DNA of 58,285 nt from a virus. Taxonomy: Duplodnaviria; Caudoviricetes. The position numbers were made by a program, and so were the translations under genes. The notes beneath the pieces were generated by a model that did not search any database, was not told the origin of the DNA, and saw only the letters and a list, made by a program, of their open reading frames with translations. The stretch is taken from IMG/VR virus record IMGVR_UViG_3300030207_002897, positions 1 through 58,285 of that record. The stretch is one strand, 5' to 3'. Below are positions 1 to 58,285 of this stretch, one piece after another. The stretch's first letter is position 1. Each line of letters starts with the position of its first letter.

Positions 1-101
1 GGACGAGTTCATCGCGGACTCAGCCCTGAGCTTCAAGGTCGAGTCGATCAGATGAAGGCTGAGGGAACATGGGAAAAACGAGGACAGCGAAGAAACAGAT
101 T
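1..101. repeat. Terminal direct overlap with 58185..58285 (circular or circularly permuted assembly)
   Basis: 1..101 equals 58185..58285 except position 3 (A vs C at 58187; synonymous GGA/GGC in the spanning ORF). Confidence 0.97.
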
Positions 102-669
102 AATGGGCGATATGGTCAATCGTCCTGGATGGGGCCAAAGCCCCCAAAAGGTTCTGGGTAATGTAGGTGGAGTGACCTATAGCGAAATGCTAGGAGCTGG
201 CCGTAAAGTAATACGACAAGCTCAAGTTACGGATTCAAAAGGGGAAACTCACACTTTCGACCCAAGGTATGCCCATTGGGATCCCAGCTTTGAAGCTGTA
301 GTTGGAGGCGAAGATCCGAACATGAGTGAGATTTGGGCTTCGCCTAGCCCTAGCGATACCAATCCACTTATGGAGGGGCAGCAGCCTGGAGAGCAGCCTT
401 ATCAAGGTGGGCCTATACCAGGTGGCGGCATGATATTCCCCGAGGAAGATCAAATGATCCCACAAATGCAAAGGCAGCCTTATAGGTCGGTTACACCGCC
501 AAATCAGAATTTTCCAGAGGGTGGACAAGGTTCTTCTGACCAAGAACTTATGGAAATGTTTGGGATGCCTACCATGAGAATAGCAGGTGTCACAAACCCC
601 GATAACCCAAGGGCGCCGCAGGGAGAACTATTAAATAAACTAAGAGCTTACCGTCAGCAAATGGGTTAA
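1..669 (+). CDS. 3' part of Pro/Gln/Met/Gly-rich protein spanning the junction (starts at 57345; ~502 aa in total)
   Basis: Frame of ORF 52..669 continues the open frame from ATG 57345 through the overlap; Cys-free, low complexity. Confidence 0.85.
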   Translation, partial: GRVHRGLSPELQGRVDQMKAEGTWEKRGQRRNRLMGDMVNRPGWGQSPQKVLGNVGGVTYSEMLGAGRKVIRQAQVTDSKGETHTFDPRYAHWDPSFEAVVGGEDPNMSEIWASPSPSDTNPLMEGQQPGEQPYQGGPIPGGGMIFPEEDQMIPQMQRQPYRSVTPPNQNFPEGGQGSSDQELMEMFGMPTMRIAGVTNPDNPRAPQGELLNKLRAYRQQMG

Positions 670-673
670 TCAC

Positions 674-1858
674 ATGGCAGTATCCGATAGCGTAACTCTC
701 TATTCCGACATACTGGATTACATTACTGCCCTGACAGACGGTGGTGCTAGAACTAAAGATCTCCGTATGCACAAGGAAGCAATTCTTGGTGCATATCGTG
801 ATATATCCATGGGTAATGAGTGGGCGTATTACATTACAGAAGGCCGTATAGATTTAGATGCAAAGTATAGCACTGGAAAGGTGACTTATACTGCGTCTAC
901 TAGAACTCTTGTCATACAGGATGGAGGGACTTGGCCTTCATGGATTAAGTATGGACGAATTCGTATAGATGATTCTGTCTACACTGTAGAAAAGACTACA
1001 GATACAGCAGCCAACATCATCTTAGATGCGTCTAATTGCCCCGCTGCTAACATTTCTTCTGCTGTGACGTATGATGCGTACCGAACTGAGTACCCGCTTC
1101 CAGACGACATGTGGAGGCTTTACGACGTTGGTGTAGAAAAGAACAACTGGGTCACATATTACATCACTCCTACTGAGTGGCAGCAGAGAGAGCGGTATCT
1201 AAGCTCTGGCGGGCAGACTTGGGCTTGGACGATTATGAAGAACTCAGATGCAGATGGGAAGTGGTCTTTGTTTGTAGATCCTTACCCCACTGAATCTGAG
1301 CCCCTTATGTTTATGTACAGAAGAAAGCCGAGGACTCTTAGGTGGGCTGGAACAGAGGTAAAAGCAAGGGCTTCATCAACTCAAAACGCTACAGCTTCCG
1401 CAACAAACACATATCTAACTACAGATACCGAGCTTCCAGCAAGTATGGTAGGTGCAGTTATAAGATTGTCCGAAACTACTACTCACCCCACGGGTCTAGC
1501 TGGCGTAAATCCTTACTACGAGCAGCATAAGATAAGCTCTATTAGTGGTACCACAGTAAACCTTGACGATGCTATTGGCAAGTCTGGCGGATACGCAAAT
1601 AAATATTTTGTTGTATCTGATCCCGTTGACATGTCTGAAAGCATGATCGAAGCATTTAAGGCTGAGGTTGAATACCGGATTGCACGCATGTCCAATGACC
1701 AGAGAGACACTGTTCAGGCTCGCCGTATTGCTGACTACCAGCTTCGCAGATCCTTGGAAGCCGAGTCGAGATTTAAGGAGAGTGGAGGATACAATCGACA
1801 GTCTAGGTACTCTTACCTGTTTACCAACCTGCAAAATGTAATAACAACGAGTTCTTGA
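674..1858 (+). CDS. Putative head-tail adaptor (tail tubular protein A / P22 gp4-like) with beta-rich insertions
   Basis: 394 aa; position after portal region and before nozzle; EYPLPDDMWRL segment and helical termini typical of podovirus adaptors. Confidence 0.6.
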   Translation: MAVSDSVTLYSDILDYITALTDGGARTKDLRMHKEAILGAYRDISMGNEWAYYITEGRIDLDAKYSTGKVTYTASTRTLVIQDGGTWPSWIKYGRIRIDDSVYTVEKTTDTAANIILDASNCPAANISSAVTYDAYRTEYPLPDDMWRLYDVGVEKNNWVTYYITPTEWQQRERYLSSGGQTWAWTIMKNSDADGKWSLFVDPYPTESEPLMFMYRRKPRTLRWAGTEVKARASSTQNATASATNTYLTTDTELPASMVGAVIRLSETTTHPTGLAGVNPYYEQHKISSISGTTVNLDDAIGKSGGYANKYFVVSDPVDMSESMIEAFKAEVEYRIARMSNDQRDTVQARRIADYQLRRSLEAESRFKESGGYNRQSRYSYLFTNLQNVITTSS

Positions 1859-1859
1859 T

Positions 1860-4373
1860 ATGGCAAAGATTAGTAATTTTAGTGGTATTGTTAGCAATGC
1901 AGACTTTGGTGATGTCCCAGAGGGTGCTGCACAATTCCAAAAAAATATTAATACTAATAAACCTGGAGTAATTACCCCAAGGAAAGGTATTCAGCCAGCC
2001 TCGTTCGGCTCGTCCACTAATATAGCCACTGGGTACAACACCTTCCAAAGAATGTGTTTCTGCAAAACGCGAACCGGCGAAGTTATAGGCGTTAATGGCA
2101 TTAACAGGGGCTTTATTTGGGACGGAGTTTCAAACTCAACAAATATTCTTGGTGTAGATGCTCCAGCTAATGGCCCTACCGTAGCAATGTCTGCTATTAA
2201 CACGCTCAGCGGCGCCAATGCAATCGACCCTAAAGACACCTCGGGCGAATATCTAATTACACACACGGATCATGGGCTGAGTACGGGGGATAAGATTCTT
2301 ATTGGTGAAGTTGAAGGTACTGGTGCTATTAAGCCAGAGCTTAATGGAAACAAGTTTACTGTTACAGTAACTTCAACCAGCCAGTTTTACCTTGACGACA
2401 CCACAATGGATGGAACTTATACTCAAGACAGTGGGCAGTGGTCTGTTGACGGGCAAGGTGCTACATCGGGGAGTTATCTCTGTGCTTACCGATATAAAAC
2501 ATCAGATGACATTCCGGTTTACAGTGCAATTAGCACCGAGACTCTACCTGTAGCTCAGACAGCAGACAAATTTACTTGGTCTAATCTTACCGCATCTACT
2601 AATTCACGAGTATCTAAGATTGAGCTGTGGAGAACTACCGCTGGGCAGTTTAAGACGCTGTATAAAGTTGCCGAGATAGACAACGGAACCACAAGTTACG
2701 TAGATACTAAAGACGACGACACGCTGGCTTTGCAAAGTGGCGATAATGTAATGGATATTATCGCTGAAGACGGAACCCTTATTGCCAGAAGGCAAGTTCC
2801 ACCACCAGATCACTTTGCTTATTGCGTAATGTTCCAGGATAGATATTTTTATTTTAGTCCTGTGAAATACAACAAAGGTACATGTGGGACAGGGGGTTCA
2901 TCTAGCTCTACGCTTTCAGGAGCTGGGACTGACTGGCCTTCCACCTTTGTTGGCAGGTATATAGAAATTGAAGGCCAAAGCGAAGCCATAAAAATCACAG
3001 CTCACACCAGCGCAACAAACATAACGCTAGAAAAAGCCGTGACTGTAGCTGCTGGCAAGAAGTACGTCATCTATCCTGACAAAAATACACGTCGGCAGGT
3101 GTTGTTTAGCTATCAGGATGAGCCCGAAAGCGTTCCCTCTAACAATTCATTTACTTTACAGTCCAATCACAACGATGATGCAGAGATTATAGGTGCAATG
3201 CCCTATGGTCCATATCTATATATCCTAGCAAAAAGGTTCAAATACTCCCTGAGCTATGGAACTACACCTCTCAGGGATGGAAACCTACGATTTTTAGACG
3301 ATCGAGGTGCATTTAACCACTATTGCTGGGATGTATTTGAAAACAAAGCCTACCTAATGGATGATAGTGGTGCATATGAGTTTGATGGCAGTACATCAGA
3401 GACTATATCGAAGCAAGTTCAAGACATCTGGCGCAAAGACGGCTCCATTGGCAGCATAGATTACACCAAGTCGGACAAGTTCTTCGTAAAAACTGACAGG
3501 CCTTCCGAAAGAATTTACTTTTTTGTCTCTTTCGTGGGCGATAGTGGTACATATCCTCGAAGAGCGTTGGTTTATAACATCCGTCGTAAGTCTTGGGACA
3601 TGATGGAGTACCCCGTACAGATAAGTTCCGCTGGTACAGTGGAAAGTAGTGGTGAACCTAAAACAATATTGAGTTCTGAGAACGAAGGCGTGTACTTGCT
3701 TGATGCAGGAAACACTGACATCGTAACATCAGAGACTAAAGGGACTGCAACCTCTTCTACGTCCAGCTCTTTGGTAGATTCAGGGGCATCGTGGGGTGTA
3801 AATGCCTTTAGGAACGCTAGTGTTTACATTTATCAGGGTACAGGTAAGGGTCAGCGTAGAACAATCTCCAGTAATAACGGAACTACGTTAACTATCACCC
3901 CGAACTGGACAACTAACCCTGATACTACGTCCAAATACAGCGTAGGTGCTGTCCAATGGGAGTGGAAGTCCGGCAGCTATGCGTTTCCTGAAGCTGAAGG
4001 CCGTGCCAAACGTGAATTTTCCATGAAGTTCAAGCCCACAGACACTGATACCGCATTAGACCTGCGCATTTACTACAACGGGGACGATGATCCCGTTTCT
4101 TACGAGATGGCACAGGATTTAGGCGGTGCAGTAGAGATACAGGACGAACATAAAGAAGATGTAGTCTTTAATATCGGCAAAAACTTCAGTGAACTTGAAG
4201 AATCCACCGGAAGAGAGAAATTTAGGTTCGATGGAATGTATTCGACCCTAGCAACAGGAGAGCACAAGGTTGCCTTTGAGTTGCGTGGGCATTCGGCCAC
4301 CGAAAAACCAGAAATACAGCTTATTGAAATAGAAGGTGTGTCTGGCCCATCCACTACAGCCGGGGGTGGTTAA
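1860..4373 (+). CDS. Putative tail nozzle / stabilisation protein (tail tubular protein B-like)
   Basis: 837 aa, beta-rich; NINTNKPGVITPRKG start, IELWRT, FSYQDEPES and RALVYNIRRKSW motifs typical of nozzle beta-propellers; follows adaptor. Confidence 0.65.
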   Translation: MAKISNFSGIVSNADFGDVPEGAAQFQKNINTNKPGVITPRKGIQPASFGSSTNIATGYNTFQRMCFCKTRTGEVIGVNGINRGFIWDGVSNSTNILGVDAPANGPTVAMSAINTLSGANAIDPKDTSGEYLITHTDHGLSTGDKILIGEVEGTGAIKPELNGNKFTVTVTSTSQFYLDDTTMDGTYTQDSGQWSVDGQGATSGSYLCAYRYKTSDDIPVYSAISTETLPVAQTADKFTWSNLTASTNSRVSKIELWRTTAGQFKTLYKVAEIDNGTTSYVDTKDDDTLALQSGDNVMDIIAEDGTLIARRQVPPPDHFAYCVMFQDRYFYFSPVKYNKGTCGTGGSSSSTLSGAGTDWPSTFVGRYIEIEGQSEAIKITAHTSATNITLEKAVTVAAGKKYVIYPDKNTRRQVLFSYQDEPESVPSNNSFTLQSNHNDDAEIIGAMPYGPYLYILAKRFKYSLSYGTTPLRDGNLRFLDDRGAFNHYCWDVFENKAYLMDDSGAYEFDGSTSETISKQVQDIWRKDGSIGSIDYTKSDKFFVKTDRPSERIYFFVSFVGDSGTYPRRALVYNIRRKSWDMMEYPVQISSAGTVESSGEPKTILSSENEGVYLLDAGNTDIVTSETKGTATSSTSSSLVDSGASWGVNAFRNASVYIYQGTGKGQRRTISSNNGTTLTITPNWTTNPDTTSKYSVGAVQWEWKSGSYAFPEAEGRAKREFSMKFKPTDTDTALDLRIYYNGDDDPVSYEMAQDLGGAVEIQDEHKEDVVFNIGKNFSELEESTGREKFRFDGMYSTLATGEHKVAFELRGHSATEKPEIQLIEIEGVSGPSTTAGGG

Positions 4374-5245
4374 TGTTTAGTAAACAAGCTGGGCTATTCG
4401 ACTCTTTGGTTGCGGATGGACTAACCCCCTCTGCCGTAAAAACGCTTAAGTCTATATTCTGCAATCCCCAAGCAAGCCTTGAGCATGACGGGCTTATCTC
4501 TGTTACTACAGAAATAACAAGCACTGATATGCGTTCCGCTAGGTGGGCTAAGTGTCAATACAACTGGGAGTACGACAGAGATCCGCCAAGCAAAGGTGGG
4601 CACATGGCATTTGTTAGAGCCCAAGAGTGCAATGACCCCACTGGAGTAGGTGCTTCAGGTGATTTGCTTAAAATATACCTGCCTGTCTCAGGATCTCAGG
4701 ATCCCAACATAGAGTCAGGCGAAACAATAATGTTTTTTAAGACTGCCAATGGCCAGTACATAGCTCCTGGCTATGGAGATAATCGCATAGGCAGTATAAT
4801 TATGGGAAGCCAAGCAGATAAGGGCATAAAAGGCTATGCCCTTTGTAATGGGACTGAAAACGCTAAAGGATCCTCCTCTGGAAACGGAACTGGGATTAAC
4901 TTAGCCACAAAGTTTCCACGCTGCTGGTCTAGTCCGTCTGATAGCGGTGGGACCGGGGGCAGTGCTACAGGCGCATTAACACTAGAGGGTACTTTTACAG
5001 CCAACGGCATTGGAAATCATAGCCATACGCTAAGCCAAACCACTATTGGCACTGGAAGTGAAAGCACGGTTAGTGTTGTTACCGGAACTCCAACTGGAGA
5101 TTCGGGTGTTGACTTAGGTACAATTAGCGTAACTTTTACTGGAGCAAGTGGTAGCGGTAGTCCAACCGCAGCAACGATTCCTCCTTATACATATGTTTCT
5201 TTTTTAGAACGAGTAGACAATTCAAGAAACGGATTAGGTGATTAA
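4373..5245 (+). CDS. Tail fibre/spike-associated protein with tail-collar-like segment
   Basis: IGSIIM...GYALCNG...NLATKFPR followed by G/T/S-rich region with HSH and IPPYTYVSFLER, the collar/short-fibre pattern. Confidence 0.6.
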   Translation: MFSKQAGLFDSLVADGLTPSAVKTLKSIFCNPQASLEHDGLISVTTEITSTDMRSARWAKCQYNWEYDRDPPSKGGHMAFVRAQECNDPTGVGASGDLLKIYLPVSGSQDPNIESGETIMFFKTANGQYIAPGYGDNRIGSIIMGSQADKGIKGYALCNGTENAKGSSSGNGTGINLATKFPRCWSSPSDSGGTGGSATGALTLEGTFTANGIGNHSHTLSQTTIGTGSESTVSVVTGTPTGDSGVDLGTISVTFTGASGSGSPTAATIPPYTYVSFLERVDNSRNGLGD

Positions 5246-6497
5246 GATGACCGAAGAACAGGCAAGAAGAATAATAAGACATCATCTTATTAATTTTGGA
5301 GGAGGCGCTAAAATTAATTCCGCCCTGGCAAATCAGTACATAACTGATATGACTTCAGGCCAAGACGATCCTGCATCCGCAATCATAGGCATTGCAAATA
5401 GAATCCAAAGAGGCGGGGATTTGTTTAAAGACAACGGCGAAATGTTTATGCAGTGGAAGCGTGCGTTGATGCAGGATCACGCAAACGATGAAGCTCTAGA
5501 TGTTGATGCAGATCAAATTCCAGACGTTCCAGTAAACAACAACAACAACAACAATAATAATAATAATAAGAATCAAGACGTTTGGAAGATAATACAAGAT
5601 CTAGCGAATGCTAAGAATGAAAACGAGCGATTTAAGGCAATGGCCCAGCTTAAAGGGCTTGGCATACAAAACTGGGGGCAGATACTTGGTGGCAACCAGC
5701 CCCTTGCTAATGCACTTCTTGGCCCTAAGCCAATGGGTGGGTGGACTCCCTATATAGACCCAATGGCCCGGTTTGCTGGCAACTTTATGACTCAAGGGTT
5801 TTTGAATACCCTGCCAAACATGGTTAGCCAGTTAAATAAATCCATCTGGGAAACCATGCAGCACAATGTTGCTCAAAGAAACTTCTTGCGGCAAGGACAG
5901 TTTGCCGAAAAGCGGTGGAACGACTACATGGCTTTGATGCGTGACATGATGGGCAATAAGCTAGAGCTCGGAAAGGGTTACCTTGCTGCATTGCCAGACT
6001 ACGCAGAGGCTTTGGGCACTGGAATACAAGGTCTTAACGCCTTCAATCCTGGCGGCCCTCAAGCGGCAGAAGACAAAGACGGGATTGATGCTTTTGCTTC
6101 GGGTGTTAACCCAACCGAAGTTTTACCCGAACTTGCCCACTTTGCTTCCCAAGACGGGGATGCTAGTGCTGTTGCCAGAGATGCTTTGGGTCTGGCTCAA
6201 ACTGAATATGGGTCTGATGTTGTTGATCCAGGTCTCGATAAAAGCCGCAAGCAGTATCTTGCCGGCCATGGCTTGGCTGCTAAAGGAATACAGGGTCTTC
6301 AATCCCAGAGCGGTAGAGCTAGGTCTAGAGAGGCTTCAGATAGGGCATCTGATGTTAATCGAGCTACTGGACTGGCTATTGCTGATTTGCAATCCAAGGT
6401 TAACAAGGCAGGCCTTGCAAACAAGCATCGCCAAAACATGATTCGCAATAGCATGGATATGTTTAACATGGGTATGCCAGACTTTAATTTTGGTTAG
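5238..6497 (+). CDS. Putative internal virion (ejection) protein with poly-Asn tract
   Basis: 419 aa, helical A/G/Q/M-rich, Cys-free, N11 run; first gene of the block after the tail genes. Confidence 0.55.
   Translation: MIKMTEEQARRIIRHHLINFGGGAKINSALANQYITDMTSGQDDPASAIIGIANRIQRGGDLFKDNGEMFMQWKRALMQDHANDEALDVDADQIPDVPVNNNNNNNNNNNKNQDVWKIIQDLANAKNENERFKAMAQLKGLGIQNWGQILGGNQPLANALLGPKPMGGWTPYIDPMARFAGNFMTQGFLNTLPNMVSQLNKSIWETMQHNVAQRNFLRQGQFAEKRWNDYMALMRDMMGNKLELGKGYLAALPDYAEALGTGIQGLNAFNPGGPQAAEDKDGIDAFASGVNPTEVLPELAHFASQDGDASAVARDALGLAQTEYGSDVVDPGLDKSRKQYLAGHGLAAKGIQGLQSQSGRARSREASDRASDVNRATGLAIADLQSKVNKAGLANKHRQNMIRNSMDMFNMGMPDFNFG
5535..5567 (+). repeat. (AAC)6(AAT)5 microsatellite encoding N11
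   Basis: Read directly. Confidence 0.95.
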
Positions 6498-6505
6498 GAA
6501 AAACA

Positions 6506-7168
6506 GTGAACGATACATATATGCACAATTTGACTGGGTATGGAGATCCTAATAGTGGGTCAGGTATGCCATCAGATTACCTCCTTACTGGCGGCAACAA
6601 CAGCCTGCTTGCCGGCGGTAGCAATTTGATGGACGCTCTTCTTGGTGGCGGCACTTCGTCAAATATGGCATCGGCTCCCGCTACATCTAGTTCTGTTCCT
6701 ATGTCATATATGTCTGCTGCCTATAAGCCTGACAATTACGATGATGATGGAATGATTGACCTAGAAGGCGATGACATAGACATGTACGGCGAACAAGGTA
6801 CTCCAATGTCAGACCCATTAGGAGGTGACCCTGAAGGCTGGAATGATTACGAGCCTCCAATACATGGCGACCCTGTTGACCCTGGCGATTTTGATTGGCC
6901 TGAATTTGATATCCCTGAATGGGATATTCCAGGCATACCAGACCAAAACCTTGAGTTTGAGGATTTCCCAAACGAAGCACCCGACTTCCCAGAATTTGAA
7001 AAAGCTAAAAGAAAAAAAATTCCAATGGGATTTTATGATGCAGGCAGTGCGGCCTCTGGGTTTTCTGCCGGAGACTTAAACATAAACCTAGAAGACTTCT
7101 TAGCGAATCAGGTTGCTCAAGAAGCAGGTGTTACACATCCATTACAACAAGCATTACTTGGGCGATAA
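6506..7168 (+). CDS. Acidic, Pro-rich low-complexity protein ending HPLQQALLGR
   Basis: 220 aa ORF, GTG start after AGGA, tight packing with neighbours. Confidence 0.75.
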   Translation: MNDTYMHNLTGYGDPNSGSGMPSDYLLTGGNNSLLAGGSNLMDALLGGGTSSNMASAPATSSSVPMSYMSAAYKPDNYDDDGMIDLEGDDIDMYGEQGTPMSDPLGGDPEGWNDYEPPIHGDPVDPGDFDWPEFDIPEWDIPGIPDQNLEFEDFPNEAPDFPEFEKAKRKKIPMGFYDAGSAASGFSAGDLNINLEDFLANQVAQEAGVTHPLQQALLGR

Positions 7169-7169
7169 A

Positions 7170-9275
7170 ATGGCATTTGATTTTGCAAAACGAAAAAACA
7201 ATAGCGGCAGAGTGAATAACCAAGCTAAAAGCGGCAATAGTAATTATTCTCCGTTTGGTAGCAAGCAAGCCTTTGGGAAGTCAACAACTGTAGCCGCACA
7301 AGGTGGCGCCGCTCAGACTGGTGCCTCTGCTGCCGCAAAAAAGAAGCAGGCAATGCAGGGTGCAGTCGGCACAGGGGCAACACCGGGATCGACTCCCCAG
7401 AGAAAACAAAATTTATTTTCTCCTACAAGCAAGGCCTCGTCTTCCGCCGCTGCCTCTTCAGCCTCCTCTACGTTAGGTGGTGGAGTTAGTTCTGGTGGAA
7501 TGTCAGGTGCAGCTCCTGCTAGTGCTACTAATTATGGTGATTACAAAAAACAAATAGACAGCTTATTGTCCGGCACTGGCGGTGGTATTGGCGGCGGTGG
7601 CTTATCAGGGCAAACTGGCGGTGCCACACAAGGCTCTGATGGAAGTAGAATGTCTGGAGCAGGCACTGGAACACCAGTTAAGGGTGATGGCAGTGCCGCT
7701 GGATGGGACGTTGAAGATACTCCAATGGAAATGCCTGAAGAAGGTGGCCAGCAGGGGGGAGGTTCTCCATTTAGCTTAGAGCAGGGAGATTACCAGTGGG
7801 GTGACGAATACGATCAGTACGGCCAAGCCAAGACTTGGGAGTATGGTGTTGGAAATCAAATCCAACAATATCAACGAGGTCTAAATGAAGAGCTTGGTGA
7901 TAGCTGGTATGACTATCAACAGCAGTGGTTTGACCAAGCTGCTCCAGTAATACCTCACGACCCCCTAACCCACCAATGGCACAGCCAGTTTGGAATAGGC
8001 CCAGCCAATCCTTATGGGTCTCCAATGGTGCAGCAGTTGTTTGAGCGATGGCTAAGAGAGCACCCTAACGCTAGCGAAGAAGAAATAGCGGCGATGGAAG
8101 CCCGCTTTTCTAAGCAGTGGGCCACCCCTGGCGGTATAGGTGGCTTCAGTAGTGACAAATGGCGAGAGCTTGAGTTTGGAAACTATGGAATGGGAAGCCA
8201 CTATGGTAGCTGGGGTGATCCTGAAGATCCTTGGGAAAGAGGCTATCAAGGTGGTGAGTCAGACTTGCTAAACAAAGTCTTTCACATGAATATTGGCCCT
8301 GACAGCGCATTCGCTGACAAAGAACTGCAAGTTTCAAGGCTCTACCATCGGGCATTTAGCAAGCCAATCATAGACTGGGACGAAGACTGGAATCCTATTT
8401 ACGGGAACAGTCCCTTCGAGTCAATGAAGTGGAGGCTAAATGCTCCTGAAACAGAAGAAGTGTATGCTACTTGGAAAAACCTTTGGGGCGTAACCGATGA
8501 GGATATTGACCAACTAAGAAATATTCGAGAAGACCAGATCGGTACGCACTGGAACAGAGCCATGGCGGATGAGCACGAGAGATTTCTTCGTGATAGATTA
8601 GATCTGCTTAGAAGCAAGACTCCAGCACAGTTAAAAGAAGATCATCCAGGGATGTTTATTTTTCACCCTGAAACTGGCGAAATCATATCAGTTAGCCACT
8701 GGTCGCCACATCACACAGCTCAAATTCTTTTAGATGAACCTATTACTTTCCGGGGAAAAAGACTTATAGGCGAGATTCAAATTGAAGAGAGTATGCCAGA
8801 AGATAATCGCATTTTGGACATTGGTGGGTTTAAGCGGCCAGACAGAGACCAACAATATCCGGGACTTCCTAAGATGTCTTATATAAATGCCGATGGAGAC
8901 AGGATATACATTGTTGAAGGTCCTCAGAGTGTTTGGGGTGGTAATACTCAAAATATATTATCGCATCACCCCAAGACGGGAGAGCCTATTGTTACTGGCC
9001 CTGATCCTCGAATGGATGAGGCAAACTGGGAAGAATTTAGCTGGACAAGTAAGTTCATAAACCTGCCTCCTGATACTGGCGAAAACCTAATGTATTTTGT
9101 TCGACCCTTTGAGCCGATTGAAGACGCTATTTGGTATGCAGAGAACTGGCTAAACGCCTACGAAATGGCTAAACAAAGCGGCGACATGGGCGGCGACATG
9201 GGTGGAGGCATGGGCGGCGACATGGGTGGCGACATGGGCGGCGGAGAGGGATTCATCCCTGGAATTGATAGCTAA
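7170..9275 (+). CDS. Gly/Ser-rich then Trp-rich putative virion protein with C-terminal GGDM repeats
   Basis: ATG 7170 directly after upstream stop (701 aa) preferred over 7113; Cys-free. Confidence 0.75.
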   Translation: MAFDFAKRKNNSGRVNNQAKSGNSNYSPFGSKQAFGKSTTVAAQGGAAQTGASAAAKKKQAMQGAVGTGATPGSTPQRKQNLFSPTSKASSSAAASSASSTLGGGVSSGGMSGAAPASATNYGDYKKQIDSLLSGTGGGIGGGGLSGQTGGATQGSDGSRMSGAGTGTPVKGDGSAAGWDVEDTPMEMPEEGGQQGGGSPFSLEQGDYQWGDEYDQYGQAKTWEYGVGNQIQQYQRGLNEELGDSWYDYQQQWFDQAAPVIPHDPLTHQWHSQFGIGPANPYGSPMVQQLFERWLREHPNASEEEIAAMEARFSKQWATPGGIGGFSSDKWRELEFGNYGMGSHYGSWGDPEDPWERGYQGGESDLLNKVFHMNIGPDSAFADKELQVSRLYHRAFSKPIIDWDEDWNPIYGNSPFESMKWRLNAPETEEVYATWKNLWGVTDEDIDQLRNIREDQIGTHWNRAMADEHERFLRDRLDLLRSKTPAQLKEDHPGMFIFHPETGEIISVSHWSPHHTAQILLDEPITFRGKRLIGEIQIEESMPEDNRILDIGGFKRPDRDQQYPGLPKMSYINADGDRIYIVEGPQSVWGGNTQNILSHHPKTGEPIVTGPDPRMDEANWEEFSWTSKFINLPPDTGENLMYFVRPFEPIEDAIWYAENWLNAYEMAKQSGDMGGDMGGGMGGDMGGDMGGGEGFIPGIDS
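9180..9239 (+). repeat. Five 12-bp tandem units (GGCGACATGGGY) encoding GDMG/GGMG
   Basis: Read directly. Confidence 0.9.
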
Positions 9276-9295
9276 CATGACAAAATGTCATCTTA
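9273..9295. promoter_or_regulatory. 23-bp palindromic site, copy 1 (TAACATGACA-AAA-TGTCATCTTA)
   Basis: One of five near-identical copies; overlaps the upstream stop and abuts the SD of 9308. Confidence 0.85.
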
Positions 9296-9307
9296 AAGGA
9301 TTTTGAA

Positions 9308-9949
9308 ATGCAAAGTATTACAGGTGGATTCGGGCATTCCGAAAGGCGTAGAGGCCTTGGTTTCGACGAAGACAAGCTGCAAAAAGAAGGTATACCTGTT
9401 AGCTCTAGATTTACGGAAGCTATGAAAGTCCGTAAGCGCGGAGGTGCTAAGCAGCGTGAAAAAAACCGTGCAATGGCAAAAGCATATCAAGATCCAGGCG
9501 AATGGGTAACGTCGCCTGGCTTCTCTACTGACGCTGGGACTAAGCATGAAAAAGATTTTACTAATGCACGGAACCTAGGAAGTGTGATGCACGCAAAACT
9601 AGGCACGGAGTTTGACCAAAGGCTAAAGGATGCTGAGCATCGCCAGAACGTAAGCTCAATGCAAGATCAGGATTTCTTAAACAATCTGTCATACATGCAG
9701 GACCGCATAGATAACCGCACAGCACTAGATAACGCTTTACTGGACGCACAGGCAAGATACCAAGCTGCCGGTCTGGAAGCACAAAGCCAGTACGATCGCA
9801 TGATGATGCAGAACCAGATGGATATGTACAACTTAATGCAGGGTAACTTGCGAGACATGATGGGTCAGTTTAGCGGTGGATTCGGTGGTGGAATCCCAGG
9901 AATCCCCGGAATTCCAGGCGGTGACATGGGTCTAGGCGGGGGGTGGTAA
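9308..9949 (+). CDS. Putative internal virion protein, Gln/Met helical core and Gly-rich tail
   Basis: 213 aa, SD AAGGA, Cys-free. Confidence 0.7.
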   Translation: MQSITGGFGHSERRRGLGFDEDKLQKEGIPVSSRFTEAMKVRKRGGAKQREKNRAMAKAYQDPGEWVTSPGFSTDAGTKHEKDFTNARNLGSVMHAKLGTEFDQRLKDAEHRQNVSSMQDQDFLNNLSYMQDRIDNRTALDNALLDAQARYQAAGLEAQSQYDRMMMQNQMDMYNLMQGNLRDMMGQFSGGFGGGIPGIPGIPGGDMGLGGGW

Positions 9950-9952
9950 GCC

Positions 9953-12900
9953 ATGCCTCCTACTAATCGATCAGATTTAACGAGTAACCTACCCATGGAT
10001 CCAGAACAGCTAATCAGAAATCAACAAGCCGCAGAGATGGGCAAGAAGTTATTCGGGTATCAAGAGCCAGGAATAGGCAGGTACCCAAGCACTTTCAAAG
10101 CAGACCCTAGGTATTCACAGGCCCCCCCTGTTCCTATGAGCCCGCAAGAACGGGCTATCCGAGAGGCAATGAAGGGTAGTGCGCTAAGCGGCAAGGAGTT
10201 TTATGGTGGCTATCCAAACAAGCAGGCTTTAATTGAGGGTATTAAAGCGGCTGCCAGCCAAGGAGTAGATGTAGCTGAGCTATTACCATTAATTCCAGCA
10301 GGTGTTCTTAGCCCAGAAGATCACGCAGATCTTATGAAATCAAGATGGCAGGAAAATCCTAGGACAGGAGGCCTTACATCTAAAGCTATAGATCCAGGTA
10401 TAGAACACGCAATAGAAGCCGTGGGTGCACCGGGAATACCAACTGAATACGGCAATCAACTCCCGTTTGGTTCATACGGCGTAAGCAACCCAGAAGCAAT
10501 ACCCGCAACAATAATGGATGCTCTTGATCCTGGGCAACATCAATTCATGGAACACTCCCTTGGCCTTACTCCTCACAGCGGAAGACCTGGCGATGTTCCC
10601 GCCGGTAAGAAAACCAACATCTTAAGCGCGTCCCAGTTAAAGCGTATTGGAGGCATGGATAGCCTCGAGAAGCAGCTAGAGGCATTGAGGGATATTGTTT
10701 ACGACCGAGGTATACAAGCTCACAACGAAATTAAACAAAATGTCCTGAACTATATGGAGAATACAGCAGGCACGCCAGCCGGAACTAAAACAATAGCTGG
10801 CAAGATTAGAGATGCGCAAGCTGGAGGAAAGTTCTCTGGAGCTACAAGTGAAGATCTTGTAAATCAAATGGCAACAGGGATTGCCGATCAATCTCTAACA
10901 GGAGTTTCACAAAGAGCAGGTAAATATGAGCCCGCTGTTGTCGAAGGCACGACCACCTTTGAGGATCCAGACAAAGTTCTTATGAGGGCACTTGTCAATT
11001 CCGATATACCTTTTGAGCAAGACCCAGACGCTGCATCAGCCTCAGAGGGATACAAGGTAGACACCGAAGCCGCCTTTATAGAAAACATGGGTGATAAAAA
11101 GCGGTTCGATCCAACCGTAAACACACGCCCTATAGAGCAGCTTAGTCCAGGCGAACGATTGGCAGCTACATTGCAGGGTGCTACCGGCATACCTCCGCTG
11201 AGCGAGAGCGAAATCATGAAGCTGGTTGGCGAGATCAATCGAGTCAAAACTGCTACTGTGCAGTCATTTGCAGACCAGCCCGAATTGCTTCTTGGGCAGG
11301 GGCGACAGCAGCAAATGGTTTGGAATCCCAAAACTGACAAACATGAAACAACCATAGATTACACAGGAAAGGAAAAGTCGGCTCACTCCCCTCTTGATTA
11401 CCTGTATATGTGGAATAAGGGCGCACGGGGTAAGGTTGATATTCCCGATGATGTTCTTAAAAATGCCTTTAAGCAAACAATAAAGATCCCAGCGGGGTCT
11501 GGATCTGCTTATGAATGGCCTCAAGCTGACGTAATAAGAACATTAATTGGTGATTACAATCGGGGCTTTGAAGCTCTTCAGCAAAATCCAGAGCTTGCTA
11601 TCAATACAAAGCAGCCTGAAATAGTAAACCCAGAAGTGCCTCTCGACACAACCTACGATAGAATCTTTGGCCCTCATGGAGAGCGGTGGACTGGCAAACC
11701 ATTTGGTGTTCAGCCAAGAGAGTATGCTGCTGGTTATGGCCACGACGACTTCCTGAATGCACGGGACTATGTTGATTACAGAATGCAAAAGCCTCTTACG
11801 GGTAAGCTCAACTGGATGCACTTGCAGCCAAGGCTAGACTTACAAACGGAAGAAGGTGGTTCGTGGGATATAATCCCTGAAACCGAAGGATTAAGGGCAA
11901 AAACAGAACAGGCTCAAGCGGACAGCTTTAATGAATTTGTTGAGAAGTGGAACGCTAGGCATGATGTGTCGCCACAGGAAGCGGAATTAAGGTCTGTACT
12001 GAGACTGCTTGCTGGCCAAGACAAATATAAAATTGATGATGACGCCCTTGCCATGGCGATGGATTACCTTGCAGACATGACTCCAGGTAATCGCAGTGAA
12101 GGGAAGGATTGGTTTGTCGTGACACTAGAAGACGATGCCCTGTCCGAAGACGAATACGATCGGGAGCCGATTTGGGCTGATATAGCACATGCGGAAGGCG
12201 AAGTCTTGGAAGGCATGGCAGAAAGGCATCCAGAACTAAAGAAATTTTATAACGCCGATGGAGAACTAGACTATAAGGGACTAGCACAAGCCATAAGAAA
12301 TGCCCCTGGGTCGTCATTAGACATGAAGATAAGCAATCTCACTGGTGCGCAAGGTAATTTTGCTGGTCATGTTTCAGATAGGATTCCTCATGACTATGCC
12401 TGGAGAAATGTTCCTAGGTATGACGAAGCAGTTGAACTCACAAAAGGTAAAACTGATATTGGCACAGCCGATTTACAGAGAGCATTGGGTATTGGGTTTG
12501 GGCAGGCCAGTGCCCTTATGAGAAAGATGGAGGAAGCTGGTGTTGTTCAGGCGCTAGAAGGTCAATCTAAAAGACGAGTAGTTCAAATGCAGAGCACACC
12601 AGAAGGCATGATTCGCAACCTATCTCCAGCTAGACCACAATCAATACTTCCGATGGATACTGGATTCCCTCTAGACGCAGGGGCAGTATTAGGTGAGCAG
12701 GCCGGGCCAAGGATTAACCCGATGTTCCGTTACACGCCGGAAGATTTTGGTGCTAATGTTCCAATGACTCCAGAGGAAATAGCTGCAAAAGAAGCTAGAA
12801 ACCAAGAGCTTCGAGATGCTTTCTCTTCAACTAATGATGCGTTTGATTTAGAGGCAGCATCACCAGAGGCTGCAGCCCCTGAAGAAGTAAACAAAAGCCT

Positions 12901-14626
12901 ACGCGACAGAATGGCATCTGGAGCAAAGGCTGTAGTAACAGCTCCAATAGAAGGTGTTAAGAAAACCGGAGGTAAAATTAAAGGCGCTTGGGACTCCATG
13001 TGGGATTCTAACCCTGAGTTAAAAGGCCCTCCATCTAGAATGTCAGAGCTTCTAACAAGAAGAACCAATGTAGGGTCAAGCCTCAACAAGCTGCAGACAG
13101 CGATAGACGACTTTAGCAAAACTAAAGCTGGTCGACCGATAGCCTGGGGCAAGGCTGGCATTGAGAAAGCAGCCTCTTTCAAGCCTACCGCTGGAGGGCT
13201 GATAAGTTTAGGCGGCGATTTGTTTGAGTTAAGTAAGGGCGCAATTACCGCTAAGGAATATGCAAAGTATGGAACGCCAAAAGATCTTGTATTAGGTCGA
13301 GATGTTGCAGATTACAACCAGTTGATACTTCACCTTGCAGGCAACAATACTGATGGCCCAGATGGTGTAAAAGTTCAATACATTACCCCTGAGCAAGGAC
13401 AGAGACTGTTCGATCTTAGAGACGAGCTTGTCGCTGGTGTCCAATCAGGTCAGTATAGCAGCGTAGAATCACACCCTAACTACAAGACAATGCGAAGAAA
13501 CCTTAATGAGTACACCAAGATGAGAGAGGGTGGGCCCGAAGGTGCATTTGGAAGGTCTATCAATGTACTCGAAAAATCTAGCAAAGAGGATATGGGCTGG
13601 ATGCCTCAGTACAGACTTGAGACACAAGCTGGTACCGACTCTTACATAGATGAGCCAGAATCAGATCTTACCCCTTACGGAATGTTCCATATGCCCGGCT
13701 GGTCTGACTACACTGGCCAAGCAGCGTCCGTAGAAGGCGCAGGAGAGATGGCTAGTGGTACCGTCAAGAGCCTTATGAACCCATTAATGGGTGTGCATTA
13801 TGGTATTGAGGGTGTGTTTGGTAACGTGGGAGATTATGACACCTTGGGCAGTGGCTTTGTTAGGTCCCCTAACTATCAAACATTGAGGCTTCGCAGCGAT
13901 GTCGATTCCAAGAAGTTCATCGGAAAGAATACACCAGAAAAGATAAAAGAAATTTATGATGCTACCCCTTACAGCAATCGACGCTATTGGAAATGGAATC
14001 CAGACTCAAGAACCCTAACGAACAAACACACAGGGACTGCTGTAAGAGAAGAGGATACTGGAATTGAAAACTTTGGTGAGAAGTGGAAGAACTGGGGCGA
14101 TTACGTTCAGGCCCTTCGTGACGTAAGAAGCGTTGATGATAACAAACATGCTGTTACCGACCACAAGGCTATTGTCGATAAGAACTTTAAGGACAAGCCG
14201 ATGTTTACCGAGAGAGATCACGGTAATTACATTAAGCCTGAACCTTTCAAGGGTGCTACAGCCTGGGATGCGTTGAGTATGCCGAATGTTCCTTGGTATG
14301 CGAAGCTGCAACAATTTGTGGATAGGGGTCTTACGTCTATGAAACCTAGCAATCCTTTTGAAGGTGTTGCTGACACCGGCCAATTAGATGAAGTTGCAGA
14401 TCCTTATCAAAAAGGAAACGTCATAAGAATTTACAATCAAACAGGCGATAATCCAGGAGAGATCGTTGGCTATAATAGAAGCATGGGCAATGACAGCTTC
14501 TGGGAAAGCCCTGTAAGCAACGTTTTAACCGAACACGAAAGAATGATTAAGTCGCTTACACCTTACTGGGAACATAAAGAGTCTAAGTACACAGACATAT
14601 ACAAGCTAATTGGGGAAGATGAATAA
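9953..14626 (+). CDS. Large putative ejection/internal virion protein with internal FtsK-gamma-like winged helix
   Basis: 1557 aa, no Cys seen; aa ~820-877 match the FtsK gamma pattern. Confidence 0.7.
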   Translation: MPPTNRSDLTSNLPMDPEQLIRNQQAAEMGKKLFGYQEPGIGRYPSTFKADPRYSQAPPVPMSPQERAIREAMKGSALSGKEFYGGYPNKQALIEGIKAAASQGVDVAELLPLIPAGVLSPEDHADLMKSRWQENPRTGGLTSKAIDPGIEHAIEAVGAPGIPTEYGNQLPFGSYGVSNPEAIPATIMDALDPGQHQFMEHSLGLTPHSGRPGDVPAGKKTNILSASQLKRIGGMDSLEKQLEALRDIVYDRGIQAHNEIKQNVLNYMENTAGTPAGTKTIAGKIRDAQAGGKFSGATSEDLVNQMATGIADQSLTGVSQRAGKYEPAVVEGTTTFEDPDKVLMRALVNSDIPFEQDPDAASASEGYKVDTEAAFIENMGDKKRFDPTVNTRPIEQLSPGERLAATLQGATGIPPLSESEIMKLVGEINRVKTATVQSFADQPELLLGQGRQQQMVWNPKTDKHETTIDYTGKEKSAHSPLDYLYMWNKGARGKVDIPDDVLKNAFKQTIKIPAGSGSAYEWPQADVIRTLIGDYNRGFEALQQNPELAINTKQPEIVNPEVPLDTTYDRIFGPHGERWTGKPFGVQPREYAAGYGHDDFLNARDYVDYRMQKPLTGKLNWMHLQPRLDLQTEEGGSWDIIPETEGLRAKTEQAQADSFNEFVEKWNARHDVSPQEAELRSVLRLLAGQDKYKIDDDALAMAMDYLADMTPGNRSEGKDWFVVTLEDDALSEDEYDREPIWADIAHAEGEVLEGMAERHPELKKFYNADGELDYKGLAQAIRNAPGSSLDMKISNLTGAQGNFAGHVSDRIPHDYAWRNVPRYDEAVELTKGKTDIGTADLQRALGIGFGQASALMRKMEEAGVVQALEGQSKRRVVQMQSTPEGMIRNLSPARPQSILPMDTGFPLDAGAVLGEQAGPRINPMFRYTPEDFGANVPMTPEEIAAKEARNQELRDAFSSTNDAFDLEAASPEAAAPEEVNKSLRDRMASGAKAVVTAPIEGVKKTGGKIKGAWDSMWDSNPELKGPPSRMSELLTRRTNVGSSLNKLQTAIDDFSKTKAGRPIAWGKAGIEKAASFKPTAGGLISLGGDLFELSKGAITAKEYAKYGTPKDLVLGRDVADYNQLILHLAGNNTDGPDGVKVQYITPEQGQRLFDLRDELVAGVQSGQYSSVESHPNYKTMRRNLNEYTKMREGGPEGAFGRSINVLEKSSKEDMGWMPQYRLETQAGTDSYIDEPESDLTPYGMFHMPGWSDYTGQAASVEGAGEMASGTVKSLMNPLMGVHYGIEGVFGNVGDYDTLGSGFVRSPNYQTLRLRSDVDSKKFIGKNTPEKIKEIYDATPYSNRRYWKWNPDSRTLTNKHTGTAVREEDTGIENFGEKWKNWGDYVQALRDVRSVDDNKHAVTDHKAIVDKNFKDKPMFTERDHGNYIKPEPFKGATAWDALSMPNVPWYAKLQQFVDRGLTSMKPSNPFEGVADTGQLDEVADPYQKGNVIRIYNQTGDNPGEIVGYNRSMGNDSFWESPVSNVLTEHERMIKSLTPYWEHKESKYTDIYKLIGEDE

Positions 14627-15402
14627 TGTCCGATTTAAGCAACATGGATTTTTTAATGGGCACTCAAAGTGCTCCGCTTGAAACAACCACTGTAGTTGAG
14701 CAGTCTCCCGAAGCTGTTTCTAAGGTTACTAAGACAGTCGCCCCCACTAGCAGTTCCCCTGAGCAAGTCATACGAGGTATGCTGGGAAGGCCTGAAATAG
14801 GAGAGGCTATGCTCCTCTCTTTGCTATCTGATGCTGCTGGCATTAACATGTCAGATATGACCCAAGCCATAAACATAAATCAAATGCTCAACCCCACAAG
14901 AACTGAGCGTCCAGACCTGACCATGCAACAGGCTTTGGCTGGGCTTGGTGGCTTTAGGGACAATGTAGCAGAAAGATTTTATAATGCTAATCCTGCCTGG
15001 GTTAGTGTTGGTGGCCAGTCTCCTTTTAGCGCATATGTGACGGAAGACGATAGAGGTCTTAGCCAAGAAGATATTGTTAAAATGCAGCAGTACATAACGG
15101 ATATGATTGATTACACGGCAATGGAATCGCCCGAAGTCAAATACTATAAGCGATTTCTTCCAGCTGAGATGCAGCAATTCAGGGAGTTTCAAAGCAGAAG
15201 GCCACCAGTTCTAGCCCCTTCAATTTTAGAAAAAATGAAAGGCCAAGGAATTCCAGGCGTGGTGGTTCCTAATATATATATAAATTCCGTCCCTCAAAAT
15301 GATCCGTCTAGTTTTATTAGGCAGATATTAAACACTCCACCCACGCAAAGCGGACCCCCTGTCTTTCTGGATCAACTAAACATCCAAGACATTAATCAGT
15401 AG
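14626..15402 (+). CDS. Putative internal virion protein
   Basis: 258 aa, TAATG coupling to the upstream gene, Cys-free. Confidence 0.7.
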   Translation: MSDLSNMDFLMGTQSAPLETTTVVEQSPEAVSKVTKTVAPTSSSPEQVIRGMLGRPEIGEAMLLSLLSDAAGINMSDMTQAININQMLNPTRTERPDLTMQQALAGLGGFRDNVAERFYNANPAWVSVGGQSPFSAYVTEDDRGLSQEDIVKMQQYITDMIDYTAMESPEVKYYKRFLPAEMQQFREFQSRRPPVLAPSILEKMKGQGIPGVVVPNIYINSVPQNDPSSFIRQILNTPPTQSGPPVFLDQLNIQDINQ

Positions 15403-15410
15403 GTGGCAGC

Positions 15411-18400
15411 GTGAGTATTTTTGGACCACATCAGCCACCAACTGGGCACATTGCGCACCAAAGCCCTCGAGATCAAAGATCTTGGCTGCAAAGAATTACC
15501 GATCCCGTGCTTGGTGGCCTAAGCTGGGCCGTAGAAAATACTTTTGATAAAGCATACAGGCCAGTAGCGGCTGGATTAAAAATACTGGGGAAAGAAGCCG
15601 GTGTTTATGATGAGGGTGCGGACCCATGGGAACTTGCTGCTTGGGTTCCAGCTTCCGATGCTCTTGGAATTACTGATTTTGGAAGCAGGGTAGGAGAGAA
15701 AGAACTTCTTGGCGGATGGGACGACCCAGACTCCTATTGGGATGACATCGCCGCCTTGGGTGTTGGGGTTGCGGCTGACCCAACATCATGGGTTACCCTC
15801 GGAGGGACAAAAGTTTTATCTTCAGGGGGTAAAGCACTCAAGAACTCTGGCTATTTAGACGATGTTCTTTCAGCGGCTGCAAGGCAAGGCAAGGCTGGGG
15901 TTAATCCTAAAAGCCTGGGCATTGGGACTGGTGCTTCTGGTTTAGTAGATAACCTGGGCGGCTATCAGCCTAGGGCTACCGGAATGCAGTTTACGGTAGA
16001 CGAAGCCATTAGTGCTTATAAGCAGCAGCTAGCTAGAAATACTGCAGACCCTTCAATTCTCAGGCAGCAACTAGAAAAGTTCGACAATACATTTCTTGAC
16101 AGCCTTTACAGATTACCTGAAGTAAAAGGCAAAGGAGACTTGTCTGGGATTTTAGACCAAAGAATTAGCAGTCTCTTTAATGCCCCAGTGGTAGGACCCA
16201 TTGGTTCGGGAAGACTTTCCCAGGCGATAGCAAAGACTGGCGCTGGGACGGCGGATCTAACTGGCAGGCTCAGCCGCCCGTTAAGGCAATACTTTGATTC
16301 TAAACTTGCTCCTAGGATTCCGGGTAAAATCTGGAACATTAGAGGGCCTAAGACAAAGTACGGACAAAGAACATTTCAAACAATGCTTAAGGCTGCTGAT
16401 GATTTGGTGGCACAAAATGATATGGCATTGTCTGTAATTAACCAGAAGTTTGTAGAGTCTGGACTTCTCACTGGAAGCAATAAGCACAATGTCGGGATGG
16501 CTATGAGAGGATACCTTGAGGCCAAGGATCCTATTGCTGCTACAACATCCCTTGCTCAGTCCAGTCCTAATGTTCATAAGACTTTTGTAGATGCTGGGAT
16601 ATACCAAGACTTAGACGCACTAAAAGACCTGCAAAAACAAGCATATGCTTTAGCTGATTCATCTGGCTTGCCTGCTCCTATATTAGACGACTTAAAGATA
16701 GAACACTTTCATCGACAGTTTGATAACAGGTATATGTCAGACAATGCTTTGGGTGATCTGGCGGGCAATGCTTCCCTTAGCCCTGATAGAGGAGTGGCTA
16801 CGTCTGCTAGCTTAGGCCGTAAGGAAGAGCTGGCCAATATACCCGGTGGTACTGAAGCATTGATGAGGCTGAGTCTTGATAAAAGATTCTCTGGCATTGC
16901 AACAAGAAGCCAAGCTAACACCGGCAATATCATGCAGGCTGCTAGCGGTAAATCTTTCCTGGATCCAACGCTAAAAAATAATTTAATTGATGAGATACTA
17001 AAAGATCCAGACTACTCACAAACAATTGTCAAAACACACAGGCGTGATCCTGCTGGCAATTTAGTTGCGCTAGATTTATCTAATCCTTTGGATGTTGCCT
17101 ACCAAAGAGAACAGATTGGCAACCTTCTCGACACAGTAGGTAGCCTTAGCACTAGGTATGCAGATGAAAACATACCAATGTATAGGGTAGATCCCGTTAA
17201 AGACACTAGAGATTATATTAATTCAGTGACTAAAGCAATTAAGTCCACTGAGGTTATATATGAAACTATTGGTGACTTAGCAAAAACAAAACGACAGTGG
17301 GCTGACTTGGGTTTGTCTGGCCCATCTGTAACTAATGTTATTGATTTGCTTCAAAGATCTGGAGATGAGGGCTTAAGGCTTTCTGCTGACAATGTAATTA
17401 CCGACAATGCTTTAAGGCATGTAGTGAAGCAGCTTCAATCGTCTGGAATGCAGCTGCCTATTCCTGCTGGAGCCACAAAGGAACAGATTATAGATGTTTT
17501 GCAAGGCTCAGGTAATATAGAAAACGCCATAGCAATACCTACAACAATCGCAGACGACATGGGTAGAGCTTTCGCTGTCTACACTAACCCAAGGTATGCC
17601 GCAGAAAACACCAGTGCAATAGCTAGAATCTACGACTCCCTTAATGATAGCTGGAAAGTTGGCATGACCAGCTTATTCACAGCGTTTCATTTGAGAAATG
17701 GCATCAGTGGTGGGTGGACTAATTTTGTTGGAGGTATTTTCAGCCCGTGGGGGATGAAGTCTGCCAGCAATATGAGCAGGAAGAATGTAGTTCAAGGTGC
17801 ATCAGAAATTTATTTTGATGCAACCTCACACAACTATCCTCCAGAGCTTGCTCAGTTTATTGTCAATGGTAGGGTGGTAGTTCCAGCCGGAGCTGATGTT
17901 AGTTTTCTAAATATACCAGCAGGTCAATCTGCAGCTGACGCTGTGGCAACTCAGATATTAATGTATGAAGTGCCTGCATACAAAGTGTGGTCTGCCGATA
18001 TTAGCCCGATAGATCTGGCAGTTGACTCTGAAACACCTGAGTTGTTTTTGAGAGAGTCAAGAATGCTAGATGGTTCAACCTCTCCAGCTGGTCGCAGGGG
18101 ACTGGGCGAACAAGCAGGTGCAGCATTGTCTGATGCCGCTAAGGTTGCAACGTCAAGCCCAGCGGCTGGAGTTGTAACAGGCTTGGATATACTAGGACAA
18201 GTAACAGGGGTAGGTTCCCCTCTTGGTGCACTCACAGGGAGAGGGGCTTTCGGTGGCCGGAGAGGAATACTTAGATCAGGCAAGCTAGATCCTAATACCT
18301 TGCTTACAAAGCCAGAAGTTGATACGTCTGCAATTTACTCTCTTGGTCACAAGGCAGGATCAGAAGTTGAGTTCATGAACCGAGTGTCTGGGTACCTTAC

Positions 18401-19286
18401 GGCAAGAAAGAAAGGCATGTCTCCTACCGAGGCAGCTGCTGCTGTAGGTCGTGCCCAGATAGACTATAGTCTTTTAACTGAGTTCGAGAAAAAGGTCATG
18501 AGAAGGATCATACCTTTCTATTCATTTACTCGGGGTATGCTTCCCACCATCCTAGAAGATTTTGTAACTAAACCTGGAGGTGCAAGGGCTTTACTTGCAA
18601 AGGCAACTCATACGCTCCAGAACCAAGATCAGGAGTATCAATACGCTACTCCTGAGTGGATAAGAAGTGGCAACTATGTACCAATGGGACGAGGCATTCA
18701 GAATGTAATGGCTCAACTGGGCCAAACAGATGCAAAGATTGGTCATCCAGGCTACATGAAAATTGAAGTGCCTATGTCTGACTTAAACGAGCTGTTGCCT
18801 AGAGGAGGCACAGCGTCTGATTATGTTGACATGCTTCTCAACAGGGCTTCACCCATGTTCAAGGCAGGGTATGAAACTATTACTGGAAAAGAAGTTAAAT
18901 CCGGAAGGCCTTTGTGGTCTGTTAGTAGGGGGCAGCAAGGCATTATACCTGGTACTGGCCGTTCTTATAGGGATGTGTTCATTGGAAAAGACGGAGAGTT
19001 AAAAGATTATTATTTACCTAGGGCACTTGGATTTACAATGCAGGATGTTGATTCCGCACAACAAAGAAACACAGTGTGGAGAGAGCTGCTAAAACCAGAG
19101 CTTGAGGCAAGGCAAGAAGTAGATCCTATAACAGGTAGAACCATGCCTGTATTCAAACCAAATCCAGGGTATTACTACAGTGGGGATCAGCTTCTCAATG
19201 TGCCAGGATACTACGGAAGCCCTCGACACCAAAGGGATCAGTTGCTGAAAACGATGAGCGATGAGACTAGATACTTTAAGTATTAA
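15411..19286 (+). CDS. Large ejection protein (podovirus DNA-transfer type)
   Basis: 1291 aa; DPTSWVTLGG, AFHLRN and IDYSLLTEFEKKVMRRIIPFYSF motifs seen in large phage internal virion proteins; last gene of the structural arm. Confidence 0.7.
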   Translation: MSIFGPHQPPTGHIAHQSPRDQRSWLQRITDPVLGGLSWAVENTFDKAYRPVAAGLKILGKEAGVYDEGADPWELAAWVPASDALGITDFGSRVGEKELLGGWDDPDSYWDDIAALGVGVAADPTSWVTLGGTKVLSSGGKALKNSGYLDDVLSAAARQGKAGVNPKSLGIGTGASGLVDNLGGYQPRATGMQFTVDEAISAYKQQLARNTADPSILRQQLEKFDNTFLDSLYRLPEVKGKGDLSGILDQRISSLFNAPVVGPIGSGRLSQAIAKTGAGTADLTGRLSRPLRQYFDSKLAPRIPGKIWNIRGPKTKYGQRTFQTMLKAADDLVAQNDMALSVINQKFVESGLLTGSNKHNVGMAMRGYLEAKDPIAATTSLAQSSPNVHKTFVDAGIYQDLDALKDLQKQAYALADSSGLPAPILDDLKIEHFHRQFDNRYMSDNALGDLAGNASLSPDRGVATSASLGRKEELANIPGGTEALMRLSLDKRFSGIATRSQANTGNIMQAASGKSFLDPTLKNNLIDEILKDPDYSQTIVKTHRRDPAGNLVALDLSNPLDVAYQREQIGNLLDTVGSLSTRYADENIPMYRVDPVKDTRDYINSVTKAIKSTEVIYETIGDLAKTKRQWADLGLSGPSVTNVIDLLQRSGDEGLRLSADNVITDNALRHVVKQLQSSGMQLPIPAGATKEQIIDVLQGSGNIENAIAIPTTIADDMGRAFAVYTNPRYAAENTSAIARIYDSLNDSWKVGMTSLFTAFHLRNGISGGWTNFVGGIFSPWGMKSASNMSRKNVVQGASEIYFDATSHNYPPELAQFIVNGRVVVPAGADVSFLNIPAGQSAADAVATQILMYEVPAYKVWSADISPIDLAVDSETPELFLRESRMLDGSTSPAGRRGLGEQAGAALSDAAKVATSSPAAGVVTGLDILGQVTGVGSPLGALTGRGAFGGRRGILRSGKLDPNTLLTKPEVDTSAIYSLGHKAGSEVEFMNRVSGYLTARKKGMSPTEAAAAVGRAQIDYSLLTEFEKKVMRRIIPFYSFTRGMLPTILEDFVTKPGGARALLAKATHTLQNQDQEYQYATPEWIRSGNYVPMGRGIQNVMAQLGQTDAKIGHPGYMKIEVPMSDLNELLPRGGTASDYVDMLLNRASPMFKAGYETITGKEVKSGRPLWSVSRGQQGIIPGTGRSYRDVFIGKDGELKDYYLPRALGFTMQDVDSAQQRNTVWRELLKPELEARQEVDPITGRTMPVFKPNPGYYYSGDQLLNVPGYYGSPRHQRDQLLKTMSDETRYFKY

Positions 19287-20920
19287 AGTCCACCAGATTC
19301 TGTTAGCCCGTACCCATCAACTCTTTTGATTGTCCCTGCTGCGTCTTGGTATATCAACGTGCCGTCATAGGTGTTCGATACGTGGGTCATGTTGGTTATT
19401 GAGTTTGCTTCCGGCAGGGCAGGCGTTGTTAGCCCCATGCCTGCTACATAGGCTATGTCCCCTGATGAAAGCTGGTAAACTATGATCCCTTCGTAGTTAT
19501 TAACTATGCTTAGCATCCTTGAGATGGGTGCTAGCGTTATCATTACTGCTGAGTGTACCGCTGTGGCCTCTGACGAGCTTGCTGCGGGCGTTATAGAGAA
19601 CGAAGACAGTCTTGGGTCGAGTAGTGTTGCCGTTGTTATGGAGCTTCCTGCGGCGGGCGTGAGGGTGAATCCCTTTTCAATGAATGATCCAGCTAAATCT
19701 GTGTCGGCCCCTGCTGCTGCTGGTGTATGCAGTATGTATGTAGTTAATGCTTTCGCTATCGCTGATGCTGCTGCTGGTGCAAAGCTAATCTTAATTCCAT
19801 TTAGCTGTGCGTTAGCTACTGCGTTGGCAGCTGTCGGCCAAAGAATATTTATTTCTGCGTTGGCTACTGCACTGGCAGCAAAGCCTGAGTAAGCCATACC
19901 TTTTCTTGTGGCTGCAGTTACTGCTGTTGCTTGGTCTGGCGGTGTGAACTCCACCGCCGGAGGTGGGTAGTAAGCATTGGCTACTGCACTTGCTGCCGTT
20001 GGTGAAAAGCTAATCTTCAAAGACAAGGCTGCTGCGGTAGTTGCACTAGCTGCGGCAGGTGTATGTGTTTCCTTAATACCCCCAACAACTGCATTGGCCA
20101 CAGCGTTTGCAGCACCAGGAACAAAAGAAAATTTTATTCCCCCCAGGACTGCCTGTGTTTCAGCCGATGCTACAGCAGGCGTGTGGGTTTCTTTGATCCC
20201 GCCAACTGCTGCATTAGCTACGGCTGTTGCTTGTATTCCCTGTATAGAAATATTAAAACCAGGGCCCGCTGCGTTGGCTACGGCGGGTGCAGCACTGGGA
20301 GTAAACTCTTCTCCCAGGGAATAGGTTATTGATAACTTAGGTGTGTATGTAGTACCACTATAGTTCTTACTACGGAATTGAAGAAGCCAGTTGTTGCTGT
20401 TGTTAAATGTAAGATCTTCAAAGAAGAACTGCATGTCGTTATCAGCAGACCACCCAGCTCTATTAACTATCTCTTGGACAATAGTCTTTATGTCTGGCGT
20501 ATCATAGAAAGTTCCCGCACTCATGCCGCTTGAGAAAGCCCAGTCTACACTGGCTGTAGTTCTTGTTGCATTTCCAAATGCACTGCAGCTACTAGCTGCT
20601 GAGGAGGCATCATCAGTGTCTTCTCCTCGTATGGTTACAGTATTTCCAACTGCGTTTCCATTGTCTGAGTGGTAGGCTAGCTGTATCTTGGCTTCGGTTA
20701 TTGTTGCTCCTTGCGGGATGTCTATAGTTTGGAATCTTAGGTAAGGCCTCCAGTCCTTCCAGTGCATGTCTTTATCGCCATAGTCCGACCGCCCATAGAA
20801 TCTAATTCTTTGATGGCTGCTGTCTACACCGCTACAGCTACCACCACTGCTATAGTATTCCTCATACTGAGCAACCCCATCATCGCTATTTGATACTATA
20901 ACTTCATTGACAGTAGGCAT
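19283..20920 (-). CDS. Fibre-like protein: N-terminal DNRLRE/CBM96-like beta domain plus ~19-20 aa Ala-rich repeats
   Basis: YLRFQTIDIPQGATITEAKIQL...PKLSITY motif, then repeats such as ETHTPAVASAETQAVLGGIK; ATG 20920 has GGAG 7 nt upstream. Confidence 0.65.
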   Translation of the reverse strand: MPTVNEVIVSNSDDGVAQYEEYYSSGGSCSGVDSSHQRIRFYGRSDYGDKDMHWKDWRPYLRFQTIDIPQGATITEAKIQLAYHSDNGNAVGNTVTIRGEDTDDASSAASSCSAFGNATRTTASVDWAFSSGMSAGTFYDTPDIKTIVQEIVNRAGWSADNDMQFFFEDLTFNNSNNWLLQFRSKNYSGTTYTPKLSITYSLGEEFTPSAAPAVANAAGPGFNISIQGIQATAVANAAVGGIKETHTPAVASAETQAVLGGIKFSFVPGAANAVANAVVGGIKETHTPAAASATTAAALSLKISFSPTAASAVANAYYPPPAVEFTPPDQATAVTAATRKGMAYSGFAASAVANAEINILWPTAANAVANAQLNGIKISFAPAAASAIAKALTTYILHTPAAAGADTDLAGSFIEKGFTLTPAAGSSITTATLLDPRLSSFSITPAASSSEATAVHSAVMITLAPISRMLSIVNNYEGIIVYQLSSGDIAYVAGMGLTTPALPEANSITNMTHVSNTYDGTLIYQDAAGTIKRVDGYGLTESGGL

Positions 20921-20934
20921 TGGCAAGCTCCAAT

Positions 20935-20966
20935 AAAAAAGGGCAGAGAGCGTAGGCTCCCCGCCC
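20935..20966 (-). terminator. Intrinsic terminator
   Basis: GGGCGGGGAGC-CTAC-GCTCTCTGCCC then TTTTTT on the minus strand. Confidence 0.85.
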
Positions 20967-20988
20967 TATTGTTCAGCAACAGACTAGA

Positions 20989-21426
20989 TTAACTGTCTGT
21001 TAGGTTGATTTCTAAATCCTGCAGTGTCAGGGTTTGCCCTGCACTTACACTTTTAGTGCCACCGAAATCCCAGTAAGCAAATATCTTTCGACTATTAGCT
21101 GTGCTGTTTTGGTCTGTAAGAACAGCTCCGGTTGCATTGGTTATAGCACCCGCAAAATCTAAATCTTTTATTTGTATCCAGGCTTTGTCGGTACTACTGT
21201 CAGTGTGGCTTAACACATTAAATCCCGATCCATCTCGTGTTACAGCAGCAGTTTTGCCTGCAACAACATCGCTGGATATTTCGCTGTAGTTATCTAAGTC
21301 TTCAGGGTTAGCCGGTACTGAGCCAGTTAAAATTTCTACATTGAAATTAGTTCCCTCTACCGACCCTGCTTGGAAGGCCAGCTTCAGGATTTCTTCTTTC
21401 CCTCGGTTGGTTACTTTACTAGCCAT
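20989..21426 (-). CDS. Small beta-sandwich structural protein (fibre subunit-like)
   Basis: 145 aa; VTNRGK start and IFAYWDFGGTKSVSAGQTLTL end, a pattern common in small phage fibre/tail proteins. Confidence 0.55.
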   Translation of the reverse strand: MASKVTNRGKEEILKLAFQAGSVEGTNFNVEILTGSVPANPEDLDNYSEISSDVVAGKTAAVTRDGSGFNVLSHTDSSTDKAWIQIKDLDFAGAITNATGAVLTDQNSTANSRKIFAYWDFGGTKSVSAGQTLTLQDLEINLTDS

Positions 21427-21440
21427 TTATATCTTTCCTA

Positions 21441-21463
21441 TAAGATGCCAAAATGTCGTGTTA
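21441..21463. promoter_or_regulatory. 23-bp palindromic site, copy 2 (TAAGATGCCA-AAA-TGTCGTGTTA)
   Basis: Intergenic, immediately upstream of the SD of 20989..21426. Confidence 0.8.
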
Positions 21464-21468
21464 ATATA

Positions 21469-21840
21469 TTATACAGTCTCTATCTCTTTTATTTCTACCT
21501 CAAGACAGCCAGGCTTCATGACTTCTCCACGCAATACATGAAGGTCATCTATCTGCTCGTCGTCCCCGAATACACCAGCATATCCTAGTGCATCGAGCGC
21601 CGCCTTGTTTATGTTGTCTATGTCCCTGCGCCTGCGGTCAGGCATGGTAGCTGTTATCTTTACTTGAAGCCTGCCAAGTAATGGTCGAGGATCTTCCACA
21701 TCATCAGATTCAAAAGCACTATTAATAGCAGTATAGACAGCATCACGATACTCACGGCCTCTCCTTGATATGATAACCCTCCCCTTAACTGCACGCCAAT
21801 AGGTATTAACGCTAGGTGGATAAGGTATTATTATGACCAC
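21469..21840 (-). CDS. rusA: RusA-family Holliday junction resolvase
   Basis: PYPPSVNTYWR and PDRRRRDIDNINKAALDAL...DDEQI motifs. Confidence 0.93.
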   Translation of the reverse strand: MVIIIPYPPSVNTYWRAVKGRVIISRRGREYRDAVYTAINSAFESDDVEDPRPLLGRLQVKITATMPDRRRRDIDNINKAALDALGYAGVFGDDEQIDDLHVLRGEVMKPGCLEVEIKEIETV

Positions 21841-22225
21841 AGTTTCCCTCCATTACTAGTTCATGTACATACTCCATAACCTCGTCTTCCGTGACTCGGT
21901 TAGGAGCCCGTAACTCAGGGTCTTTAATCCTTAGCCACGACTCAAGATCGTAGTGAAGTATATCATGGATGTACTTGTACGCAAGCTGCTTAGCGTGAGG
22001 CATAGCAGCAAGGTCATCCATGTGGCACTTCTTGCAGGCCCTGAAATAATTTTCTTCTTTAGCCCAGGCATGGTGTGGTGCCTGGCTTTTCCTTTCCATC
22101 TCATGAGTCTCCAGTGGAAACCCAGCATGATGTGTGGCACCGCACACCCAACACTGCCGCCTGTTATCTGCCCAACTCTGCCGCTCATTTAACAAATGTT
22201 TAATTTCAGATGCTGTCTTCTTCAT
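21812..22225 (-). CDS. HNH-like Zn-binding protein
   Basis: CWVC...LETHEM...NYFRACKKCH pattern. Confidence 0.55.
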   Translation of the reverse strand: MKKTASEIKHLLNERQSWADNRRQCWVCGATHHAGFPLETHEMERKSQAPHHAWAKEENYFRACKKCHMDDLAAMPHAKQLAYKYIHDILHYDLESWLRIKDPELRAPNRVTEDEVMEYVHELVMEGNCGHNNTLST

Positions 22226-23405
22226 CCTTACCCCAGCCGTTTGTTAGTAGATTCATTGCGTTGCCTCCAATAAAATTCTTTATTGTTATGTCGTCGTACC
22301 CCATGTCCAGCAGGTGCTTGGCAATTAATGGGAAGTCAGCCGCTGTCGTCATCTCATCAGGTGGATCTGTAAAGCCATCGAAGTCTGAGCCTATAGCGGG
22401 TACGTCTGCCCCTGCTACATTGACCATATGATTAAGCGTCTGCTCTATGTACTTAAGACCATTCCCTTCATGGTGGTGAGGTGTTAGCCAGTAGTTCATG
22501 AAGATAATGCCAGCACAACAGCCTCTGTCGGCCATCCACTTTAGCTCCCAGTCTTGCAGGTTATATGAAAGTCTATGCACTTCGCTAGCTCCGACGTGGC
22601 TTGCCATTAAAGCGTGGTCTTTGTCGTGAGCGTCCACTATATCGTACACTTCTTTCCGTCCTCTCAGTGTCATGTGAGTTACATCTATAATCATGCCCAA
22701 CTCTAGCATCGTCTCAACAATCTCCACCCCTGTTTGAGTTAGCCCGCCGGACTCCTCCCAGTTGCCCGCCAGGGAGTGAAAGTTTTTTATATTCTTTTTC
22801 TCTGGCTCAGGGTAAGGAAACACACACGACTCCACCGCTGGATTGGGATAGAAGTGGGCAAGGGTTAGATAAGCACAGCCCTTTGCCCACAGCTGACGAA
22901 GGTTAGAAATAATTTCTTTTTGATCCCCTGGTCCGCCATCACCTATCAGTGAGTGTGCCCCTTCAACCGAATGAACTATACAGCTTTCGCCATGATTAAC
23001 CTTACTAACTAGGTGATGTTTATCTCTAGCTATACATACACCATCGCATTGATTCACGCTATCTTCTAGGTGTTGCATCATATCTAACGTGACTTGGAAG
23101 TAAGTAGGATCGAGAATCTTTTTCCTGAACTTTGGAGATAGCTTGGAAAGAAATTTTATTAAGGGCACATCATCAAGCCACTCGCGTTCGAGTACATAAG
23201 TGGTAGCCAATGATACATCTATGTGATCCTTAAGATCATCCAGAGATACACGGTGACTAAAAGGCCAGAAGGTGTACTTAAACAGGCGGGAAAGAAATTT
23301 CTTTTTGTTCATGCTCCGGGAGAACATGTAGCTTTTAAGATGTGGGTGTGTATGCAGATCAACAGACACGCCATTATAAAACTCTTTGGTGCTTTCAATA
23401 ATCAT
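22206..23405 (-). CDS. Membrane dipeptidase (peptidase M19, amidohydrolase fold)
   Basis: DLHTH, VEGAHSL, YLTLAH, GLTQTG...GMIIDVTH, ASH and IGSDFDG motifs. Confidence 0.9.
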   Translation of the reverse strand: MIIESTKEFYNGVSVDLHTHPHLKSYMFSRSMNKKKFLSRLFKYTFWPFSHRVSLDDLKDHIDVSLATTYVLEREWLDDVPLIKFLSKLSPKFRKKILDPTYFQVTLDMMQHLEDSVNQCDGVCIARDKHHLVSKVNHGESCIVHSVEGAHSLIGDGGPGDQKEIISNLRQLWAKGCAYLTLAHFYPNPAVESCVFPYPEPEKKNIKNFHSLAGNWEESGGLTQTGVEIVETMLELGMIIDVTHMTLRGRKEVYDIVDAHDKDHALMASHVGASEVHRLSYNLQDWELKWMADRGCCAGIIFMNYWLTPHHHEGNGLKYIEQTLNHMVNVAGADVPAIGSDFDGFTDPPDEMTTAADFPLIAKHLLDMGYDDITIKNFIGGNAMNLLTNGWGKDEEDSI

Positions 23406-25015
23406 CGTTTACCTAATTCCTTTTTAATAGCAGAGCGGAGCCAAGCCACAGAGATGAAAGGTTTACCAGCCATGCACGACTCAAGGTACCAAGTCGGAAC
23501 ATCTTCGACTAACGTCCCACGGAACTTGCCGAACAGCATACGGGCTCCGCGCTTCTTCTTGCGGACATTGCCCTGAGCATTCTTTCCGAAAGGATCAATG
23601 TCGAGAGTATGGTACTGGGCGTTCGCTTCGATTTGCCTACGCCTCTCACGTTCCTCCTCTTCCCTTTCTTCTCGCACTTGTCGCTGTGCTTCAAGCATTG
23701 CTTCGTCTAACTCGACAGCCTGGCCAGCTTCTAAAATATTTTCTTTTGCTTTCCCCAGAACATCCAGCCCCATGTCGCCAAGCATTACATCAGCTGAGGT
23801 TACTATCTTGTGGGCAAGTGATGAGTCAACTAAGTCAATCATTCTGAAGTGTGGCTTAGCAGAATCCTTTATCGCCTCACGTCTGGATGCAGCATCACTG
23901 CCGTCAAAATCAACCACACCAGGCAGAGGCCTAGTACCCCTACCAAATATCTGTGTGTAAAGAGCACGGCTTCTTGTCGGTCTAGCCATGACAATGTTTC
24001 GTAGGTCAGGATAATCCCAGCCAGTAGTAAGAATACCCACGTTGCAAACATGCGTGATACCTCCAGCATCTTCCTGAAAAGAACGCATAACTTCCCGCCT
24101 GTGTTCAGGTGTGCATCGTCTTGCGTCTGATGCGATCCAGTCTGCTCTGATTCCATAGTTATCTACTAGCCTTTCAGCAACTAGCTTAGCTTCTTCTATG
24201 CTGCTGCAATAGATTACAGTCTTCTCGCCTTCGGTTTCTTTTGCAGTAATGTCGGCGATCTCCATTACTGTCTCAGACTTTTCAAGCAGTGCATTCAGTT
24301 GTGTTTGCCTAAAGTCTCTGCCATGTATTGTGTTAGAAGTCTCCACGCCAGAGAGGTCGAGGGACTCAAGCTGTACGCAGTGGGTAATTGCAGGCGTGAG
24401 CCACCCTTCACCCACCGCATCTCTAATACCGTACTGATAGACGCACTCTTCGTAGCAGTTGAGCATGGCTTTCTTGTCGTGTCGCTTAGCCGTAGCTGTA
24501 ACTCCAAGAACTTTGGCTCCGTCCCTTCGATAGTAATCAAGTAGCTCTTTCCATTTAGGTGTAATGGAAAGATGGGCCTCGTCCACCACAACAAGCCCAA
24601 CGTCCCTAATCCTTTCATATCTAGGCGGGTCGCCAGAAGATAGAGTGTCTTTTGATGCGACGACATATTTACTACGTCCCCATGGCGTTTCGATTGACCA
24701 GTTCTTTGCCTGCTCTACGCCAGGCTGCTCGCCAGTTCTTAAAAATATTTTCTTTGCAGCCTGGGATATTAGCTGGATGTAAGGAGCGATGACTAAGCAC
24801 CGCCCCTTACTCCAGTCCTTGGCGACTTGGGTAAATATTTCTGTCTTACCTAGACCTGTAGCTAGCTCAACCAGTATAGAATCATGATCCTCAAAACCTT
24901 TTTCTATTGCAACCCTAGCTTCAGATTGGTAAGGGCGTTCGCAGAAATAATTTAATTGTCCTGGCTTTCCTTGGCGGCGCGGCTGAGGAACCCCGTCCCA
25001 TAACAACTGTTGCAT
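23402..25015 (-). CDS. SF2 DEAH-box helicase with C-terminal DUF3820-like motif
   Basis: RPYQ, ATGLGKT, DEAH, TAT, LTTGWD and QIFGRGTR motifs; tail MLFGKFRGTLVEDVPTWYL. Confidence 0.93.
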   Translation of the reverse strand: MQQLLWDGVPQPRRQGKPGQLNYFCERPYQSEARVAIEKGFEDHDSILVELATGLGKTEIFTQVAKDWSKGRCLVIAPYIQLISQAAKKIFLRTGEQPGVEQAKNWSIETPWGRSKYVVASKDTLSSGDPPRYERIRDVGLVVVDEAHLSITPKWKELLDYYRRDGAKVLGVTATAKRHDKKAMLNCYEECVYQYGIRDAVGEGWLTPAITHCVQLESLDLSGVETSNTIHGRDFRQTQLNALLEKSETVMEIADITAKETEGEKTVIYCSSIEEAKLVAERLVDNYGIRADWIASDARRCTPEHRREVMRSFQEDAGGITHVCNVGILTTGWDYPDLRNIVMARPTRSRALYTQIFGRGTRPLPGVVDFDGSDAASRREAIKDSAKPHFRMIDLVDSSLAHKIVTSADVMLGDMGLDVLGKAKENILEAGQAVELDEAMLEAQRQVREEREEEERERRRQIEANAQYHTLDIDPFGKNAQGNVRKKKRGARMLFGKFRGTLVEDVPTWYLESCMAGKPFISVAWLRSAIKKELGKR

Positions 25016-25830
25016 CCTTCTCCTCCACAGTCAACACAGGCAGCAACAGGTTCACACTGGCTGATGCTGTCGATGACTTCATCTAGGTTATTCTTTATTC
25101 GAGTAAACTTACTGGCAACATACTTACCTTCCGTTGGATTGTAAGAGATCTCTTCCATCTTTTTCCTGATGGCTCTTAGTTGTCTCGTCGAATTTTTATA
25201 TGGCTCAGCCAGTTCGGTAATCCAAGCGTCGATGTCTTCATATTCAATTCCCTTTCCTTCTTGTATAGATTTAGCTGCTTTCTTTTGGTCTCGCTTGTCC
25301 ATCTTGACAAGCTCTTTGATTTGTTTTGCCGTTGCTTTAACATCACCCTTTAGTACAGATGTCTTTACTTCGGGCTCAAGCTGGTCGATGTCTTTAGCTA
25401 GTGACACATCACGTTGCAATGTTCTTACGCTAACCCCTTCATCACTTGCTAGCTCAGCAAGTTCTTTCCCTTCTGTCTCCCCGAATCCGCCATGAGGTTT
25501 CATCTCCTTAGCGATCCTTTGCCCACGAAGATATTTAATTTCCATAGGCATGAGGTTTCTTCGGCCTGCTTGCTTATCTATTATCCATTGCTTAGCTTCT
25601 TCTCTGCTATCAAACTCAAGATCAAGAGTAGTATAGTCATAGCCACCATGCGTACAGATCCCGTAACGATGATGACCGTCGATAATAGTATTATCCCAAA
25701 GGATAATAGGATCGTAAGCCATTCCCAGTGTTCTAATTGACTCTTCAAGGCTGTCATATTCCTCGCTGTTTAGTGGACGAAGTAGGTCTTTGAACTCTTC
25801 ATCAATCGAAATGTTTGTCTGTTCCGCCAT
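24952..25830 (-). CDS. ParB-like protein with HTH and C-terminal Cys4 Zn finger
   Basis: PIILWDNTIIDGHHRY, LASDEGVSVRTLQRD and CVDCGGEGCNSCYGTGF. Confidence 0.8.
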   Translation of the reverse strand: MAEQTNISIDEEFKDLLRPLNSEEYDSLEESIRTLGMAYDPIILWDNTIIDGHHRYGICTHGGYDYTTLDLEFDSREEAKQWIIDKQAGRRNLMPMEIKYLRGQRIAKEMKPHGGFGETEGKELAELASDEGVSVRTLQRDVSLAKDIDQLEPEVKTSVLKGDVKATAKQIKELVKMDKRDQKKAAKSIQEGKGIEYEDIDAWITELAEPYKNSTRQLRAIRKKMEEISYNPTEGKYVASKFTRIKNNLDEVIDSISQCEPVAACVDCGGEGCNSCYGTGFLSRAAKESQDN

Positions 25831-26008
25831 GGGACTCTAGCTCCTCTTGTCTTGAAACGTATAGTTGTCTAATAATATTTTTTGTTTTGTCCCCCAGGTT
25901 CATGGCTTTAATTGCCTGCCCTGAATCCCGCAGCTCTTCCAAGCTACGAGATTCATAAAGGGCCTGCGATATAACATGAACCTGTAAGATGTTAATGAAG
26001 TCACCCAT
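25802..26008 (-). CDS. Hypothetical protein
   Basis: 68 aa, fills the gap in the operon and overlaps both neighbours. Confidence 0.6.
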   Translation of the reverse strand: MGDFINILQVHVISQALYESRSLEELRDSGQAIKAMNLGDKTKNIIRQLYVSRQEELESHGGTDKHFD

Positions 26009-26615
26009 CCAACTTGCCTTTCAGTTCTGTCAGTAAAGACATCAGGTCTTGCACCTGATCTCCTGACCAAGCTGCATCAGTGTACCCGTTGATTGCTTCC
26101 CACTTTTCTTCTAGCTGTGCTAGCGTGGTGCAACTTTTAAGGGATGAGACTGCACGATCAAACATGTTTAACTTAGCTGCCCTTGGTGAGACGACTGCAT
26201 CAGGGTCATCGCCTGTTTCAATCAGAAAGAACTCACGCAGTGCATACTTCTTAGCTAATGTCATAGCCTTTGATGCACGCTTGTCCCCTTGGTCAGAAGC
26301 CTCAGCAAAGACCTCAACAAAAGCCTGGTCACCAGTGTCAACATGTTCAAATATAAACCTTCTCTTACCTAAGAACAGAGACATGCGGTGCCCCTTGCCG
26401 GTGGTGTAGTCTTCTGTCTTAACTACCTCACATGTATCAGGGTACATAACAATGCCATGCTCTAGCATGACAGGCCGAAGCTCATTGATTAACTCCTTCT
26501 CTCCGGCATAGGTGTAGCCGTAGTTGCCTGAGCCTACCTTGCCTTTCTTCTGGACGTAACCAATGTCTTTCATTACTGCGAGCTGTGCTGCTCGTAAGCT
26601 GTTGTGTTTAGCCAT
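26001..26615 (-). CDS. ERF-family single-strand annealing protein
   Basis: GYTYAG, DQGDKRASKAMTLAKKYALREFFLIETGDDPD motif. Confidence 0.88.
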   Translation of the reverse strand: MAKHNSLRAAQLAVMKDIGYVQKKGKVGSGNYGYTYAGEKELINELRPVMLEHGIVMYPDTCEVVKTEDYTTGKGHRMSLFLGKRRFIFEHVDTGDQAFVEVFAEASDQGDKRASKAMTLAKKYALREFFLIETGDDPDAVVSPRAAKLNMFDRAVSSLKSCTTLAQLEEKWEAINGYTDAAWSGDQVQDLMSLLTELKGKLDG

Positions 26616-27441
26616 TCTCTAACATATCCTCCAAGCTAATGATTTCACCCCATCCGTCAGTGTGCCACTCATCCATAGCGGCACACCATTTGATGCGGTC
26701 GATAGTCTGATGATTCAATAGCCTCGCCTGGCCAATGAAGTCTTCAGGTAATTCAAATACGATTGTCTCGTATGGTGGGAAGTTTCTGATTGCCACAAAG
26801 ATAAATCTTTTTGCACCGAACACATCGCAATAGTGTGCTGCTTGATGCTGGTAGCCATACTTCCAGATGGCATCCTTTGCGAACTCTCTTCCTAGATGTT
26901 GGCGTGTGGTCTTGAAGTCTATGATTAACCCCTCATCACTGAAGTCTGCATCACACATAGCCTTGCAAGTCACGCCGTTTATTTGGTTCGTGGCCACTAC
27001 CTCGCTGCGATCAGATGTAAGTCGCTCTAAGTAGGGACGGATGGCGGGGTTATCCCATGCTGAGCTACGCATACCTTCAACCTGCTCAAACTCTTTCGGA
27101 GTTAGGATAATCTTATCCTTATTCTCTTCCTCGAATTCAGATTTGAATTCTCGGTGAGCCTTCTTCCGTAGGTTTAGCTTCTCTGGTTGAATGCCACCTA
27201 GGTCAAGCCACTCTGGCATTACCGCTATGGAATTGGAGGAGTTGGAATCCACAGCCATGATGCTATGAAGTGCCGACCCTATTCGCATGGCATCTGACCT
27301 TGGTTGCTCGGGTGTGGACCGTGCAACGTAGCGATGGTAGTAAGACCACGAACCTTGTGTTCTAAAATCTTTGAGTGCTGTGTTTGATATGTGAGGCAGC
27401 TCAAAGTATTCTGCTTCACTTACAGGTAAAACCTCTTTCAT
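26608..27441 (-). CDS. RecE/DUF3799-like PD-(D/E)XK exonuclease
   Basis: ISNTALK, GSALH, CKAMCD, IIDFKTT and YQHQAAHY motifs; adjacent to ERF. Confidence 0.88.
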   Translation of the reverse strand: MKEVLPVSEAEYFELPHISNTALKDFRTQGSWSYYHRYVARSTPEQPRSDAMRIGSALHSIMAVDSNSSNSIAVMPEWLDLGGIQPEKLNLRKKAHREFKSEFEEENKDKIILTPKEFEQVEGMRSSAWDNPAIRPYLERLTSDRSEVVATNQINGVTCKAMCDADFSDEGLIIDFKTTRQHLGREFAKDAIWKYGYQHQAAHYCDVFGAKRFIFVAIRNFPPYETIVFELPEDFIGQARLLNHQTIDRIKWCAAMDEWHTDGWGEIISLEDMLENG

Positions 27442-27445
27442 TTTA

Positions 27446-27820
27446 CTACTCCTCCTGTTGTAGTTTTCTCCTTTGGGTTACTTCCTTTACCATGGCAGAC
27501 CTCAGTTGTTCAATAGACTTTTGTCCACACATCGGTACAGTTTTAAGAAGATGCTCATCTGAAACCCCGACCAGATCTCGCATGTATGTGTACCCCATTT
27601 TCTCAAACAGATTGATTATCTTATCATCCAGTTCAAGCAATGCAAGGGGTGTGTCTCCAAGTATTGCATTCTTTGTGTCTTGTTTTGATAGCTCAGCCTC
27701 ATCAATAGCAACATGGGCTGCATCGAAATGCCCTGACTTAAGCAAGACGTATACCCGCTCGGCTATCTGCCTCGCATAAGCATCACTGATAGAGTAATTA
27801 TTTTTTAACTGCCCCATCAC
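27446..27820 (-). CDS. Stand-alone RNA polymerase alpha C-terminal domain protein
   Basis: TPLALLELDDKIINLFEKMGYTYMRDLV...LLKTVPMCGQKSIEQL aligns with alpha-CTD (LELTVRSANCL...LLKTPNLGKKSLTEI). Confidence 0.8.
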   Translation of the reverse strand: MMGQLKNNYSISDAYARQIAERVYVLLKSGHFDAAHVAIDEAELSKQDTKNAILGDTPLALLELDDKIINLFEKMGYTYMRDLVGVSDEHLLKTVPMCGQKSIEQLRSAMVKEVTQRRKLQQEE

Positions 27821-28010
27821 TCACGCTCTTAGGTCGGCCAGCTTTCCTGGTTAGTAATGAAAAACTTTCTAGTTCTTCTTGGTCTATGATCCATATACCA
27901 GCAGGCAAGCGGGTAGCCTTAATCTTTTCAGCTCTTATTAATTGCCGAACCCTGCTAGTTGAAATACCTAGTAGCTCGGCTGCTTCTTTAGTAGTCTTAA
28001 TGTTATTCAT
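27798..28010 (-). CDS. Excisionase-like (HTH_17) DNA-binding protein
   Basis: TTKEAAELLGISTSRVRQLIRAEKIKATR...WII, AT-hook-like GRPK tail; ATG at 28010. Confidence 0.85.
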   Translation of the reverse strand: MNNIKTTKEAAELLGISTSRVRQLIRAEKIKATRLPAGIWIIDQEELESFSLLTRKAGRPKSVSDGAVKK

Positions 28011-28018
28011 AATATATA

Positions 28019-28046
28019 ATGCTAACGTATACGGAATGTTTGTCAA
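28019..28046 (-). promoter_or_regulatory. Sigma70-like promoter for the leftward recombination/replication operon
   Basis: TTGACA-16 nt-TAGCAT, 8 nt before ATG 28010 (near-leaderless); spacer contains the palindrome CGTATACG. Confidence 0.6.
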
Positions 28047-28062
28047 TCAAAAAGGTATAGTT

Positions 28063-28260
28063 ATGCCCCTTGGTAAAAAGAAAAATAAATCTGACGACCG
28101 CGAAAGTAGACAGGCTGATCGTCGCCAATATAAAATAGATAAGATAGCTGCCATCACCGAGAAGGCTAAGGCAGTTGCTTCTAAAAGGAAATGGTTGGTG
28201 ATATTATTAGTCGTTGGTATAGCGGTATTTATGCTCATCAAATCGAAAGGAATTTTCTAA
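28063..28260 (+). CDS. Small basic membrane protein (one C-terminal TM helix)
   Basis: ATG 28063 with AAAGG; WLVILLVVGIAVFMLI. Confidence 0.7.
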   Translation: MPLGKKKNKSDDRESRQADRRQYKIDKIAAITEKAKAVASKRKWLVILLVVGIAVFMLIKSKGIF

Positions 28261-28445
28261 TGAAGAAGTGGTACGAAAGTAAAACAATTTGGTTTAACGT
28301 AGGTACAATGGCTGTGTCTGGGCTAACTGCTCTAGCTGGTAGTGCTTGGATAGCAGAGAACCCTATAGCTGCAGCCATAGTTACATGTGCTATTGCTATA
28401 GTTAATGTGTTCTTGCGTAAGATAACGGATGAAGGAATCGAATGA
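28260..28445 (+). CDS. Putative holin (2 TM)
   Basis: MKKWYESKTIWFN...VNVFLRKIT pattern of small phage holin-like proteins; TAATG coupling. Confidence 0.65.
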   Translation: MKKWYESKTIWFNVGTMAVSGLTALAGSAWIAENPIAAAIVTCAIAIVNVFLRKITDEGIE

Positions 28446-28693
28446 GTTGGTTTACTGACAATGCACTAGGGGTTATATCTCTAGTAGGTTCAGGGCTCGG
28501 TGCATTTGCCGGTGCTGTGTGGTGGATGAGTGCTTTGTATTCTGAAGTTAAAAGAATAAACACTACACTATCAGACTATATGTCTGACCAAAAAGCACAG
28601 AACGTGCGTGTCTGGGGTGCTATTGATGGCATCGACAACAGGCTGGATGAACATGACAGGCGTATCACTACGATTGAAACAAAGATAGAGTGA
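28442..28693 (+). CDS. TM plus coiled-coil protein (holin/lysis accessory-like)
   Basis: N-terminal TM, C-terminal RLDEHDRRITTIE; ATGA coupling. Confidence 0.6.
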   Translation: MSWFTDNALGVISLVGSGLGAFAGAVWWMSALYSEVKRINTTLSDYMSDQKAQNVRVWGAIDGIDNRLDEHDRRITTIETKIE

Positions 28694-28699
28694 CGCCTG

Positions 28700-29461
28700 T
28701 TAGTTCTTCCTTCTCTTAACTCTTTGTTGGTAGCTATGCTTACGATCCTTTTCTAGTATTGCGAACGCATCCTTCTGCTCTCCCGCTCCGGGGAAACCAT
28801 CAAGGCCTGCCTCGTATGCAACCCTGACGTTTGTCTGGTTCCACTTGTTTCCGTTAGCTCTTTTCTTCTTGCTTAATTTTCTTACTATCTCTGACCAGCT
28901 GGTGCCTGTGTTCTTCCACTCTATCATCTGGCACACTAGCTCTCTTTCTTTGTAGTCTGGTATGAATGCCGCTTGTCCGTCTGATCGAATGATCTTGTAA
29001 CCTATCGGCGACTGCTTATTGACTGGCCTGCCTTGGCCTTTAATCTTAGCCATCGCATCGGTCATCTGTCTGCTCTTTATTTTCCTGTTAAAGGTAGCGT
29101 ATGTTCTTACCAAGTCGAACATTATCTCGCCGCTTGCCGTTGCCATATCAACCCCTGTCTCCAGGATATTAAAATAAATATTTCTTTCTTGCAGCTCCTC
29201 GATAGTATCAACTGCGTTCTCTATGCTGACGAAACATCTATCTAGTTTGTAGGCTATGATGTAGTCGCCGCTGGTCAGTCGGTTAAACAACTCCTCGCCC
29301 GCCTGACGCTCGAATATATTTATTCTCCCGAACACTTCATCATCTACAAAGAACCCCCCGAACTCTCCATCGAATCTATCCAGGCTAGATAAAATAATTT
29401 TTTCCTGGTGTGCCCTGGATAATCCTTCTTCTGATGAGTCTCTTATGTAACCGTAAATCAT
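28700..29461 (-). CDS. Serine recombinase (resolvase family)
   Basis: YGYIRDS, GDYIIAYKLDR, GVDMATASG, PIGY and a C-terminal HTH. Confidence 0.88.
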   Translation of the reverse strand: MIYGYIRDSSEEGLSRAHQEKIILSSLDRFDGEFGGFFVDDEVFGRINIFERQAGEELFNRLTSGDYIIAYKLDRCFVSIENAVDTIEELQERNIYFNILETGVDMATASGEIMFDLVRTYATFNRKIKSRQMTDAMAKIKGQGRPVNKQSPIGYKIIRSDGQAAFIPDYKERELVCQMIEWKNTGTSWSEIVRKLSKKKRANGNKWNQTNVRVAYEAGLDGFPGAGEQKDAFAILEKDRKHSYQQRVKRRKN

Positions 29462-29475
29462 TTTGCTATCCTTAT

Positions 29476-29509
29476 AAAATGAAAGGGGAGCAGGTTGCCC
29501 TACTCCCCT
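29476..29509 (-). terminator. Intrinsic terminator downstream of ssb
   Basis: GGGGAGTAGG-GCAA-CCTGCTCCCC then TTTCATTTT. Confidence 0.75.
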
Positions 29510-29605
29510 CTCGAACTTCGGAGATTACACTGATGTGTACGACTACCGTTACACGCCACCTGTAGCTGGGCGACCCATCGTGCTTATCGCACAGTCAGGG
29601 CTGAC

Positions 29606-29628
29606 TAACATGACATTCTGTCGTCTTA
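29606..29628. promoter_or_regulatory. 23-bp palindromic site, copy 3 (TAACATGACA-TTC-TGTCGTCTTA)
   Basis: Overlaps the ssb stop codon. Confidence 0.85.
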
Positions 29629-30012
29629 GAAGGGGACGTCGTTCGACTGAACTGGTTGAGCCATAGGCTCTGTGCTTGCAGGTCGGTCGGCTGTGTCTGA
29701 TTTCTTATCTAAAGAAATTAATTTATCTACAGTAACCTTGTGCTTACTACGCTTTCCGTCCTCAGTCTCCCATCTATCCTGATGAAGCCTACCTTCTACC
29801 AAGACATTGGAACCCTTGCTTAGATAGTTAGATGCAAAGTTAGCAGTCTGATTCCACAGTGTAAGATCTACATAGTGTACTGTCTGCTTGTCCTTGTATC
29901 CTTCGTTAACTGCAAGGGGTACATCACCTACTACCTTATCCTCTCCTAGTTGTCTTAGCTCTACGTCTCGAACTAAATTCCCTGCTAGGATTACTCTATT
30001 AAAACTTGCCAT
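29626..30012 (-). CDS. ssb: Single-stranded DNA-binding protein
   Basis: FNRVILAGNLVRDVELR, KGSNVLVEGRL and acidic DVPF tail. Confidence 0.97.
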   Translation of the reverse strand: MASFNRVILAGNLVRDVELRQLGEDKVVGDVPLAVNEGYKDKQTVHYVDLTLWNQTANFASNYLSKGSNVLVEGRLHQDRWETEDGKRSKHKVTVDKLISLDKKSDTADRPASTEPMAQPVQSNDVPF

Positions 30013-30016
30013 CTCA

Positions 30017-31666
30017 TTAACCTTTCAAAATAATTTTAGTTATGTGGCTGGGCGGAACCCAGTATTCATCTACATCCTGTGTCAGTACAGCCAACACAGG
30101 TACCTTTAATTCGTCTGGCCATGGAGTCATGCCATCCGTGATTGCAACTATTACATCTGGCTTCGGGTTAGCCTGAGCTAGCGTGTCTTCAATTAACACA
30201 CCAACATCAGTACCTCCACCACCATTCATCTGAAGTTGCCTCAGTTGATTGTCACTTACATTCTTAGACATAACTACTTTAGTCTTAGCTCCGGTGTCAC
30301 CCGTGATAACACAGACATCCTCGCTGGATCCCAGGTTATCTAATAATTTTTTTATTACTGAGTAAGCCTTGTCGTAATCATCACTCATCATGGAAGCTGA
30401 TGTGTCTAGGCATATTGCAAGCTGTGGTTTCCCACTGCGTTTGACTGGCCTGCATACTCCATGCCCTAGCCCACGCCTATTCAACCTGCGATAAGTTCGC
30501 TTGCCTCCCCTGGATCTAAAATTATTTAGTTTTCCACGGGTCAGCCTGAGTATCATAGACCATGGGTCTTCGGAGATCTTAGATATGGAACGCATCACAT
30601 CCTTCAAGGCGAATGATATGTTACTACCTAAATCGCCCTGAGCTTTGTGACATGCTGATGTTATAAGTGAATCAACATCGGCTTCACTCATTGAGTTTCC
30701 ACCAGCGTCATCACTTGAGCCAGCTATCTCCCAAGCTCTTGGCGTTCCATCTGATAACGAGGATCCATTTCCTCCGGTGCCTGGCGCTGATATTGGTTCG
30801 CCATTCCAGACGAGGGAGCCTGATTCATCTGTTGATATGAAGCCATCTGCTGGCTCGCCATCTGATTCAGCTGAGCGTCCATCACTTGCAGTGCGTTCGC
30901 TGTCCCCTGATTGATCCCGATGATCTGACCCGCTAGTATCTGTAGCTGTCCTTCCATCTGGTTCAACTTCTCCTTCAGTTCCTCCTGCTGATCCTTGTTC
31001 TGCACTAGATTCCCCAGTGTCACTTGGATCGTCGTCAGTTTCTCGTTGAAATCTAACTGAACTTCCTGTATCTTCTCCAGTGTCGCTCGGCCTATCCGAC
31101 CGTTCGTCGTTGGAGTTGCTTTGGTCTTGGCCATCGCTAATTCCTTTCATCAAAATTCTAAAAACTTTTTCTGCGGATTGATTGCCTGTGATCTCAGGTG
31201 TTTGACTGTATGGGTATCGGTCGTGCATCAACCAATCATAACCCACCCTGAACTCACACCATCTACCACTCGTCCCGTGTACCGAGAACTCCTGGTCTAG
31301 TAAATAATTTACTGTTATGTCACAGGCCTCATTCCATTTCTCTCTACTAATCTTTGTAGGATTATTCACTAAGGCGTGGAACCTACGGTGATGTCCCATA
31401 AATATATGACACATCTCATGCAACAAGCACGAACTGATCTCCGCTTGATGCCTATTCTTTAGGTACTCAGGGTCGTAGTACAGATTCAAGAATCTATCTA
31501 CTGCCATAGTGCCTAGCCCTTTGACTGGCACAGTACGCATAGAGAACAGTAAGTCACGGGAGAACTTCCAGTACCTAGCAGCCGTCAGCTTTGCTTGTCG
31601 CAAAACCTCCGGCTCTTTGTGGTTTATTCTAGAATATACTTCCGTTGTCGGCAATGATTTAGCCAT
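30017..31666 (-). CDS. DUF2201-type metallopeptidase-VWA protein
   Basis: TMAVD, HEMCH, WNEACD, acidic linker, and VWA MIDAS residues DTSASM, GGGGTD, ITDG. Confidence 0.9.
   Translation of the reverse strand: MAKSLPTTEVYSRINHKEPEVLRQAKLTAARYWKFSRDLLFSMRTVPVKGLGTMAVDRFLNLYYDPEYLKNRHQAEISSCLLHEMCHIFMGHHRRFHALVNNPTKISREKWNEACDITVNYLLDQEFSVHGTSGRWCEFRVGYDWLMHDRYPYSQTPEITGNQSAEKVFRILMKGISDGQDQSNSNDERSDRPSDTGEDTGSSVRFQRETDDDPSDTGESSAEQGSAGGTEGEVEPDGRTATDTSGSDHRDQSGDSERTASDGRSAESDGEPADGFISTDESGSLVWNGEPISAPGTGGNGSSLSDGTPRAWEIAGSSDDAGGNSMSEADVDSLITSACHKAQGDLGSNISFALKDVMRSISKISEDPWSMILRLTRGKLNNFRSRGGKRTYRRLNRRGLGHGVCRPVKRSGKPQLAICLDTSASMMSDDYDKAYSVIKKLLDNLGSSEDVCVITGDTGAKTKVVMSKNVSDNQLRQLQMNGGGGTDVGVLIEDTLAQANPKPDVIVAITDGMTPWPDELKVPVLAVLTQDVDEYWVPPSHITKIILKG
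30724..31134 (-). CDS. Nested coiled-coil protein in an alternative frame inside the VWA peptidase gene
   Basis: 136 aa, AAAGGA 7 nt before ATG, heptad periodicity, Gln/Met-rich tail. Confidence 0.6.
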   Translation of the reverse strand: MAKTKATPTTNGRIGRATLEKIQEVQLDFNEKLTTIQVTLGNLVQNKDQQEELKEKLNQMEGQLQILAGQIIGINQGTANALQVMDAQLNQMASQQMASYQQMNQAPSSGMANQYQRQAPEEMDPRYQMERQELGR

Positions 31667-31676
31667 GATAAACTCC

Positions 31677-32792
31677 TTAATTGTGGATGTTACTTAGCCA
31701 ATCATCTTCCATGCTGGCAACGTACTCGTTCTTAACTACATCATGACCATCAGGTTTCAGCTCTAACAGCTTAGCCTCGAAGGTCTTTGCAATCTCAGGG
31801 TGTGTACGATGCACTGTTGCAAGGAACTCTCTGCCATTCTCCCATCTCTCTGGAGTTAACTCTTCCTTAACTCTAGTGAGTACAGATTTAACGTAGCTTA
31901 TAGCTAGGTTGCTTGCTTTAGGTAGCTCAATCTCACGAGGACTGTTAAGTATTTCCTCGGGATCACCGTAGCTATCTACATCTAGGAAGTCTAAGAACTC
32001 CTGACCTACCTCATCACCGACACATCCACCTATTAACTTACGCTGTGTCTTCTTGTTGGCACCGACTAGCATTGCGGCACCCAAGATACGAGCAGCATTA
32101 GTCCACGATCTAGGTGAAGGGAATGGACTACCCATAGTCTCATCTTTATTGGGTCGGTTAAGATACTCAGGCCGAGACAGTGTAGTTCTACAGTTAACAA
32201 AACTATTTATTTTGTCAGCGTAGAAAGGTACTGATTCCTCCCAACCATCTGGAATCATAGGGAACTTAGGTGCTGGAAACTCAAAGCCTCCACCCTCAGT
32301 CATCCCTTGAGCCCATGCTTTCTTGTCGAACTCCCAATCACCTACGCACATCCTGTTAATCATAGGCTCGCTGATCTCGTGACCGTTCGCAGCTTCATCA
32401 GGTCTGTTACCTGCTGCGTACACCCAGCAATTCTTTGGCGGGCTAGCCATGAACGTGAGTGCTGCTGCTTGCATGTCCTCCGATACACAAGTGAACTCGT
32501 CAACCAGCATTAAAGATTTTTCTTTCTTAGCCTGGATGATGTTCTCCATTGGGTACTTCTTAATGACACCATGCTCTTCGCCATCCACTGTTACCTTGGA
32601 CGGTATAGGAAATCCTCCAATGTCCTCTGGTTCGTGCTGATCCAGGAGCATAAGAATAAATTTTCTTTGTGCTGCCTGTGATAGTGCTGTCATTACCTCC
32701 GTCTTGCCTAGTCCAGGTGAACCATATGCAAAACTTACTACTCCGATTTGTGGTGGGATAAAGTACCACCAATTTGTTTGCTTAGTTTTCAT
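31677..32792 (-). CDS. MoxR-like AAA+ ATPase
   Basis: GSPGLGKT, EPEDIGGFP, LMLVDE, AAGN, NRM and PSPRSW motifs; adjacent VWA partner. Confidence 0.9.
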   Translation of the reverse strand: MKTKQTNWWYFIPPQIGVVSFAYGSPGLGKTEVMTALSQAAQRKFILMLLDQHEPEDIGGFPIPSKVTVDGEEHGVIKKYPMENIIQAKKEKSLMLVDEFTCVSEDMQAAALTFMASPPKNCWVYAAGNRPDEAANGHEISEPMINRMCVGDWEFDKKAWAQGMTEGGGFEFPAPKFPMIPDGWEESVPFYADKINSFVNCRTTLSRPEYLNRPNKDETMGSPFPSPRSWTNAARILGAAMLVGANKKTQRKLIGGCVGDEVGQEFLDFLDVDSYGDPEEILNSPREIELPKASNLAISYVKSVLTRVKEELTPERWENGREFLATVHRTHPEIAKTFEAKLLELKPDGHDVVKNEYVASMEDDWLSNIHN

Positions 32793-32812
32793 AACTAATC
32801 TTTTCCTTACTA

Positions 32813-33772
32813 CTAAAGTTCAATATCACTAAACACATCTGCATTAACATTAACATTTGCCTCGTATTCTGCCCGTCGTGCAGACTCTTCGACTGACTCT
32901 ACGAGTTTGTTGAACTCATCCATCTCAGATAGCAGTGGCTTCAACAACGCAACCTCTGCTCTCCACTTCTCACCTATATCCTTACGGATTCTCATGACAC
33001 GATCGGTTTGATTCTCTCTTGTATTGAGATCATCAAGCTCAGCCTGTATCTTTATGAAGTCTTCTCTCACTACATCGAACAGGGATTTCATACTCTCTGG
33101 TGATGATGATGGTGGGAAGTCTCGTATAACAATACCCATGTCATCAAGATTCTTAGCTAGCAATGTCCAGTCTTCACTGTCCTTGCTGTGCATCCAGTAA
33201 ACCCTGGAGTCTAGCTGCTTGACAAAGAAATTTCTTTCGACATATCTTTGAAGGCTGTCGTTCACCTGAGTGGAATCAATAGTGTCCTCATACTTATCCC
33301 AGTATTTCTTTACTATGTAGTTCACACTAGGTATGTGAGGGTTACTAGAATCCTTCGGGTCTTCGATAGGCTTCGTGTCTTTCTTGCTGGAAAAGAATTT
33401 TATTTCAGGATCTTTGGGATAACCTGGATGCAGCTCATCGTACTTGATTAACCTGACACAGCATGTGAACACATACTCTGTGTCACCTTCACCGTTCTGA
33501 TAGTTGTATCCGATCTCGTACTTATCTCTGCGTCCGTCCTCTCTATCCCAGCTACGCCACATAGGGGTGATGACTGGCCTGAACCTAGTAATACCATATG
33601 AATTACTCTTCCATTCAGACATCGCCCTGTTGAGTACATACTTAAAGTTCTTGGATAGATCTACATCAGGTGCAACGTGACTGCCCATTTCATTTGAGTA
33701 TTCCTCATGGCTGACACGCTTACCCTTCCACATAATGATGTGGCCCATTGCTTCATTCGTCGTCGAGCTCAT
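32813..33772 (-). CDS. Hypothetical protein upstream of the AAA/VWA pair
   Basis: 319 aa ORF with helical C-terminus; start uncertain. Confidence 0.7.
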   Translation of the reverse strand: MSSTTNEAMGHIIMWKGKRVSHEEYSNEMGSHVAPDVDLSKNFKYVLNRAMSEWKSNSYGITRFRPVITPMWRSWDREDGRRDKYEIGYNYQNGEGDTEYVFTCCVRLIKYDELHPGYPKDPEIKFFSSKKDTKPIEDPKDSSNPHIPSVNYIVKKYWDKYEDTIDSTQVNDSLQRYVERNFFVKQLDSRVYWMHSKDSEDWTLLAKNLDDMGIVIRDFPPSSSPESMKSLFDVVREDFIKIQAELDDLNTRENQTDRVMRIRKDIGEKWRAEVALLKPLLSEMDEFNKLVESVEESARRAEYEANVNVNADVFSDIEL

Positions 33773-34082
33773 CGTTTATATTCCTTTCTAACTTGTCGAT
33801 GATCTTATTCTTTTCTTCCTGTGTAATTTCTACGTCAGCTAGGACTTCTGTTATGGCTTGGAAACTATTCTGTATCTGTTCAATAGGCACACAGATAGAA
33901 TGTTTAATGCCATTCTCATCCTCGTGTAACTGAACAATATCTAATAGCCCATCAACCACGCCAGCTAGCATAGTTATTAGTGGCCCAGCCATGTCATGCT
34001 TACCATCCTTGAGCTTCATGACAAAGCCTTCGACTCCGTACTGACCTTCTGTTGAGATCTTAATTAAATACTTTTCACTCAC
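33753..34082 (-). CDS. Hypothetical protein
   Basis: 109 aa, SD AGGAG, operon packing. Confidence 0.7.
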   Translation of the reverse strand: MSEKYLIKISTEGQYGVEGFVMKLKDGKHDMAGPLITMLAGVVDGLLDIVQLHEDENGIKHSICVPIEQIQNSFQAITEVLADVEITQEEKNKIIDKLERNINDELDDE

Positions 34083-34278
34083 TAGTTTTCTCCTTATCTA
34101 GTGCAGGTTTGTAGACAGGTAACGCGCGTAACTTCCGATGCTCCGCTTCAACTTCATTACCTAAGTCTGGGTTCTCTTCCATTGATAGTAGATCCTGCAT
34201 CTCCATCTCATCCAGGTATCTCTGGTATTCGATGTCGTTGTATGGATCATCCTTAAATAGCTGATTCAATTCATCCAT
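34075..34278 (-). CDS. Hypothetical acidic protein
   Basis: 67 aa, SD GGAGG, operon packing. Confidence 0.65.
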   Translation of the reverse strand: MDELNQLFKDDPYNDIEYQRYLDEMEMQDLLSMEENPDLGNEVEAEHRKLRALPVYKPALDKEKTSE

Positions 34279-34492
34279 TGCTTAGCTCCTCCAGCTTTTT
34301 GTATGGTGCCCATATCAAAGGGACTTCCTTCTCCTCGAACACCTCGATAGATATGATATGTACTGGCCTCTCTGCCAGTGCGTCGTTGTATTCCCGTAGC
34401 AATTCATTGATTGCTTCGAGTGGACTAGCCGCAAAATACCTACGCATGTGTGTATCATCTGCGGTAGTGTGATACTTAAGAATGAATAACAT
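34271..34492 (-). CDS. Hypothetical protein
   Basis: 73 aa, SD AGGAGG, operon packing. Confidence 0.65.
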   Translation of the reverse strand: MLFILKYHTTADDTHMRRYFAASPLEAINELLREYNDALAERPVHIISIEVFEEKEVPLIWAPYKKLEELSNG

Positions 34493-35504
34493 CTTTCTCC
34501 TCCTTTACTTGATGCCATAGTGGTCCATGACCCCAGTCTTTCAGGGTCGTCACGAAATGTGTACGGTCTGTTGTCATTAGCTGGTTGATTGCATACTCAG
34601 CTGTATGTTTCTTAGGTATTGCTGAGTTAGATCTGATACGCCATAGCTTCCAACCTGCATCGAGTATCTCTTTGTTCCTAGGCCTATCATCCTTGTCACC
34701 ATGGTAGTAGTAGCTGTCGTACTCGATAGCTATCTTCTTGTCTGGGAATGCACAGTCAATGTATCTACTACCTAATTTGTAGTTCAGTTCAGCCTTGAGG
34801 AATTGAGCTAGCTTTACTTGTACTACAGAGACTCTCTTGCCATTAACAAAGTTGATGCAGGATGTACATCTCTTTCCCCTGCTGAGGTTGTTGTATGTCC
34901 TGCCTTCTACAGCATTACACTTCTTGCATTGCCACTCTGTCTTAGTGTATGTGTTATTAGGCAGTTCTTTTCCTACCCAAACCAAACTAGATTCTTTTGC
35001 CAGGTTAATATAATCTTTTTCTTTTAGTCTTCTGTTTGCTGACGTTTGCCTTAATGAATCAGATACTTTCCAGCACGACATGCAGTTCCTTAGACCTAGC
35101 TTATGGGCGTTAAGCAATGTAGAGTATGTGCTGTATTGATATTGCTTGCACTTCAAACACAACCATTTAGACTTTTGGATTGTGTATCTTGGTGCTTTGC
35201 CTATGTGTTTGAATTCCATTTTGCTAGCCAGCTCTACATAATGCTCCTTCTTTCTTTGTGGTCTCCACTTCTCCAGGTTTTCATTGGATATTTTTCTTGC
35301 ACATTTGGGACAGCCAAAGCCTCTTCTTAGATTGCTATATGAAGTGAGCCAGATATGCTTGCACTTCTTGCATTGGTACCTCTGTTTTGTTTCAGACGGT
35401 GCTCTCCATGAAGATTTATCTTTGCGTGGTAATTCTTTAGCAAGCCACAATACATTCTTTTCTTTTGCTACTTGCTGATAGTCTTTCTTTGTAAGACGTG
35501 TCAT
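34476..35504 (-). CDS. Zn-ribbon-repeat protein with C-terminal Vsr/DUF559-like endonuclease (homing endonuclease-like)
   Basis: Three repeats each carrying CxxC...Y..L...CxxC; YIDCAFPDKKIAIEYDSYYYH...GWKLWRI; Lys-rich. Confidence 0.8.
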   Translation of the reverse strand: MTRLTKKDYQQVAKEKNVLWLAKELPRKDKSSWRAPSETKQRYQCKKCKHIWLTSYSNLRRGFGCPKCARKISNENLEKWRPQRKKEHYVELASKMEFKHIGKAPRYTIQKSKWLCLKCKQYQYSTYSTLLNAHKLGLRNCMSCWKVSDSLRQTSANRRLKEKDYINLAKESSLVWVGKELPNNTYTKTEWQCKKCNAVEGRTYNNLSRGKRCTSCINFVNGKRVSVVQVKLAQFLKAELNYKLGSRYIDCAFPDKKIAIEYDSYYYHGDKDDRPRNKEILDAGWKLWRIRSNSAIPKKHTAEYAINQLMTTDRTHFVTTLKDWGHGPLWHQVKEEKDVIHS

Positions 35505-35604
35505 CTGTATCTCCTCCTACTGGTAGCGGGCTGACGAGTACATCTAGATCCCCACCTAGTATGCACTCGAGAGTTTGTGCATAGACCCGCCAGCCCTTCC
35601 AGTT

Positions 35605-35757
35605 CTACCAACGTGATACCTCTAGCTGGGCATCACTTGTTATTACAGTTCTAGTTTCAAATGATCTGCACCCTGTCAGTGCTGAGATAGCTAGGCTAAT
35701 ACCTAGCACCATTAGCACAGCTTTAAGAGTGCTGTCTGTCTTGAGTAGGTTTCTCAT
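35605..35757 (-). CDS. Small lipoprotein (50 aa, not in ORF track)
   Basis: MRNLLKTDSTLKAVLMVLGISLAISALTGCRSFETRTVITSDAQLEVSRW; hydrophobic stretch plus LTGC lipobox. Confidence 0.6.
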   Translation of the reverse strand: MRNLLKTDSTLKAVLMVLGISLAISALTGCRSFETRTVITSDAQLEVSRW

Positions 35758-35965
35758 CCTCTTCCTCCCATGGTAAAGATAATACTATTGCATCGAGGAT
35801 TGTCATGTCCTCGTGTGTTAATGGCAGCTCAACCATCATTCGCTTATTCATTTGCAGTGCAGTCCACAAGTACATCTCTTGCTTAGTAACCTCATGCTCC
35901 TGCCTGGTGTAGTATGCGAACGCATCGTCAACTAGCATTGATTCTTTTTCAGTCAGCGTTACCAT
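35723..35965 (-). CDS. Hypothetical protein
   Basis: 80 aa, SD GGAGG. Confidence 0.65.
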   Translation of the reverse strand: MVTLTEKESMLVDDAFAYYTRQEHEVTKQEMYLWTALQMNKRMMVELPLTHEDMTILDAIVLSLPWEEEDEKPTQDRQHS

Positions 35966-36275
35966 TGATTCCTCCCATCCTGATCCAATGATCTACTAAA
36001 TGCTTACTGCCTCGTGCTGCTTCGGGCACATGGTTAATCATCCACTTAGCCCACATCTTTATCTGTATGATGTTGCTTGCGTCTGCACGTATGACCGCAG
36101 TTAAAAAATTATTTTCTAGCATAGCCCGGAAGAAACCTGTGCTTGATAGCTTGCCATCCATGACGTAGTTGGTTACTGTTTCAACTACCATCGGATCTTT
36201 GCTAGGCATAGCATCAATAGATTCCTGTCCCTTCCAGTTAGTCAGGTTAAGTTCTTTTACTTCACTCATTGTCAC
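35949..36275 (-). CDS. Conserved phage hypothetical protein
   Basis: GFFRAMLENNFLTAVIRAD..N...P..ARGS...V..W pattern recalled from many phage early genes. Confidence 0.7.
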   Translation of the reverse strand: MTMSEVKELNLTNWKGQESIDAMPSKDPMVVETVTNYVMDGKLSSTGFFRAMLENNFLTAVIRADASNIIQIKMWAKWMINHVPEAARGSKHLVDHWIRMGGINGNAD

Positions 36276-36609
36276 TGCCTCCCTGTAAGTCAGCTTGTGT
36301 TAAGACAGGTGGTTCGCCTGCGTGCATTGCTTCATCCATAACTTGAACCTGATCTATCAAACTCCGACTCCGATCATCACTTATGTACTGTATTTCTTTG
36401 AGCATCCCGCCGAACTCATCCGATGTTACATCTTTAAACTCATCGACGAGTTCACCCTGGCTGTCAAAGTATTTTATTTTGACTAGCTCGCTGTACATTA
36501 CGTCATCTTCTTGTGCGAGTGATGGCTCTTGCATTGTTATCTCAACGGTACGACCATTGCTGTACTGCATAGAGCATGTGTAATTGCTACGATTAATTAC
36601 AAATTTCAT
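36262..36609 (-). CDS. Hypothetical early protein
   Basis: Start moved to ATG 36609 (AAGGAG upstream); the 5' extension in the track is low-complexity leader. Confidence 0.7.
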   Translation of the reverse strand: MKFVINRSNYTCSMQYSNGRTVEITMQEPSLAQEDDVMYSELVKIKYFDSQGELVDEFKDVTSDEFGGMLKEIQYISDDRSRSLIDQVQVMDEAMHAGEPPVLTQADLQGGSDNE

Positions 36610-36762
36610 AATGAATCTCCTTAAGGAAGAGTGTTTGCCTAAACGCAAACGAAGAAAAGAAAGTTTGAATAACCAACCAACACAGCTAGCAAACAAACAA
36701 AACAACACTAACAAACAAAAGGGCAAACACACTTCCATCTATTAATATTCCGCCATCGGAAT

Positions 36763-36791
36763 AGTATACCATCGCCGCCTGTTGGATGCAA
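36763..36791 (-). promoter_or_regulatory. Strong sigma70-like leftward early promoter
   Basis: TTGCAT-17 nt-TATACT with extended -10 TG. Confidence 0.8.
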
Positions 36792-36932
36792 CCACTGCCG
36801 CCTGTTGCCTACTTAACCTGGGTGTGAACTGGGGCATCTGCTCCTGAAGCGTAAGACGGTGAACCTGTGAACCTGGTACCAGCTCCTATATGTGTTAGCC
36901 GAACGGAGTTCGGCGTTCATATAGGGGCGCAT

Positions 36933-36971
36933 AAAAAAAGCCACGGCACCAGCTAAGGCTAGTACCGTGGC
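36933..36971 (-). terminator. Intrinsic terminator
   Basis: GCCACGGTACTAG...CTGGTGCCGTGGC then TTTTTTT. Confidence 0.88.
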
Positions 36972-36987
36972 AACGTGGAGCTTTGAC

Positions 36988-37497
36988 CTACTTGGTTACC
37001 GGCGTGCGAGCCGTGTAATCGTTCACCATTGGTAGAGTTCGCTTACCCCACACCCCTGTCAAAGCTGCCATGGGGCCGAGGTGCTGGCCTGAAAGCATAG
37101 GCCGAGTGATGAACTCTGGTTTGATTACTTTCCCAGAGGTCGGATGAGTGAACTTAAGACCGTGCGTATTTGGCACAACGTGGTAAGGCCTGTTATCGGC
37201 AGTCGGATTGTACTCGTCACGTTTCCAGGTAATACGGTCTTTAGTTACCTCATCGACCTCGCCGGTCTCGGGGTCAATCGGCTCTGGGAAAGTAGCAACC
37301 AGATCAAGCTCGGCCCCTGATAGCAGCACTGGAAGTACCATGAGCCACTTATAACCATTCACGACATACTCACCAATGACTAACTTATCATCGAATGATT
37401 TGGTAGTAACCGTGAAGTCGTCACTGTTCCCGACTGGATTAGTAACTAGGAAGTTAGGACCACGATTGAGGCGGACTGGTTTAGTTGAGTTAGACAT
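36988..37497 (-). CDS. Hypothetical protein, first leftward gene
   Basis: 169 aa, SD AGGAG, own terminator. Confidence 0.8.
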   Translation of the reverse strand: MSNSTKPVRLNRGPNFLVTNPVGNSDDFTVTTKSFDDKLVIGEYVVNGYKWLMVLPVLLSGAELDLVATFPEPIDPETGEVDEVTKDRITWKRDEYNPTADNRPYHVVPNTHGLKFTHPTSGKVIKPEFITRPMLSGQHLGPMAALTGVWGKRTLPMVNDYTARTPVTK

Positions 37498-37999
37498 ATC
37501 AATGTCTCCTAAAGTTAGAAAAAAAATTTAATTAGACTAGCAAACAAACTAGTCAACACCCTCACAACAAAGGGCAGGGAATGGATCATCGACGACAGGA
37601 GATGAGGAATGGACTGCCTAAACGTGGCTAGAGAAGAGGAGACAATGATATGTCGTGAACCACCAACGGGAACAGTGACGACCATGCAAATCTGGTGAGT
37701 ATGTTGGTGAATGGTTGTACGTGCAGTGGCTCATGGTACTGGGGTTGCTGCGGTCAGGGAATCGGTTCTTCGCTGGTGCAGGTGAACTGGTGAGCCGGCT
37801 GAAGCGAAGGGGGCCCGATGCCCCAAGTGGCAACCCCCCTATATTATGTCCCACGCGGAGATTTTTTGCACTTTCCCAGCCAAAAGGCGGCTTTTCCACC
37901 AGAACTCTATGGGCAAATGGTCGCTCGCGTTTGTTGTTGGCCTGTTCGGAAAGTAAAATTTTTTCAAAACAATAATTTTTTAGAAGGGGTTGGTGTACG

Positions 38000-38022
38000 C
38001 AAGACGACATTTTGTCATCTTA
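38000..38022. promoter_or_regulatory. 23-bp palindromic site, copy 4 (CAAGACGACA-TTT-TGTCATCTTA)
   Basis: In the divergent control region, ~55 bp upstream of a TATAAT at 38078. Confidence 0.85.
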
Positions 38023-38119
38023 GTAATTAATCGGCGTATCTGGAAAACCAGTATTTTTCTTTTAGAGGCCACCCAGTTATAATCAGGGGACTGTACGAGA
38101 GTATGTTAGGAGAAAAGCT

Positions 38120-47322: not shown

Positions 47323-47482
47323 GTTAACCACATGGTTTTTGGCGACAGGGGCGGTGTGTTTTTCTTCTATATCAGTGTATATGGGCATCTTAATGTGGAA
47401 AAGCTATGTATGGGCTCAATGGCTACATAGGCTTCAAGATAGCCTGAATAGATATGAAAGTGGGGCTGGCCCAATCATTTAA
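47294..47482 (+). CDS. Small membrane protein
   Basis: Basic N-terminus and one TM helix; SD GGAG. Confidence 0.6.
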   Translation: MRKRRQKRDKLTTWFLATGAVCFSSISVYMGILMWKSYVWAQWLHRLQDSLNRYESGAGPII

Positions 47483-47604
47483 TGCTGCGAAAATCATTTT
47501 ACTTAACACTAATTCGGGTTATGCTTGCAATAAGGTATTGCGGGTGTAGCCCGAATTTTATTAATATTAATAATATCCTTTAACCCAAGACCGAGAGGAA
47601 AGTT

Positions 47605-48789
47605 ATGTCTGAAGAAGCAGTACAGGAAGTATCAGAGGAAGTAACCTCTGATGTGGTAGATACAGGAGTTGAAGAAACTTCCGTATCAGATGATGTTCAG
47701 GTAGAAGAATCTTCACCCGAGCTAGATTTAACAGACGTTTTTTCTGAGAGCACTCCAGATCAAACAGACGATTTCCGCAATAGAGTTGAACAAGCTGGTG
47801 TTCGTTTTGAAGACGATACTCCGCCTAGAGAAGCACTTTTCAATGCTTACACACAGGCACAAGAGTATAACCAGCAATGGCAACAGTACCACCAGCAACA
47901 GGAAGCTCAGCGCCAGCAACAAGCACAGCAACAGCAGCAGATGCAGCAGATGGCCCAATACGGGATGCAGCAGTATCAGCAGCAACAGCAGATGCAGATG
48001 CAGGAATACCAACGTCAGCTCGAACAAGAACAGTACGAGCAGGAGATGGAATATGAGCAAGAAGGTGTTTGGTGGAATCCTCCTGAAATAGACAAGGAAG
48101 AGATTGCGAAATATCGAACAAGGTACCGCGGTCACGACGGACAGATGCGTTGGGACTGGAAGGTAGGTACACCACAAGAAATTAAAGACGCAGCAGAAGA
48201 TTATGTTGAATACCACAAAGGGTGGAATGAAGCACTTCGAGAGCGTCCAGATGAAGTTCTTCCGGAAATCATCGAAAAAGAATTTGATAAATTATTCATC
48301 GACCGATATGGAAAGTTGATGGATGAGTATCGTGACGAGCAGCATGTCCGAACTCAGGAACAGGCTGTAAACGATATTAATATACGAAATGCAGATTGGC
48401 TTTATCAGAACGACCCCAGAACTGGACAGGCAGTTATGGATCATTCCGGTGAGCCAGTCTTGTCACCCCAAGGTGAGCGAGTTATTGGACATATCAATAG
48501 CCTTCGCGAATCTGGGATGACAGACCCACAGCAGCTTTGGGACACAGCTTCAAGGCTTTTAGCCGGAGAACTTGCTCAAGGTGCACTACACCAAACCCGA
48601 CAGCAGATGCAAAGTGCGCAGCAAGTACAGCAGCGTAACATGCGTCATCTGCAAAACGGTGCTAGCCATATTCCTAACCGCGGCGGAAGCATGGCTCCAC
48701 CAGAAAATCCAAGCCCGACATCACAGAACCAGAGCCTGTCGCCTGGGGATAAGTTGCGTCAACAAGCGTTGGCGGATGGTTTATTTTAG
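47605..48789 (+). CDS. Putative capsid scaffolding protein with poly-Gln region
   Basis: Acidic N-terminus, helical, directly upstream of the MCP. Confidence 0.7.
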   Translation: MSEEAVQEVSEEVTSDVVDTGVEETSVSDDVQVEESSPELDLTDVFSESTPDQTDDFRNRVEQAGVRFEDDTPPREALFNAYTQAQEYNQQWQQYHQQQEAQRQQQAQQQQQMQQMAQYGMQQYQQQQQMQMQEYQRQLEQEQYEQEMEYEQEGVWWNPPEIDKEEIAKYRTRYRGHDGQMRWDWKVGTPQEIKDAAEDYVEYHKGWNEALRERPDEVLPEIIEKEFDKLFIDRYGKLMDEYRDEQHVRTQEQAVNDINIRNADWLYQNDPRTGQAVMDHSGEPVLSPQGERVIGHINSLRESGMTDPQQLWDTASRLLAGELAQGALHQTRQQMQSAQQVQQRNMRHLQNGASHIPNRGGSMAPPENPSPTSQNQSLSPGDKLRQQALADGLF

Positions 48790-48815
48790 TTTCCTTTTAG
48801 AGAAAGGTTAGGATC

Positions 48816-49979
48816 ATGGCCTATAAAGGTTTTAATCCCGTAGCTTTTGCTCGTACCGCAGCAACCACGCTCGCAAAGCACATCCGCGACGTTGAGGAGA
48901 ATATGCTCCGCAACTATCAGCTAGGTGCATTGCTGGAAGCCGCAGGACGGGTAAACTACAACAACTCCGGTGAAGGTTTCGACTGGCCGGTTCAATACCG
49001 TCTACATCAAGTAGAAGGTAATACGGGTGAAACAGCTCGTAACTTCGCACGTCGTAACTTGTGGAAAACGGCTAACTTGGAATACCGTGGTTACCAAACC
49101 ACCGACTCCATGTACTACCGTGAATTCCGCAGTAACCGTGGTGAAGAAGGAATTATCAAGGTATTTGATAATTTCGTTCAACGTCTAGAGACTTCTATCG
49201 AACAAGCTCTGGGTGGAGAATACTACGTTAACGGCTATGATACTGGCAACTCACAAGGCTGGCATGGGCTCGAAAGTATTTTCGGAACCATTACCCACAC
49301 ATTGCCTAGTGATGGTAGTGCAGCACGAAACAGCTCTAATACCGCTGACAAAGTTGGTAATCCTGCTGGGACATATGCTGGAATCTCTAAGGTTCTCGGT
49401 AATGCCGGTGGTGCTCAAGAAACTGGTGTAGGCTGGCCTAACGGCGTAGCTGACCCAGAATACGATTTCTGGTCACCACTTGTTGTTAACTACAACGCTA
49501 CTACTTTTGGCGATCAGACCGCCGGTAAGACACATAGCTTTGCCACTCAAGGTGATGAAGCAATGCGTTTCGCTATTATTCACGCTCAGCGTAATACTAG
49601 CCAGAACGGTCAGATTAGCAATATCATGCTATCCCGTCAGCTGTATATGGATCTCCTCAACTTGATTGATGAGAAGGAACGTATTCAGATTACTAGCGAA
49701 CATCAGCTTCGTGCTCTTGGATTTAAGAACACTGTTAACTTTGATGGTATTGAAGTTTCTTGGGAAACTGCTATTCCAGATGGGGTTGGCTATGGTCTTA
49801 ACTACCAGAACATTGAATTGAAATCTATGGACGATTCTCTCCTTCGCTCTGAAGGCCCTGAGTATGATATTCATAGCCAAGCATTCAATGCTGTTGTTTC
49901 AACACTGTCTAACCTGAAATTCAGCTCACCTCGTAACTTCTTCAAGTTGCAAGCTCTGACAGCTGTTAACAGCGACTAA
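48816..49979 (+). CDS. Major capsid protein (podovirus type, HK97 fold)
   Basis: 387 aa; pattern SGEGFDWPVQY...GWHGLES...GFKNTVNFDGIEV...NLKFSSPRNF; codon bias of a highly expressed gene. Confidence 0.85.
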   Translation: MAYKGFNPVAFARTAATTLAKHIRDVEENMLRNYQLGALLEAAGRVNYNNSGEGFDWPVQYRLHQVEGNTGETARNFARRNLWKTANLEYRGYQTTDSMYYREFRSNRGEEGIIKVFDNFVQRLETSIEQALGGEYYVNGYDTGNSQGWHGLESIFGTITHTLPSDGSAARNSSNTADKVGNPAGTYAGISKVLGNAGGAQETGVGWPNGVADPEYDFWSPLVVNYNATTFGDQTAGKTHSFATQGDEAMRFAIIHAQRNTSQNGQISNIMLSRQLYMDLLNLIDEKERIQITSEHQLRALGFKNTVNFDGIEVSWETAIPDGVGYGLNYQNIELKSMDDSLLRSEGPEYDIHSQAFNAVVSTLSNLKFSSPRNFFKLQALTAVNSD

Positions 49980-50005
49980 CCCCTTTTAGGAAAGGAATCA
50001 ATATT

Positions 50006-50596
50006 ATGATTCATGTAGATCCTCCATTCGATCTCGGTGAAACCCTTAAAGGGACTGACGATGATGGAAATCAAATTAATTCGCAATGGGAGGGAGCTGT
50101 ATTTGAGTTTCCCGATGTTGACCGAACTCCAAGTCCACGAGGCGGTGGTAAAAACCGTCGCAGTGGCGGAACGCTTCGAGCTGTTTGTGTCCGAAACATT
50201 AAAGACGGGGCTTTGACAGTAGCGACTGCTACTTACGGGCTGGTTCTTGGTTTCGGTACTACAGCTTCAGGCACTGGACGAAAAGCAGCTGGTCAAGTTG
50301 CAGGTGCAAGTCTAACAGAAGGCGATTGGGCCGGAGTTGGCGACCCTGAACTTGGGACTACTACTGTCGCAAAGCACGACCTATTCTGGTTGATTATCGG
50401 CGGAGCTGTTCCAGTTTTCGCTGAAGGCGCAGGTAGTCCCATTGGAGTAGGTAATGCAGTTGTTGCAGACGCAGGTACTGATGGCCATGTCATTCTTGCC
50501 GACGCTTCTAACGTCGTTGGTCAAATCTTGGGTATCACCCTTGATGACATTGCCGATAATGCTGCAGGTCTAGTTCACCTTTGTGTTAACTATTAA
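50006..50596 (+). CDS. Capsid cement/decoration protein
   Basis: Follows MCP, G/A/V-rich beta pattern, followed by a terminator. Confidence 0.65.
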   Translation: MIHVDPPFDLGETLKGTDDDGNQINSQWEGAVFEFPDVDRTPSPRGGGKNRRSGGTLRAVCVRNIKDGALTVATATYGLVLGFGTTASGTGRKAAGQVAGASLTEGDWAGVGDPELGTTTVAKHDLFWLIIGGAVPVFAEGAGSPIGVGNAVVADAGTDGHVILADASNVVGQILGITLDDIADNAAGLVHLCVNY

Positions 50597-50662
50597 TCCC
50601 TAATACCCGGCTGTACAGCCAGCAAGAACACCTCCTCACGGAAGTGTAGGGTCTTGGGTGCG

Positions 50663-50696
50663 GTGTCGGGTTCCTTAGGGAGCCCGGCACTTTTTT
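50663..50696 (+). terminator. Intrinsic terminator after capsid genes
   Basis: GTGTCGGGTTCC-TTAG-GGAGCCCGGCAC then TTTTTT. Confidence 0.9.
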
Positions 50697-50709
50697 ATTG
50701 GAGAAACAA

Positions 50710-51372
50710 ATGGCACTAAAATCCCTAGAAGGCATCAAAGCACCAAAAGGATTTGATTGGAAAGAGTTTGGAAAGCTCGTCGATATGGGAGGAGACCGAA
50801 AGGACTTTGCATTAAGATTTGGCCGCAAAAAAGATGTCCCCGAAGGATACGACTATTTCCACGGAAATTGGGGCAGATGGTGGAGAGATAAGGATAAATG
50901 GAATCCCAACAAATGGCGTAGGCACCAGAACTTTTTCAAGGCTGCTTGGGATTTATGGAAGCCAGAAGGAGGTGCTCAGGAGGCCGATACTAAGCTAAAA
51001 GATGCTACATTTGATCCCGTAGATACTAGCTCTAACACGCCTGGAGTATTTGAAGGTGCTTCTATAGAAGATGTTCACGCAGCATTTAAGACAGGCGATG
51101 AACCTGGCAAAATAACTCAATCTGAATATACAGACCTCTTTCGGAAGACTAACGATAATACCGAAGCGGGCAGTAGTTTGGAAAATCCTCCTATTGATAA
51201 TACAATAGATTTAGACACAGATGGCATTGATAATATTGGTGCCATCGAGAATAGTATTAGAGACAATCAAGATATATTTTTACCCGTAGATCAACAGCAG
51301 GGTAGCACTTACGGCAACACTCTGGGATACGATACTAGACAAAACAGAAGCAACCTTCAGTACGGAAGATAA
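50710..51372 (+). CDS. Protein with Trp/Lys-rich N-half and acidic C-half
   Basis: ATG 50710 with GGAG; Cys-free. Confidence 0.7.
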   Translation: MALKSLEGIKAPKGFDWKEFGKLVDMGGDRKDFALRFGRKKDVPEGYDYFHGNWGRWWRDKDKWNPNKWRRHQNFFKAAWDLWKPEGGAQEADTKLKDATFDPVDTSSNTPGVFEGASIEDVHAAFKTGDEPGKITQSEYTDLFRKTNDNTEAGSSLENPPIDNTIDLDTDGIDNIGAIENSIRDNQDIFLPVDQQQGSTYGNTLGYDTRQNRSNLQYGR

Positions 51373-51374
51373 CA

Positions 51375-51827
51375 ATGCCAAATATCATGATAGCTGGGCA
51401 ACAAATGCCCTATGATCCACAGCAGCTGGCTATGCTCTTGCAGAGCGCTAGTGAACAAGACTTGAATATGGCGGTTCAGCAAATTCAAGGATTGCCTCCA
51501 CAAGAAAGAAATCAGGCTATGCAGTTAATACAGCAGGCCATGATGATGCTAGGTGGCCCACAAGCTGCACAGCAGGGTGCCGGAGATTTAACTCATCTGC
51601 AGGGCCCAGATGTAGGCGCGTTATCCCAAGCGATGGAATCTGGGATGCAGCAAGGAACAATAAAACCGCTTGGGCCATCAAGTAGCGGAGCTGGGCCAGC
51701 CCAAATGGGGCTTGGTGGGAACTTCGTTGATGATGCAGGTGCAATGGCTCCAGGGTATTTGCCAGGCATAGACGGCGCCACTCCAGATTTGCGACAAGCA
51801 AGGATGCGTGATAATGGACTCACATAA
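51375..51827 (+). CDS. Gln/Met/Gly/Ala-rich low-complexity protein
   Basis: 150 aa, tight packing. Confidence 0.7.
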   Translation: MPNIMIAGQQMPYDPQQLAMLLQSASEQDLNMAVQQIQGLPPQERNQAMQLIQQAMMMLGGPQAAQQGAGDLTHLQGPDVGALSQAMESGMQQGTIKPLGPSSSGAGPAQMGLGGNFVDDAGAMAPGYLPGIDGATPDLRQARMRDNGLT

Positions 51828-52344
51828 AACATGCACAAAGTGCAATGTTGAATACCCGTTAAGCAGAGATTTTTGGCACCGAGACAATCACTCTGCTGAC
51901 GGGTACCGGACTACATGTAAGATGTGTCGTTCGGAAGAAGTCGAAAACAACCGAAAAGAAAAAGTTTCTAAGGCGGTAGACAAAATAGAAGATGAGGGCG
52001 TTGATTTATTAGATACGCTACTCAAGGGAGGGTCTGATGTCCCTCACATGGGAGAGACCTTCCAGAGAATAATGGAAGCCTTTGGTGGCCCAGGTGGATT
52101 AGCTCAGCAAGTTGCAGCTACCTTTTTTAGATCTGCCCCCGGTAGCCAGCAAAGACAAAGGATTCTTGAATCTGTCCTTAGATTAAATATTAAAGTTTCC
52201 GAATCCGGTGCGGCACAAAAATCATTTGAGGAGCTAACTAATGAAGAGCTTGATGAAGAGATTCAAAAGTCAGTTCGCTCAGTTATCGACCCAGACCTAC
52301 AAACCCTATATAAGCTAAAGCCATCCGATGGAGAATCAAGATAG
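51814..52344 (+). CDS. Putative terminase small subunit with N-terminal Zn finger
   Basis: CTKC...CKMC; ELTNEELDE tail; directly upstream of TerL (positional inference). Confidence 0.5.
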   Translation: MDSHKTCTKCNVEYPLSRDFWHRDNHSADGYRTTCKMCRSEEVENNRKEKVSKAVDKIEDEGVDLLDTLLKGGSDVPHMGETFQRIMEAFGGPGGLAQQVAATFFRSAPGSQQRQRILESVLRLNIKVSESGAAQKSFEELTNEELDEEIQKSVRSVIDPDLQTLYKLKPSDGESR

Positions 52345-54058
52345 CGCATTTTACGTTCCTCCCAACAACTTTCTTGAAGGGGTTACTGAATATCAGCGGG
52401 CTCAGCTCAGGCAACTTCATGTCGAAAAAGCAAAAAGAGAATCAGAAGCCTTGCGGCTTTATGAACCGCTACCTTTCCAGGATAAGTTTCACTCCTCAAA
52501 TGCCAAAGAGGTTCTCATACAGGCGGGTAATCAGGTTGGGAAGTCCTTATGTGCATTTGTCGAAGATGCTAGAGCTGCCACGGGCCAGGATCCCTACGGG
52601 AAGTACCCCAAAGAAGACGGTATCATGGTTTGCCTCGGCATGGACGAGGGGCATATTGGCAGGACTATACATAAGTATTTGTTTAGATCCGGATCTTTCA
52701 AAATCATCAAGGACAACATCTCTAACAAGTGGCGTGCCTGGAAGCCTTGGATTGAATCTGACTGGGAAAGAAAATCGGAAACAAAGCCTGCTCCTCCTCT
52801 CATACCTGAAAGATTTATAAAGCAGTTTGCCTGGAAGAAGCGTGCTCAACATGTCTTTGAAATATGTGAGCTGCATAACGGGTGGACAATCTACGCAATG
52901 GGGTCCAAGGGAGATCCTTCGCAGGGTTTCCAAGCTGATTTAGTTCATATAGATGAAGACCTCGAGCGGTCTGAATGGTACGACGAAATGATTGCCCGTC
53001 TATCTATGCGTAATGGCAAGCTGAGATGGTCTGCTTTGCCTCACTCTAAAAACGACGCTTTAGTTAATCTTGCAGAACGAGCAGAGGACGAGGAAAACGA
53101 AGAGAATCCGTCAACTCTAGTTATGCGAGCTACTATATTCGACAACCCTTTCATGCCTGAACAGGTAAAACAAGAAAACATTAAGCGATGGAAGGCTAAA
53201 GGAGAAGATGAGTTTCGTAAGCGTGCGTTAGGAGAGCTTGTTACCGATAGCGTTCTTATGTACCCTAACTTCTCAAAGGACGTACATAATGCAATCCGAT
53301 TTGAAGAGCCAAGAAACAAAGTCCAAGAATACTTGGCGAATAACAATGGGCAGCCGGGCAAGGACTGGTGCAAGTACATGGTCGTGGACCCAGGTCATAG
53401 TGTTTGCGCTGTTACTTTCTATGCCATCCCACCACCTAGCTTGGGCAATAATGTTGTATGTTATGACGAGCTTTATATACAAAACTGTACGGCAGCGAAA
53501 TTTGGTAATATGGTAGCTCAAAAGGTGGAGCAGCATGGTGGACAATTTGAGTCATTCATTATTGATGCTCACGGGGGTAGAATTAGGGAAATTGGTAGTG
53601 GGGTATTGCCGCGAATACAGTATTCAAAAGAGCTTCAAAGACACAATGTTGTAAGCAATACAACAGGAAGTAATTTCTTGAGCGGGTCAGATGATGTTCC
53701 CGGCCGAGAGATGAAGCTAAGAAGTTGGATTAATATACAATCTAACGGTACTCCCACATTATTAGTTGTTGTAGCCAGATGCCCTAATTTGTGTAGGGAG
53801 TTTAATAGATTTAAGAAAAAAACAATGAATGGCTTCATTACAGATCAAGGAAATCGCCGTGGAAACTGCCATGCTATAGAAACACTAGAATATGCAGCCG
53901 CTCACGGGTTAAAATATGTTAAGCCCAAATCTAAAAGAGTTATTAGAGGAAGGGTTGCCCAAATACTACAAGGACGTAAAATGCGTTCAGCTCAAAGATC
54001 TGCTAAAAAGCGGGGTTTGAGCACTAACACCATCAACCTAGGACCCCAAGGAGAATAG
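52328..54058 (+). CDS. terL: Terminase large subunit
   Basis: PLPFQDKFH, Walker A AGNQVGKS, Walker B VHIDE, DNPF, nuclease VVDPG and YDELY. Confidence 0.92.
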   Translation: MENQDSAFYVPPNNFLEGVTEYQRAQLRQLHVEKAKRESEALRLYEPLPFQDKFHSSNAKEVLIQAGNQVGKSLCAFVEDARAATGQDPYGKYPKEDGIMVCLGMDEGHIGRTIHKYLFRSGSFKIIKDNISNKWRAWKPWIESDWERKSETKPAPPLIPERFIKQFAWKKRAQHVFEICELHNGWTIYAMGSKGDPSQGFQADLVHIDEDLERSEWYDEMIARLSMRNGKLRWSALPHSKNDALVNLAERAEDEENEENPSTLVMRATIFDNPFMPEQVKQENIKRWKAKGEDEFRKRALGELVTDSVLMYPNFSKDVHNAIRFEEPRNKVQEYLANNNGQPGKDWCKYMVVDPGHSVCAVTFYAIPPPSLGNNVVCYDELYIQNCTAAKFGNMVAQKVEQHGGQFESFIIDAHGGRIREIGSGVLPRIQYSKELQRHNVVSNTTGSNFLSGSDDVPGREMKLRSWINIQSNGTPTLLVVVARCPNLCREFNRFKKKTMNGFITDQGNRRGNCHAIETLEYAAAHGLKYVKPKSKRVIRGRVAQILQGRKMRSAQRSAKKRGLSTNTINLGPQGE

Positions 54059-54060
54059 TC

Positions 54061-54441
54061 ATGACGACTACCGAAAAGAAATCGCCAGAACAGCTGGCAC
54101 ACGAGTTTGTAATGCCCGATATTGAGCTTGGATCACCAGTGATGTTTCATCGCGCCCACGACCTACAAAATCCACAATTAGGCTTTGTCGTAAGAATAGG
54201 CCGAACAGGTAAGAATGTAGTCATTCGGACATCAGACAGACATGTTCACGAATCAGTGAAGCATGTAGATGACCCTCGTTTAGACTGGAATGTAGACCAT
54301 CGAGAGTCTGGATCATGGGATTATACCCCTGAGTGGAAACGGTTAGAGAAAGAGCGAAAAGACCTAGAGGCACGCGTTGCAGCTTTAGAGCATACTGCCA
54401 CGAAAACAGTTAGTCGCCGTAAGAAGTCACAAGACTCCTAA
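54061..54441 (+). CDS. Hypothetical protein (SH3-like N-part plus coiled coil)
   Basis: 126 aa, SD AGGAG. Confidence 0.75.
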   Translation: MTTTEKKSPEQLAHEFVMPDIELGSPVMFHRAHDLQNPQLGFVVRIGRTGKNVVIRTSDRHVHESVKHVDDPRLDWNVDHRESGSWDYTPEWKRLEKERKDLEARVAALEHTATKTVSRRKKSQDS

Positions 54442-54461
54442 TACGACAAAATGTCATCTTA
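54439..54461. promoter_or_regulatory. 23-bp palindromic site, copy 5 (TAATACGACA-AAA-TGTCATCTTA)
   Basis: Overlaps the upstream stop and abuts the portal SD. Confidence 0.85.
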
Positions 54462-54471
54462 AGGAATAATC

Positions 54472-56778
54472 ATGGACAGCACTGAAAAAGAGCATCCTTT
54501 CAGGCCTATTGTAGATCAATGGCTAGAAAAGATTAAAAAGGCTAAGAAACAGAAGCACGAACGCTTCGGCAAGTATGCTGAAGAGGCCATGAAATTCTTT
54601 GATGGTTCGCACGACTGGATGTGGAAGGGGGATTACGCTAAATCTAGTGGCGGATTCCTGGATAAAAAAGCCCAAGGCGCTATGCCTACCTTCCGCATGA
54701 CAGTCAACCGAGTATTTGAAGCTGTCGCTTTATTTGGTCCGGTCTTATATCACCGAAATCCAGTGATTCAGGTTACTCCCAGAGTAACACCTAAAATCGA
54801 GCCTGTGCTTCTTGGCCTTGATCCTGAAGATGAGGAGCAAATCCAGCAAGCTCAGCAGATGATTTTCCAGCAAGACATGGAGAACGATAAGAAGCGTAGC
54901 TATTCTAGGCTAAAAGAACACTATTTGAACTGGGTGCAGCAAGAGTGCAATAAAAAAGATCAGGCTCGCATGGCTATTAATGAAGCCATTGTAAAGGGGA
55001 TGAGCTTTTTATGGACAGAAATGTATCGCCCTAGTGGTTCTGAGATTAATGTCCCTAAAAGTTTTTATGTTTCTGTTGATGATGTTGTAATCGACCCTGA
55101 TGCTCAGTATTGGGAAGACGTTCAGTGGGTTGCTCGTCGCTGTGTTCACCCCCGCTGGAAAGTCGAGAGAGAATATGGCATTGAGGGCAAGCTAAAAGGC
55201 ACTAAATCATCCCTCAATAGGCAGGCAGAGAAAAGCAATCGAAGTACGAAAGAGGATTCCGGCTCAAAGAGGACTGGTGACTCTTTTGATTTGGTCGAAT
55301 ATTGGCAGATTTACTCCAAGACTGGGTTTGGCACTAGACTGAAAAAAAGTGGCGTTGTTAAAGACGTTAAAGAGAAGTTTGATTTTGAGCAGTTTGGAGA
55401 TTTTTGTTACATTGCTGTAACCGAAGACTGCTCTTACCCTCTGAACATGCCGCCTGAATCGCTAGAAGGCGATCCAGAAGAGATGTTTTTACGCTCTCAA
55501 TGGCCTATTCCTTTCTGGACAGATGGCGGCTGGCCGTTTAGTAAGTTGCACTTCTATGAGAAGCCAAAAGAAATATGGCCAATTTCTCTTATTAAGCCTG
55601 CTATCGGAGAGCTCCGGTTTGTTAACTGGTGTATGTCCTTCCTTGCTGACAAAGTGGCCGCATCTTCTACCACTTATGTTGCTATTGCGAAGGCCGCGGG
55701 TGCAGAAATACAAGATCAAATTAAGTCCGGCGTTGGCCCATACACTCATATAGAAATATCTGAGATATTTGGGCGTAGTGTTAGCGACGTAGTTTCATTC
55801 CTGGACGCACCATCGTTTAACGTCGATATATGGCGGATGGTGTCTGAAGTTCTGGACATGATCGACAAGAGAACCGGGCTCACGGAATTGCTTTATGGGC
55901 TTTCCGGTGGTACTCAGATTCGATCAGCTACAGAAGCGGATGTGCGAAACCAGAACGTATCCGTTCGTCCAGATGATATGGCTTCTCGAGTGGAAGATTG
56001 GCTTAGTAAGTGTGCTGTAAACGAAATGCTTACGGCAGAATGGGCTTTGACAGGAAATGACGTATATCATGTCCTTGGCCCAACGGGTGCGATGATCTGG
56101 GAGCAGCAGATCCAGCAGCAAGAGTTCGAGCGAACGGTTCGAGACTACGATTATCGCATTGAAGCAGGATCTGCAAGGAAGCCTAATAAAACAAATATTA
56201 TTAGGCAGCTAAATGACTTTGCACAGATAGCATTCCCCATGATTCAGCAGTTTGTAGAGATGGGAATGGATGGTCCATACAACGCCTTCATGCGTGACTG
56301 GGCAAAAGCTAATGAAATGGATGTAGAGCCATATCTTCTTGATCTGGAAGAGCTGAAGCAAAAAGAACAAGAGGAAGAGCAGGCAGCGAAAGAAGGCCAA
56401 GAGCCAGATCCTGAGCAGCAAGCACAGGAAATGCAGATGCAGTATCAGCAACAACAAATGCAATACGAGCAGCAGAAGGGTCAGCTCGAACTCCAGAAAA
56501 TGCAAATGGAAATGCAGCTTAAACAGGCTGAGTTACAGTCTAAAGCATCTGGCGGAGACTCTTCGGCTAGAATTGCCGAGGAGAAAATGCAGCTCGAAGC
56601 AGAGAAAATGCGTCTTGATGCACAATCTCACCAGCAAGAACTACAACAAGACTCCGAGCGACACGATATGGAAATGGAGCAAGCTAAAGAAAAACATCAA
56701 ATGGAGATGGAATTCTTACAGCTAAAGAGTGAAGCAGAAAAAAGACGAAATACTGCTCAGGCATCAGATAGCAATTAA
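54472..56778 (+). CDS. Portal protein (P22-like, long C-terminal Gln/Glu coiled coil)
   Basis: 768 aa; VVIDPDA, RTGLTELLYG...RSATEA, YRIEAGS motifs; near TerL. Confidence 0.88.
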   Translation: MDSTEKEHPFRPIVDQWLEKIKKAKKQKHERFGKYAEEAMKFFDGSHDWMWKGDYAKSSGGFLDKKAQGAMPTFRMTVNRVFEAVALFGPVLYHRNPVIQVTPRVTPKIEPVLLGLDPEDEEQIQQAQQMIFQQDMENDKKRSYSRLKEHYLNWVQQECNKKDQARMAINEAIVKGMSFLWTEMYRPSGSEINVPKSFYVSVDDVVIDPDAQYWEDVQWVARRCVHPRWKVEREYGIEGKLKGTKSSLNRQAEKSNRSTKEDSGSKRTGDSFDLVEYWQIYSKTGFGTRLKKSGVVKDVKEKFDFEQFGDFCYIAVTEDCSYPLNMPPESLEGDPEEMFLRSQWPIPFWTDGGWPFSKLHFYEKPKEIWPISLIKPAIGELRFVNWCMSFLADKVAASSTTYVAIAKAAGAEIQDQIKSGVGPYTHIEISEIFGRSVSDVVSFLDAPSFNVDIWRMVSEVLDMIDKRTGLTELLYGLSGGTQIRSATEADVRNQNVSVRPDDMASRVEDWLSKCAVNEMLTAEWALTGNDVYHVLGPTGAMIWEQQIQQQEFERTVRDYDYRIEAGSARKPNKTNIIRQLNDFAQIAFPMIQQFVEMGMDGPYNAFMRDWAKANEMDVEPYLLDLEELKQKEQEEEQAAKEGQEPDPEQQAQEMQMQYQQQQMQYEQQKGQLELQKMQMEMQLKQAELQSKASGGDSSARIAEEKMQLEAEKMRLDAQSHQQELQQDSERHDMEMEQAKEKHQMEMEFLQLKSEAEKRRNTAQASDSN

Positions 56779-56787
56779 GGATAAAAT

Positions 56788-57345
56788 ATGAGTAAGCACC
56801 CAGACTATGAACGATATCGCAAGCAGTGTGAAGAAGCCGGTAGGGTAGATTTCTACGAACACCTTATACTTGAAGGGAATAACCCTGGCTTTGCTGCTAT
56901 GCTTGCGATGCAACGTCCCGCAGGAACTAAAGGAACTGAGCGTGCTTTTCTTGAAGGGCAGCAGCACTGGGCAGATAAACTCAGCCATGACTGTGCTACT
57001 GAACTACATCGTCAAGCTAAGAATGCCGGTATCTCTACTCAGGGCAAAAAATACATTGGTGGACTAGGCAGGCCTACAGACAAGATGGCCTGGGTTTCCA
57101 CACAAGATGATGTGTCAGCTGCACTAAAAGCCAAGGGCTTAAGTGCTGTTGGCGGGGTTAATTACAAAGCCCCGGAAAGAGAATTCAAAGGCAAAAAGAA
57201 ATTAGGCGATGATATTGTCGCTAAATACATGCTAGAAGAGATGTCCAAGGATCCTTCGTTAGCAAAAAAAGCAGAGAAAAACTCTAAAGTGATGAAACAG
57301 CTTAAAGAAAAAGTTATTTCTAAGCACACGAAAGGCAAGAAATAA
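56788..57345 (+). CDS. Basic hypothetical protein downstream of portal
   Basis: 185 aa, SD AAGGA. Confidence 0.75.
   Translation: MSKHPDYERYRKQCEEAGRVDFYEHLILEGNNPGFAAMLAMQRPAGTKGTERAFLEGQQHWADKLSHDCATELHRQAKNAGISTQGKKYIGGLGRPTDKMAWVSTQDDVSAALKAKGLSAVGGVNYKAPEREFKGKKKLGDDIVAKYMLEEMSKDPSLAKKAEKNSKVMKQLKEKVISKHTKGKK

Positions 57346-58285: not shown

Follow-up and report, generated by a model that had tools for sequence, protein, structure and literature searches.

The genome of an uncultured marine tailed phage carries one 23-bp palindromic word at five widely separated places, and we put the probability at roughly two in three that a dimer of an orphan ParB-type protein encoded by the phage itself docks at these palindromes. 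We infer binding from the way in which the sites and the recognition helix of this protein change together among related phages. The window, by which we mean the whole stretch of 58,285 nucleotides that was analysed, is a complete circular virus record of ~58.2 kb. Its first ~100 bases recur as its last ~100, so that the circle measures about 58.18 kb. In a cultured-phage collection, neither the genome nor its terminase has a relative that near-identity or protein searches pick up, and relatives of the major capsid protein in prokaryote genome assemblies are found in MAG bins only. The sites and the gene of the candidate binder are listed in Table 1.

Table 1 Palindromic sites and the gene of the putative binding protein in the window.
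Feature	Position	Strand	Sequence or context
Palindrome site 1	9273..9295		TAACATGACA-AAA-TGTCATCTTA
Palindrome site 2	21441..21463		between RusA (21469..21840, minus) and ORF 20989..21426 (minus)
Palindrome site 3	29606..29628		overlaps stop of SSB gene (29626..30012, minus)
Palindrome site 4	38000..38022		divergent region, leftward block vs rightward block starting 38120
Palindrome site 5	54439..54461		between stop of ORF 54061..54441 and Shine-Dalgarno of portal gene (54472..56778)
ParB/Spo0J/Noc/KorB-like protein gene, 292 aa	24952..25830	-	directly upstream of helicase gene

An earlier note on this DNA had claimed five copies of the palindrome, and searching the whole window with TAA-N-A-Y-GACA-N3-TGTC-R-T-N-TTA at up to three mismatches indeed returns exactly five. 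Relative to the degenerate word as the note gave it, with G or C at positions 4 and 20, the sites starting at 9273 and 29606 have no mismatch and those at 21441, 38000 and 54439 have one each; this word has no match in 100 dinucleotide-preserving shuffles. There are no extra half-sites (TGTC[AG]T[CG]TTA) outside the five sites anywhere in the window. The sites are dyad-symmetric, in that one half-site pattern fits both halves of each. The restriction to G or C, on the other hand, is better relaxed: positions 4 and 20 are non-complementary in four of the five sites and vary freely, likewise in the close relative G003, so that the word is better written TAA-N-AYGACA-N3-TGTCRT-N-TTA. The remaining description in the note agrees with what we find. 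Spacings on the circle are 12.2, 8.2, 8.4, 16.4 and 13.0 kb, and all five sites lie at gene boundaries. At three of them a TAA stop doubles as the outer three bases of the palindrome (ORFs 7113..9275, 54061..54441 and, on the minus strand, 29626..30012), and three abut a Shine-Dalgarno sequence (AAGGA, AGGAA or TAGGAAAG) that follows 0–1 nt after the palindrome, with the start codons (9308, 54472 and, on the minus strand, 21426) 10–14 nt beyond.

The individual sites occupy distinct slots, several of which are reused in related phages. Site 1 is flanked by the stop of ORF 7113..9275 and the Shine-Dalgarno of ORF 9308..9949, which is located ahead of a gene for a 1557-aa protein; its positional homologue in G003 lies at 30299. 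Site 2 begins 4 nt past a sigma-70-like TAGAAA-18-TATAAT match on the minus strand, and the corresponding slot holds palindromes of a different class (class B) in L093, L100, L101, L102, L104, L105 and L141. Downstream of site 3 come a terminator-like hairpin (29512..29481) and the gene for the serine recombinase, and the slot of this site at the end of SSB is also occupied in G007, where the palindrome falls within the 3' end of the SSB gene, and in L142. The homologue of site 4 in G003, at 597, has five bases changed and keeps the GACA-N3-TGTCAT core. The slot of site 5 contains other palindromes in L020, L021, L033, L035 and L036.

The earlier note had made conservation in related genomes a check on its proposal, and the outcome supports it more strongly than expected: only near relatives retain the word as such, but the arrangement is family-wide with a sequence that co-varies. 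G003, with 75–94% identity over aligned nucleotides, has five sites at five homologous places. The word of the window (class A) is absent, at up to three mismatches, from all five further relatives. The distant relatives each have their own dispersed palindrome of 19–25 bp, which recurs 3 to 10 times and frequently occupies the same slots as in the window. De novo, the dominant palindrome family has 3 copies in G006, 10 in G007, 5 in G008 and 4–6 in G009, compared with at most 2 copies when shuffled genomes are put through the same search. This search relied on 9-arm palindromes with up to two mismatches; a gene-aware version lacked the sensitivity to recover the sites of the window, and a strict version with perfect 6+6 arms also missed these imperfect sites. 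After alignment on the dyad, a G is present at -5 in 70 of 70 half-sites from eight genome sets, in a register common to all classes. Such in-register conservation across classes points to one reader protein. G011 and G012 (n=2), which have no ParB-like gene, yielded no convincing palindrome family in the de novo search. For L090/L091 and L098/L099 no motif could be defined, and L140 has a single site, for which we estimate a chance expectation of ~0.06 in that stretch. Where distant homologues of the N-terminal domain (28–45% identity) have at least 8 kb of surrounding sequence, 9 of 27 loci contain a two-member palindrome family vs. 1 of 27 shuffles, an excess too slight to draw a conclusion from. 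A palindrome-looking stretch at 24775–24800 turned out to be conserved helicase coding sequence and was discarded.

What kind of protein is the candidate binder? It consists of an N-terminal ParB-type domain (with IIDGHHR and GRRNL), a central HTH (GVSVRTLQRDVSLAK) and a C-terminal CxxC...CxxC region. The protein matches PHROG 4715, a ParB-like family (E 8e-15), and by profile the pNOB8 ParB-N structure (5k5a, E 6e-5); Pfam recognises no ParB domain (PF02195) in it, and no homologue comes with a Pfam domain or a name. In its AF2 model (pLDDT 78.8), the protein has a predicted ParB N-domain plus HTH fold, the HTH region comprising helices 118–131 and 135–149. The best Foldseek matches are Spo0J (1vz0, E 1e-5), Noc, ParB and KorB (8qa9, 8qa8), with E values from 1e-5 to 1e-3 for Spo0J, Noc and ParB; the alignment to 1vz0 covers ~188 columns and spans both the N-domain and the HTH. 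The C-terminus is modelled as a long helical pair with the CxxC...CxxC region at a pLDDT of about 60, and has no match to the canonical ParB C-terminal domain. G52 and R55 of the GxxR box II (DGHHR), as well as R90-R91-N92, are invariant in 11 of 11 sequences, and a G-V-S/T-x-R-T motif is conserved among the homologues. Across homologues that are 62–98% identical, the recognition helix is the variable part and the C-terminal tail (GTGFLSRAA) is invariant.

Three HTH proteins are common to these phages, namely the ParB-like protein, an HTH_17 protein and the recombinase, and all three had been named as candidate binders in the earlier note. Only in the ParB-like protein does the recognition helix change with the palindrome class, which favours this candidate; the helices of HTH_17 (SRVRQLIR) and the recombinase (KWNQTNVRVAY) are the same across classes, which counts against the other two. 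Specifically, an RTIRND or RTVRND helix goes with G at -6 (classes B, D and I), RTLQRD or KTLQRN with T/C at -6 (window, G003, L136 and L140), and RTVWSD with T at -6 (class C), a helix-detail case made up of only about six independent classes. Classes B and D have the same helix and the same GGAAA core in proteins that are only 40–44% identical, and within class B both helix and site are retained at protein identities of only 47–59%. One case does not follow the pattern: the L092 helix, VRTLQREGN, is close to that of the window, yet there is no class A site in its 15.6 kb. We propose that each HTH would read one ~11-bp half-site, that the invariant R-T part of the helix may fit the invariant G at -5, and that the variable helix residues could set the neighbouring bases, which would therefore give each phage lineage a private protein–site pair.

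The sites might also be operators for another regulator, be it HTH_17, the serine recombinase, a small phage protein without annotation or a host transcription factor with a borrowed regulon. We regard this as unlikely. Palindromes at gene boundaries certainly suit operators, every motif-bearing relative has HTH_17 and the recombinase, and the whole-protein divergence of both is in step with the classes. Because the early module (ParB-like, HTH_17, recombinase and SSB) is inherited as a block, class-level covariation alone cannot separate its genes, and this is where the helices become informative: those of HTH_17 and the recombinase stay unchanged between classes that have quite different palindromes. 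In addition, the HTH_17 gene has no site in front of it. A serine-recombinase crossover site in particular was rejected given the odd-length spacer, the five dispersed copies and the invariant recombinase helix. A host factor gives no account of why near relatives from similar marine samples should have private words with a shared register. Several motif-bearing genomes lack D5-like and FtsK-gamma proteins. Small conserved unannotated proteins near the ParB-like gene, such as that encoded by 25802..26008, do remain candidate binders. A T7-like promoter, suggested by the start of site 5 (TAATACGAC), was set aside as well; the window ORFs gave no match to a phage RNA polymerase family, and the word is symmetric.

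Could the palindromes act in RNA rather than DNA, as hairpins in polycistronic mRNA that serve as processing sites, stabilisers, translational couplers or weak terminators? Four of the five sites are in 30–40-nt gaps of co-directional genes, with a stop codon on one side and the next ribosome-binding site on the other, and a purely structural element would be permitted to have different palindromes in the same slots of relatives. The folds, however, make such a role very improbable. Sense-strand 23-mers fold weakly (0, -2.3, -2.3 and -4.1 kcal/mol), and at all four sites with a clear gene strand the antisense strand folds more stably than the sense strand. The mismatches are C.A, C.C or G.G rather than G.U and are uncompensated, no U-tract follows the sites, and Rfam gives no match. 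Site 4 is in a divergent region that does not look transcribed, and in G007 seven of the ten sites are inside long or conserved genes, on either strand, which fits a DNA-level site and not an intercistronic RNA element. Moreover, a structural role does not explain why there is one word per genome or why the G at -5 is invariant. The preference of the earlier note for a DNA-binding dimer over an RNA hairpin, based on uncompensated mismatches, holds in view of the mRNA-strand folding energies of 0 to -4.1 kcal/mol. Finally, it is hardly credible that we are dealing with selfish or recombinational sequences, whether short mobile palindromes, targets of homing endonucleases or linkers at module boundaries that serve mosaicism: HNH-type endonucleases are encoded in the genome and the sites are at gene boundaries, but similarity breaks between the window and G003 coincide with none of the five sites, and the copy number is low with conserved positions.

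If the ParB-type protein does dock at these palindromes, what would be the effect? The sites border gene blocks, being located ahead of the portal gene and of the genes for large virion proteins, after RusA and SSB, and in the divergent control region. The most likely effect would be that a protein from the early replication module silences or insulates transcription units locally, in the manner of KorB, possibly with nucleotide-dependent clamping and sliding from the sites. The layout resembles that of KorB and its OB operators, with one palindromic word at five separate places, of which one abuts a promoter-like match and one is divergent. A sigma-70-like promoter adjoins only one of the five sites, and for this reason the regulatory reading is weakly grounded. 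A second possibility is that docking could serve genome organisation, or the partition of a plasmid-like state; the earlier note, too, had offered parS-like sites as the alternative to an operator or roadblock network. The sites do not show parS-type clustering near a par operon or origin; they are 8–16 kb apart around the circle, and the nearest one is about 3.5 kb from the ParB-like gene. No ParA match was obtained in a PHROG scan of 66 ORFs or in a Pfam scan of 48 of these, and the sole ATPase near the ParB-like gene is MoxR-like and paired with a VWA protein.

More broadly, and tentatively, since we think it somewhat more doubtful than probable, the phage family may possess a private address system, in which an orphan ParB-type protein with a fast-evolving helix would be directed to 3–10 palindromes at operon edges or in genes, bringing a plasmid-style clamp-loading or silencing network into lytic growth. 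The at least six pairs would then represent a recognition code (R-T matched to G at -5, and R, Q or W as helix residue 5 matched to G, Y or T at -6), which might explain the Cluster O repeats discussed below and many orphan phage ParBs. The phages concerned are without sign of lysogeny or of ParA. Our full-text searches, with subscription journals and supplementary files outside their scope, did not turn up a paper in which an orphan ParB of a phage is connected with dispersed, lineage-specific palindromes. The family offers a natural specificity series in which sites and protein helix change together. If binding is confirmed, KorB/Noc-type site-specific ParB systems would be extended to apparently lytic phages, and the orthogonal protein–site pairs could find use as DNA labels or silencers.

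Several known systems invite comparison. The stoperators of Cluster A mycobacteriophages are many copies of a short word in short intergenic gaps that silence transcription; they are asymmetric, oriented with transcription and read by the immunity repressor. The window sites differ in having dyad symmetry, and the window shows no such repressor. In the plasmid-prophage N15, the sites IR1–IR4 are dispersed on the genome. These are four centromere sites bound by SopB, as described in PMC7205306. N15 thus also is a phage genome with separate palindromic sites for its own ParB-family protein, but its account includes SopA (a ParA) and a proven linear-plasmid prophage state, neither of which is evident in the window. 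ParB-fold proteins that lack a ParA are common in phages, and a survey of orphan ParB-CTPase-fold proteins from mobile elements names no DNA sites for them (PMC12704722). The ParB activators of phage thymine dioxygenases are described as having no DNA-binding domain (PMC13229309); the window protein does have an HTH, and the window yielded no dioxygenase, so we rejected such a role. The nearest published relatives are KorB–OB and the 17-bp repeats of Cluster O mycobacteriophages. For the latter (in phages such as Corndog), the account in PMC4351075 describes 17-bp dyad repeats with a 3-bp spacer, mostly TTT or AAA, that lie between and inside genes and are not tied to promoters, in phages that have a ParB-like domain gene and neither integrase nor parAB. 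Its authors predicted a dimeric binder and assigned no function; they made no connection between the repeats and the ParB-like gene and were sceptical of a role in stability, and the repeats have stood without an assigned binder since this 2015 account (PMC4351075). The Cluster O word, TGTTCGG-NNN-CCGAACA in 34 copies, differs from AYGACA-N3-TGTCRT in five copies, and the likeness is one of architecture and the A/T-rich 3-bp centre only. KorB of the IncP plasmid RK2 is a ParB-family HTH protein with one palindromic word (OB) scattered on a ~60-kb replicon, some copies being beside promoters and others far from them, and is presented as a genome-wide silencer (PMC11790492). The same account gives KorB a ParA partner (IncC), a clamp-locking KorA and demonstrated CTP-dependent sliding, whereas no ParA or KorA is seen in the window. 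The window sites are also longer (23 bp), the C-terminal domain is Cys-rich, unlike that of KorB, and the replicon belongs to a tailed phage. In both cases one palindromic word is repeated around a replicon of similar size, and the predicted fold of the window protein matches KorB (8qa9, 8qa8).

The five-palindrome feature of the window is real. The word described in the earlier note has two exact matches, and allowing up to three mismatches yields five places only, whereas 100 dinucleotide-preserving shuffles of the window gave no match; no stray half-sites were found in the window outside the five palindromes. The stop-codon overlaps, ribosome-site contacts and spacings described for the sites also held when checked against the window's ORFs. 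Positions 4 and 20 are non-complementary in four of the five sites and drift freely, and the constrained word (class A) is TAA-N-AYGACA-N3-TGTCRT-N-TTA with an A/T-rich centre. The window is a complete virus record of 58,285 bases (46% G+C) whose last ~100 bases repeat the first ~100, and therefore represents a circle of ~58.18 kb. DNA runs containing it carry the label marine metagenome, cultured phages include no near relative by DNA or terminase protein, and searches of the window for tRNAs and Rfam families returned nothing. The sites lie mostly at gene-block edges. Site 4 falls in a divergent gap and is probably untranscribed, and site 2 alone has a promoter-like neighbour, TAGAAA-18-TATAAT, which ends 4 nt short of it; relatives retain the TATAAT, located at the RusA stop.

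Features of the window and of two loci with a distant ParB-N-like gene
Feature	Position	Strand	Remark
Site 1	9273
Site 2	21441
Site 3	29606
Site 4	38000
Site 5	54439
Rightward block	~46 kb across origin to 19.3 kb		capsid, terminase, portal, large virion-type proteins
Leftward block	38.0 to 19.3 kb		SSB, small serine recombinase, HTH_17, exonuclease, Erf, ParB-like, helicase, RusA
Second rightward block	38.1-44.5 kb
ParB-like gene	24952..25830	minus	292 aa
Serine recombinase	28700-29461
~35-nt non-coding stretch	~29542-29576	minus
124-aa protein	27446-27820	minus	adjoins HTH_17 gene
Peptidase_M19 homologue	22206-23405	minus	E 1.8e-40
1557-aa protein	9953-14626		in virion-gene block
Stretch before site 4	37482-38000		78% nucleotide identity to G003
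130-aa ORF	37618..38010
GGAATAAAATTTATTCC pair, L198	7586-7694
GGAATAAAATTTATTCC pair, L199	3997-4105

Several neighbouring features deserve mention. The stretch before site 4 may be non-coding; the 130-aa ORF there has no protein match in the relative G003, and its start codon would fall inside site 4. The Peptidase_M19 (membrane-dipeptidase) homologue lies within the phage replication module. The 124-aa protein is conserved in all relatives and weakly matches the RNA polymerase alpha C-terminal domain (PF03118, E 0.0013, below cut-off); an alpha-CTD mimic acting on host transcription is one possibility.

An exact-pattern scan of viral contigs returned six stretches, two from G003 and four from unrelated DNA. 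Over ~42.6 kb, G003 shares 75-94% identity with the window, and it has five sites at the five homologous places, with at most 5 of 23 bases changed per site and GACA-N3-TGTC kept. An unrelated AT-rich virus contig (G001; L005/L012) carries three ATATGACA-N3-TGTCATAT-like palindromes within ~130 bp, which looks like an operator cluster sharing the GACA-N3-TGTC core by chance. Portal-based retrieval produced 54 loci; among the 24 whose portal-upstream gap was inspected, the class A word was present in one (from G003), another palindrome in five (L020, L021, L033, L035, L036), and no clear palindrome in 18. Class A at up to three mismatches was absent from all five of the further relatives G006-G010, whose portals are 68-72% identical (four of five aligned). 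In four of the five, de novo searches recovered a single dominant family of palindromes per genome; the largest family in shuffled genomes had two members. The word of locus L142 also precedes the portal gene, in identical form, in L033, L035 and L036. The relatives G011 (95% complete) and G012, which lack the ParB-like gene, gave loose three-member families only, like the shuffles, and this control of two genomes agrees with the ParB-like protein as binder.

Palindrome words and ParB-like recognition helices by lineage (-6, half-site position counted from the dyad centre)
Lineage	Helix	Word	Copies	Base at -6; core
Window, G003, L136	VRTLQRDVS	class A		T/C
L140	VKTLQRNAE	CCCACGACA-AAA-TGTCGTCGG	1, directly after recombinase stop	ACGACA, as class A
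G008 group (three subgroups, 47-59% identical)	x-RTIRND	ACTTTTGGAAAA-N-TTTTCCAAAAGT (G008)	5	G; GGAAA
G006	QRTIRND	AGTGCGGAAAT-N-ATTTCCGCACT	3	G; GGAAA
L142	VRTVRND	AAATCGGCAAA-N-TTTGCCGATTT	2	G; GGCAAA
G007 group	DRTVWSD	ACCMCTGAAAC-N-GTTTCAGKGGT (G007)	10	T; TGAAAC
G009		TTACTGCA-N5-TGCAGTAA	4-6

All palindrome classes appear to be read by one protein. When eight genome sets are aligned on the dyad centre, G occupies position -5 in 70 of 70 half-sites, and the words are therefore variants of one 19-25-bp architecture of odd length with an A/T-rich centre. Several genomic slots are also reused across relatives with differing words. The slot after RusA holds class A in the window, G003 and L136 and a G008-type word in L093, L100, L101, L102, L104, L105 and L141; that at the SSB end is occupied in the window, G003 and L142, and in G007 inside the coding sequence. 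Others lie next to the 45276..45545 homologue, in the divergent region (G006, G007, G009), and before a very large virion gene (window, G003, G008, G009). Since seven of the ten G007 sites are inside long or conserved genes, the palindrome seems to act at the DNA level and to need no intergenic setting.

Which protein reads the sites? We took presence in every motif-bearing genome as the measure of a candidate binder, which leaves three: the ParB-like protein, the recombinase and HTH_17. The D5-like protein and the FtsK-gamma protein are missing from some. In the window, the 1557-aa protein has PF09397 (FtsK gamma; E 8.6e-11) at residues 822-877, a winged helix that in FtsK reads oriented DNA words. 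Whole-protein identity cannot decide among the three candidates, because each differs greatly from class to class and the module encoding them is inherited as a single block. Of the binders proposed in the earlier note, HTH_17 and the recombinase lose ground at the recognition helix: SRVRQL(I/L)R of HTH_17 is unchanged in every class and (K/R)WNQxNxRVAY of the recombinase is kept across the window, G006 and G007 classes, whereas the ParB-like helix differs between classes and is constant within each. Helix residue 5 changes together with base -6, R being accompanied by G, Q by T/C and W by T; arginine-guanine contacts are a common pairing in protein-DNA recognition. G006 and the G008 group share the GGAAA core despite 40-44% protein identity, and among database homologues that share 62-98% identity with the ParB-like protein of the window the helix varies while the C-terminal tail is invariant. 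Counting against this protein, L092 has a helix close to the window's and yet lacks a class A site across its 15.6 kb, and no motif could be defined in L090/L091 and L098/L099. Of 27 loci around distant homologues, nine had a two-member palindrome family against one of 27 shuffles, a signal too faint to weigh either way. Small phage proteins without assigned function may be alternative binders. Overall, we give the ParB-like protein roughly a two-in-three chance of being the binder.

Just upstream of a distant ParB-N-like gene, L198 and L199, from an unrelated phage, each have two GGAATAAAATTTATTCC copies ~90 bp apart, which may serve as paired autoregulatory operators. Upstream of the recombinase gene, between site 3 and a terminator-like hairpin, the ~35-nt stretch GGTCGCCCAGCTA..GGTGGCGTGTAAC.. 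is nearly unchanged in G003, G006 and L092, not all of which share the window's palindrome class; it could be the recombinase's own site, paralleling the constant recombinase helix. The recombinase itself has YIRDSSEEG vs. the canonical YARVSTDDQ in G008-group proteins, and in the lineages of the window, G006 and G007 the surroundings of its catalytic site are unusual.

The ParB-like protein has no Pfam match, and none of its homologues carries a domain or name. PHROGs places it in a ParB-like family (E 8e-15), and a profile of 11 family members matches the pNOB8 ParB N-domain structure (E 6e-5). The best structural matches of its AlphaFold2 model (mean pLDDT 78.8, pTM 0.47) are Spo0J (E 1e-5, 188 columns), Noc, Myxococcus and Caulobacter ParB, pNOB8 ParB-N and KorB. 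G52-x-x-R55 and R90-R91-N92 are invariant in 11 of 11 family sequences, and the C-terminus, unlike that of canonical ParB, has a Cys-rich region and an invariant GTGFLSRAA tail. Comparison across lineages demonstrates a private, co-varying pair of site and putative reader with ParB architecture.

In agreement with the earlier note, which favoured a DNA binder, the palindromes are very unlikely to act as RNA hairpins in mRNA: mRNA-strand folds at sites 1, 2, 3 and 5 are weak (-4.1, 0, -2.3 and -2.3 kcal/mol) and weaker than the opposite strand at each, the variable R/Y pair becomes C.A rather than G.U on the sense strand, none of the five is followed by a U-tract, and site 4 is probably not transcribed at all. 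A ParB-like dimer would instead dock on each 23-bp site. At site 2 docking would cover the transcription start; at the other sites, a dimer on the DNA or a clamp loaded from it would separate early from late units as a roadblock or insulator.

Partition as described for N15 (PMC7205306) would be less likely, because PHROG and Pfam ORF scans detected no ParA in the window and there is no evidence of a plasmid state. Full-text literature searches found no paper in which dispersed, lineage-specific palindromes are tied to an orphan phage ParB, and a ParB-fold survey lists many orphan phage ParBs with no sites assigned (PMC12704722). In Cluster O mycobacteriophages, a 17-bp dyad word centred on TTT/AAA recurs in 34 copies, both inter- and intragenic. 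These phages also carry a ParB-like gene, which the authors left unconnected to the repeats, whose function is stated as unknown (PMC4351075). KorB on RK2 comes close to the roadblock or insulator role proposed here for the window palindromes (PMC11790492).

What the first reader, a model, noticed from the sequence alone, without database searches (positions are those of the whole stretch)
12410..12583. FtsK-gamma-like winged helix embedded in the 1557-aa virion protein
Seen: aa ~820-877 VPRYDEAVELTKGKTDIGTADLQRALGIGFGQASALMRKMEEAGVVQALEGQSKRRVV. Established: this follows the FtsK/SpoIIIE gamma pattern (D.LYD.AV......AS.S.LQR.LRIGYNRAAR....ME..G.V......REVL), which reads KOPS to orient DNA translocation. 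The YNRAAR recognition helix is changed to FGQASA and no FtsK motor domain is present. Inference: a captured DNA-gripping module in an ejected protein that guides or protects the incoming genome, or a mimic of the host translocase.
Basis: partly seen in the sequence, partly recalled or inferred. Interest (0 to 1): 0.7.

Follow-up and report, generated by a model that had tools for sequence, protein, structure and literature searches.

The report
Optional FtsK-gamma DNA-binding cassette, phage giant protein
A large mosaic protein encoded among the particle genes of an uncultured marine phage carries, in an optional insert, a genuine copy of the small DNA-reading "gamma" domain of the bacterial chromosome pump FtsK; this is a further example of a rare theme that is already in print, and its function is untested.

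Summary
Window 12410-12583 (+) encodes exactly the quoted peptide, aa 820-877 of the 1557-aa ORF 9953-14626. It scores 41.8-48.6 bits on Pfam FtsK_gamma (cut-off 30.6), and it is the only Pfam domain in the protein. Predicted models match solved FtsK gamma domains best (rmsd 1.3 A over 57 columns; Z 10.1).

- **Optional insert.** The domain is the last element of a ~390-aa insert (aa ~494-880). All 7 members of the protein's 90%-identity cluster have the insert. All 3 more distant homologues lack it, and a 98%-complete sister phage genome has no gamma domain anywhere.
- **Mosaic carrier.** Relatives swap other modules (cpYpsA/SLOG, DUF7831, a NADAR-like segment) at boundaries marked by a repeated junction motif.
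- **Changed DNA-reading face.** The fold-defining residues are kept. Of the E. coli residues, 1 of 3 KOPS-reading ones and 2 of 4 XerD-contact ones survive. This argues against a faithful FtsK mimic.
- **No recent donor.** The nearest relatives are at most 47% identical and are mostly short, motorless tandem-gamma proteins.
- **Best reading (~0.55).** It is an accessory dsDNA-binding module of a polyvalent protein that is probably packaged and ejected. Packaging, ejection and DNA binding are inferred, not shown.
- **Precedent.** Iyer et al. 2017 list the FtsK wHTH as a rare polyvalent-protein domain. This scan noted similar cases on other phage DNA.

It is a new member of a known kind, of modest interest.

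The parts
9953..14626 (+). 1557-aa ORF: mosaic carrier protein with a conserved N-terminal core (aa ~221-493), a variable slot, and a conserved C-terminal part (aa ~896-1557)
   Evidence: ORF list and translation. Alignment with 4 homologues. Identity by segment: 81-91% in aa 221-493 and 54-55% in aa 1076-1557 against P0004-P0006.
11432..12592 (+). Optional insert (aa ~494-880): about 330 aa of orphan sequence, then a linker, then the gamma domain
   Evidence: Absent from P0004, P0005 and P0006 and from loci L002 and L003. Present in all 7 members of the 90% cluster. The part aa 494-821 has no relative other than its own cluster and no usable atlas hit. The AF2 model of this part is mostly of low confidence.
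12341..12400 (+). Variable, probably flexible linker just upstream of the gamma domain (aa 797-816)
   Evidence: 11 of the 17 variable columns of the insert's non-gamma part (aa 494-821) among the 7 cluster members lie at aa 797-816. The model has pLDDT < 50 at model residues 311-323, which are aa 804-816.
12416..12583 (+). FtsK_gamma winged-helix domain (aa 822-877)
   Evidence: Pfam PF09397 above its cut-off. phmmer against PDB finds FtsK gamma 2j5o/2ve8 at E 1.2e-4. In the AF2 model built with an alignment, the 10-residue blocks covering the domain have mean pLDDT 94-98, falling to 80 in the last block (model residues 381-390); the order of elements is H-E-H-H-E. Best structural matches are FtsK gamma. 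Only 1 of 56 columns varies among the 7 cluster members.
12623..12724 (+). Junction motif SPARPQSILPMD...AVLGEQxGPRINPM that follows the insert
   Evidence: Motif search. The same motif marks module boundaries in P0004 and P0006. It is repeated at DNA level inside the L002 gene, 28 nt at 96% and 41 nt at 76%. The window copy is chimeric between the two L002 copies.
9974..10063 (+). Conserved N-terminal segment DLTSNLPMDPEQLIRNQQAAEMGKKLFGYQ, upstream of which relatives carry extra modules
   Evidence: Nearly invariant (29 of its 30 columns) in all 5 aligned proteins. Upstream of it lie cpYpsA in P0003, DUF7831 and a NADAR-like segment in P0005, and an unassigned ~290-aa module in P0004 and P0006; P0004's DUF7831 module lies just downstream of it.
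674..1858 (+). Context: tail protein gene at the start of the same-strand block that runs to 19286
   Evidence: phrog_6013 tail protein, E 2.1e-5.
54472..56778 (+). Context: portal gene. Terminase large subunit lies at 52328-54058 and major head protein at 48816-49979, on the same strand
   Evidence: phrog_156 portal E 1.4e-8 and phrog_7579 terminase E 0.0016. phrog_9953 major head protein E 5.4e-12.

Best explanation
The 58-aa stretch is a genuine FtsK-gamma-type winged helix that has been domesticated as an accessory module of a large mosaic ('polyvalent') phage protein. It is the C-terminal element of an optional ~390-aa insert, tied to it by a variable linker. The insert sits in a slot bounded by a repeated junction motif, at which related phages exchange modules.

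Most likely mechanism (inferred): the carrier protein is packaged with the virion and delivered with the DNA. The gamma module then binds double-stranded DNA through its recognition helix and a basic wing (KRR). This tethers the carrier, and the uncharacterised ~330-aa segment inserted with it, to phage or host DNA early in infection. It does this with a sequence preference different from E. coli KOPS, and without any translocase activity.

Shown: domain identity, its fold class, the absence of a motor, the optional-cassette status, and the gene's position in the structural block. Inferred: packaging and ejection, DNA binding, and the target.
For: - Domain identity: Pfam FtsK_gamma above cut-off. 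PDB sequence hits are to FtsK gamma only, at E about 1e-4.
- Structure: the single-sequence AF2 model gives three helices at pLDDT 71-87, and its 11 best Foldseek rows are all FtsK gamma (rmsd 1.1-1.3 A over 43 columns for ten of them; the XerD-gamma fusion 5dcf 8.7 A over 48; E 0.064-0.14). The alignment-based model has pLDDT 94-98 over most of the domain. Foldseek ranks 1-5, 7-10 and 12 are FtsK gamma (E 7.9e-4 to 1.7e-2, TM 0.70-0.85 on the target). VIA-align against 48,161 chains puts 2ve8_A first (Z 10.1, 66 residues aligned to a 67-residue chain).
- Core residues are shared with 275 gamma copies from the 149 nearest relatives: Q842 92%, R843 87%, G848 93%, A852 92%, E860 86%, wing R874 96%.
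- The wing is more basic than usual (K873, R874, R875), and the domain has 9 basic against 8 acidic residues.
- Maintenance: 1 of 56 gamma columns varies among the 7 cluster members, against 17 of 328 in the rest of the insert.
- Cassette status: absent in 3 of 3 distant homologues and in 2 of 2 loci. There are 0 gamma matches in the 98%-complete sister genome.
- Polyvalent character: relatives carry cpYpsA (59.3 bits), DUF7831 (94.5 bits) and a sub-threshold NADAR/gp30.3-like segment. These modules act on intracellular nucleotides or ADP-ribose.
- Gene position: same strand and block as head, terminase, portal and tail genes.
- Precedent: a 3633-aa metagenomic protein has two FtsK_gamma copies, an H-NS C-terminal domain and LPD38, a 'large polyvalent protein' domain. 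Iyer et al. 2017 (PMC5512222, passages read) name the FtsK wHTH as an infrequent dsDNA-binding domain of polyvalent proteins.
Against: - No direct evidence that the protein is in the particle or is ejected. It matches no known internal virion, ejection or tape-measure family, and no cultured relative exists.
- In the window's own copy, gamma is the only recognisable domain. No LPD, MuF or zincin peptidase domain typical of polyvalent proteins was found.
- The recognition helix lacks the two usual basic residues. Q851 stands where 84% of relatives have R or K, and A854 where 57% have R or K. R857 stands where 88% have D or E. DNA binding could therefore be weakened or retargeted.
- Isolated E. 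coli gamma binds KOPS DNA poorly as a monomer (PMC3384302, passage read), and here there is one copy per chain.
- The alignment-based model was built from gamma-family rows, so its likeness to gamma is partly by construction. In the wide search other winged helices score within 1-2 Z units.
- The domain is dispensable for the lineage.
Confidence: 0.55

Rival explanations
1. FtsK mimic. The ejected gamma domain imitates the host translocase. It would either engage XerD to trigger or derail XerCD recombination at dif, or occupy KOPS-like sites to misdirect or block host FtsK.
For: FtsK gamma uses one surface for both KOPS and XerD, and the 9 residues 1289-1297 suffice to activate recombination (PMC5052618, passages and Table 1 read). 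The critical R1289 and Q1288 are kept here as R843 and Q842.
Against: - XerD contacts R1292 and N1296 are both G here, so 2 of 4 side-chain contacts are kept, and those two are family-wide invariants.
- Of the KOPS-blind triple R1300/E1303/E1306, only E1306 is kept. R1300 is A and E1303 is R.
- No cellular FtsK gamma is close. The best 150 of 161 hits are 27-47% identical, and 123 of 150 are 400 aa or shorter, too short for a motor.
- The host, and so its own FtsK and XerD, is unknown.
Confidence: 0.07
2. In-particle DNA organiser. The gamma module binds the phage's own genome inside the capsid or at the portal, for example holding the first-ejected end, and has no role in the host cytoplasm.
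For: The gene lies in the structural block. Gamma domains have been recruited to phage DNA handling before: the small terminase of Bacillus phages Sam46 and Sam112 carries one (PMC8190038, passages read).
Against: - A sister genome of the same architecture does without any gamma domain, so it cannot be a core packaging or holding function.
- There is no obvious array of a repeated, polar 8-mer in the genome. GGGNAGGG occurs 4 times on + and 2 on -, the B. subtilis SRS 0 times, and the top octamers are low-complexity A-rich words. This was not tested against shuffles.
Confidence: 0.15
3. Passenger in a structural protein. The 1557-aa protein is a tail, tape-measure or fibre component that never enters the cytoplasm. 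The gamma domain is then a neutral hitch-hiker or a protein-protein adaptor rather than a DNA binder.
For: Nothing identifies the carrier's own function. Two usual basic residues of the recognition helix are lost. The insert is optional.
Against: - The gamma segment is the least variable part among the 7 near-identical variants: 1 of 56 columns, against 17 of 328 in the rest of the insert.
- Its composition matches the genome (GC 0.458 against 0.462), so it is not a fresh, unselected arrival.
- Sister proteins carry cpYpsA, DUF7831 and NADAR-like modules, which make sense only inside a cell.
Confidence: 0.15

Closest known systems
Gamma subdomain of FtsK/SpoIIIE DNA translocases (Pfam PF09397; PDB 2J5P, 2J5O, 2VE8/2VE9, 5DCF)
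   Same: Same domain family by HMM score above cut-off. Same winged-helix topology and the best structural match. The conserved core is kept: LQR, I-G, A, M-E and the wing R.
   Different: It is not at the C-terminus of an alpha/beta motor, and the protein has no FtsK_SpoIIIE domain. There is a single copy in a 1557-aa phage protein. The recognition helix is re-patterned: R1297 to Q, R1300 to A, E1303 to R, and also R1292 to G and N1296 to G. It is therefore unlikely to read E. coli-type KOPS or to activate XerD in the known way.
Polyvalent proteins of phages and conjugative elements (Iyer, Burroughs, Anand, de Souza, Aravind 2017, J Bacteriol; PMC5512222, passages read)
   Same: A large protein encoded beside late or virion genes, with modules of unrelated function swapped between relatives. 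The paper explicitly lists the 'FtsK wHTH domain' among infrequent dsDNA-binding domains of such proteins.
   Different: The window's copy has no LPD, MuF or zincin-peptidase domain. The carrier scaffold is an orphan family with only 4 protein clusters found in 5.8 billion proteins. Delivery is untested. The paper's supplementary architecture lists could not be seen, so whether this exact architecture is listed there is unknown.
3633-aa metagenomic giant protein P0089 (FtsK_gamma x2 + H-NS C-terminal domain + LPD38) and 2202-aa P0064 (embedded FtsK_gamma)
   Same: Gamma domains embedded far from the C-terminus of giant motorless proteins. P0089 also carries a certified polyvalent-protein domain and a second kind of DNA-binding domain.
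   Different: They are unrelated to the window's protein outside the gamma domain. They carry two gamma copies, against one here.
FtsK_gamma fused to the small terminase of Bacillus phages Sam46/Sam112, and solo gamma genes of phages (PMC8190038, passages read)
   Same: Phage recruitment of the gamma domain without the motor. The role of such phage copies is stated there to be unknown.
   Different: In those phages the domain is close to host Bacillus FtsK/SpoIIIE and sits on a packaging protein. Here there is no close donor, and the domain sits in an optional insert of a giant protein.
T7-type internal core/ejection proteins gp15 and gp16 (recalled; tested here only by the general PHROG, phage-record and PDB searches)
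   Same: Comparable gene position, after the tail genes and near the end of the structural block, and comparable sizes: 720, 1557 and 1291 aa ORFs.
   Different: No sequence similarity was detected to any PHROG other than through the gamma region, and none to any PDB chain. The likeness is positional only.

Membership tests
FtsK_gamma domain family (PF09397) | Score above the curated Pfam gathering cut-off | tested here: met
   41.8 bits for the whole protein and 48.6 bits for the piece, against 30.6. 47.5 bits in the six-frame search.
FtsK_gamma domain family (PF09397) | Three-helix winged-helix fold, with solved gamma domains as nearest structures | tested here: met
   Order of elements H-E-H-H-E, pLDDT 94-98 over most of the domain and 80 in its last block. 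Foldseek best rows are FtsK gamma, rmsd 1.3-1.6 A over 56-57 columns. VIA-align Z 10.1 for 2ve8_A, ranked first of 48,161 chains, with the next unrelated winged helix at Z 9.0. Caveat: the alignment used for the model consisted of gamma-family proteins. The single-sequence model gave the same top hits at E 0.06-0.14.
FtsK_gamma domain family (PF09397) | Conserved core residues (LQR, I-G, A, M-E, wing R) | tested here: met
   Q842, R843, I847, G848, A852, E860 and R874 match the majority residue of 275 domain copies, at 72-96% each.
FtsK/SpoIIIE translocase (functional FtsK) | Gamma follows an alpha/beta ATPase motor (FtsK_SpoIIIE, FtsK_alpha) in the same chain | tested here: not met
   No other Pfam family in the 1557-aa protein at E <= 10. 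The control protein P0063 shows that these domains are detected when present.
FtsK/SpoIIIE translocase (functional FtsK) | KOPS-reading residues of the recognition helix (E. coli R1300, E1303, E1306) | tested here: not met
   1 of 3 kept: A854, R857 and E860. This speaks only to E. coli-type KOPS; the host motif is unknown.
FtsK/SpoIIIE translocase (functional FtsK) | XerD-contact side chains (E. coli Q1288, R1289, R1292, N1296) | tested here: inconclusive
   2 of 4 kept, Q842 and R843. G846 and G850 replace R1292 and N1296. The host XerD is unknown.
FtsK_gamma domain family (PF09397) | Binds double-stranded DNA | not testable with these tools
   Needs EMSA or SELEX. Only the retained fold, the wing arginine and the basic wing KRR can be cited.
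Phage polyvalent proteins (Iyer et al. 2017) | Several unrelated domains combined in one polypeptide, varying between relatives | tested here: met
   Across the family: cpYpsA with gamma in P0003; DUF7831 in P0004 and P0005; a NADAR/gp30.3-like segment below cut-offs in P0005; gamma only in the window.
Phage polyvalent proteins (Iyer et al. 2017) | Encoded among late/virion genes | tested here: met
   Same-strand block with major head, terminase, portal and tail genes.
Phage polyvalent proteins (Iyer et al. 2017) | Packaged in the virion and delivered with the DNA | not testable with these tools
   No cultured relative. Needs particle proteomics.
Phage polyvalent proteins (Iyer et al. 2017) | Signature LPD, MuF or zincin-like peptidase domains (frequent, not obligatory) | tested here: not met
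   None in P0002 or P0003-P0006 at the thresholds used.

The most novel reading that the evidence does not exclude
The gamma domain, with its re-patterned recognition helix (Q851, A854, R857, K858) and extra-basic wing, may be a sequence-specific address label. It would place a wholly novel ~330-aa effector (aa 494-821, with no relative in 5.8 billion proteins outside its own cluster) on a defined polar motif of the host chromosome or of the entering phage DNA. The repeated junction motif (SPARPQS..PMD / GPRINPM) may be a dedicated recombination or processing signal that lets this phage lineage shuffle ejected-effector cassettes between an N-terminal and an internal slot.
Probability: 0.12. 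Interest if true: 0.6.

Novelty: new member of a known kind. Interest (0 to 1): 0.3.

Why it matters
It adds a clean case, resolved by presence and absence, to a rare theme: phages re-using the DNA-reading tip of the chromosome pump FtsK, without the pump, inside giant proteins encoded with the virion genes. The theme is already in print.

The same lineage exists with and without the insert, and the boundaries are marked by a repeated junction. This makes a natural experiment for asking what a motorless gamma domain does for a phage. That role is stated to be unknown for phage gamma genes (PMC8190038).

Earlier AI notes of this scan, which are unchecked, report the same theme in an N4-like virion RNA polymerase, a crAss-like cargo protein and a ParB-carrying giant protein. 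If those hold, capture of gamma into giant virion-block proteins is recurrent and convergent, and that would deserve one bench study. On its own the finding changes no established view.

Tried and rejected
- **Carrier protein.** blastn and tblastn of the gene or protein against 50,697 phage records gave no match. tblastn with portal and terminase gave no match either. PHROG hits of the 1557-aa protein all run through the gamma region only. The neighbours of 720, 213, 258 and 1291 aa gave 0 PHROG families, and Pfam gave at most a sub-threshold hit. A profile of the 5-protein alignment against PDB gave only noise, E >= 0.13. phmmer of the 837-aa, 1291-aa and portal proteins against PDB gave nothing usable. 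The ESM Atlas gave no usable hit for aa 494-820 and chance-level scores of 0.80 or less for aa 1076-1557.
- **Orphan part of the insert (aa 494-821).** No homologue among proteins of 179-571 aa. Only its own cluster among proteins of 856-2725 aa. Proteins shorter than 179 aa, of 572-855 aa or longer than 2725 aa were not searched. In the AF2 model it is mostly pLDDT < 50, with helical stretches at model residues 149-215 and 245-304.
- **More relatives.** IMG/VR gave 1 confirmed locus of 138 pattern matches. The metagenome scan gave 1 of 423. The family is tiny.
- **KOPS-type motifs in the phage genome.** Counts are unremarkable. This was not tested against shuffles and is not decisive.
- **Recent transfer.** Rejected on composition: GC 0.458 for gamma against 0.462 for the genome.
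- **Gamma-like domains in deposited phages.** Single-sequence tblastn found 14 of 50,697 records at E <= 1e-3. Where annotated, they are FtsK-, segregation-ATPase- or EccC-like genes, and none is a virion protein. This search is insensitive.
- **Other.** No tRNA genes were found for a host hint. The papers by Lowe 2008 and Sivanathan 2006 were not held, so residue roles were taken from PMC5052618 and PMC2680272 instead. No binding prediction job was run.
Full report
**Observation.** They are residues 820-877 of a 1557-aa ORF at 9953-14626. The window is a complete IMG/VR virus record of 58,285 bp, with CheckV completeness 100%.

**Is it a gamma domain?** Pfam FtsK_gamma (PF09397) matches aa 822-877 over profile positions 6-61 of 63. 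It scores 41.8 bits (E 8.6e-11) for the whole protein and 48.6 bits for the piece alone; the curated cut-off is 30.6. It is the only Pfam family in the protein at E <= 10, so no FtsK motor is present. It is also the only FtsK_gamma match in six frames of the record. phmmer against PDB sequences finds the P. aeruginosa and E. coli FtsK gamma domains: 2j5o and 2ve8 at E about 1.2e-4, and 2j5p at E 0.002.

A single-sequence AF2 model of aa 780-916 gives three helices at pLDDT 71-87. Its 11 best Foldseek rows are all FtsK gamma entries. Ten have rmsd 1.1-1.3 A over 43 columns (the XerD-gamma fusion 5dcf has 8.7 A over 48). All have E 0.064-0.14, so none reaches 0.001.

A second model covers the whole insert and was built on an alignment of 20 short gamma-family proteins. 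It gives the domain pLDDT 94-98 over most of its length, with the element order H-E-H-H-E.
- Foldseek ranks 1-5, 7-10 and 12 are FtsK gamma, with E 7.9e-4 to 1.7e-2, rmsd 1.3-1.6 A over 56-57 columns and target TM 0.70-0.85. Rank 6 is an unrelated Hop1 chain.
- VIA-align against 48,161 chains puts 2ve8_A first (Z 10.1, rmsd 2.8 A, 66 residues aligned to a 67-residue chain). Other winged helices follow at Z 9.0 and below.
- Caveat: the alignment rows were gamma proteins, so this second model leans towards gamma.

The domain call stands.

**Residue-level comparison.** PMC5052618 gives E. coli residues 1289-1297 as RQFRIGYNR. Its Table 1 lists the XerD-contact side chains Q1288, R1289, R1292 and N1296, and R1289 is the most important (passages and table read). 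PMC2680272 gives the KOPS-blind triple R1300A/E1303A/E1306A (passage read). I used the alignment to map these onto the phage protein.
- Kept: Q842 (Q1288), R843 (R1289) and E860 (E1306).
- Changed: R1292 to G846, N1296 to G850, R1297 to Q851, R1300 to A854, E1303 to R857.

I then compared the domain with 275 gamma copies extracted from 149 of its 150 best-scoring relatives.
- The core residues are the majority residues: Q 92%, R 87%, G848 93%, A852 92%, E860 86%, wing R874 96%.
- G846 (28%) and G850 (35%) are common variants.
- Q851 is rare (5%; R or K in 84%). A854 is uncommon (10%; R or K in 57%). R857 is very rare (2 of 275; D or E in 88%).
- The wing reads KRR, where most relatives have P/A-R-E/K.

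The truly unusual changes are at the three recognition-helix positions. The charge pattern is shifted rather than simply lost: the domain has 9 basic and 8 acidic residues.

**The carrier is a mosaic and the domain sits in an optional insert.** A search of 5.8 billion proteins found 4 relatives: P0003 (100% identical over the shared part) and P0004, P0005 and P0006. In the 5-way alignment, aa 221-493 are 81-91% identical and aa 1076-1557 are 54-55% identical to P0004-P0006. Residues ~494-880 are simply absent from all three. tblastn on the two loci recovered from IMG/VR and from metagenomes shows the same gap. The record that holds L002 (57,324 bp, 98% complete) has no FtsK_gamma match anywhere at E <= 0.01. 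L003's record was not held and was not searched.

The protein's own 90% cluster has 7 members, and all 7 keep the insert. Among them 1 of 56 gamma columns varies. The figures elsewhere are 17 of 328 in the rest of the insert, 29 of 493 upstream and 18 of 680 downstream. Of the 17 variable columns of the non-gamma part of the insert, 11 cluster at aa 797-816, just upstream of gamma. The model has pLDDT < 50 at aa 804-816. This looks like a flexible linker followed by a maintained domain, but the numbers are small.

Other modules also come and go.
- Three cluster members (1729-1730 aa) carry an N-terminal cpYpsA/SLOG domain (59.3 bits). A fourth member (1592 aa) begins within that module. The window's copy lacks it.
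- The ORF upstream in the window (9308-9949) is unrelated to that domain.
- P0004 and P0005 carry DUF7831 (about 94.5 bits).
- P0005 also has a segment with sub-threshold hits to T4 gp30.3 (27.8 bits, cut-off 36) and NADAR (22 bits, cut-off 35.1).

Module boundaries carry a repeated motif, SPARPQS(I/M)xPMD ... AVLGEQxGPRINPM. It directly follows the gamma domain in the window (12623-12724). It occurs twice in P0004 and P0006. It is repeated at DNA level within the L002 gene: 28 nt at 96% and 41 nt at 76%, about 1.93-1.95 kb apart. The window's copy is chimeric. Its 5' half resembles L002's N-terminal junction and its 3' half resembles L002's internal junction. This is what recombination between junction repeats would leave behind (inference). 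The ~330 aa that precede gamma in the insert have no relative outside the cluster, no atlas hit and no confident model.

**Context.** The gene lies in one same-strand block with these genes:
- major head protein, 48816-49979 (phrog_9953, E 5.4e-12);
- terminase large subunit, 52328-54058;
- portal, 54472-56778 (phrog_156, E 1.4e-8);
- a tail protein, 674-1858.

ORFs of 837, 290, 419, 220, 720, 213, 1557, 258 and 1291 aa follow, up to 19286. That position is where podoviruses of the T7 type encode internal core proteins (recalled, not tested). No sequence or profile search linked the 1557-aa protein or its neighbours to any known virion component, and no deposited phage is related at all. 'Virion protein' and 'ejected' are therefore inferences. 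They rest on gene position and on the intracellular nature of the modules carried by sister proteins.

**Where does the domain come from, and is the theme known?** Every one of 1.84 billion representatives was scored with a 77-aa query. This gave 161 hits at E <= 1e-3, 6 at <= 1e-10 and none at <= 1e-30. The 150 listed are 27-47% identical.
- 123 of these 150 are 400 aa or shorter.
- 118 of the 149 with a detectable domain have two or three tandem copies.
- One hit (P0027, a TPR/NACHT protein) is not a gamma protein.

There is thus no recent cellular donor, and the insert's composition matches the genome. Two listed hits are giant proteins with internal gamma copies: P0064 (2202 aa) and P0089 (3633 aa; gamma, an H-NS C-terminal domain and LPD38, a 'large polyvalent protein associated domain').

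Iyer et al. 2017 (PMC5512222; passages read, supplements not seen) describe polyvalent proteins of phages. These are encoded near virion genes and are predicted to be injected. The paper names the FtsK wHTH among their infrequent dsDNA-binding domains. PMC8190038 (passages read) reports gamma fused to a small terminase. It states that the role of solo phage gamma genes is unknown. Earlier AI notes of this scan describe similar embedded gamma domains on other phage DNA: an N4-like virion RNA polymerase, a crAss-like cargo protein and a ParB-carrying giant protein. I did not test those notes.

**Mechanism and rivals.** My best reading, at about 0.55, is that this is an accessory dsDNA-binding module of a polyvalent protein that is probably packaged and delivered. 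It would tether the carrier and the co-inserted orphan segment to DNA early in infection, with a specificity different from E. coli KOPS.

The evidence is layered as follows.
- Near certain: domain identity (about 0.97) and cassette status (about 0.95).
- Roughly 0.6 each: DNA binding, and delivery into the host.
- Against: two usual basic residues of the recognition helix are lost. There is a single copy per chain, and even E. coli gamma binds KOPS poorly as a monomer (PMC3384302). There is no evidence that the protein is in the particle.

The rivals are these.
- An FtsK mimic acting on XerD or KOPS (0.07). R843 is kept, but 2 of 4 XerD contacts and 2 of 3 KOPS-reading residues are changed.
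- An in-capsid organiser of the phage's own DNA (0.15). This is weakened by the gamma-free sister genome and by the absence of an obvious motif array.
- A passenger in a purely structural protein (0.15). This is weakened by the low variability of gamma and by the intracellular-type modules of sister proteins.

**Verdict.** The thing is a new member of a known kind: an FtsK-gamma wHTH in a phage polyvalent or giant virion-block protein. Its added value is a clear natural comparison of insert-bearing and insert-free genomes and a visible module-junction repeat. Interest is 0.3.

Noticed in passing
window 12623-12724; L002 3025-3144 and 4975-5073: A repeated junction motif (SPARPQS..PMD ... AVLGEQxGPRINPM) marks module boundaries in this protein family. 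It is a DNA-level direct repeat inside the L002 gene (28 nt at 96%, 41 nt at 76%). The window's copy is a chimera of the two L002 copies. It could be a recombination linker or a processing site.
   Followed up: partly
window 9953-10063 and proteins P0003, P0166, P0168: Near-identical variants of the same protein (same 90% cluster) carry an extra ~172-aa N-terminal cpYpsA/SLOG module that the window's copy lacks. More distant relatives carry DUF7831 and a NADAR/gp30.3-like segment instead.
   Followed up: partly
proteins P0007-P0156 (hits): The nearest relatives of this gamma domain are mostly short motorless proteins with two or three tandem gamma copies: 118 of 149 have at least 2 copies, and 123 of 150 are 400 aa or shorter. 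This is a large uncharacterised population.
   Followed up: partly
protein P0089 (3633 aa) and P0063 (892 aa): P0089 combines two gamma copies, an H-NS C-terminal domain and LPD38 in one giant protein. P0063 is an FtsK motor with gamma followed by a C-terminal TIR domain.
   Followed up: no
window 22206-23405 (-): A phage-encoded membrane dipeptidase of family M19 (139.5 bits, E 1.8e-40), an unusual gene for a phage.
   Followed up: no
window 30017-32792 (-): A DUF2201 metallopeptidase-like protein with a VWA domain lies next to an AAA ATPase. This is a MoxR/VWA-like pair (label recalled) in the early/replication block.
   Followed up: no
window 51808-52344 (+): A small protein with a Lar-like / HNH / endonuclease VII-type zinc-finger N-terminus lies directly upstream of the terminase large subunit and overlaps it.
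   Followed up: no
window 57345-58283 and 1-669 (+): ORFs run off both ends of the record in different frames. The record is therefore cut inside a gene or genes, even though it is rated 100% complete and 'linear'.
   Followed up: no
whole window: The lineage has no relative among 50,697 deposited phage records, even with portal and terminase proteins. PHROG matches to the head, portal and terminase genes are weak. It is an uncultured marine lineage with few metagenomic relatives.
   Followed up: partly

Follow-up and report, generated by a model that had tools for sequence, protein, structure and literature searches.

A probable overprinted gene for a predicted coiled-coil protein in the linker of a DUF2201 peptidase-VWA gene of a marine tailed phage

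Introduction

Long genes embedded on the same strand within another gene are well known in small viruses; in tailed dsDNA phages, few such genes have to our knowledge been documented beyond the spanins, and annotation pipelines forbid embedded genes. In phage lambda, Rz is a membrane protein of the lysis cassette and Rz1 a short proline-rich outer-membrane lipoprotein, the latter being encoded by a complete gene with its own start inside Rz, on the same strand and in the +1 frame, a kind of gene that gene finders tend to overlook. An N-terminal lipoprotein signal with a lipobox Cys and the location in the lysis cassette are characteristic of Rz1 (in part from excerpts of PMC6139136). More generally, overprinted viral genes (reviews PMC8227390 and PMC3494269) are new frames of narrow range lying in older, widespread genes, with orphan products and with a constraint shared between the two frames. 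According to a part of PMC6139136 that cites Rancurel et al., out-of-frame genes embedded in genes of structured proteins are often rich in disorder-promoting residues.

Pairs formed by a MoxR AAA+ ATPase and a vWA protein are also of concern here. Excerpts of PMC7824862 present such a pair in jumbo phages, the vWA protein having an N-terminal metallopeptidase, and a chaperone-cochaperone role in virion assembly has been proposed for the pairs of phages and archaeal viruses (parts of PMC7824862 and PMC3466262). For the Acidianus two-tailed virus, an excerpt of PMC3466262 models the AAA+/vWA pair with a virion protein of 'intermediate filament-like properties'. These excerpts of the two articles report no embedded gene, and in this respect the locus studied here differs from them. 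This locus belongs to a 58,285-nt stretch of phage DNA (hereafter the window), for which a preliminary description, made from the sequence alone, had proposed a complete second gene overprinted inside the linker of a VWA metallopeptidase.

Results

The outer gene and its neighbours

The features are located in Table 1. Both profiles of the DUF2201 peptidase-VWA family are found in the outer protein above their curated cut-offs, DUF2201_N at residues 35-243 (57.7 bits, cutoff 23.2) and the VWA-like DUF2201 domain at residues 416-533 (45.6 bits, cutoff 26.4). In the window, the protein carries the HExxH zinc motif as well as the DxSxS metal site, which we take to be the mark of a MIDAS site. HEMCH is conserved in the close clade and HExxH is lost in the L028/L030 lineage, with RILVH in L028 and REILF in L030, and D421, S423 and S425 are shared by all 11 proteins of the alignment. 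For outer residues 177-277, AlphaFold2 predicts no secondary structure (block-mean pLDDT of 24-29 over residues 181-270), and the nested helix region maps onto this predicted disordered segment, in agreement with the proposed coincidence of the second frame with the linker between the HExxH and VWA domains. The variable acidic linker attributed to DUF2201 proteins in general stood only in part, a long acidic linker being found in L003 but a short K/G/E/Q-rich one in the L013-L024 group and in Escherichia phage EC1-UPM.

Table 1. Location of the nested gene, its signals and the surrounding features in the window
Feature	Position	Strand	Basis or remark
Probable nested (embedded) gene, 136 aa + TAG stop	30724..31134	minus	ORF list, frame, conservation, purifying selection
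Shine-Dalgarno-like AAAGGA	31142..31147	minus	Read in sequence; 7 nt 5' of nested ATG
TGA closing nested frame	31147..31149	minus	4 codons 5' of nested ATG
Nested residues 16-104, predicted amphipathic helix with heptad pattern; nested frame dictates evolution	30823..31089	minus	AlphaFold2, periodicity, identity
Nested residues 105-136, variable low-confidence tail; outer frame dictates evolution	30727..30822	minus	pLDDT, identity
Outer gene, 549 aa: DUF2201_N putative metallopeptidase, ~135-aa linker, DUF2201 VWA-like domain	30017..31666	minus	Pfam, phrog_1314
HEMCH (HExxH) of outer peptidase domain, residues 83-87	31406..31420	minus	Translation
DTSAS (DxSxS, MIDAS-type) of outer VWA-like domain, residues 421-425	30392..30406	minus	Translation
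Upstream AAA+ ATPase gene, 371 aa	31677..32792	minus	Ends 10 nt before outer start; same operon
Downstream SSB gene, 128 aa	29626..30012	minus	PF00436 3.7e-24; starts 4 nt after outer stop

As in the MoxR/vWA pairs, an AAA+ ATPase gene is followed by that of a vWA protein with a metallopeptidase fused at its N-terminus. The window ATPase matches only the generic AAA profile, at threshold (PF00004, 21.3 bits, cutoff 21.2), along with phrog_1297 'ATPase' (4.5e-37) and without any MoxR-specific family at E<=0.01, and is thus at most a possible MoxR member. In contrast to these pairs, the module lies beside SSB, helicase and resolvase genes, not structural genes. The order AAA, VWA gene, SSB, resolvase is repeated in L028 and L030. 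The ATPase, alone of the queries used, finds N4-like phages among the deposited phage genomes, at 23-25% identity. In one of them, EC1-UPM (NC_041906.1), the N4-like ATPase homologue gp24 (23% identity, E 6e-6) is directly followed by gp25, a 'VWA-like domain-containing protein' with HELWH and a short linker. This gene differs from that of the window by its size of 1176 nt (391 aa) and its linker of about 30 residues, in which no same-strand internal ORF of at least 40 aa is present, the embedded gene being absent.

The nested frame and its initiation signals

The ORF list contains the second-frame ORF with the translation given in the preliminary description. It lies entirely within the outer ORF, starts 532 nt past the outer start and is in the +1 frame of the outer gene, nested position 1 being outer position 2. 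The announced signals were read directly, the AAAGGA (31147-31142) being separated by a 7-nt spacer from the ATG (31134-31132, minus strand), and the outer frame is intact through the overlap, with SDGTPRAWE following it in the outer translation. Both frames are open under table 11, an alternative genetic code being unneeded. In three lineages, Shine-Dalgarno-like motifs (AAGGA, AGGAG or AAGGAG) are located 7-8 nt 5' of the nested ATG, with AGGAG in L028 and AAGGAG in L030, and the outer residues at this spot differ between the deep lineages. In the phage, the Shine-Dalgarno core is found ahead of 21 of 41 long ORFs versus 223 of all 2113 ATG triplets. The upstream TGA in the nested frame is common to 7 of 7 close-clade sequences, and since it closes this frame 4 codons before the ATG, translation of the frame would have to begin at the ATG.

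As a complete ORF that has its own start, lies in a shifted frame inside another ORF on the same strand of a tailed dsDNA phage and is easily overlooked by gene finders, the nested gene is an embedded overprinted gene of a known kind, like lambda Rz1. It is unlike Rz1 in that its product has no signal peptide, lipobox or membrane segment and no sequence relationship to it, and unlike Rz/Rz1 in that the host is a peptidase-VWA gene of the replication/early region and the product a predicted long helix encoded in a disordered linker. When o-spanin features were looked for, the N-terminus MAKTKATPTTNGRIGR showed no hydrophobic signal, the nested protein no Cys, and the neighbours were AAA+, SSB and resolvase genes; with neither lipobox nor membrane segment in the protein, a spanin was rejected.

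Over the whole outer gene, the +1 frame contains 45 stops, none of them in codons 173-312. When the codons were resampled synonymously with the outer amino acids fixed, the +1 frame was open in 9-14% of the trials for the window and in 10-69% for the other lineages (69% for L028). Taken by itself, an open +1 frame does not exceed chance (P of about 0.09-0.14 with the outer protein fixed), since +1 stops seldom arise in a hydrophilic linker, where codon position 2 has almost no T. It is the comparison with relatives, and not openness, that we consider decisive for the reality of the nested gene.

Conservation and selection in the two frames

Ten contigs were compared, namely the window, L001, L010, L011, L002, L009, L012, L028, L029 and L030, L029 and L030 being identical across this region; the relatives are uncultured marine metagenome contigs of three deep lineages only, so that independent contrasts are few. 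The ATG, the Shine-Dalgarno motif and the open nested frame are retained in all ten, as foreseen if the gene is real, at outer identities from 96% down to 29% and nested identities down to 39%, with a nested product of 118 to 136 aa among lineages. The stops or the loss of Shine-Dalgarno motif or ATG that were named beforehand as evidence against the gene occur in none of them.

Between the window and L011, the differences at outer codon positions 1/2/3 number 21/3/2 in the overlap against 27/20/82 outside (Fisher P=3e-9); the corresponding counts are 25/8/5 against 44/33/114 for L009-L012 (P=1.5e-8) and 71/23/20 against 150/105/257 for L028-L030 (P=1e-12). Within the overlap, the substitutions are shifted to the nested third codon position. 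The suppression of synonymous change in the outer frame, suggested as a check in the preliminary description, is strong: 2 outer third-position differences were observed in the overlap between the window and L011 versus 26.8 expected (P=5e-11), 5 versus 41.6 for L009-L012 and 20 versus 71.9 for L028-L030. For the last pair, the nested third-position rate equals the outer third-position rate elsewhere (0.60 vs 0.61), and the identity over the overlap is 84/118 in the nested frame versus 38/118 in the outer one (50% for the full outer protein). In an overlap-aware analysis of the three independent pairs, nested dNN/dNS was 0.09, 0.12 and 0.22, 0 of 1000 bootstraps reaching 1, and outer dNN/dSN in the overlap was 0.9-2.1 with intervals that include 1; for more distant pairs the nested ratio is about 0.5, a value obtained without multiple-hit correction and from an alignment in low-complexity sequence. 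The nested amino-acid replacements are conservative and preserve a 3.5-residue hydrophobic seam, and nested conservation starts at M1 (MAK.K), with residues 12-45 as the most conserved stretch.

The outer frame is itself constrained. It is open in 6 of the 6 lineages tested, though 6.6-10.6 stops are expected there from the nested protein (P<=0.0004); for the window, the sequence of the nested protein predicts 7.1 stops and none is present (P=0.0004). The nested third positions contain 45-50% G and 8-15% T, compared with 21% G and 31% T for the long ORFs of the phage. Selection on both frames, as in genes of the Rz1 type, is what these comparisons show at the level of the nucleotide sequence.

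The two frames share the overlap unequally. The substitutions show that in its 5' three quarters the nested sequence is conserved and the outer one is limited to staying open, hydrophilic and acidic: over nested residues 16-104, window and L011 have a nested identity of 85/89 versus an outer identity of 66/89, with differences of 20/3/2 at outer positions 1/2/3. The abundance of G and scarcity of T at nested third positions is what keeps the outer frame so in this part. The identities show the roles to be swapped over the last quarter, the outer motif (DESGxLVWNGEP...) being retained while the nested tail drifts; over residues 105-136, window and L002 have an outer identity of 23/32 versus a nested one of 13/32, most of the differences (17/32) being at outer position 3.

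Taken together, these data make it highly likely that the ORF is a true second gene for a protein, lying entirely within the DUF2201 peptidase-VWA linker in the +1 frame. The dual-coding region suspected at the outset, with a coiled-coil protein accommodated by a tolerant linker, is supported by the retention in relatives, the third-position suppression and the low nested dNN/dNS. Weak and partial support is also given by population variants, compared on contigs of four marine runs: 4 of the 5 overlap differences listed are at outer position 1, and outside the overlap 26 of 34 differences are at outer position 3, among the 40 listed of 129 variants.

The predicted product and its family

For the nested product, AlphaFold2 predicts one helix at residues 16-104 (block-mean pLDDT of 95-98 over residues 21-90) and a tail at residues 105-136 with a pLDDT of 42-57. 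Over six lineages, the mean hydropathy peaks at a period of 3.50 residues, a power matched by 0 of 2000 shuffles, which bears out the sustained heptad pattern described earlier; a long helix with conserved heptad periodicity is what a coiled coil calls for. The models show the product as a 118-136-aa orphan with a short basic N-tail, a predicted amphipathic heptad helix of about 89 residues and a disordered Q/N/M-rich tail. From this form we infer that it may self-associate as a coiled coil; a two-copy complex prediction for residues 12-108 scored 0.02 (mark 0.42) and gives no answer either way.

The proposed similarity check on the product returned no family in the Pfam, PHROGs, PDB or Atlas searches. 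The matches to Fez1 (below cutoff), c-Fos, SNARE and similar proteins are weak, generic coiled-coil look-alikes, the Atlas matches scoring at most 0.80, and none was accepted as a family assignment; a scaffolding protein was set aside, its sole hint being an Atlas match at 0.76 and the gene sitting in the replication region. Database members of the nested protein number 6 among 1.84 billion representatives and 7 among 5.77 billion proteins, all of the same family, consistent with the expectation that gene callers miss the ORF. One of them (P0003) is on a 58,287-nt contig and another (P0001) on a 12,303-nt contig; the other clusters looked up are on contigs of at most 1,783 nt. P0004 (98 aa, one short contig) departs from the nested sequence after about residue 45, and in P0002 (311 aa, one 1250-nt contig) the outer N-domain runs into the nested frame from about nested residue 40; both could stem from faulty assembly or be genuine disruptions or fusions. 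Neither the outer gene nor the nested or outer protein matched anything when deposited phage genomes were searched at the DNA and protein levels, and no cultured relative with this gene pair was found there at detectable similarity. A viral-contig scan with P0006 and genome-contig scans with the nested-family query and with P0006 gave no relatives, and a wider nested profile scan recovered only already known contigs.

Discussion

The nested gene would have originated by overprinting of the disordered linker in an ancestor of this marine phage group, because the outer family is wide and the nested family does not extend beyond this clade. As in the overprinted viral genes cited above, the new frame is of narrow range: N4-like phages and metagenome contigs from soil or elsewhere have members of the outer family without the gene. 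The product is an orphan outside the overlap in the searches of Pfam, PHROGs, PDB and Atlas, though P0005 and P0006 are members whose context is not visible. The trend of Rancurel et al. is inverted here, the old frame being disordered and drifting and the embedded protein ordered and more conserved than its host. Such order and conservation are unusual for young overprinted genes and would rather suit a stand-alone coiled-coil gene that existed beforehand, entered the linker by capture and was read through later by the outer frame, and the two most divergent members, P0005 and P0006, are those on short contigs that hide their context. Against this origin of a real gene, no stand-alone or named homologue was found in the 1.84e9 and 5.77e9 proteins, PDB, Pfam, PHROGs or Atlas, wherever the surroundings of a member can be seen it lies within the same gene and in the same +1 phase, and the outer family is far wider, with gene-less members in EC1-UPM and L013-L027. 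We hold capture to be improbable and overprinting to be the better account of the origin.

The form of P0002, the outer N-domain followed by nested sequence, is exactly the one expected if the nested frame were reached by ribosomal frameshifting (or in a frameshift variant), giving a fusion of peptidase domain and coiled coil. In the close clade, however, the TGA shuts the nested frame shortly before the ATG; in all lineages a Shine-Dalgarno motif lies 7-8 nt upstream and conservation begins at M1. The most conserved nested residues (12-45) precede the P0002 junction and would be lost in a fusion, and P0002 is the only such protein among 1.84e9 representatives searched without a length limit, which leaves frameshifting very unlikely. 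We favour instead independent initiation, in which the nested protein would be translated from its own Shine-Dalgarno motif and ATG on a polycistronic AAA+/VWA/SSB early-region mRNA.

The resampling results would fit a chance open frame, the helix-like product being simply what D/E/S/G/T codons give when read one base further on, and unrelated DUF2201 linkers also have open +1 stretches, of 89-95 codons in L013-L021 and 291 codons in L003. A chance frame leaves unexplained the near-halt of outer third-position change in the overlap, the nested dNN/dNS of 0.09-0.22, the heptad seam kept across lineages at 26-39% identity and the retention of the Shine-Dalgarno motif in three different outer sequence contexts; by the substitution phase and dNN/dNS results it is already contradicted, and we give it hardly any credence. 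A constraint on RNA or DNA (mRNA structure or a cis element in the linker) instead of a second protein is just as hard to credit, for although the 437-nt stretch has a somewhat better fold than shuffled sequences (z = -2.46, 1/100 as good), this is not decisive and leaves the codon-phase pattern unexplained, a strict 3-base periodicity in the nested phase with positions 1 and 2 conserved and 3 free, conservative replacements and a kept 3.5-residue seam, when a structured RNA predicts paired covariation rather than codon phase.

For the embedded gene so supported, the most likely role would be to serve the adjacent AAA+/VWA pair as a coiled-coil accessory or client. That the nested protein works with this chaperone-like pair, as client or adaptor, is a guess of rather low probability, because the link is drawn from gene position and literature analogy; the Acidianus two-tailed virus may serve as a precedent for a client of filament or coiled-coil type. 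Going further, it is conceivable, at rather long odds, that the long acidic linker is now mainly a coding vessel, lengthened and held open for a highly conserved coiled-coil protein, born de novo and made from the same mRNA as the dedicated client or adaptor of the pair. If this were true, embedding would bind three functions into a single unit that recombination could not break up, some 100 residues of the host protein would be a by-product of another gene, and ordered new proteins would have in the disordered linkers of phage proteins a general nursery that has been overlooked.

The case is unusually clean, with three deep lineages, a switch in substitution phase and a quantified two-way constraint, and it inverts the usual picture of overprinting. 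With the nested protein, the AAA+/VWA-peptidase module of phages, itself poorly understood, would gain a third component. Marine metagenomes from several studies contain the phage, yet the nested family counts 6-7 entries among billions of predicted proteins. A practical rule for detecting further genes of this kind follows: hydrophilic linkers have no T at codon position 2 and are for that reason open in the +1 frame, and a codon-phase test applied to them should part real genes from by-products. The open +1 stretches of the unrelated DUF2201 linkers have no ATG at their head, and their translations are K/R-rich or R/T/A-rich.

Genomic context

The window is a complete virus record of 58,285 bp from an uncultured tailed phage; few matches to known phage families were obtained from it, the helicase, major head protein and portal protein being recognisable. 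DNA near-identical or related to it is contained in marine metagenome runs of several studies. The nested gene and the outer DUF2201 gene sit in a tightly packed minus-strand operon (see the feature table), and the outer protein carries the motifs HEMCH at residues 83-87 and DTSAS at 421-425.

Coordinates of the nested gene, its neighbours and the corresponding genes of deep relatives
Feature	Position	Strand	Remarks
319-aa protein	32813-33772	-	Operon head; no known family
AAA+ ATPase	31677-32792	-	Operon member
Outer gene, 549 aa	30017-31666	-	DUF2201_N + DUF2201 VWA-like (Pfam, both cut-offs exceeded); phrog_1314
Nested gene, 136 aa	30724-31134	-	Within linker of outer gene
Insertion in X17	30706-30707		3 nt
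SSB	29626-30012	-	Operon member
Serine recombinase/resolvase	28700-29461	-	PF00239, 4.1e-17; further downstream, past SSB
Small ORF, 83 aa	28442-28693	+	
Small ORF, 84 aa	28191-28445	+	
Outer homologue	L028:2448-4094		
Outer homologue	L030:2457-4076		
Resolvase	L028:4869-5657		
Resolvase	L030:4507-5409		

The nested reading frame and its start

The preliminary description had claimed a coiled-coil gene overprinted in the linker of the VWA metallopeptidase. The ORF listing returned this 136-aa ORF as quoted, and the AAAGGA placed 7 nt 5' of its ATG was read from the sequence. Since the nested start lies 532 nt into the outer ORF, with nested codon position 1 falling on outer position 2, the nested frame is the +1 frame; it is closed by a TGA four codons 5' of the ATG. 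In every lineage an SD-like motif (AAGGA, AGGAG or AAGGAG) stands 7-8 nt 5' of the nested ATG, and the outer residues encoded over it are not alike between lineages (MKGIS, NSGESN, YKEPDH). The phage makes use of such motifs, an SD core preceding 21 of its 41 long ORFs versus 223 of all 2113 ATG triplets. Judging from these signals, the nested frame would initiate independently on the operon mRNA, from its own SD and ATG. In X17, a contig of one marine run about 90% alike, a 3-nt insertion just past the nested stop leaves the outer reading frame undisturbed.

Openness of the +1 frame

The open +1 frame is not by itself beyond chance. Across the outer gene this frame contains 45 stops, none of them in codons 173-312; a +1 stop needs T at outer codon position 2, therefore a hydrophobic outer residue, and the linker stretch has only ten codons with T at that position. 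The frame stayed open in 14% of synonymous resamplings that kept the outer protein and the codon usage of the window, in 9% with the gene's own codon usage and in 11% of permutations within the linker; it was rare (0.7%) only when the codon order was shuffled. Among other DUF2201 genes, +1 stretches of 89-95 codons are open in several of the contigs L013-L021 and one of 291 codons in the GC-rich contig L003; their translations are K/R-rich or R/T/A-rich, without an ATG at the head. The hydrophilic linkers of distant DUF2201 genes (L013-L024, L003) likewise leave the +1 frame open. Such frames are generic raw material for overprinting, and openness alone says little.

Conservation among relatives

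Relatives were gathered by scans of viral and metagenome contigs. The close clade consists of six contigs (L001, L010, L011, L002, L009 and L012), with outer identities of 95-96%, 87% and 69-72%. A profile search with the nested alignment gave six matches in 1.84 billion representative proteins, one of which, P0003 with 39% identity, opened the way to another clade, a deep one (L028-L030). There the outer protein is just 29% identical to that of the window, the gene order (AAA+, VWA gene, SSB, resolvase) is unchanged, and the homologous ORF is once more found inside the linker, shifted by +1. All ten contigs, the window included, retained the ATG and the open nested frame, with products of 118-136 aa; this set comprises three deep lineages in all, all metagenomic, L029 being the same as L030 in the nested region. 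A wider profile run against 5.77 billion proteins found seven, all of the nested-protein family; the name "chromosome segregation ATPase" given to one of them by one source looks like a coiled-coil artefact. When the contigs of the matched clusters were looked up, P0003 lay on 58,287 nt, P0001 on 12,303 nt and the others on at most 1,783 nt. Two of these proteins break the pattern: P0004 (98 aa, on a single contig of 531 nt) tracks the nested protein over some 45 residues before departing from it, and in P0002 (311 aa, on a single contig of 1250 nt) the N-terminal domain of the outer protein runs into the nested sequence at about nested residue 40. Either could be an assembly error or a frameshift variant.

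Selection in the overlap

Outside the overlap, differences gather at outer position 3, as expected of a coding gene. Within it they shift to outer position 1 (nested position 3), and conservation is then highest at outer position 3 (nested position 2).

Differences between pairs of contigs by outer codon position (1/2/3)
Pair	Overlap	Outside	Fisher P
Window vs L001	10/2/0	10/4/36	
Window vs L011	21/3/2	27/20/82	3e-9
L009 vs L012	25/8/5	44/33/114	1.5e-8
L028 vs L030	71/23/20	150/105/257	1e-12

Synonymous change in the outer frame is thus suppressed, an effect that the claim of overprinting had anticipated: within the overlap, the window and L011 were observed to differ at 2 third positions of outer codons, versus 26.8 expected at the outside rate (P=5e-11). 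An overlap-aware count, patterned on the published OLGenie approach, was then made in which every site and change is classed according to what it does in each of the two frames. For three independent close pairs, the nested dNN/dNS was 0.09, 0.12 and 0.22, a value of 1 being reached in 0 of 1000 bootstraps, and the outer dNN/dSN was 2.1, 0.9 and 1.1, with intervals spanning 1. Deeper pairs gave a nested ratio of about 0.5, on uncorrected distances and with the NS class near saturation. From the same bases, L028 and L030 encode nested proteins 71% identical and outer segments 32% identical, the whole outer protein being 50% identical.

The constraint is divided along the overlap, the nested frame dominating nested residues 16-104 and the outer frame 105-136. 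Over the first segment, identity to L011 is 85/89 nested versus 66/89 outer, and to L002 57/87 versus 45/88; over the second, identity to L002 is 23/32 outer versus 13/32 nested, with changes mostly at outer position 3. The latter region contains the outer motif DESGxLVWNGEP, still recognisable in L028 and L030.

The outer frame is also maintained. When codons were resampled under the nested protein sequence, 6.6-10.6 outer-frame stops arose, the probability of none being at most 0.0004 in each of six lineages. In five lineages, G fills 45-50% and T 8-15% of the nested third positions, versus 21% and 31% in the long ORFs of the phage, and this G-rich, T-poor composition avoids outer stops and yields outer D, E, G and A. 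In every lineage 18-27% of the overlap residues are acidic, and the indels that separate lineages have lengths divisible by three. The "silent" sites of the nested frame thus appear to carry the needs of the outer one, that is, freedom from stops and acidic residues. These comparative data show two overlapping coding frames, each under its own kind of selection, and we consider it very likely that the nested ORF is a real gene.

Modelled structure of the products

AlphaFold2, run with the ten-row alignment, models the nested protein as a single helix over residues 16-104, with block-mean pLDDT of 95-98 over residues 21-90 and low confidence in both tails. The heptad pattern noted earlier was borne out, the hydropathy mean over six lineages being strongest at a period of 3.50 residues, a power matched by 0 of 2000 shuffles; strongly hydrophobic residues are conserved with a spacing of 3-4. 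A basic N-tail (pI 11.2) precedes the helix segment, which is acidic with 26 Q and N residues; the C-terminal tail is Q-, N- and M-rich. The product would be a self-associating amphipathic helix. It matched no family in Pfam, PHROG, PDB or Atlas, where only weak generic coiled-coil look-alikes came up.

In the outer model (mean pLDDT just 56.7), the N- and C-terminal domains are folded and residues 177-277 have no secondary structure, block means being 24-29 over residues 181-270. Since the nested helix corresponds to outer residues ~193-282, it maps onto this predicted disordered segment.

Origin and proposed role

The younger, overprinted frame of a pair is usually recognised by a narrow range within a wide host family. 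The outer family is far wider than the nested one and includes an N4-like phage pair (ATPase and "VWA-like domain-containing protein"); in one such phage, Escherichia phage EC1-UPM (NC_041906.1), the linker is short and holds no same-strand internal ORF of at least 40 aa. Because of this narrow range, we infer that the nested frame is the younger one and arose by overprinting; capture of a pre-existing gene into the linker instead seems improbable.

That the nested protein acts with the adjoining AAA+/VWA pair is a tentative suggestion by analogy. Two papers bear on it: one deals with a phage MoxR AAA+ whose vWA cochaperone carries a metallopeptidase at its N-terminus, the pair being proposed to serve virion assembly and peptidolytic processing (PMC7824862), and the other summarises a model for Acidianus two-tailed virus in which a MoxR-vWA co-chaperone works with a virion protein having intermediate-filament-like properties (PMC3466262). 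Both are analogies, and the window ATPase is assigned only as far as the general AAA+ class. In the L028/L030 lineage, the EKWNEACD block is missing and HExxH has given way to RILVH or REILF, so that the peptidase domain is probably inactive, judging from these residues; this lineage still has the nested gene and, in the VWA domain, the DxSxS site, and the role of the nested protein there would be independent of peptidase catalysis.

As in lambda Rz/Rz1, where one gene is likewise contained entire in the +1 frame of another (PMC6139136), the whole nested gene lies inside its host; the two cases differ in their proteins, in genomic module and in the relation of disorder to order. In the accessible portions of the literature on DUF2201 phage genes, MoxR/vWA metallopeptidases and phage overlapping genes, no account of a gene lying within a DUF2201 or VWA gene was found. 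The nested gene offers a clean, quantifiable embedded case in a dsDNA phage and points to a simple screen for others.

Neighbouring genes

The serine recombinase/resolvase is an unusual neighbour for a replication module, and each of the two deep lineages keeps its gene in this place, directly after SSB. The protein at the operon head, which had no match in Pfam or PHROG, has a C-terminus that by eye appears charged and helix-prone. Opposite the operon, the two small overlapping plus-strand ORFs both contain hydrophobic stretches, the 83-aa one with a coiled-coil-like tail too, and could encode membrane or lysis proteins.
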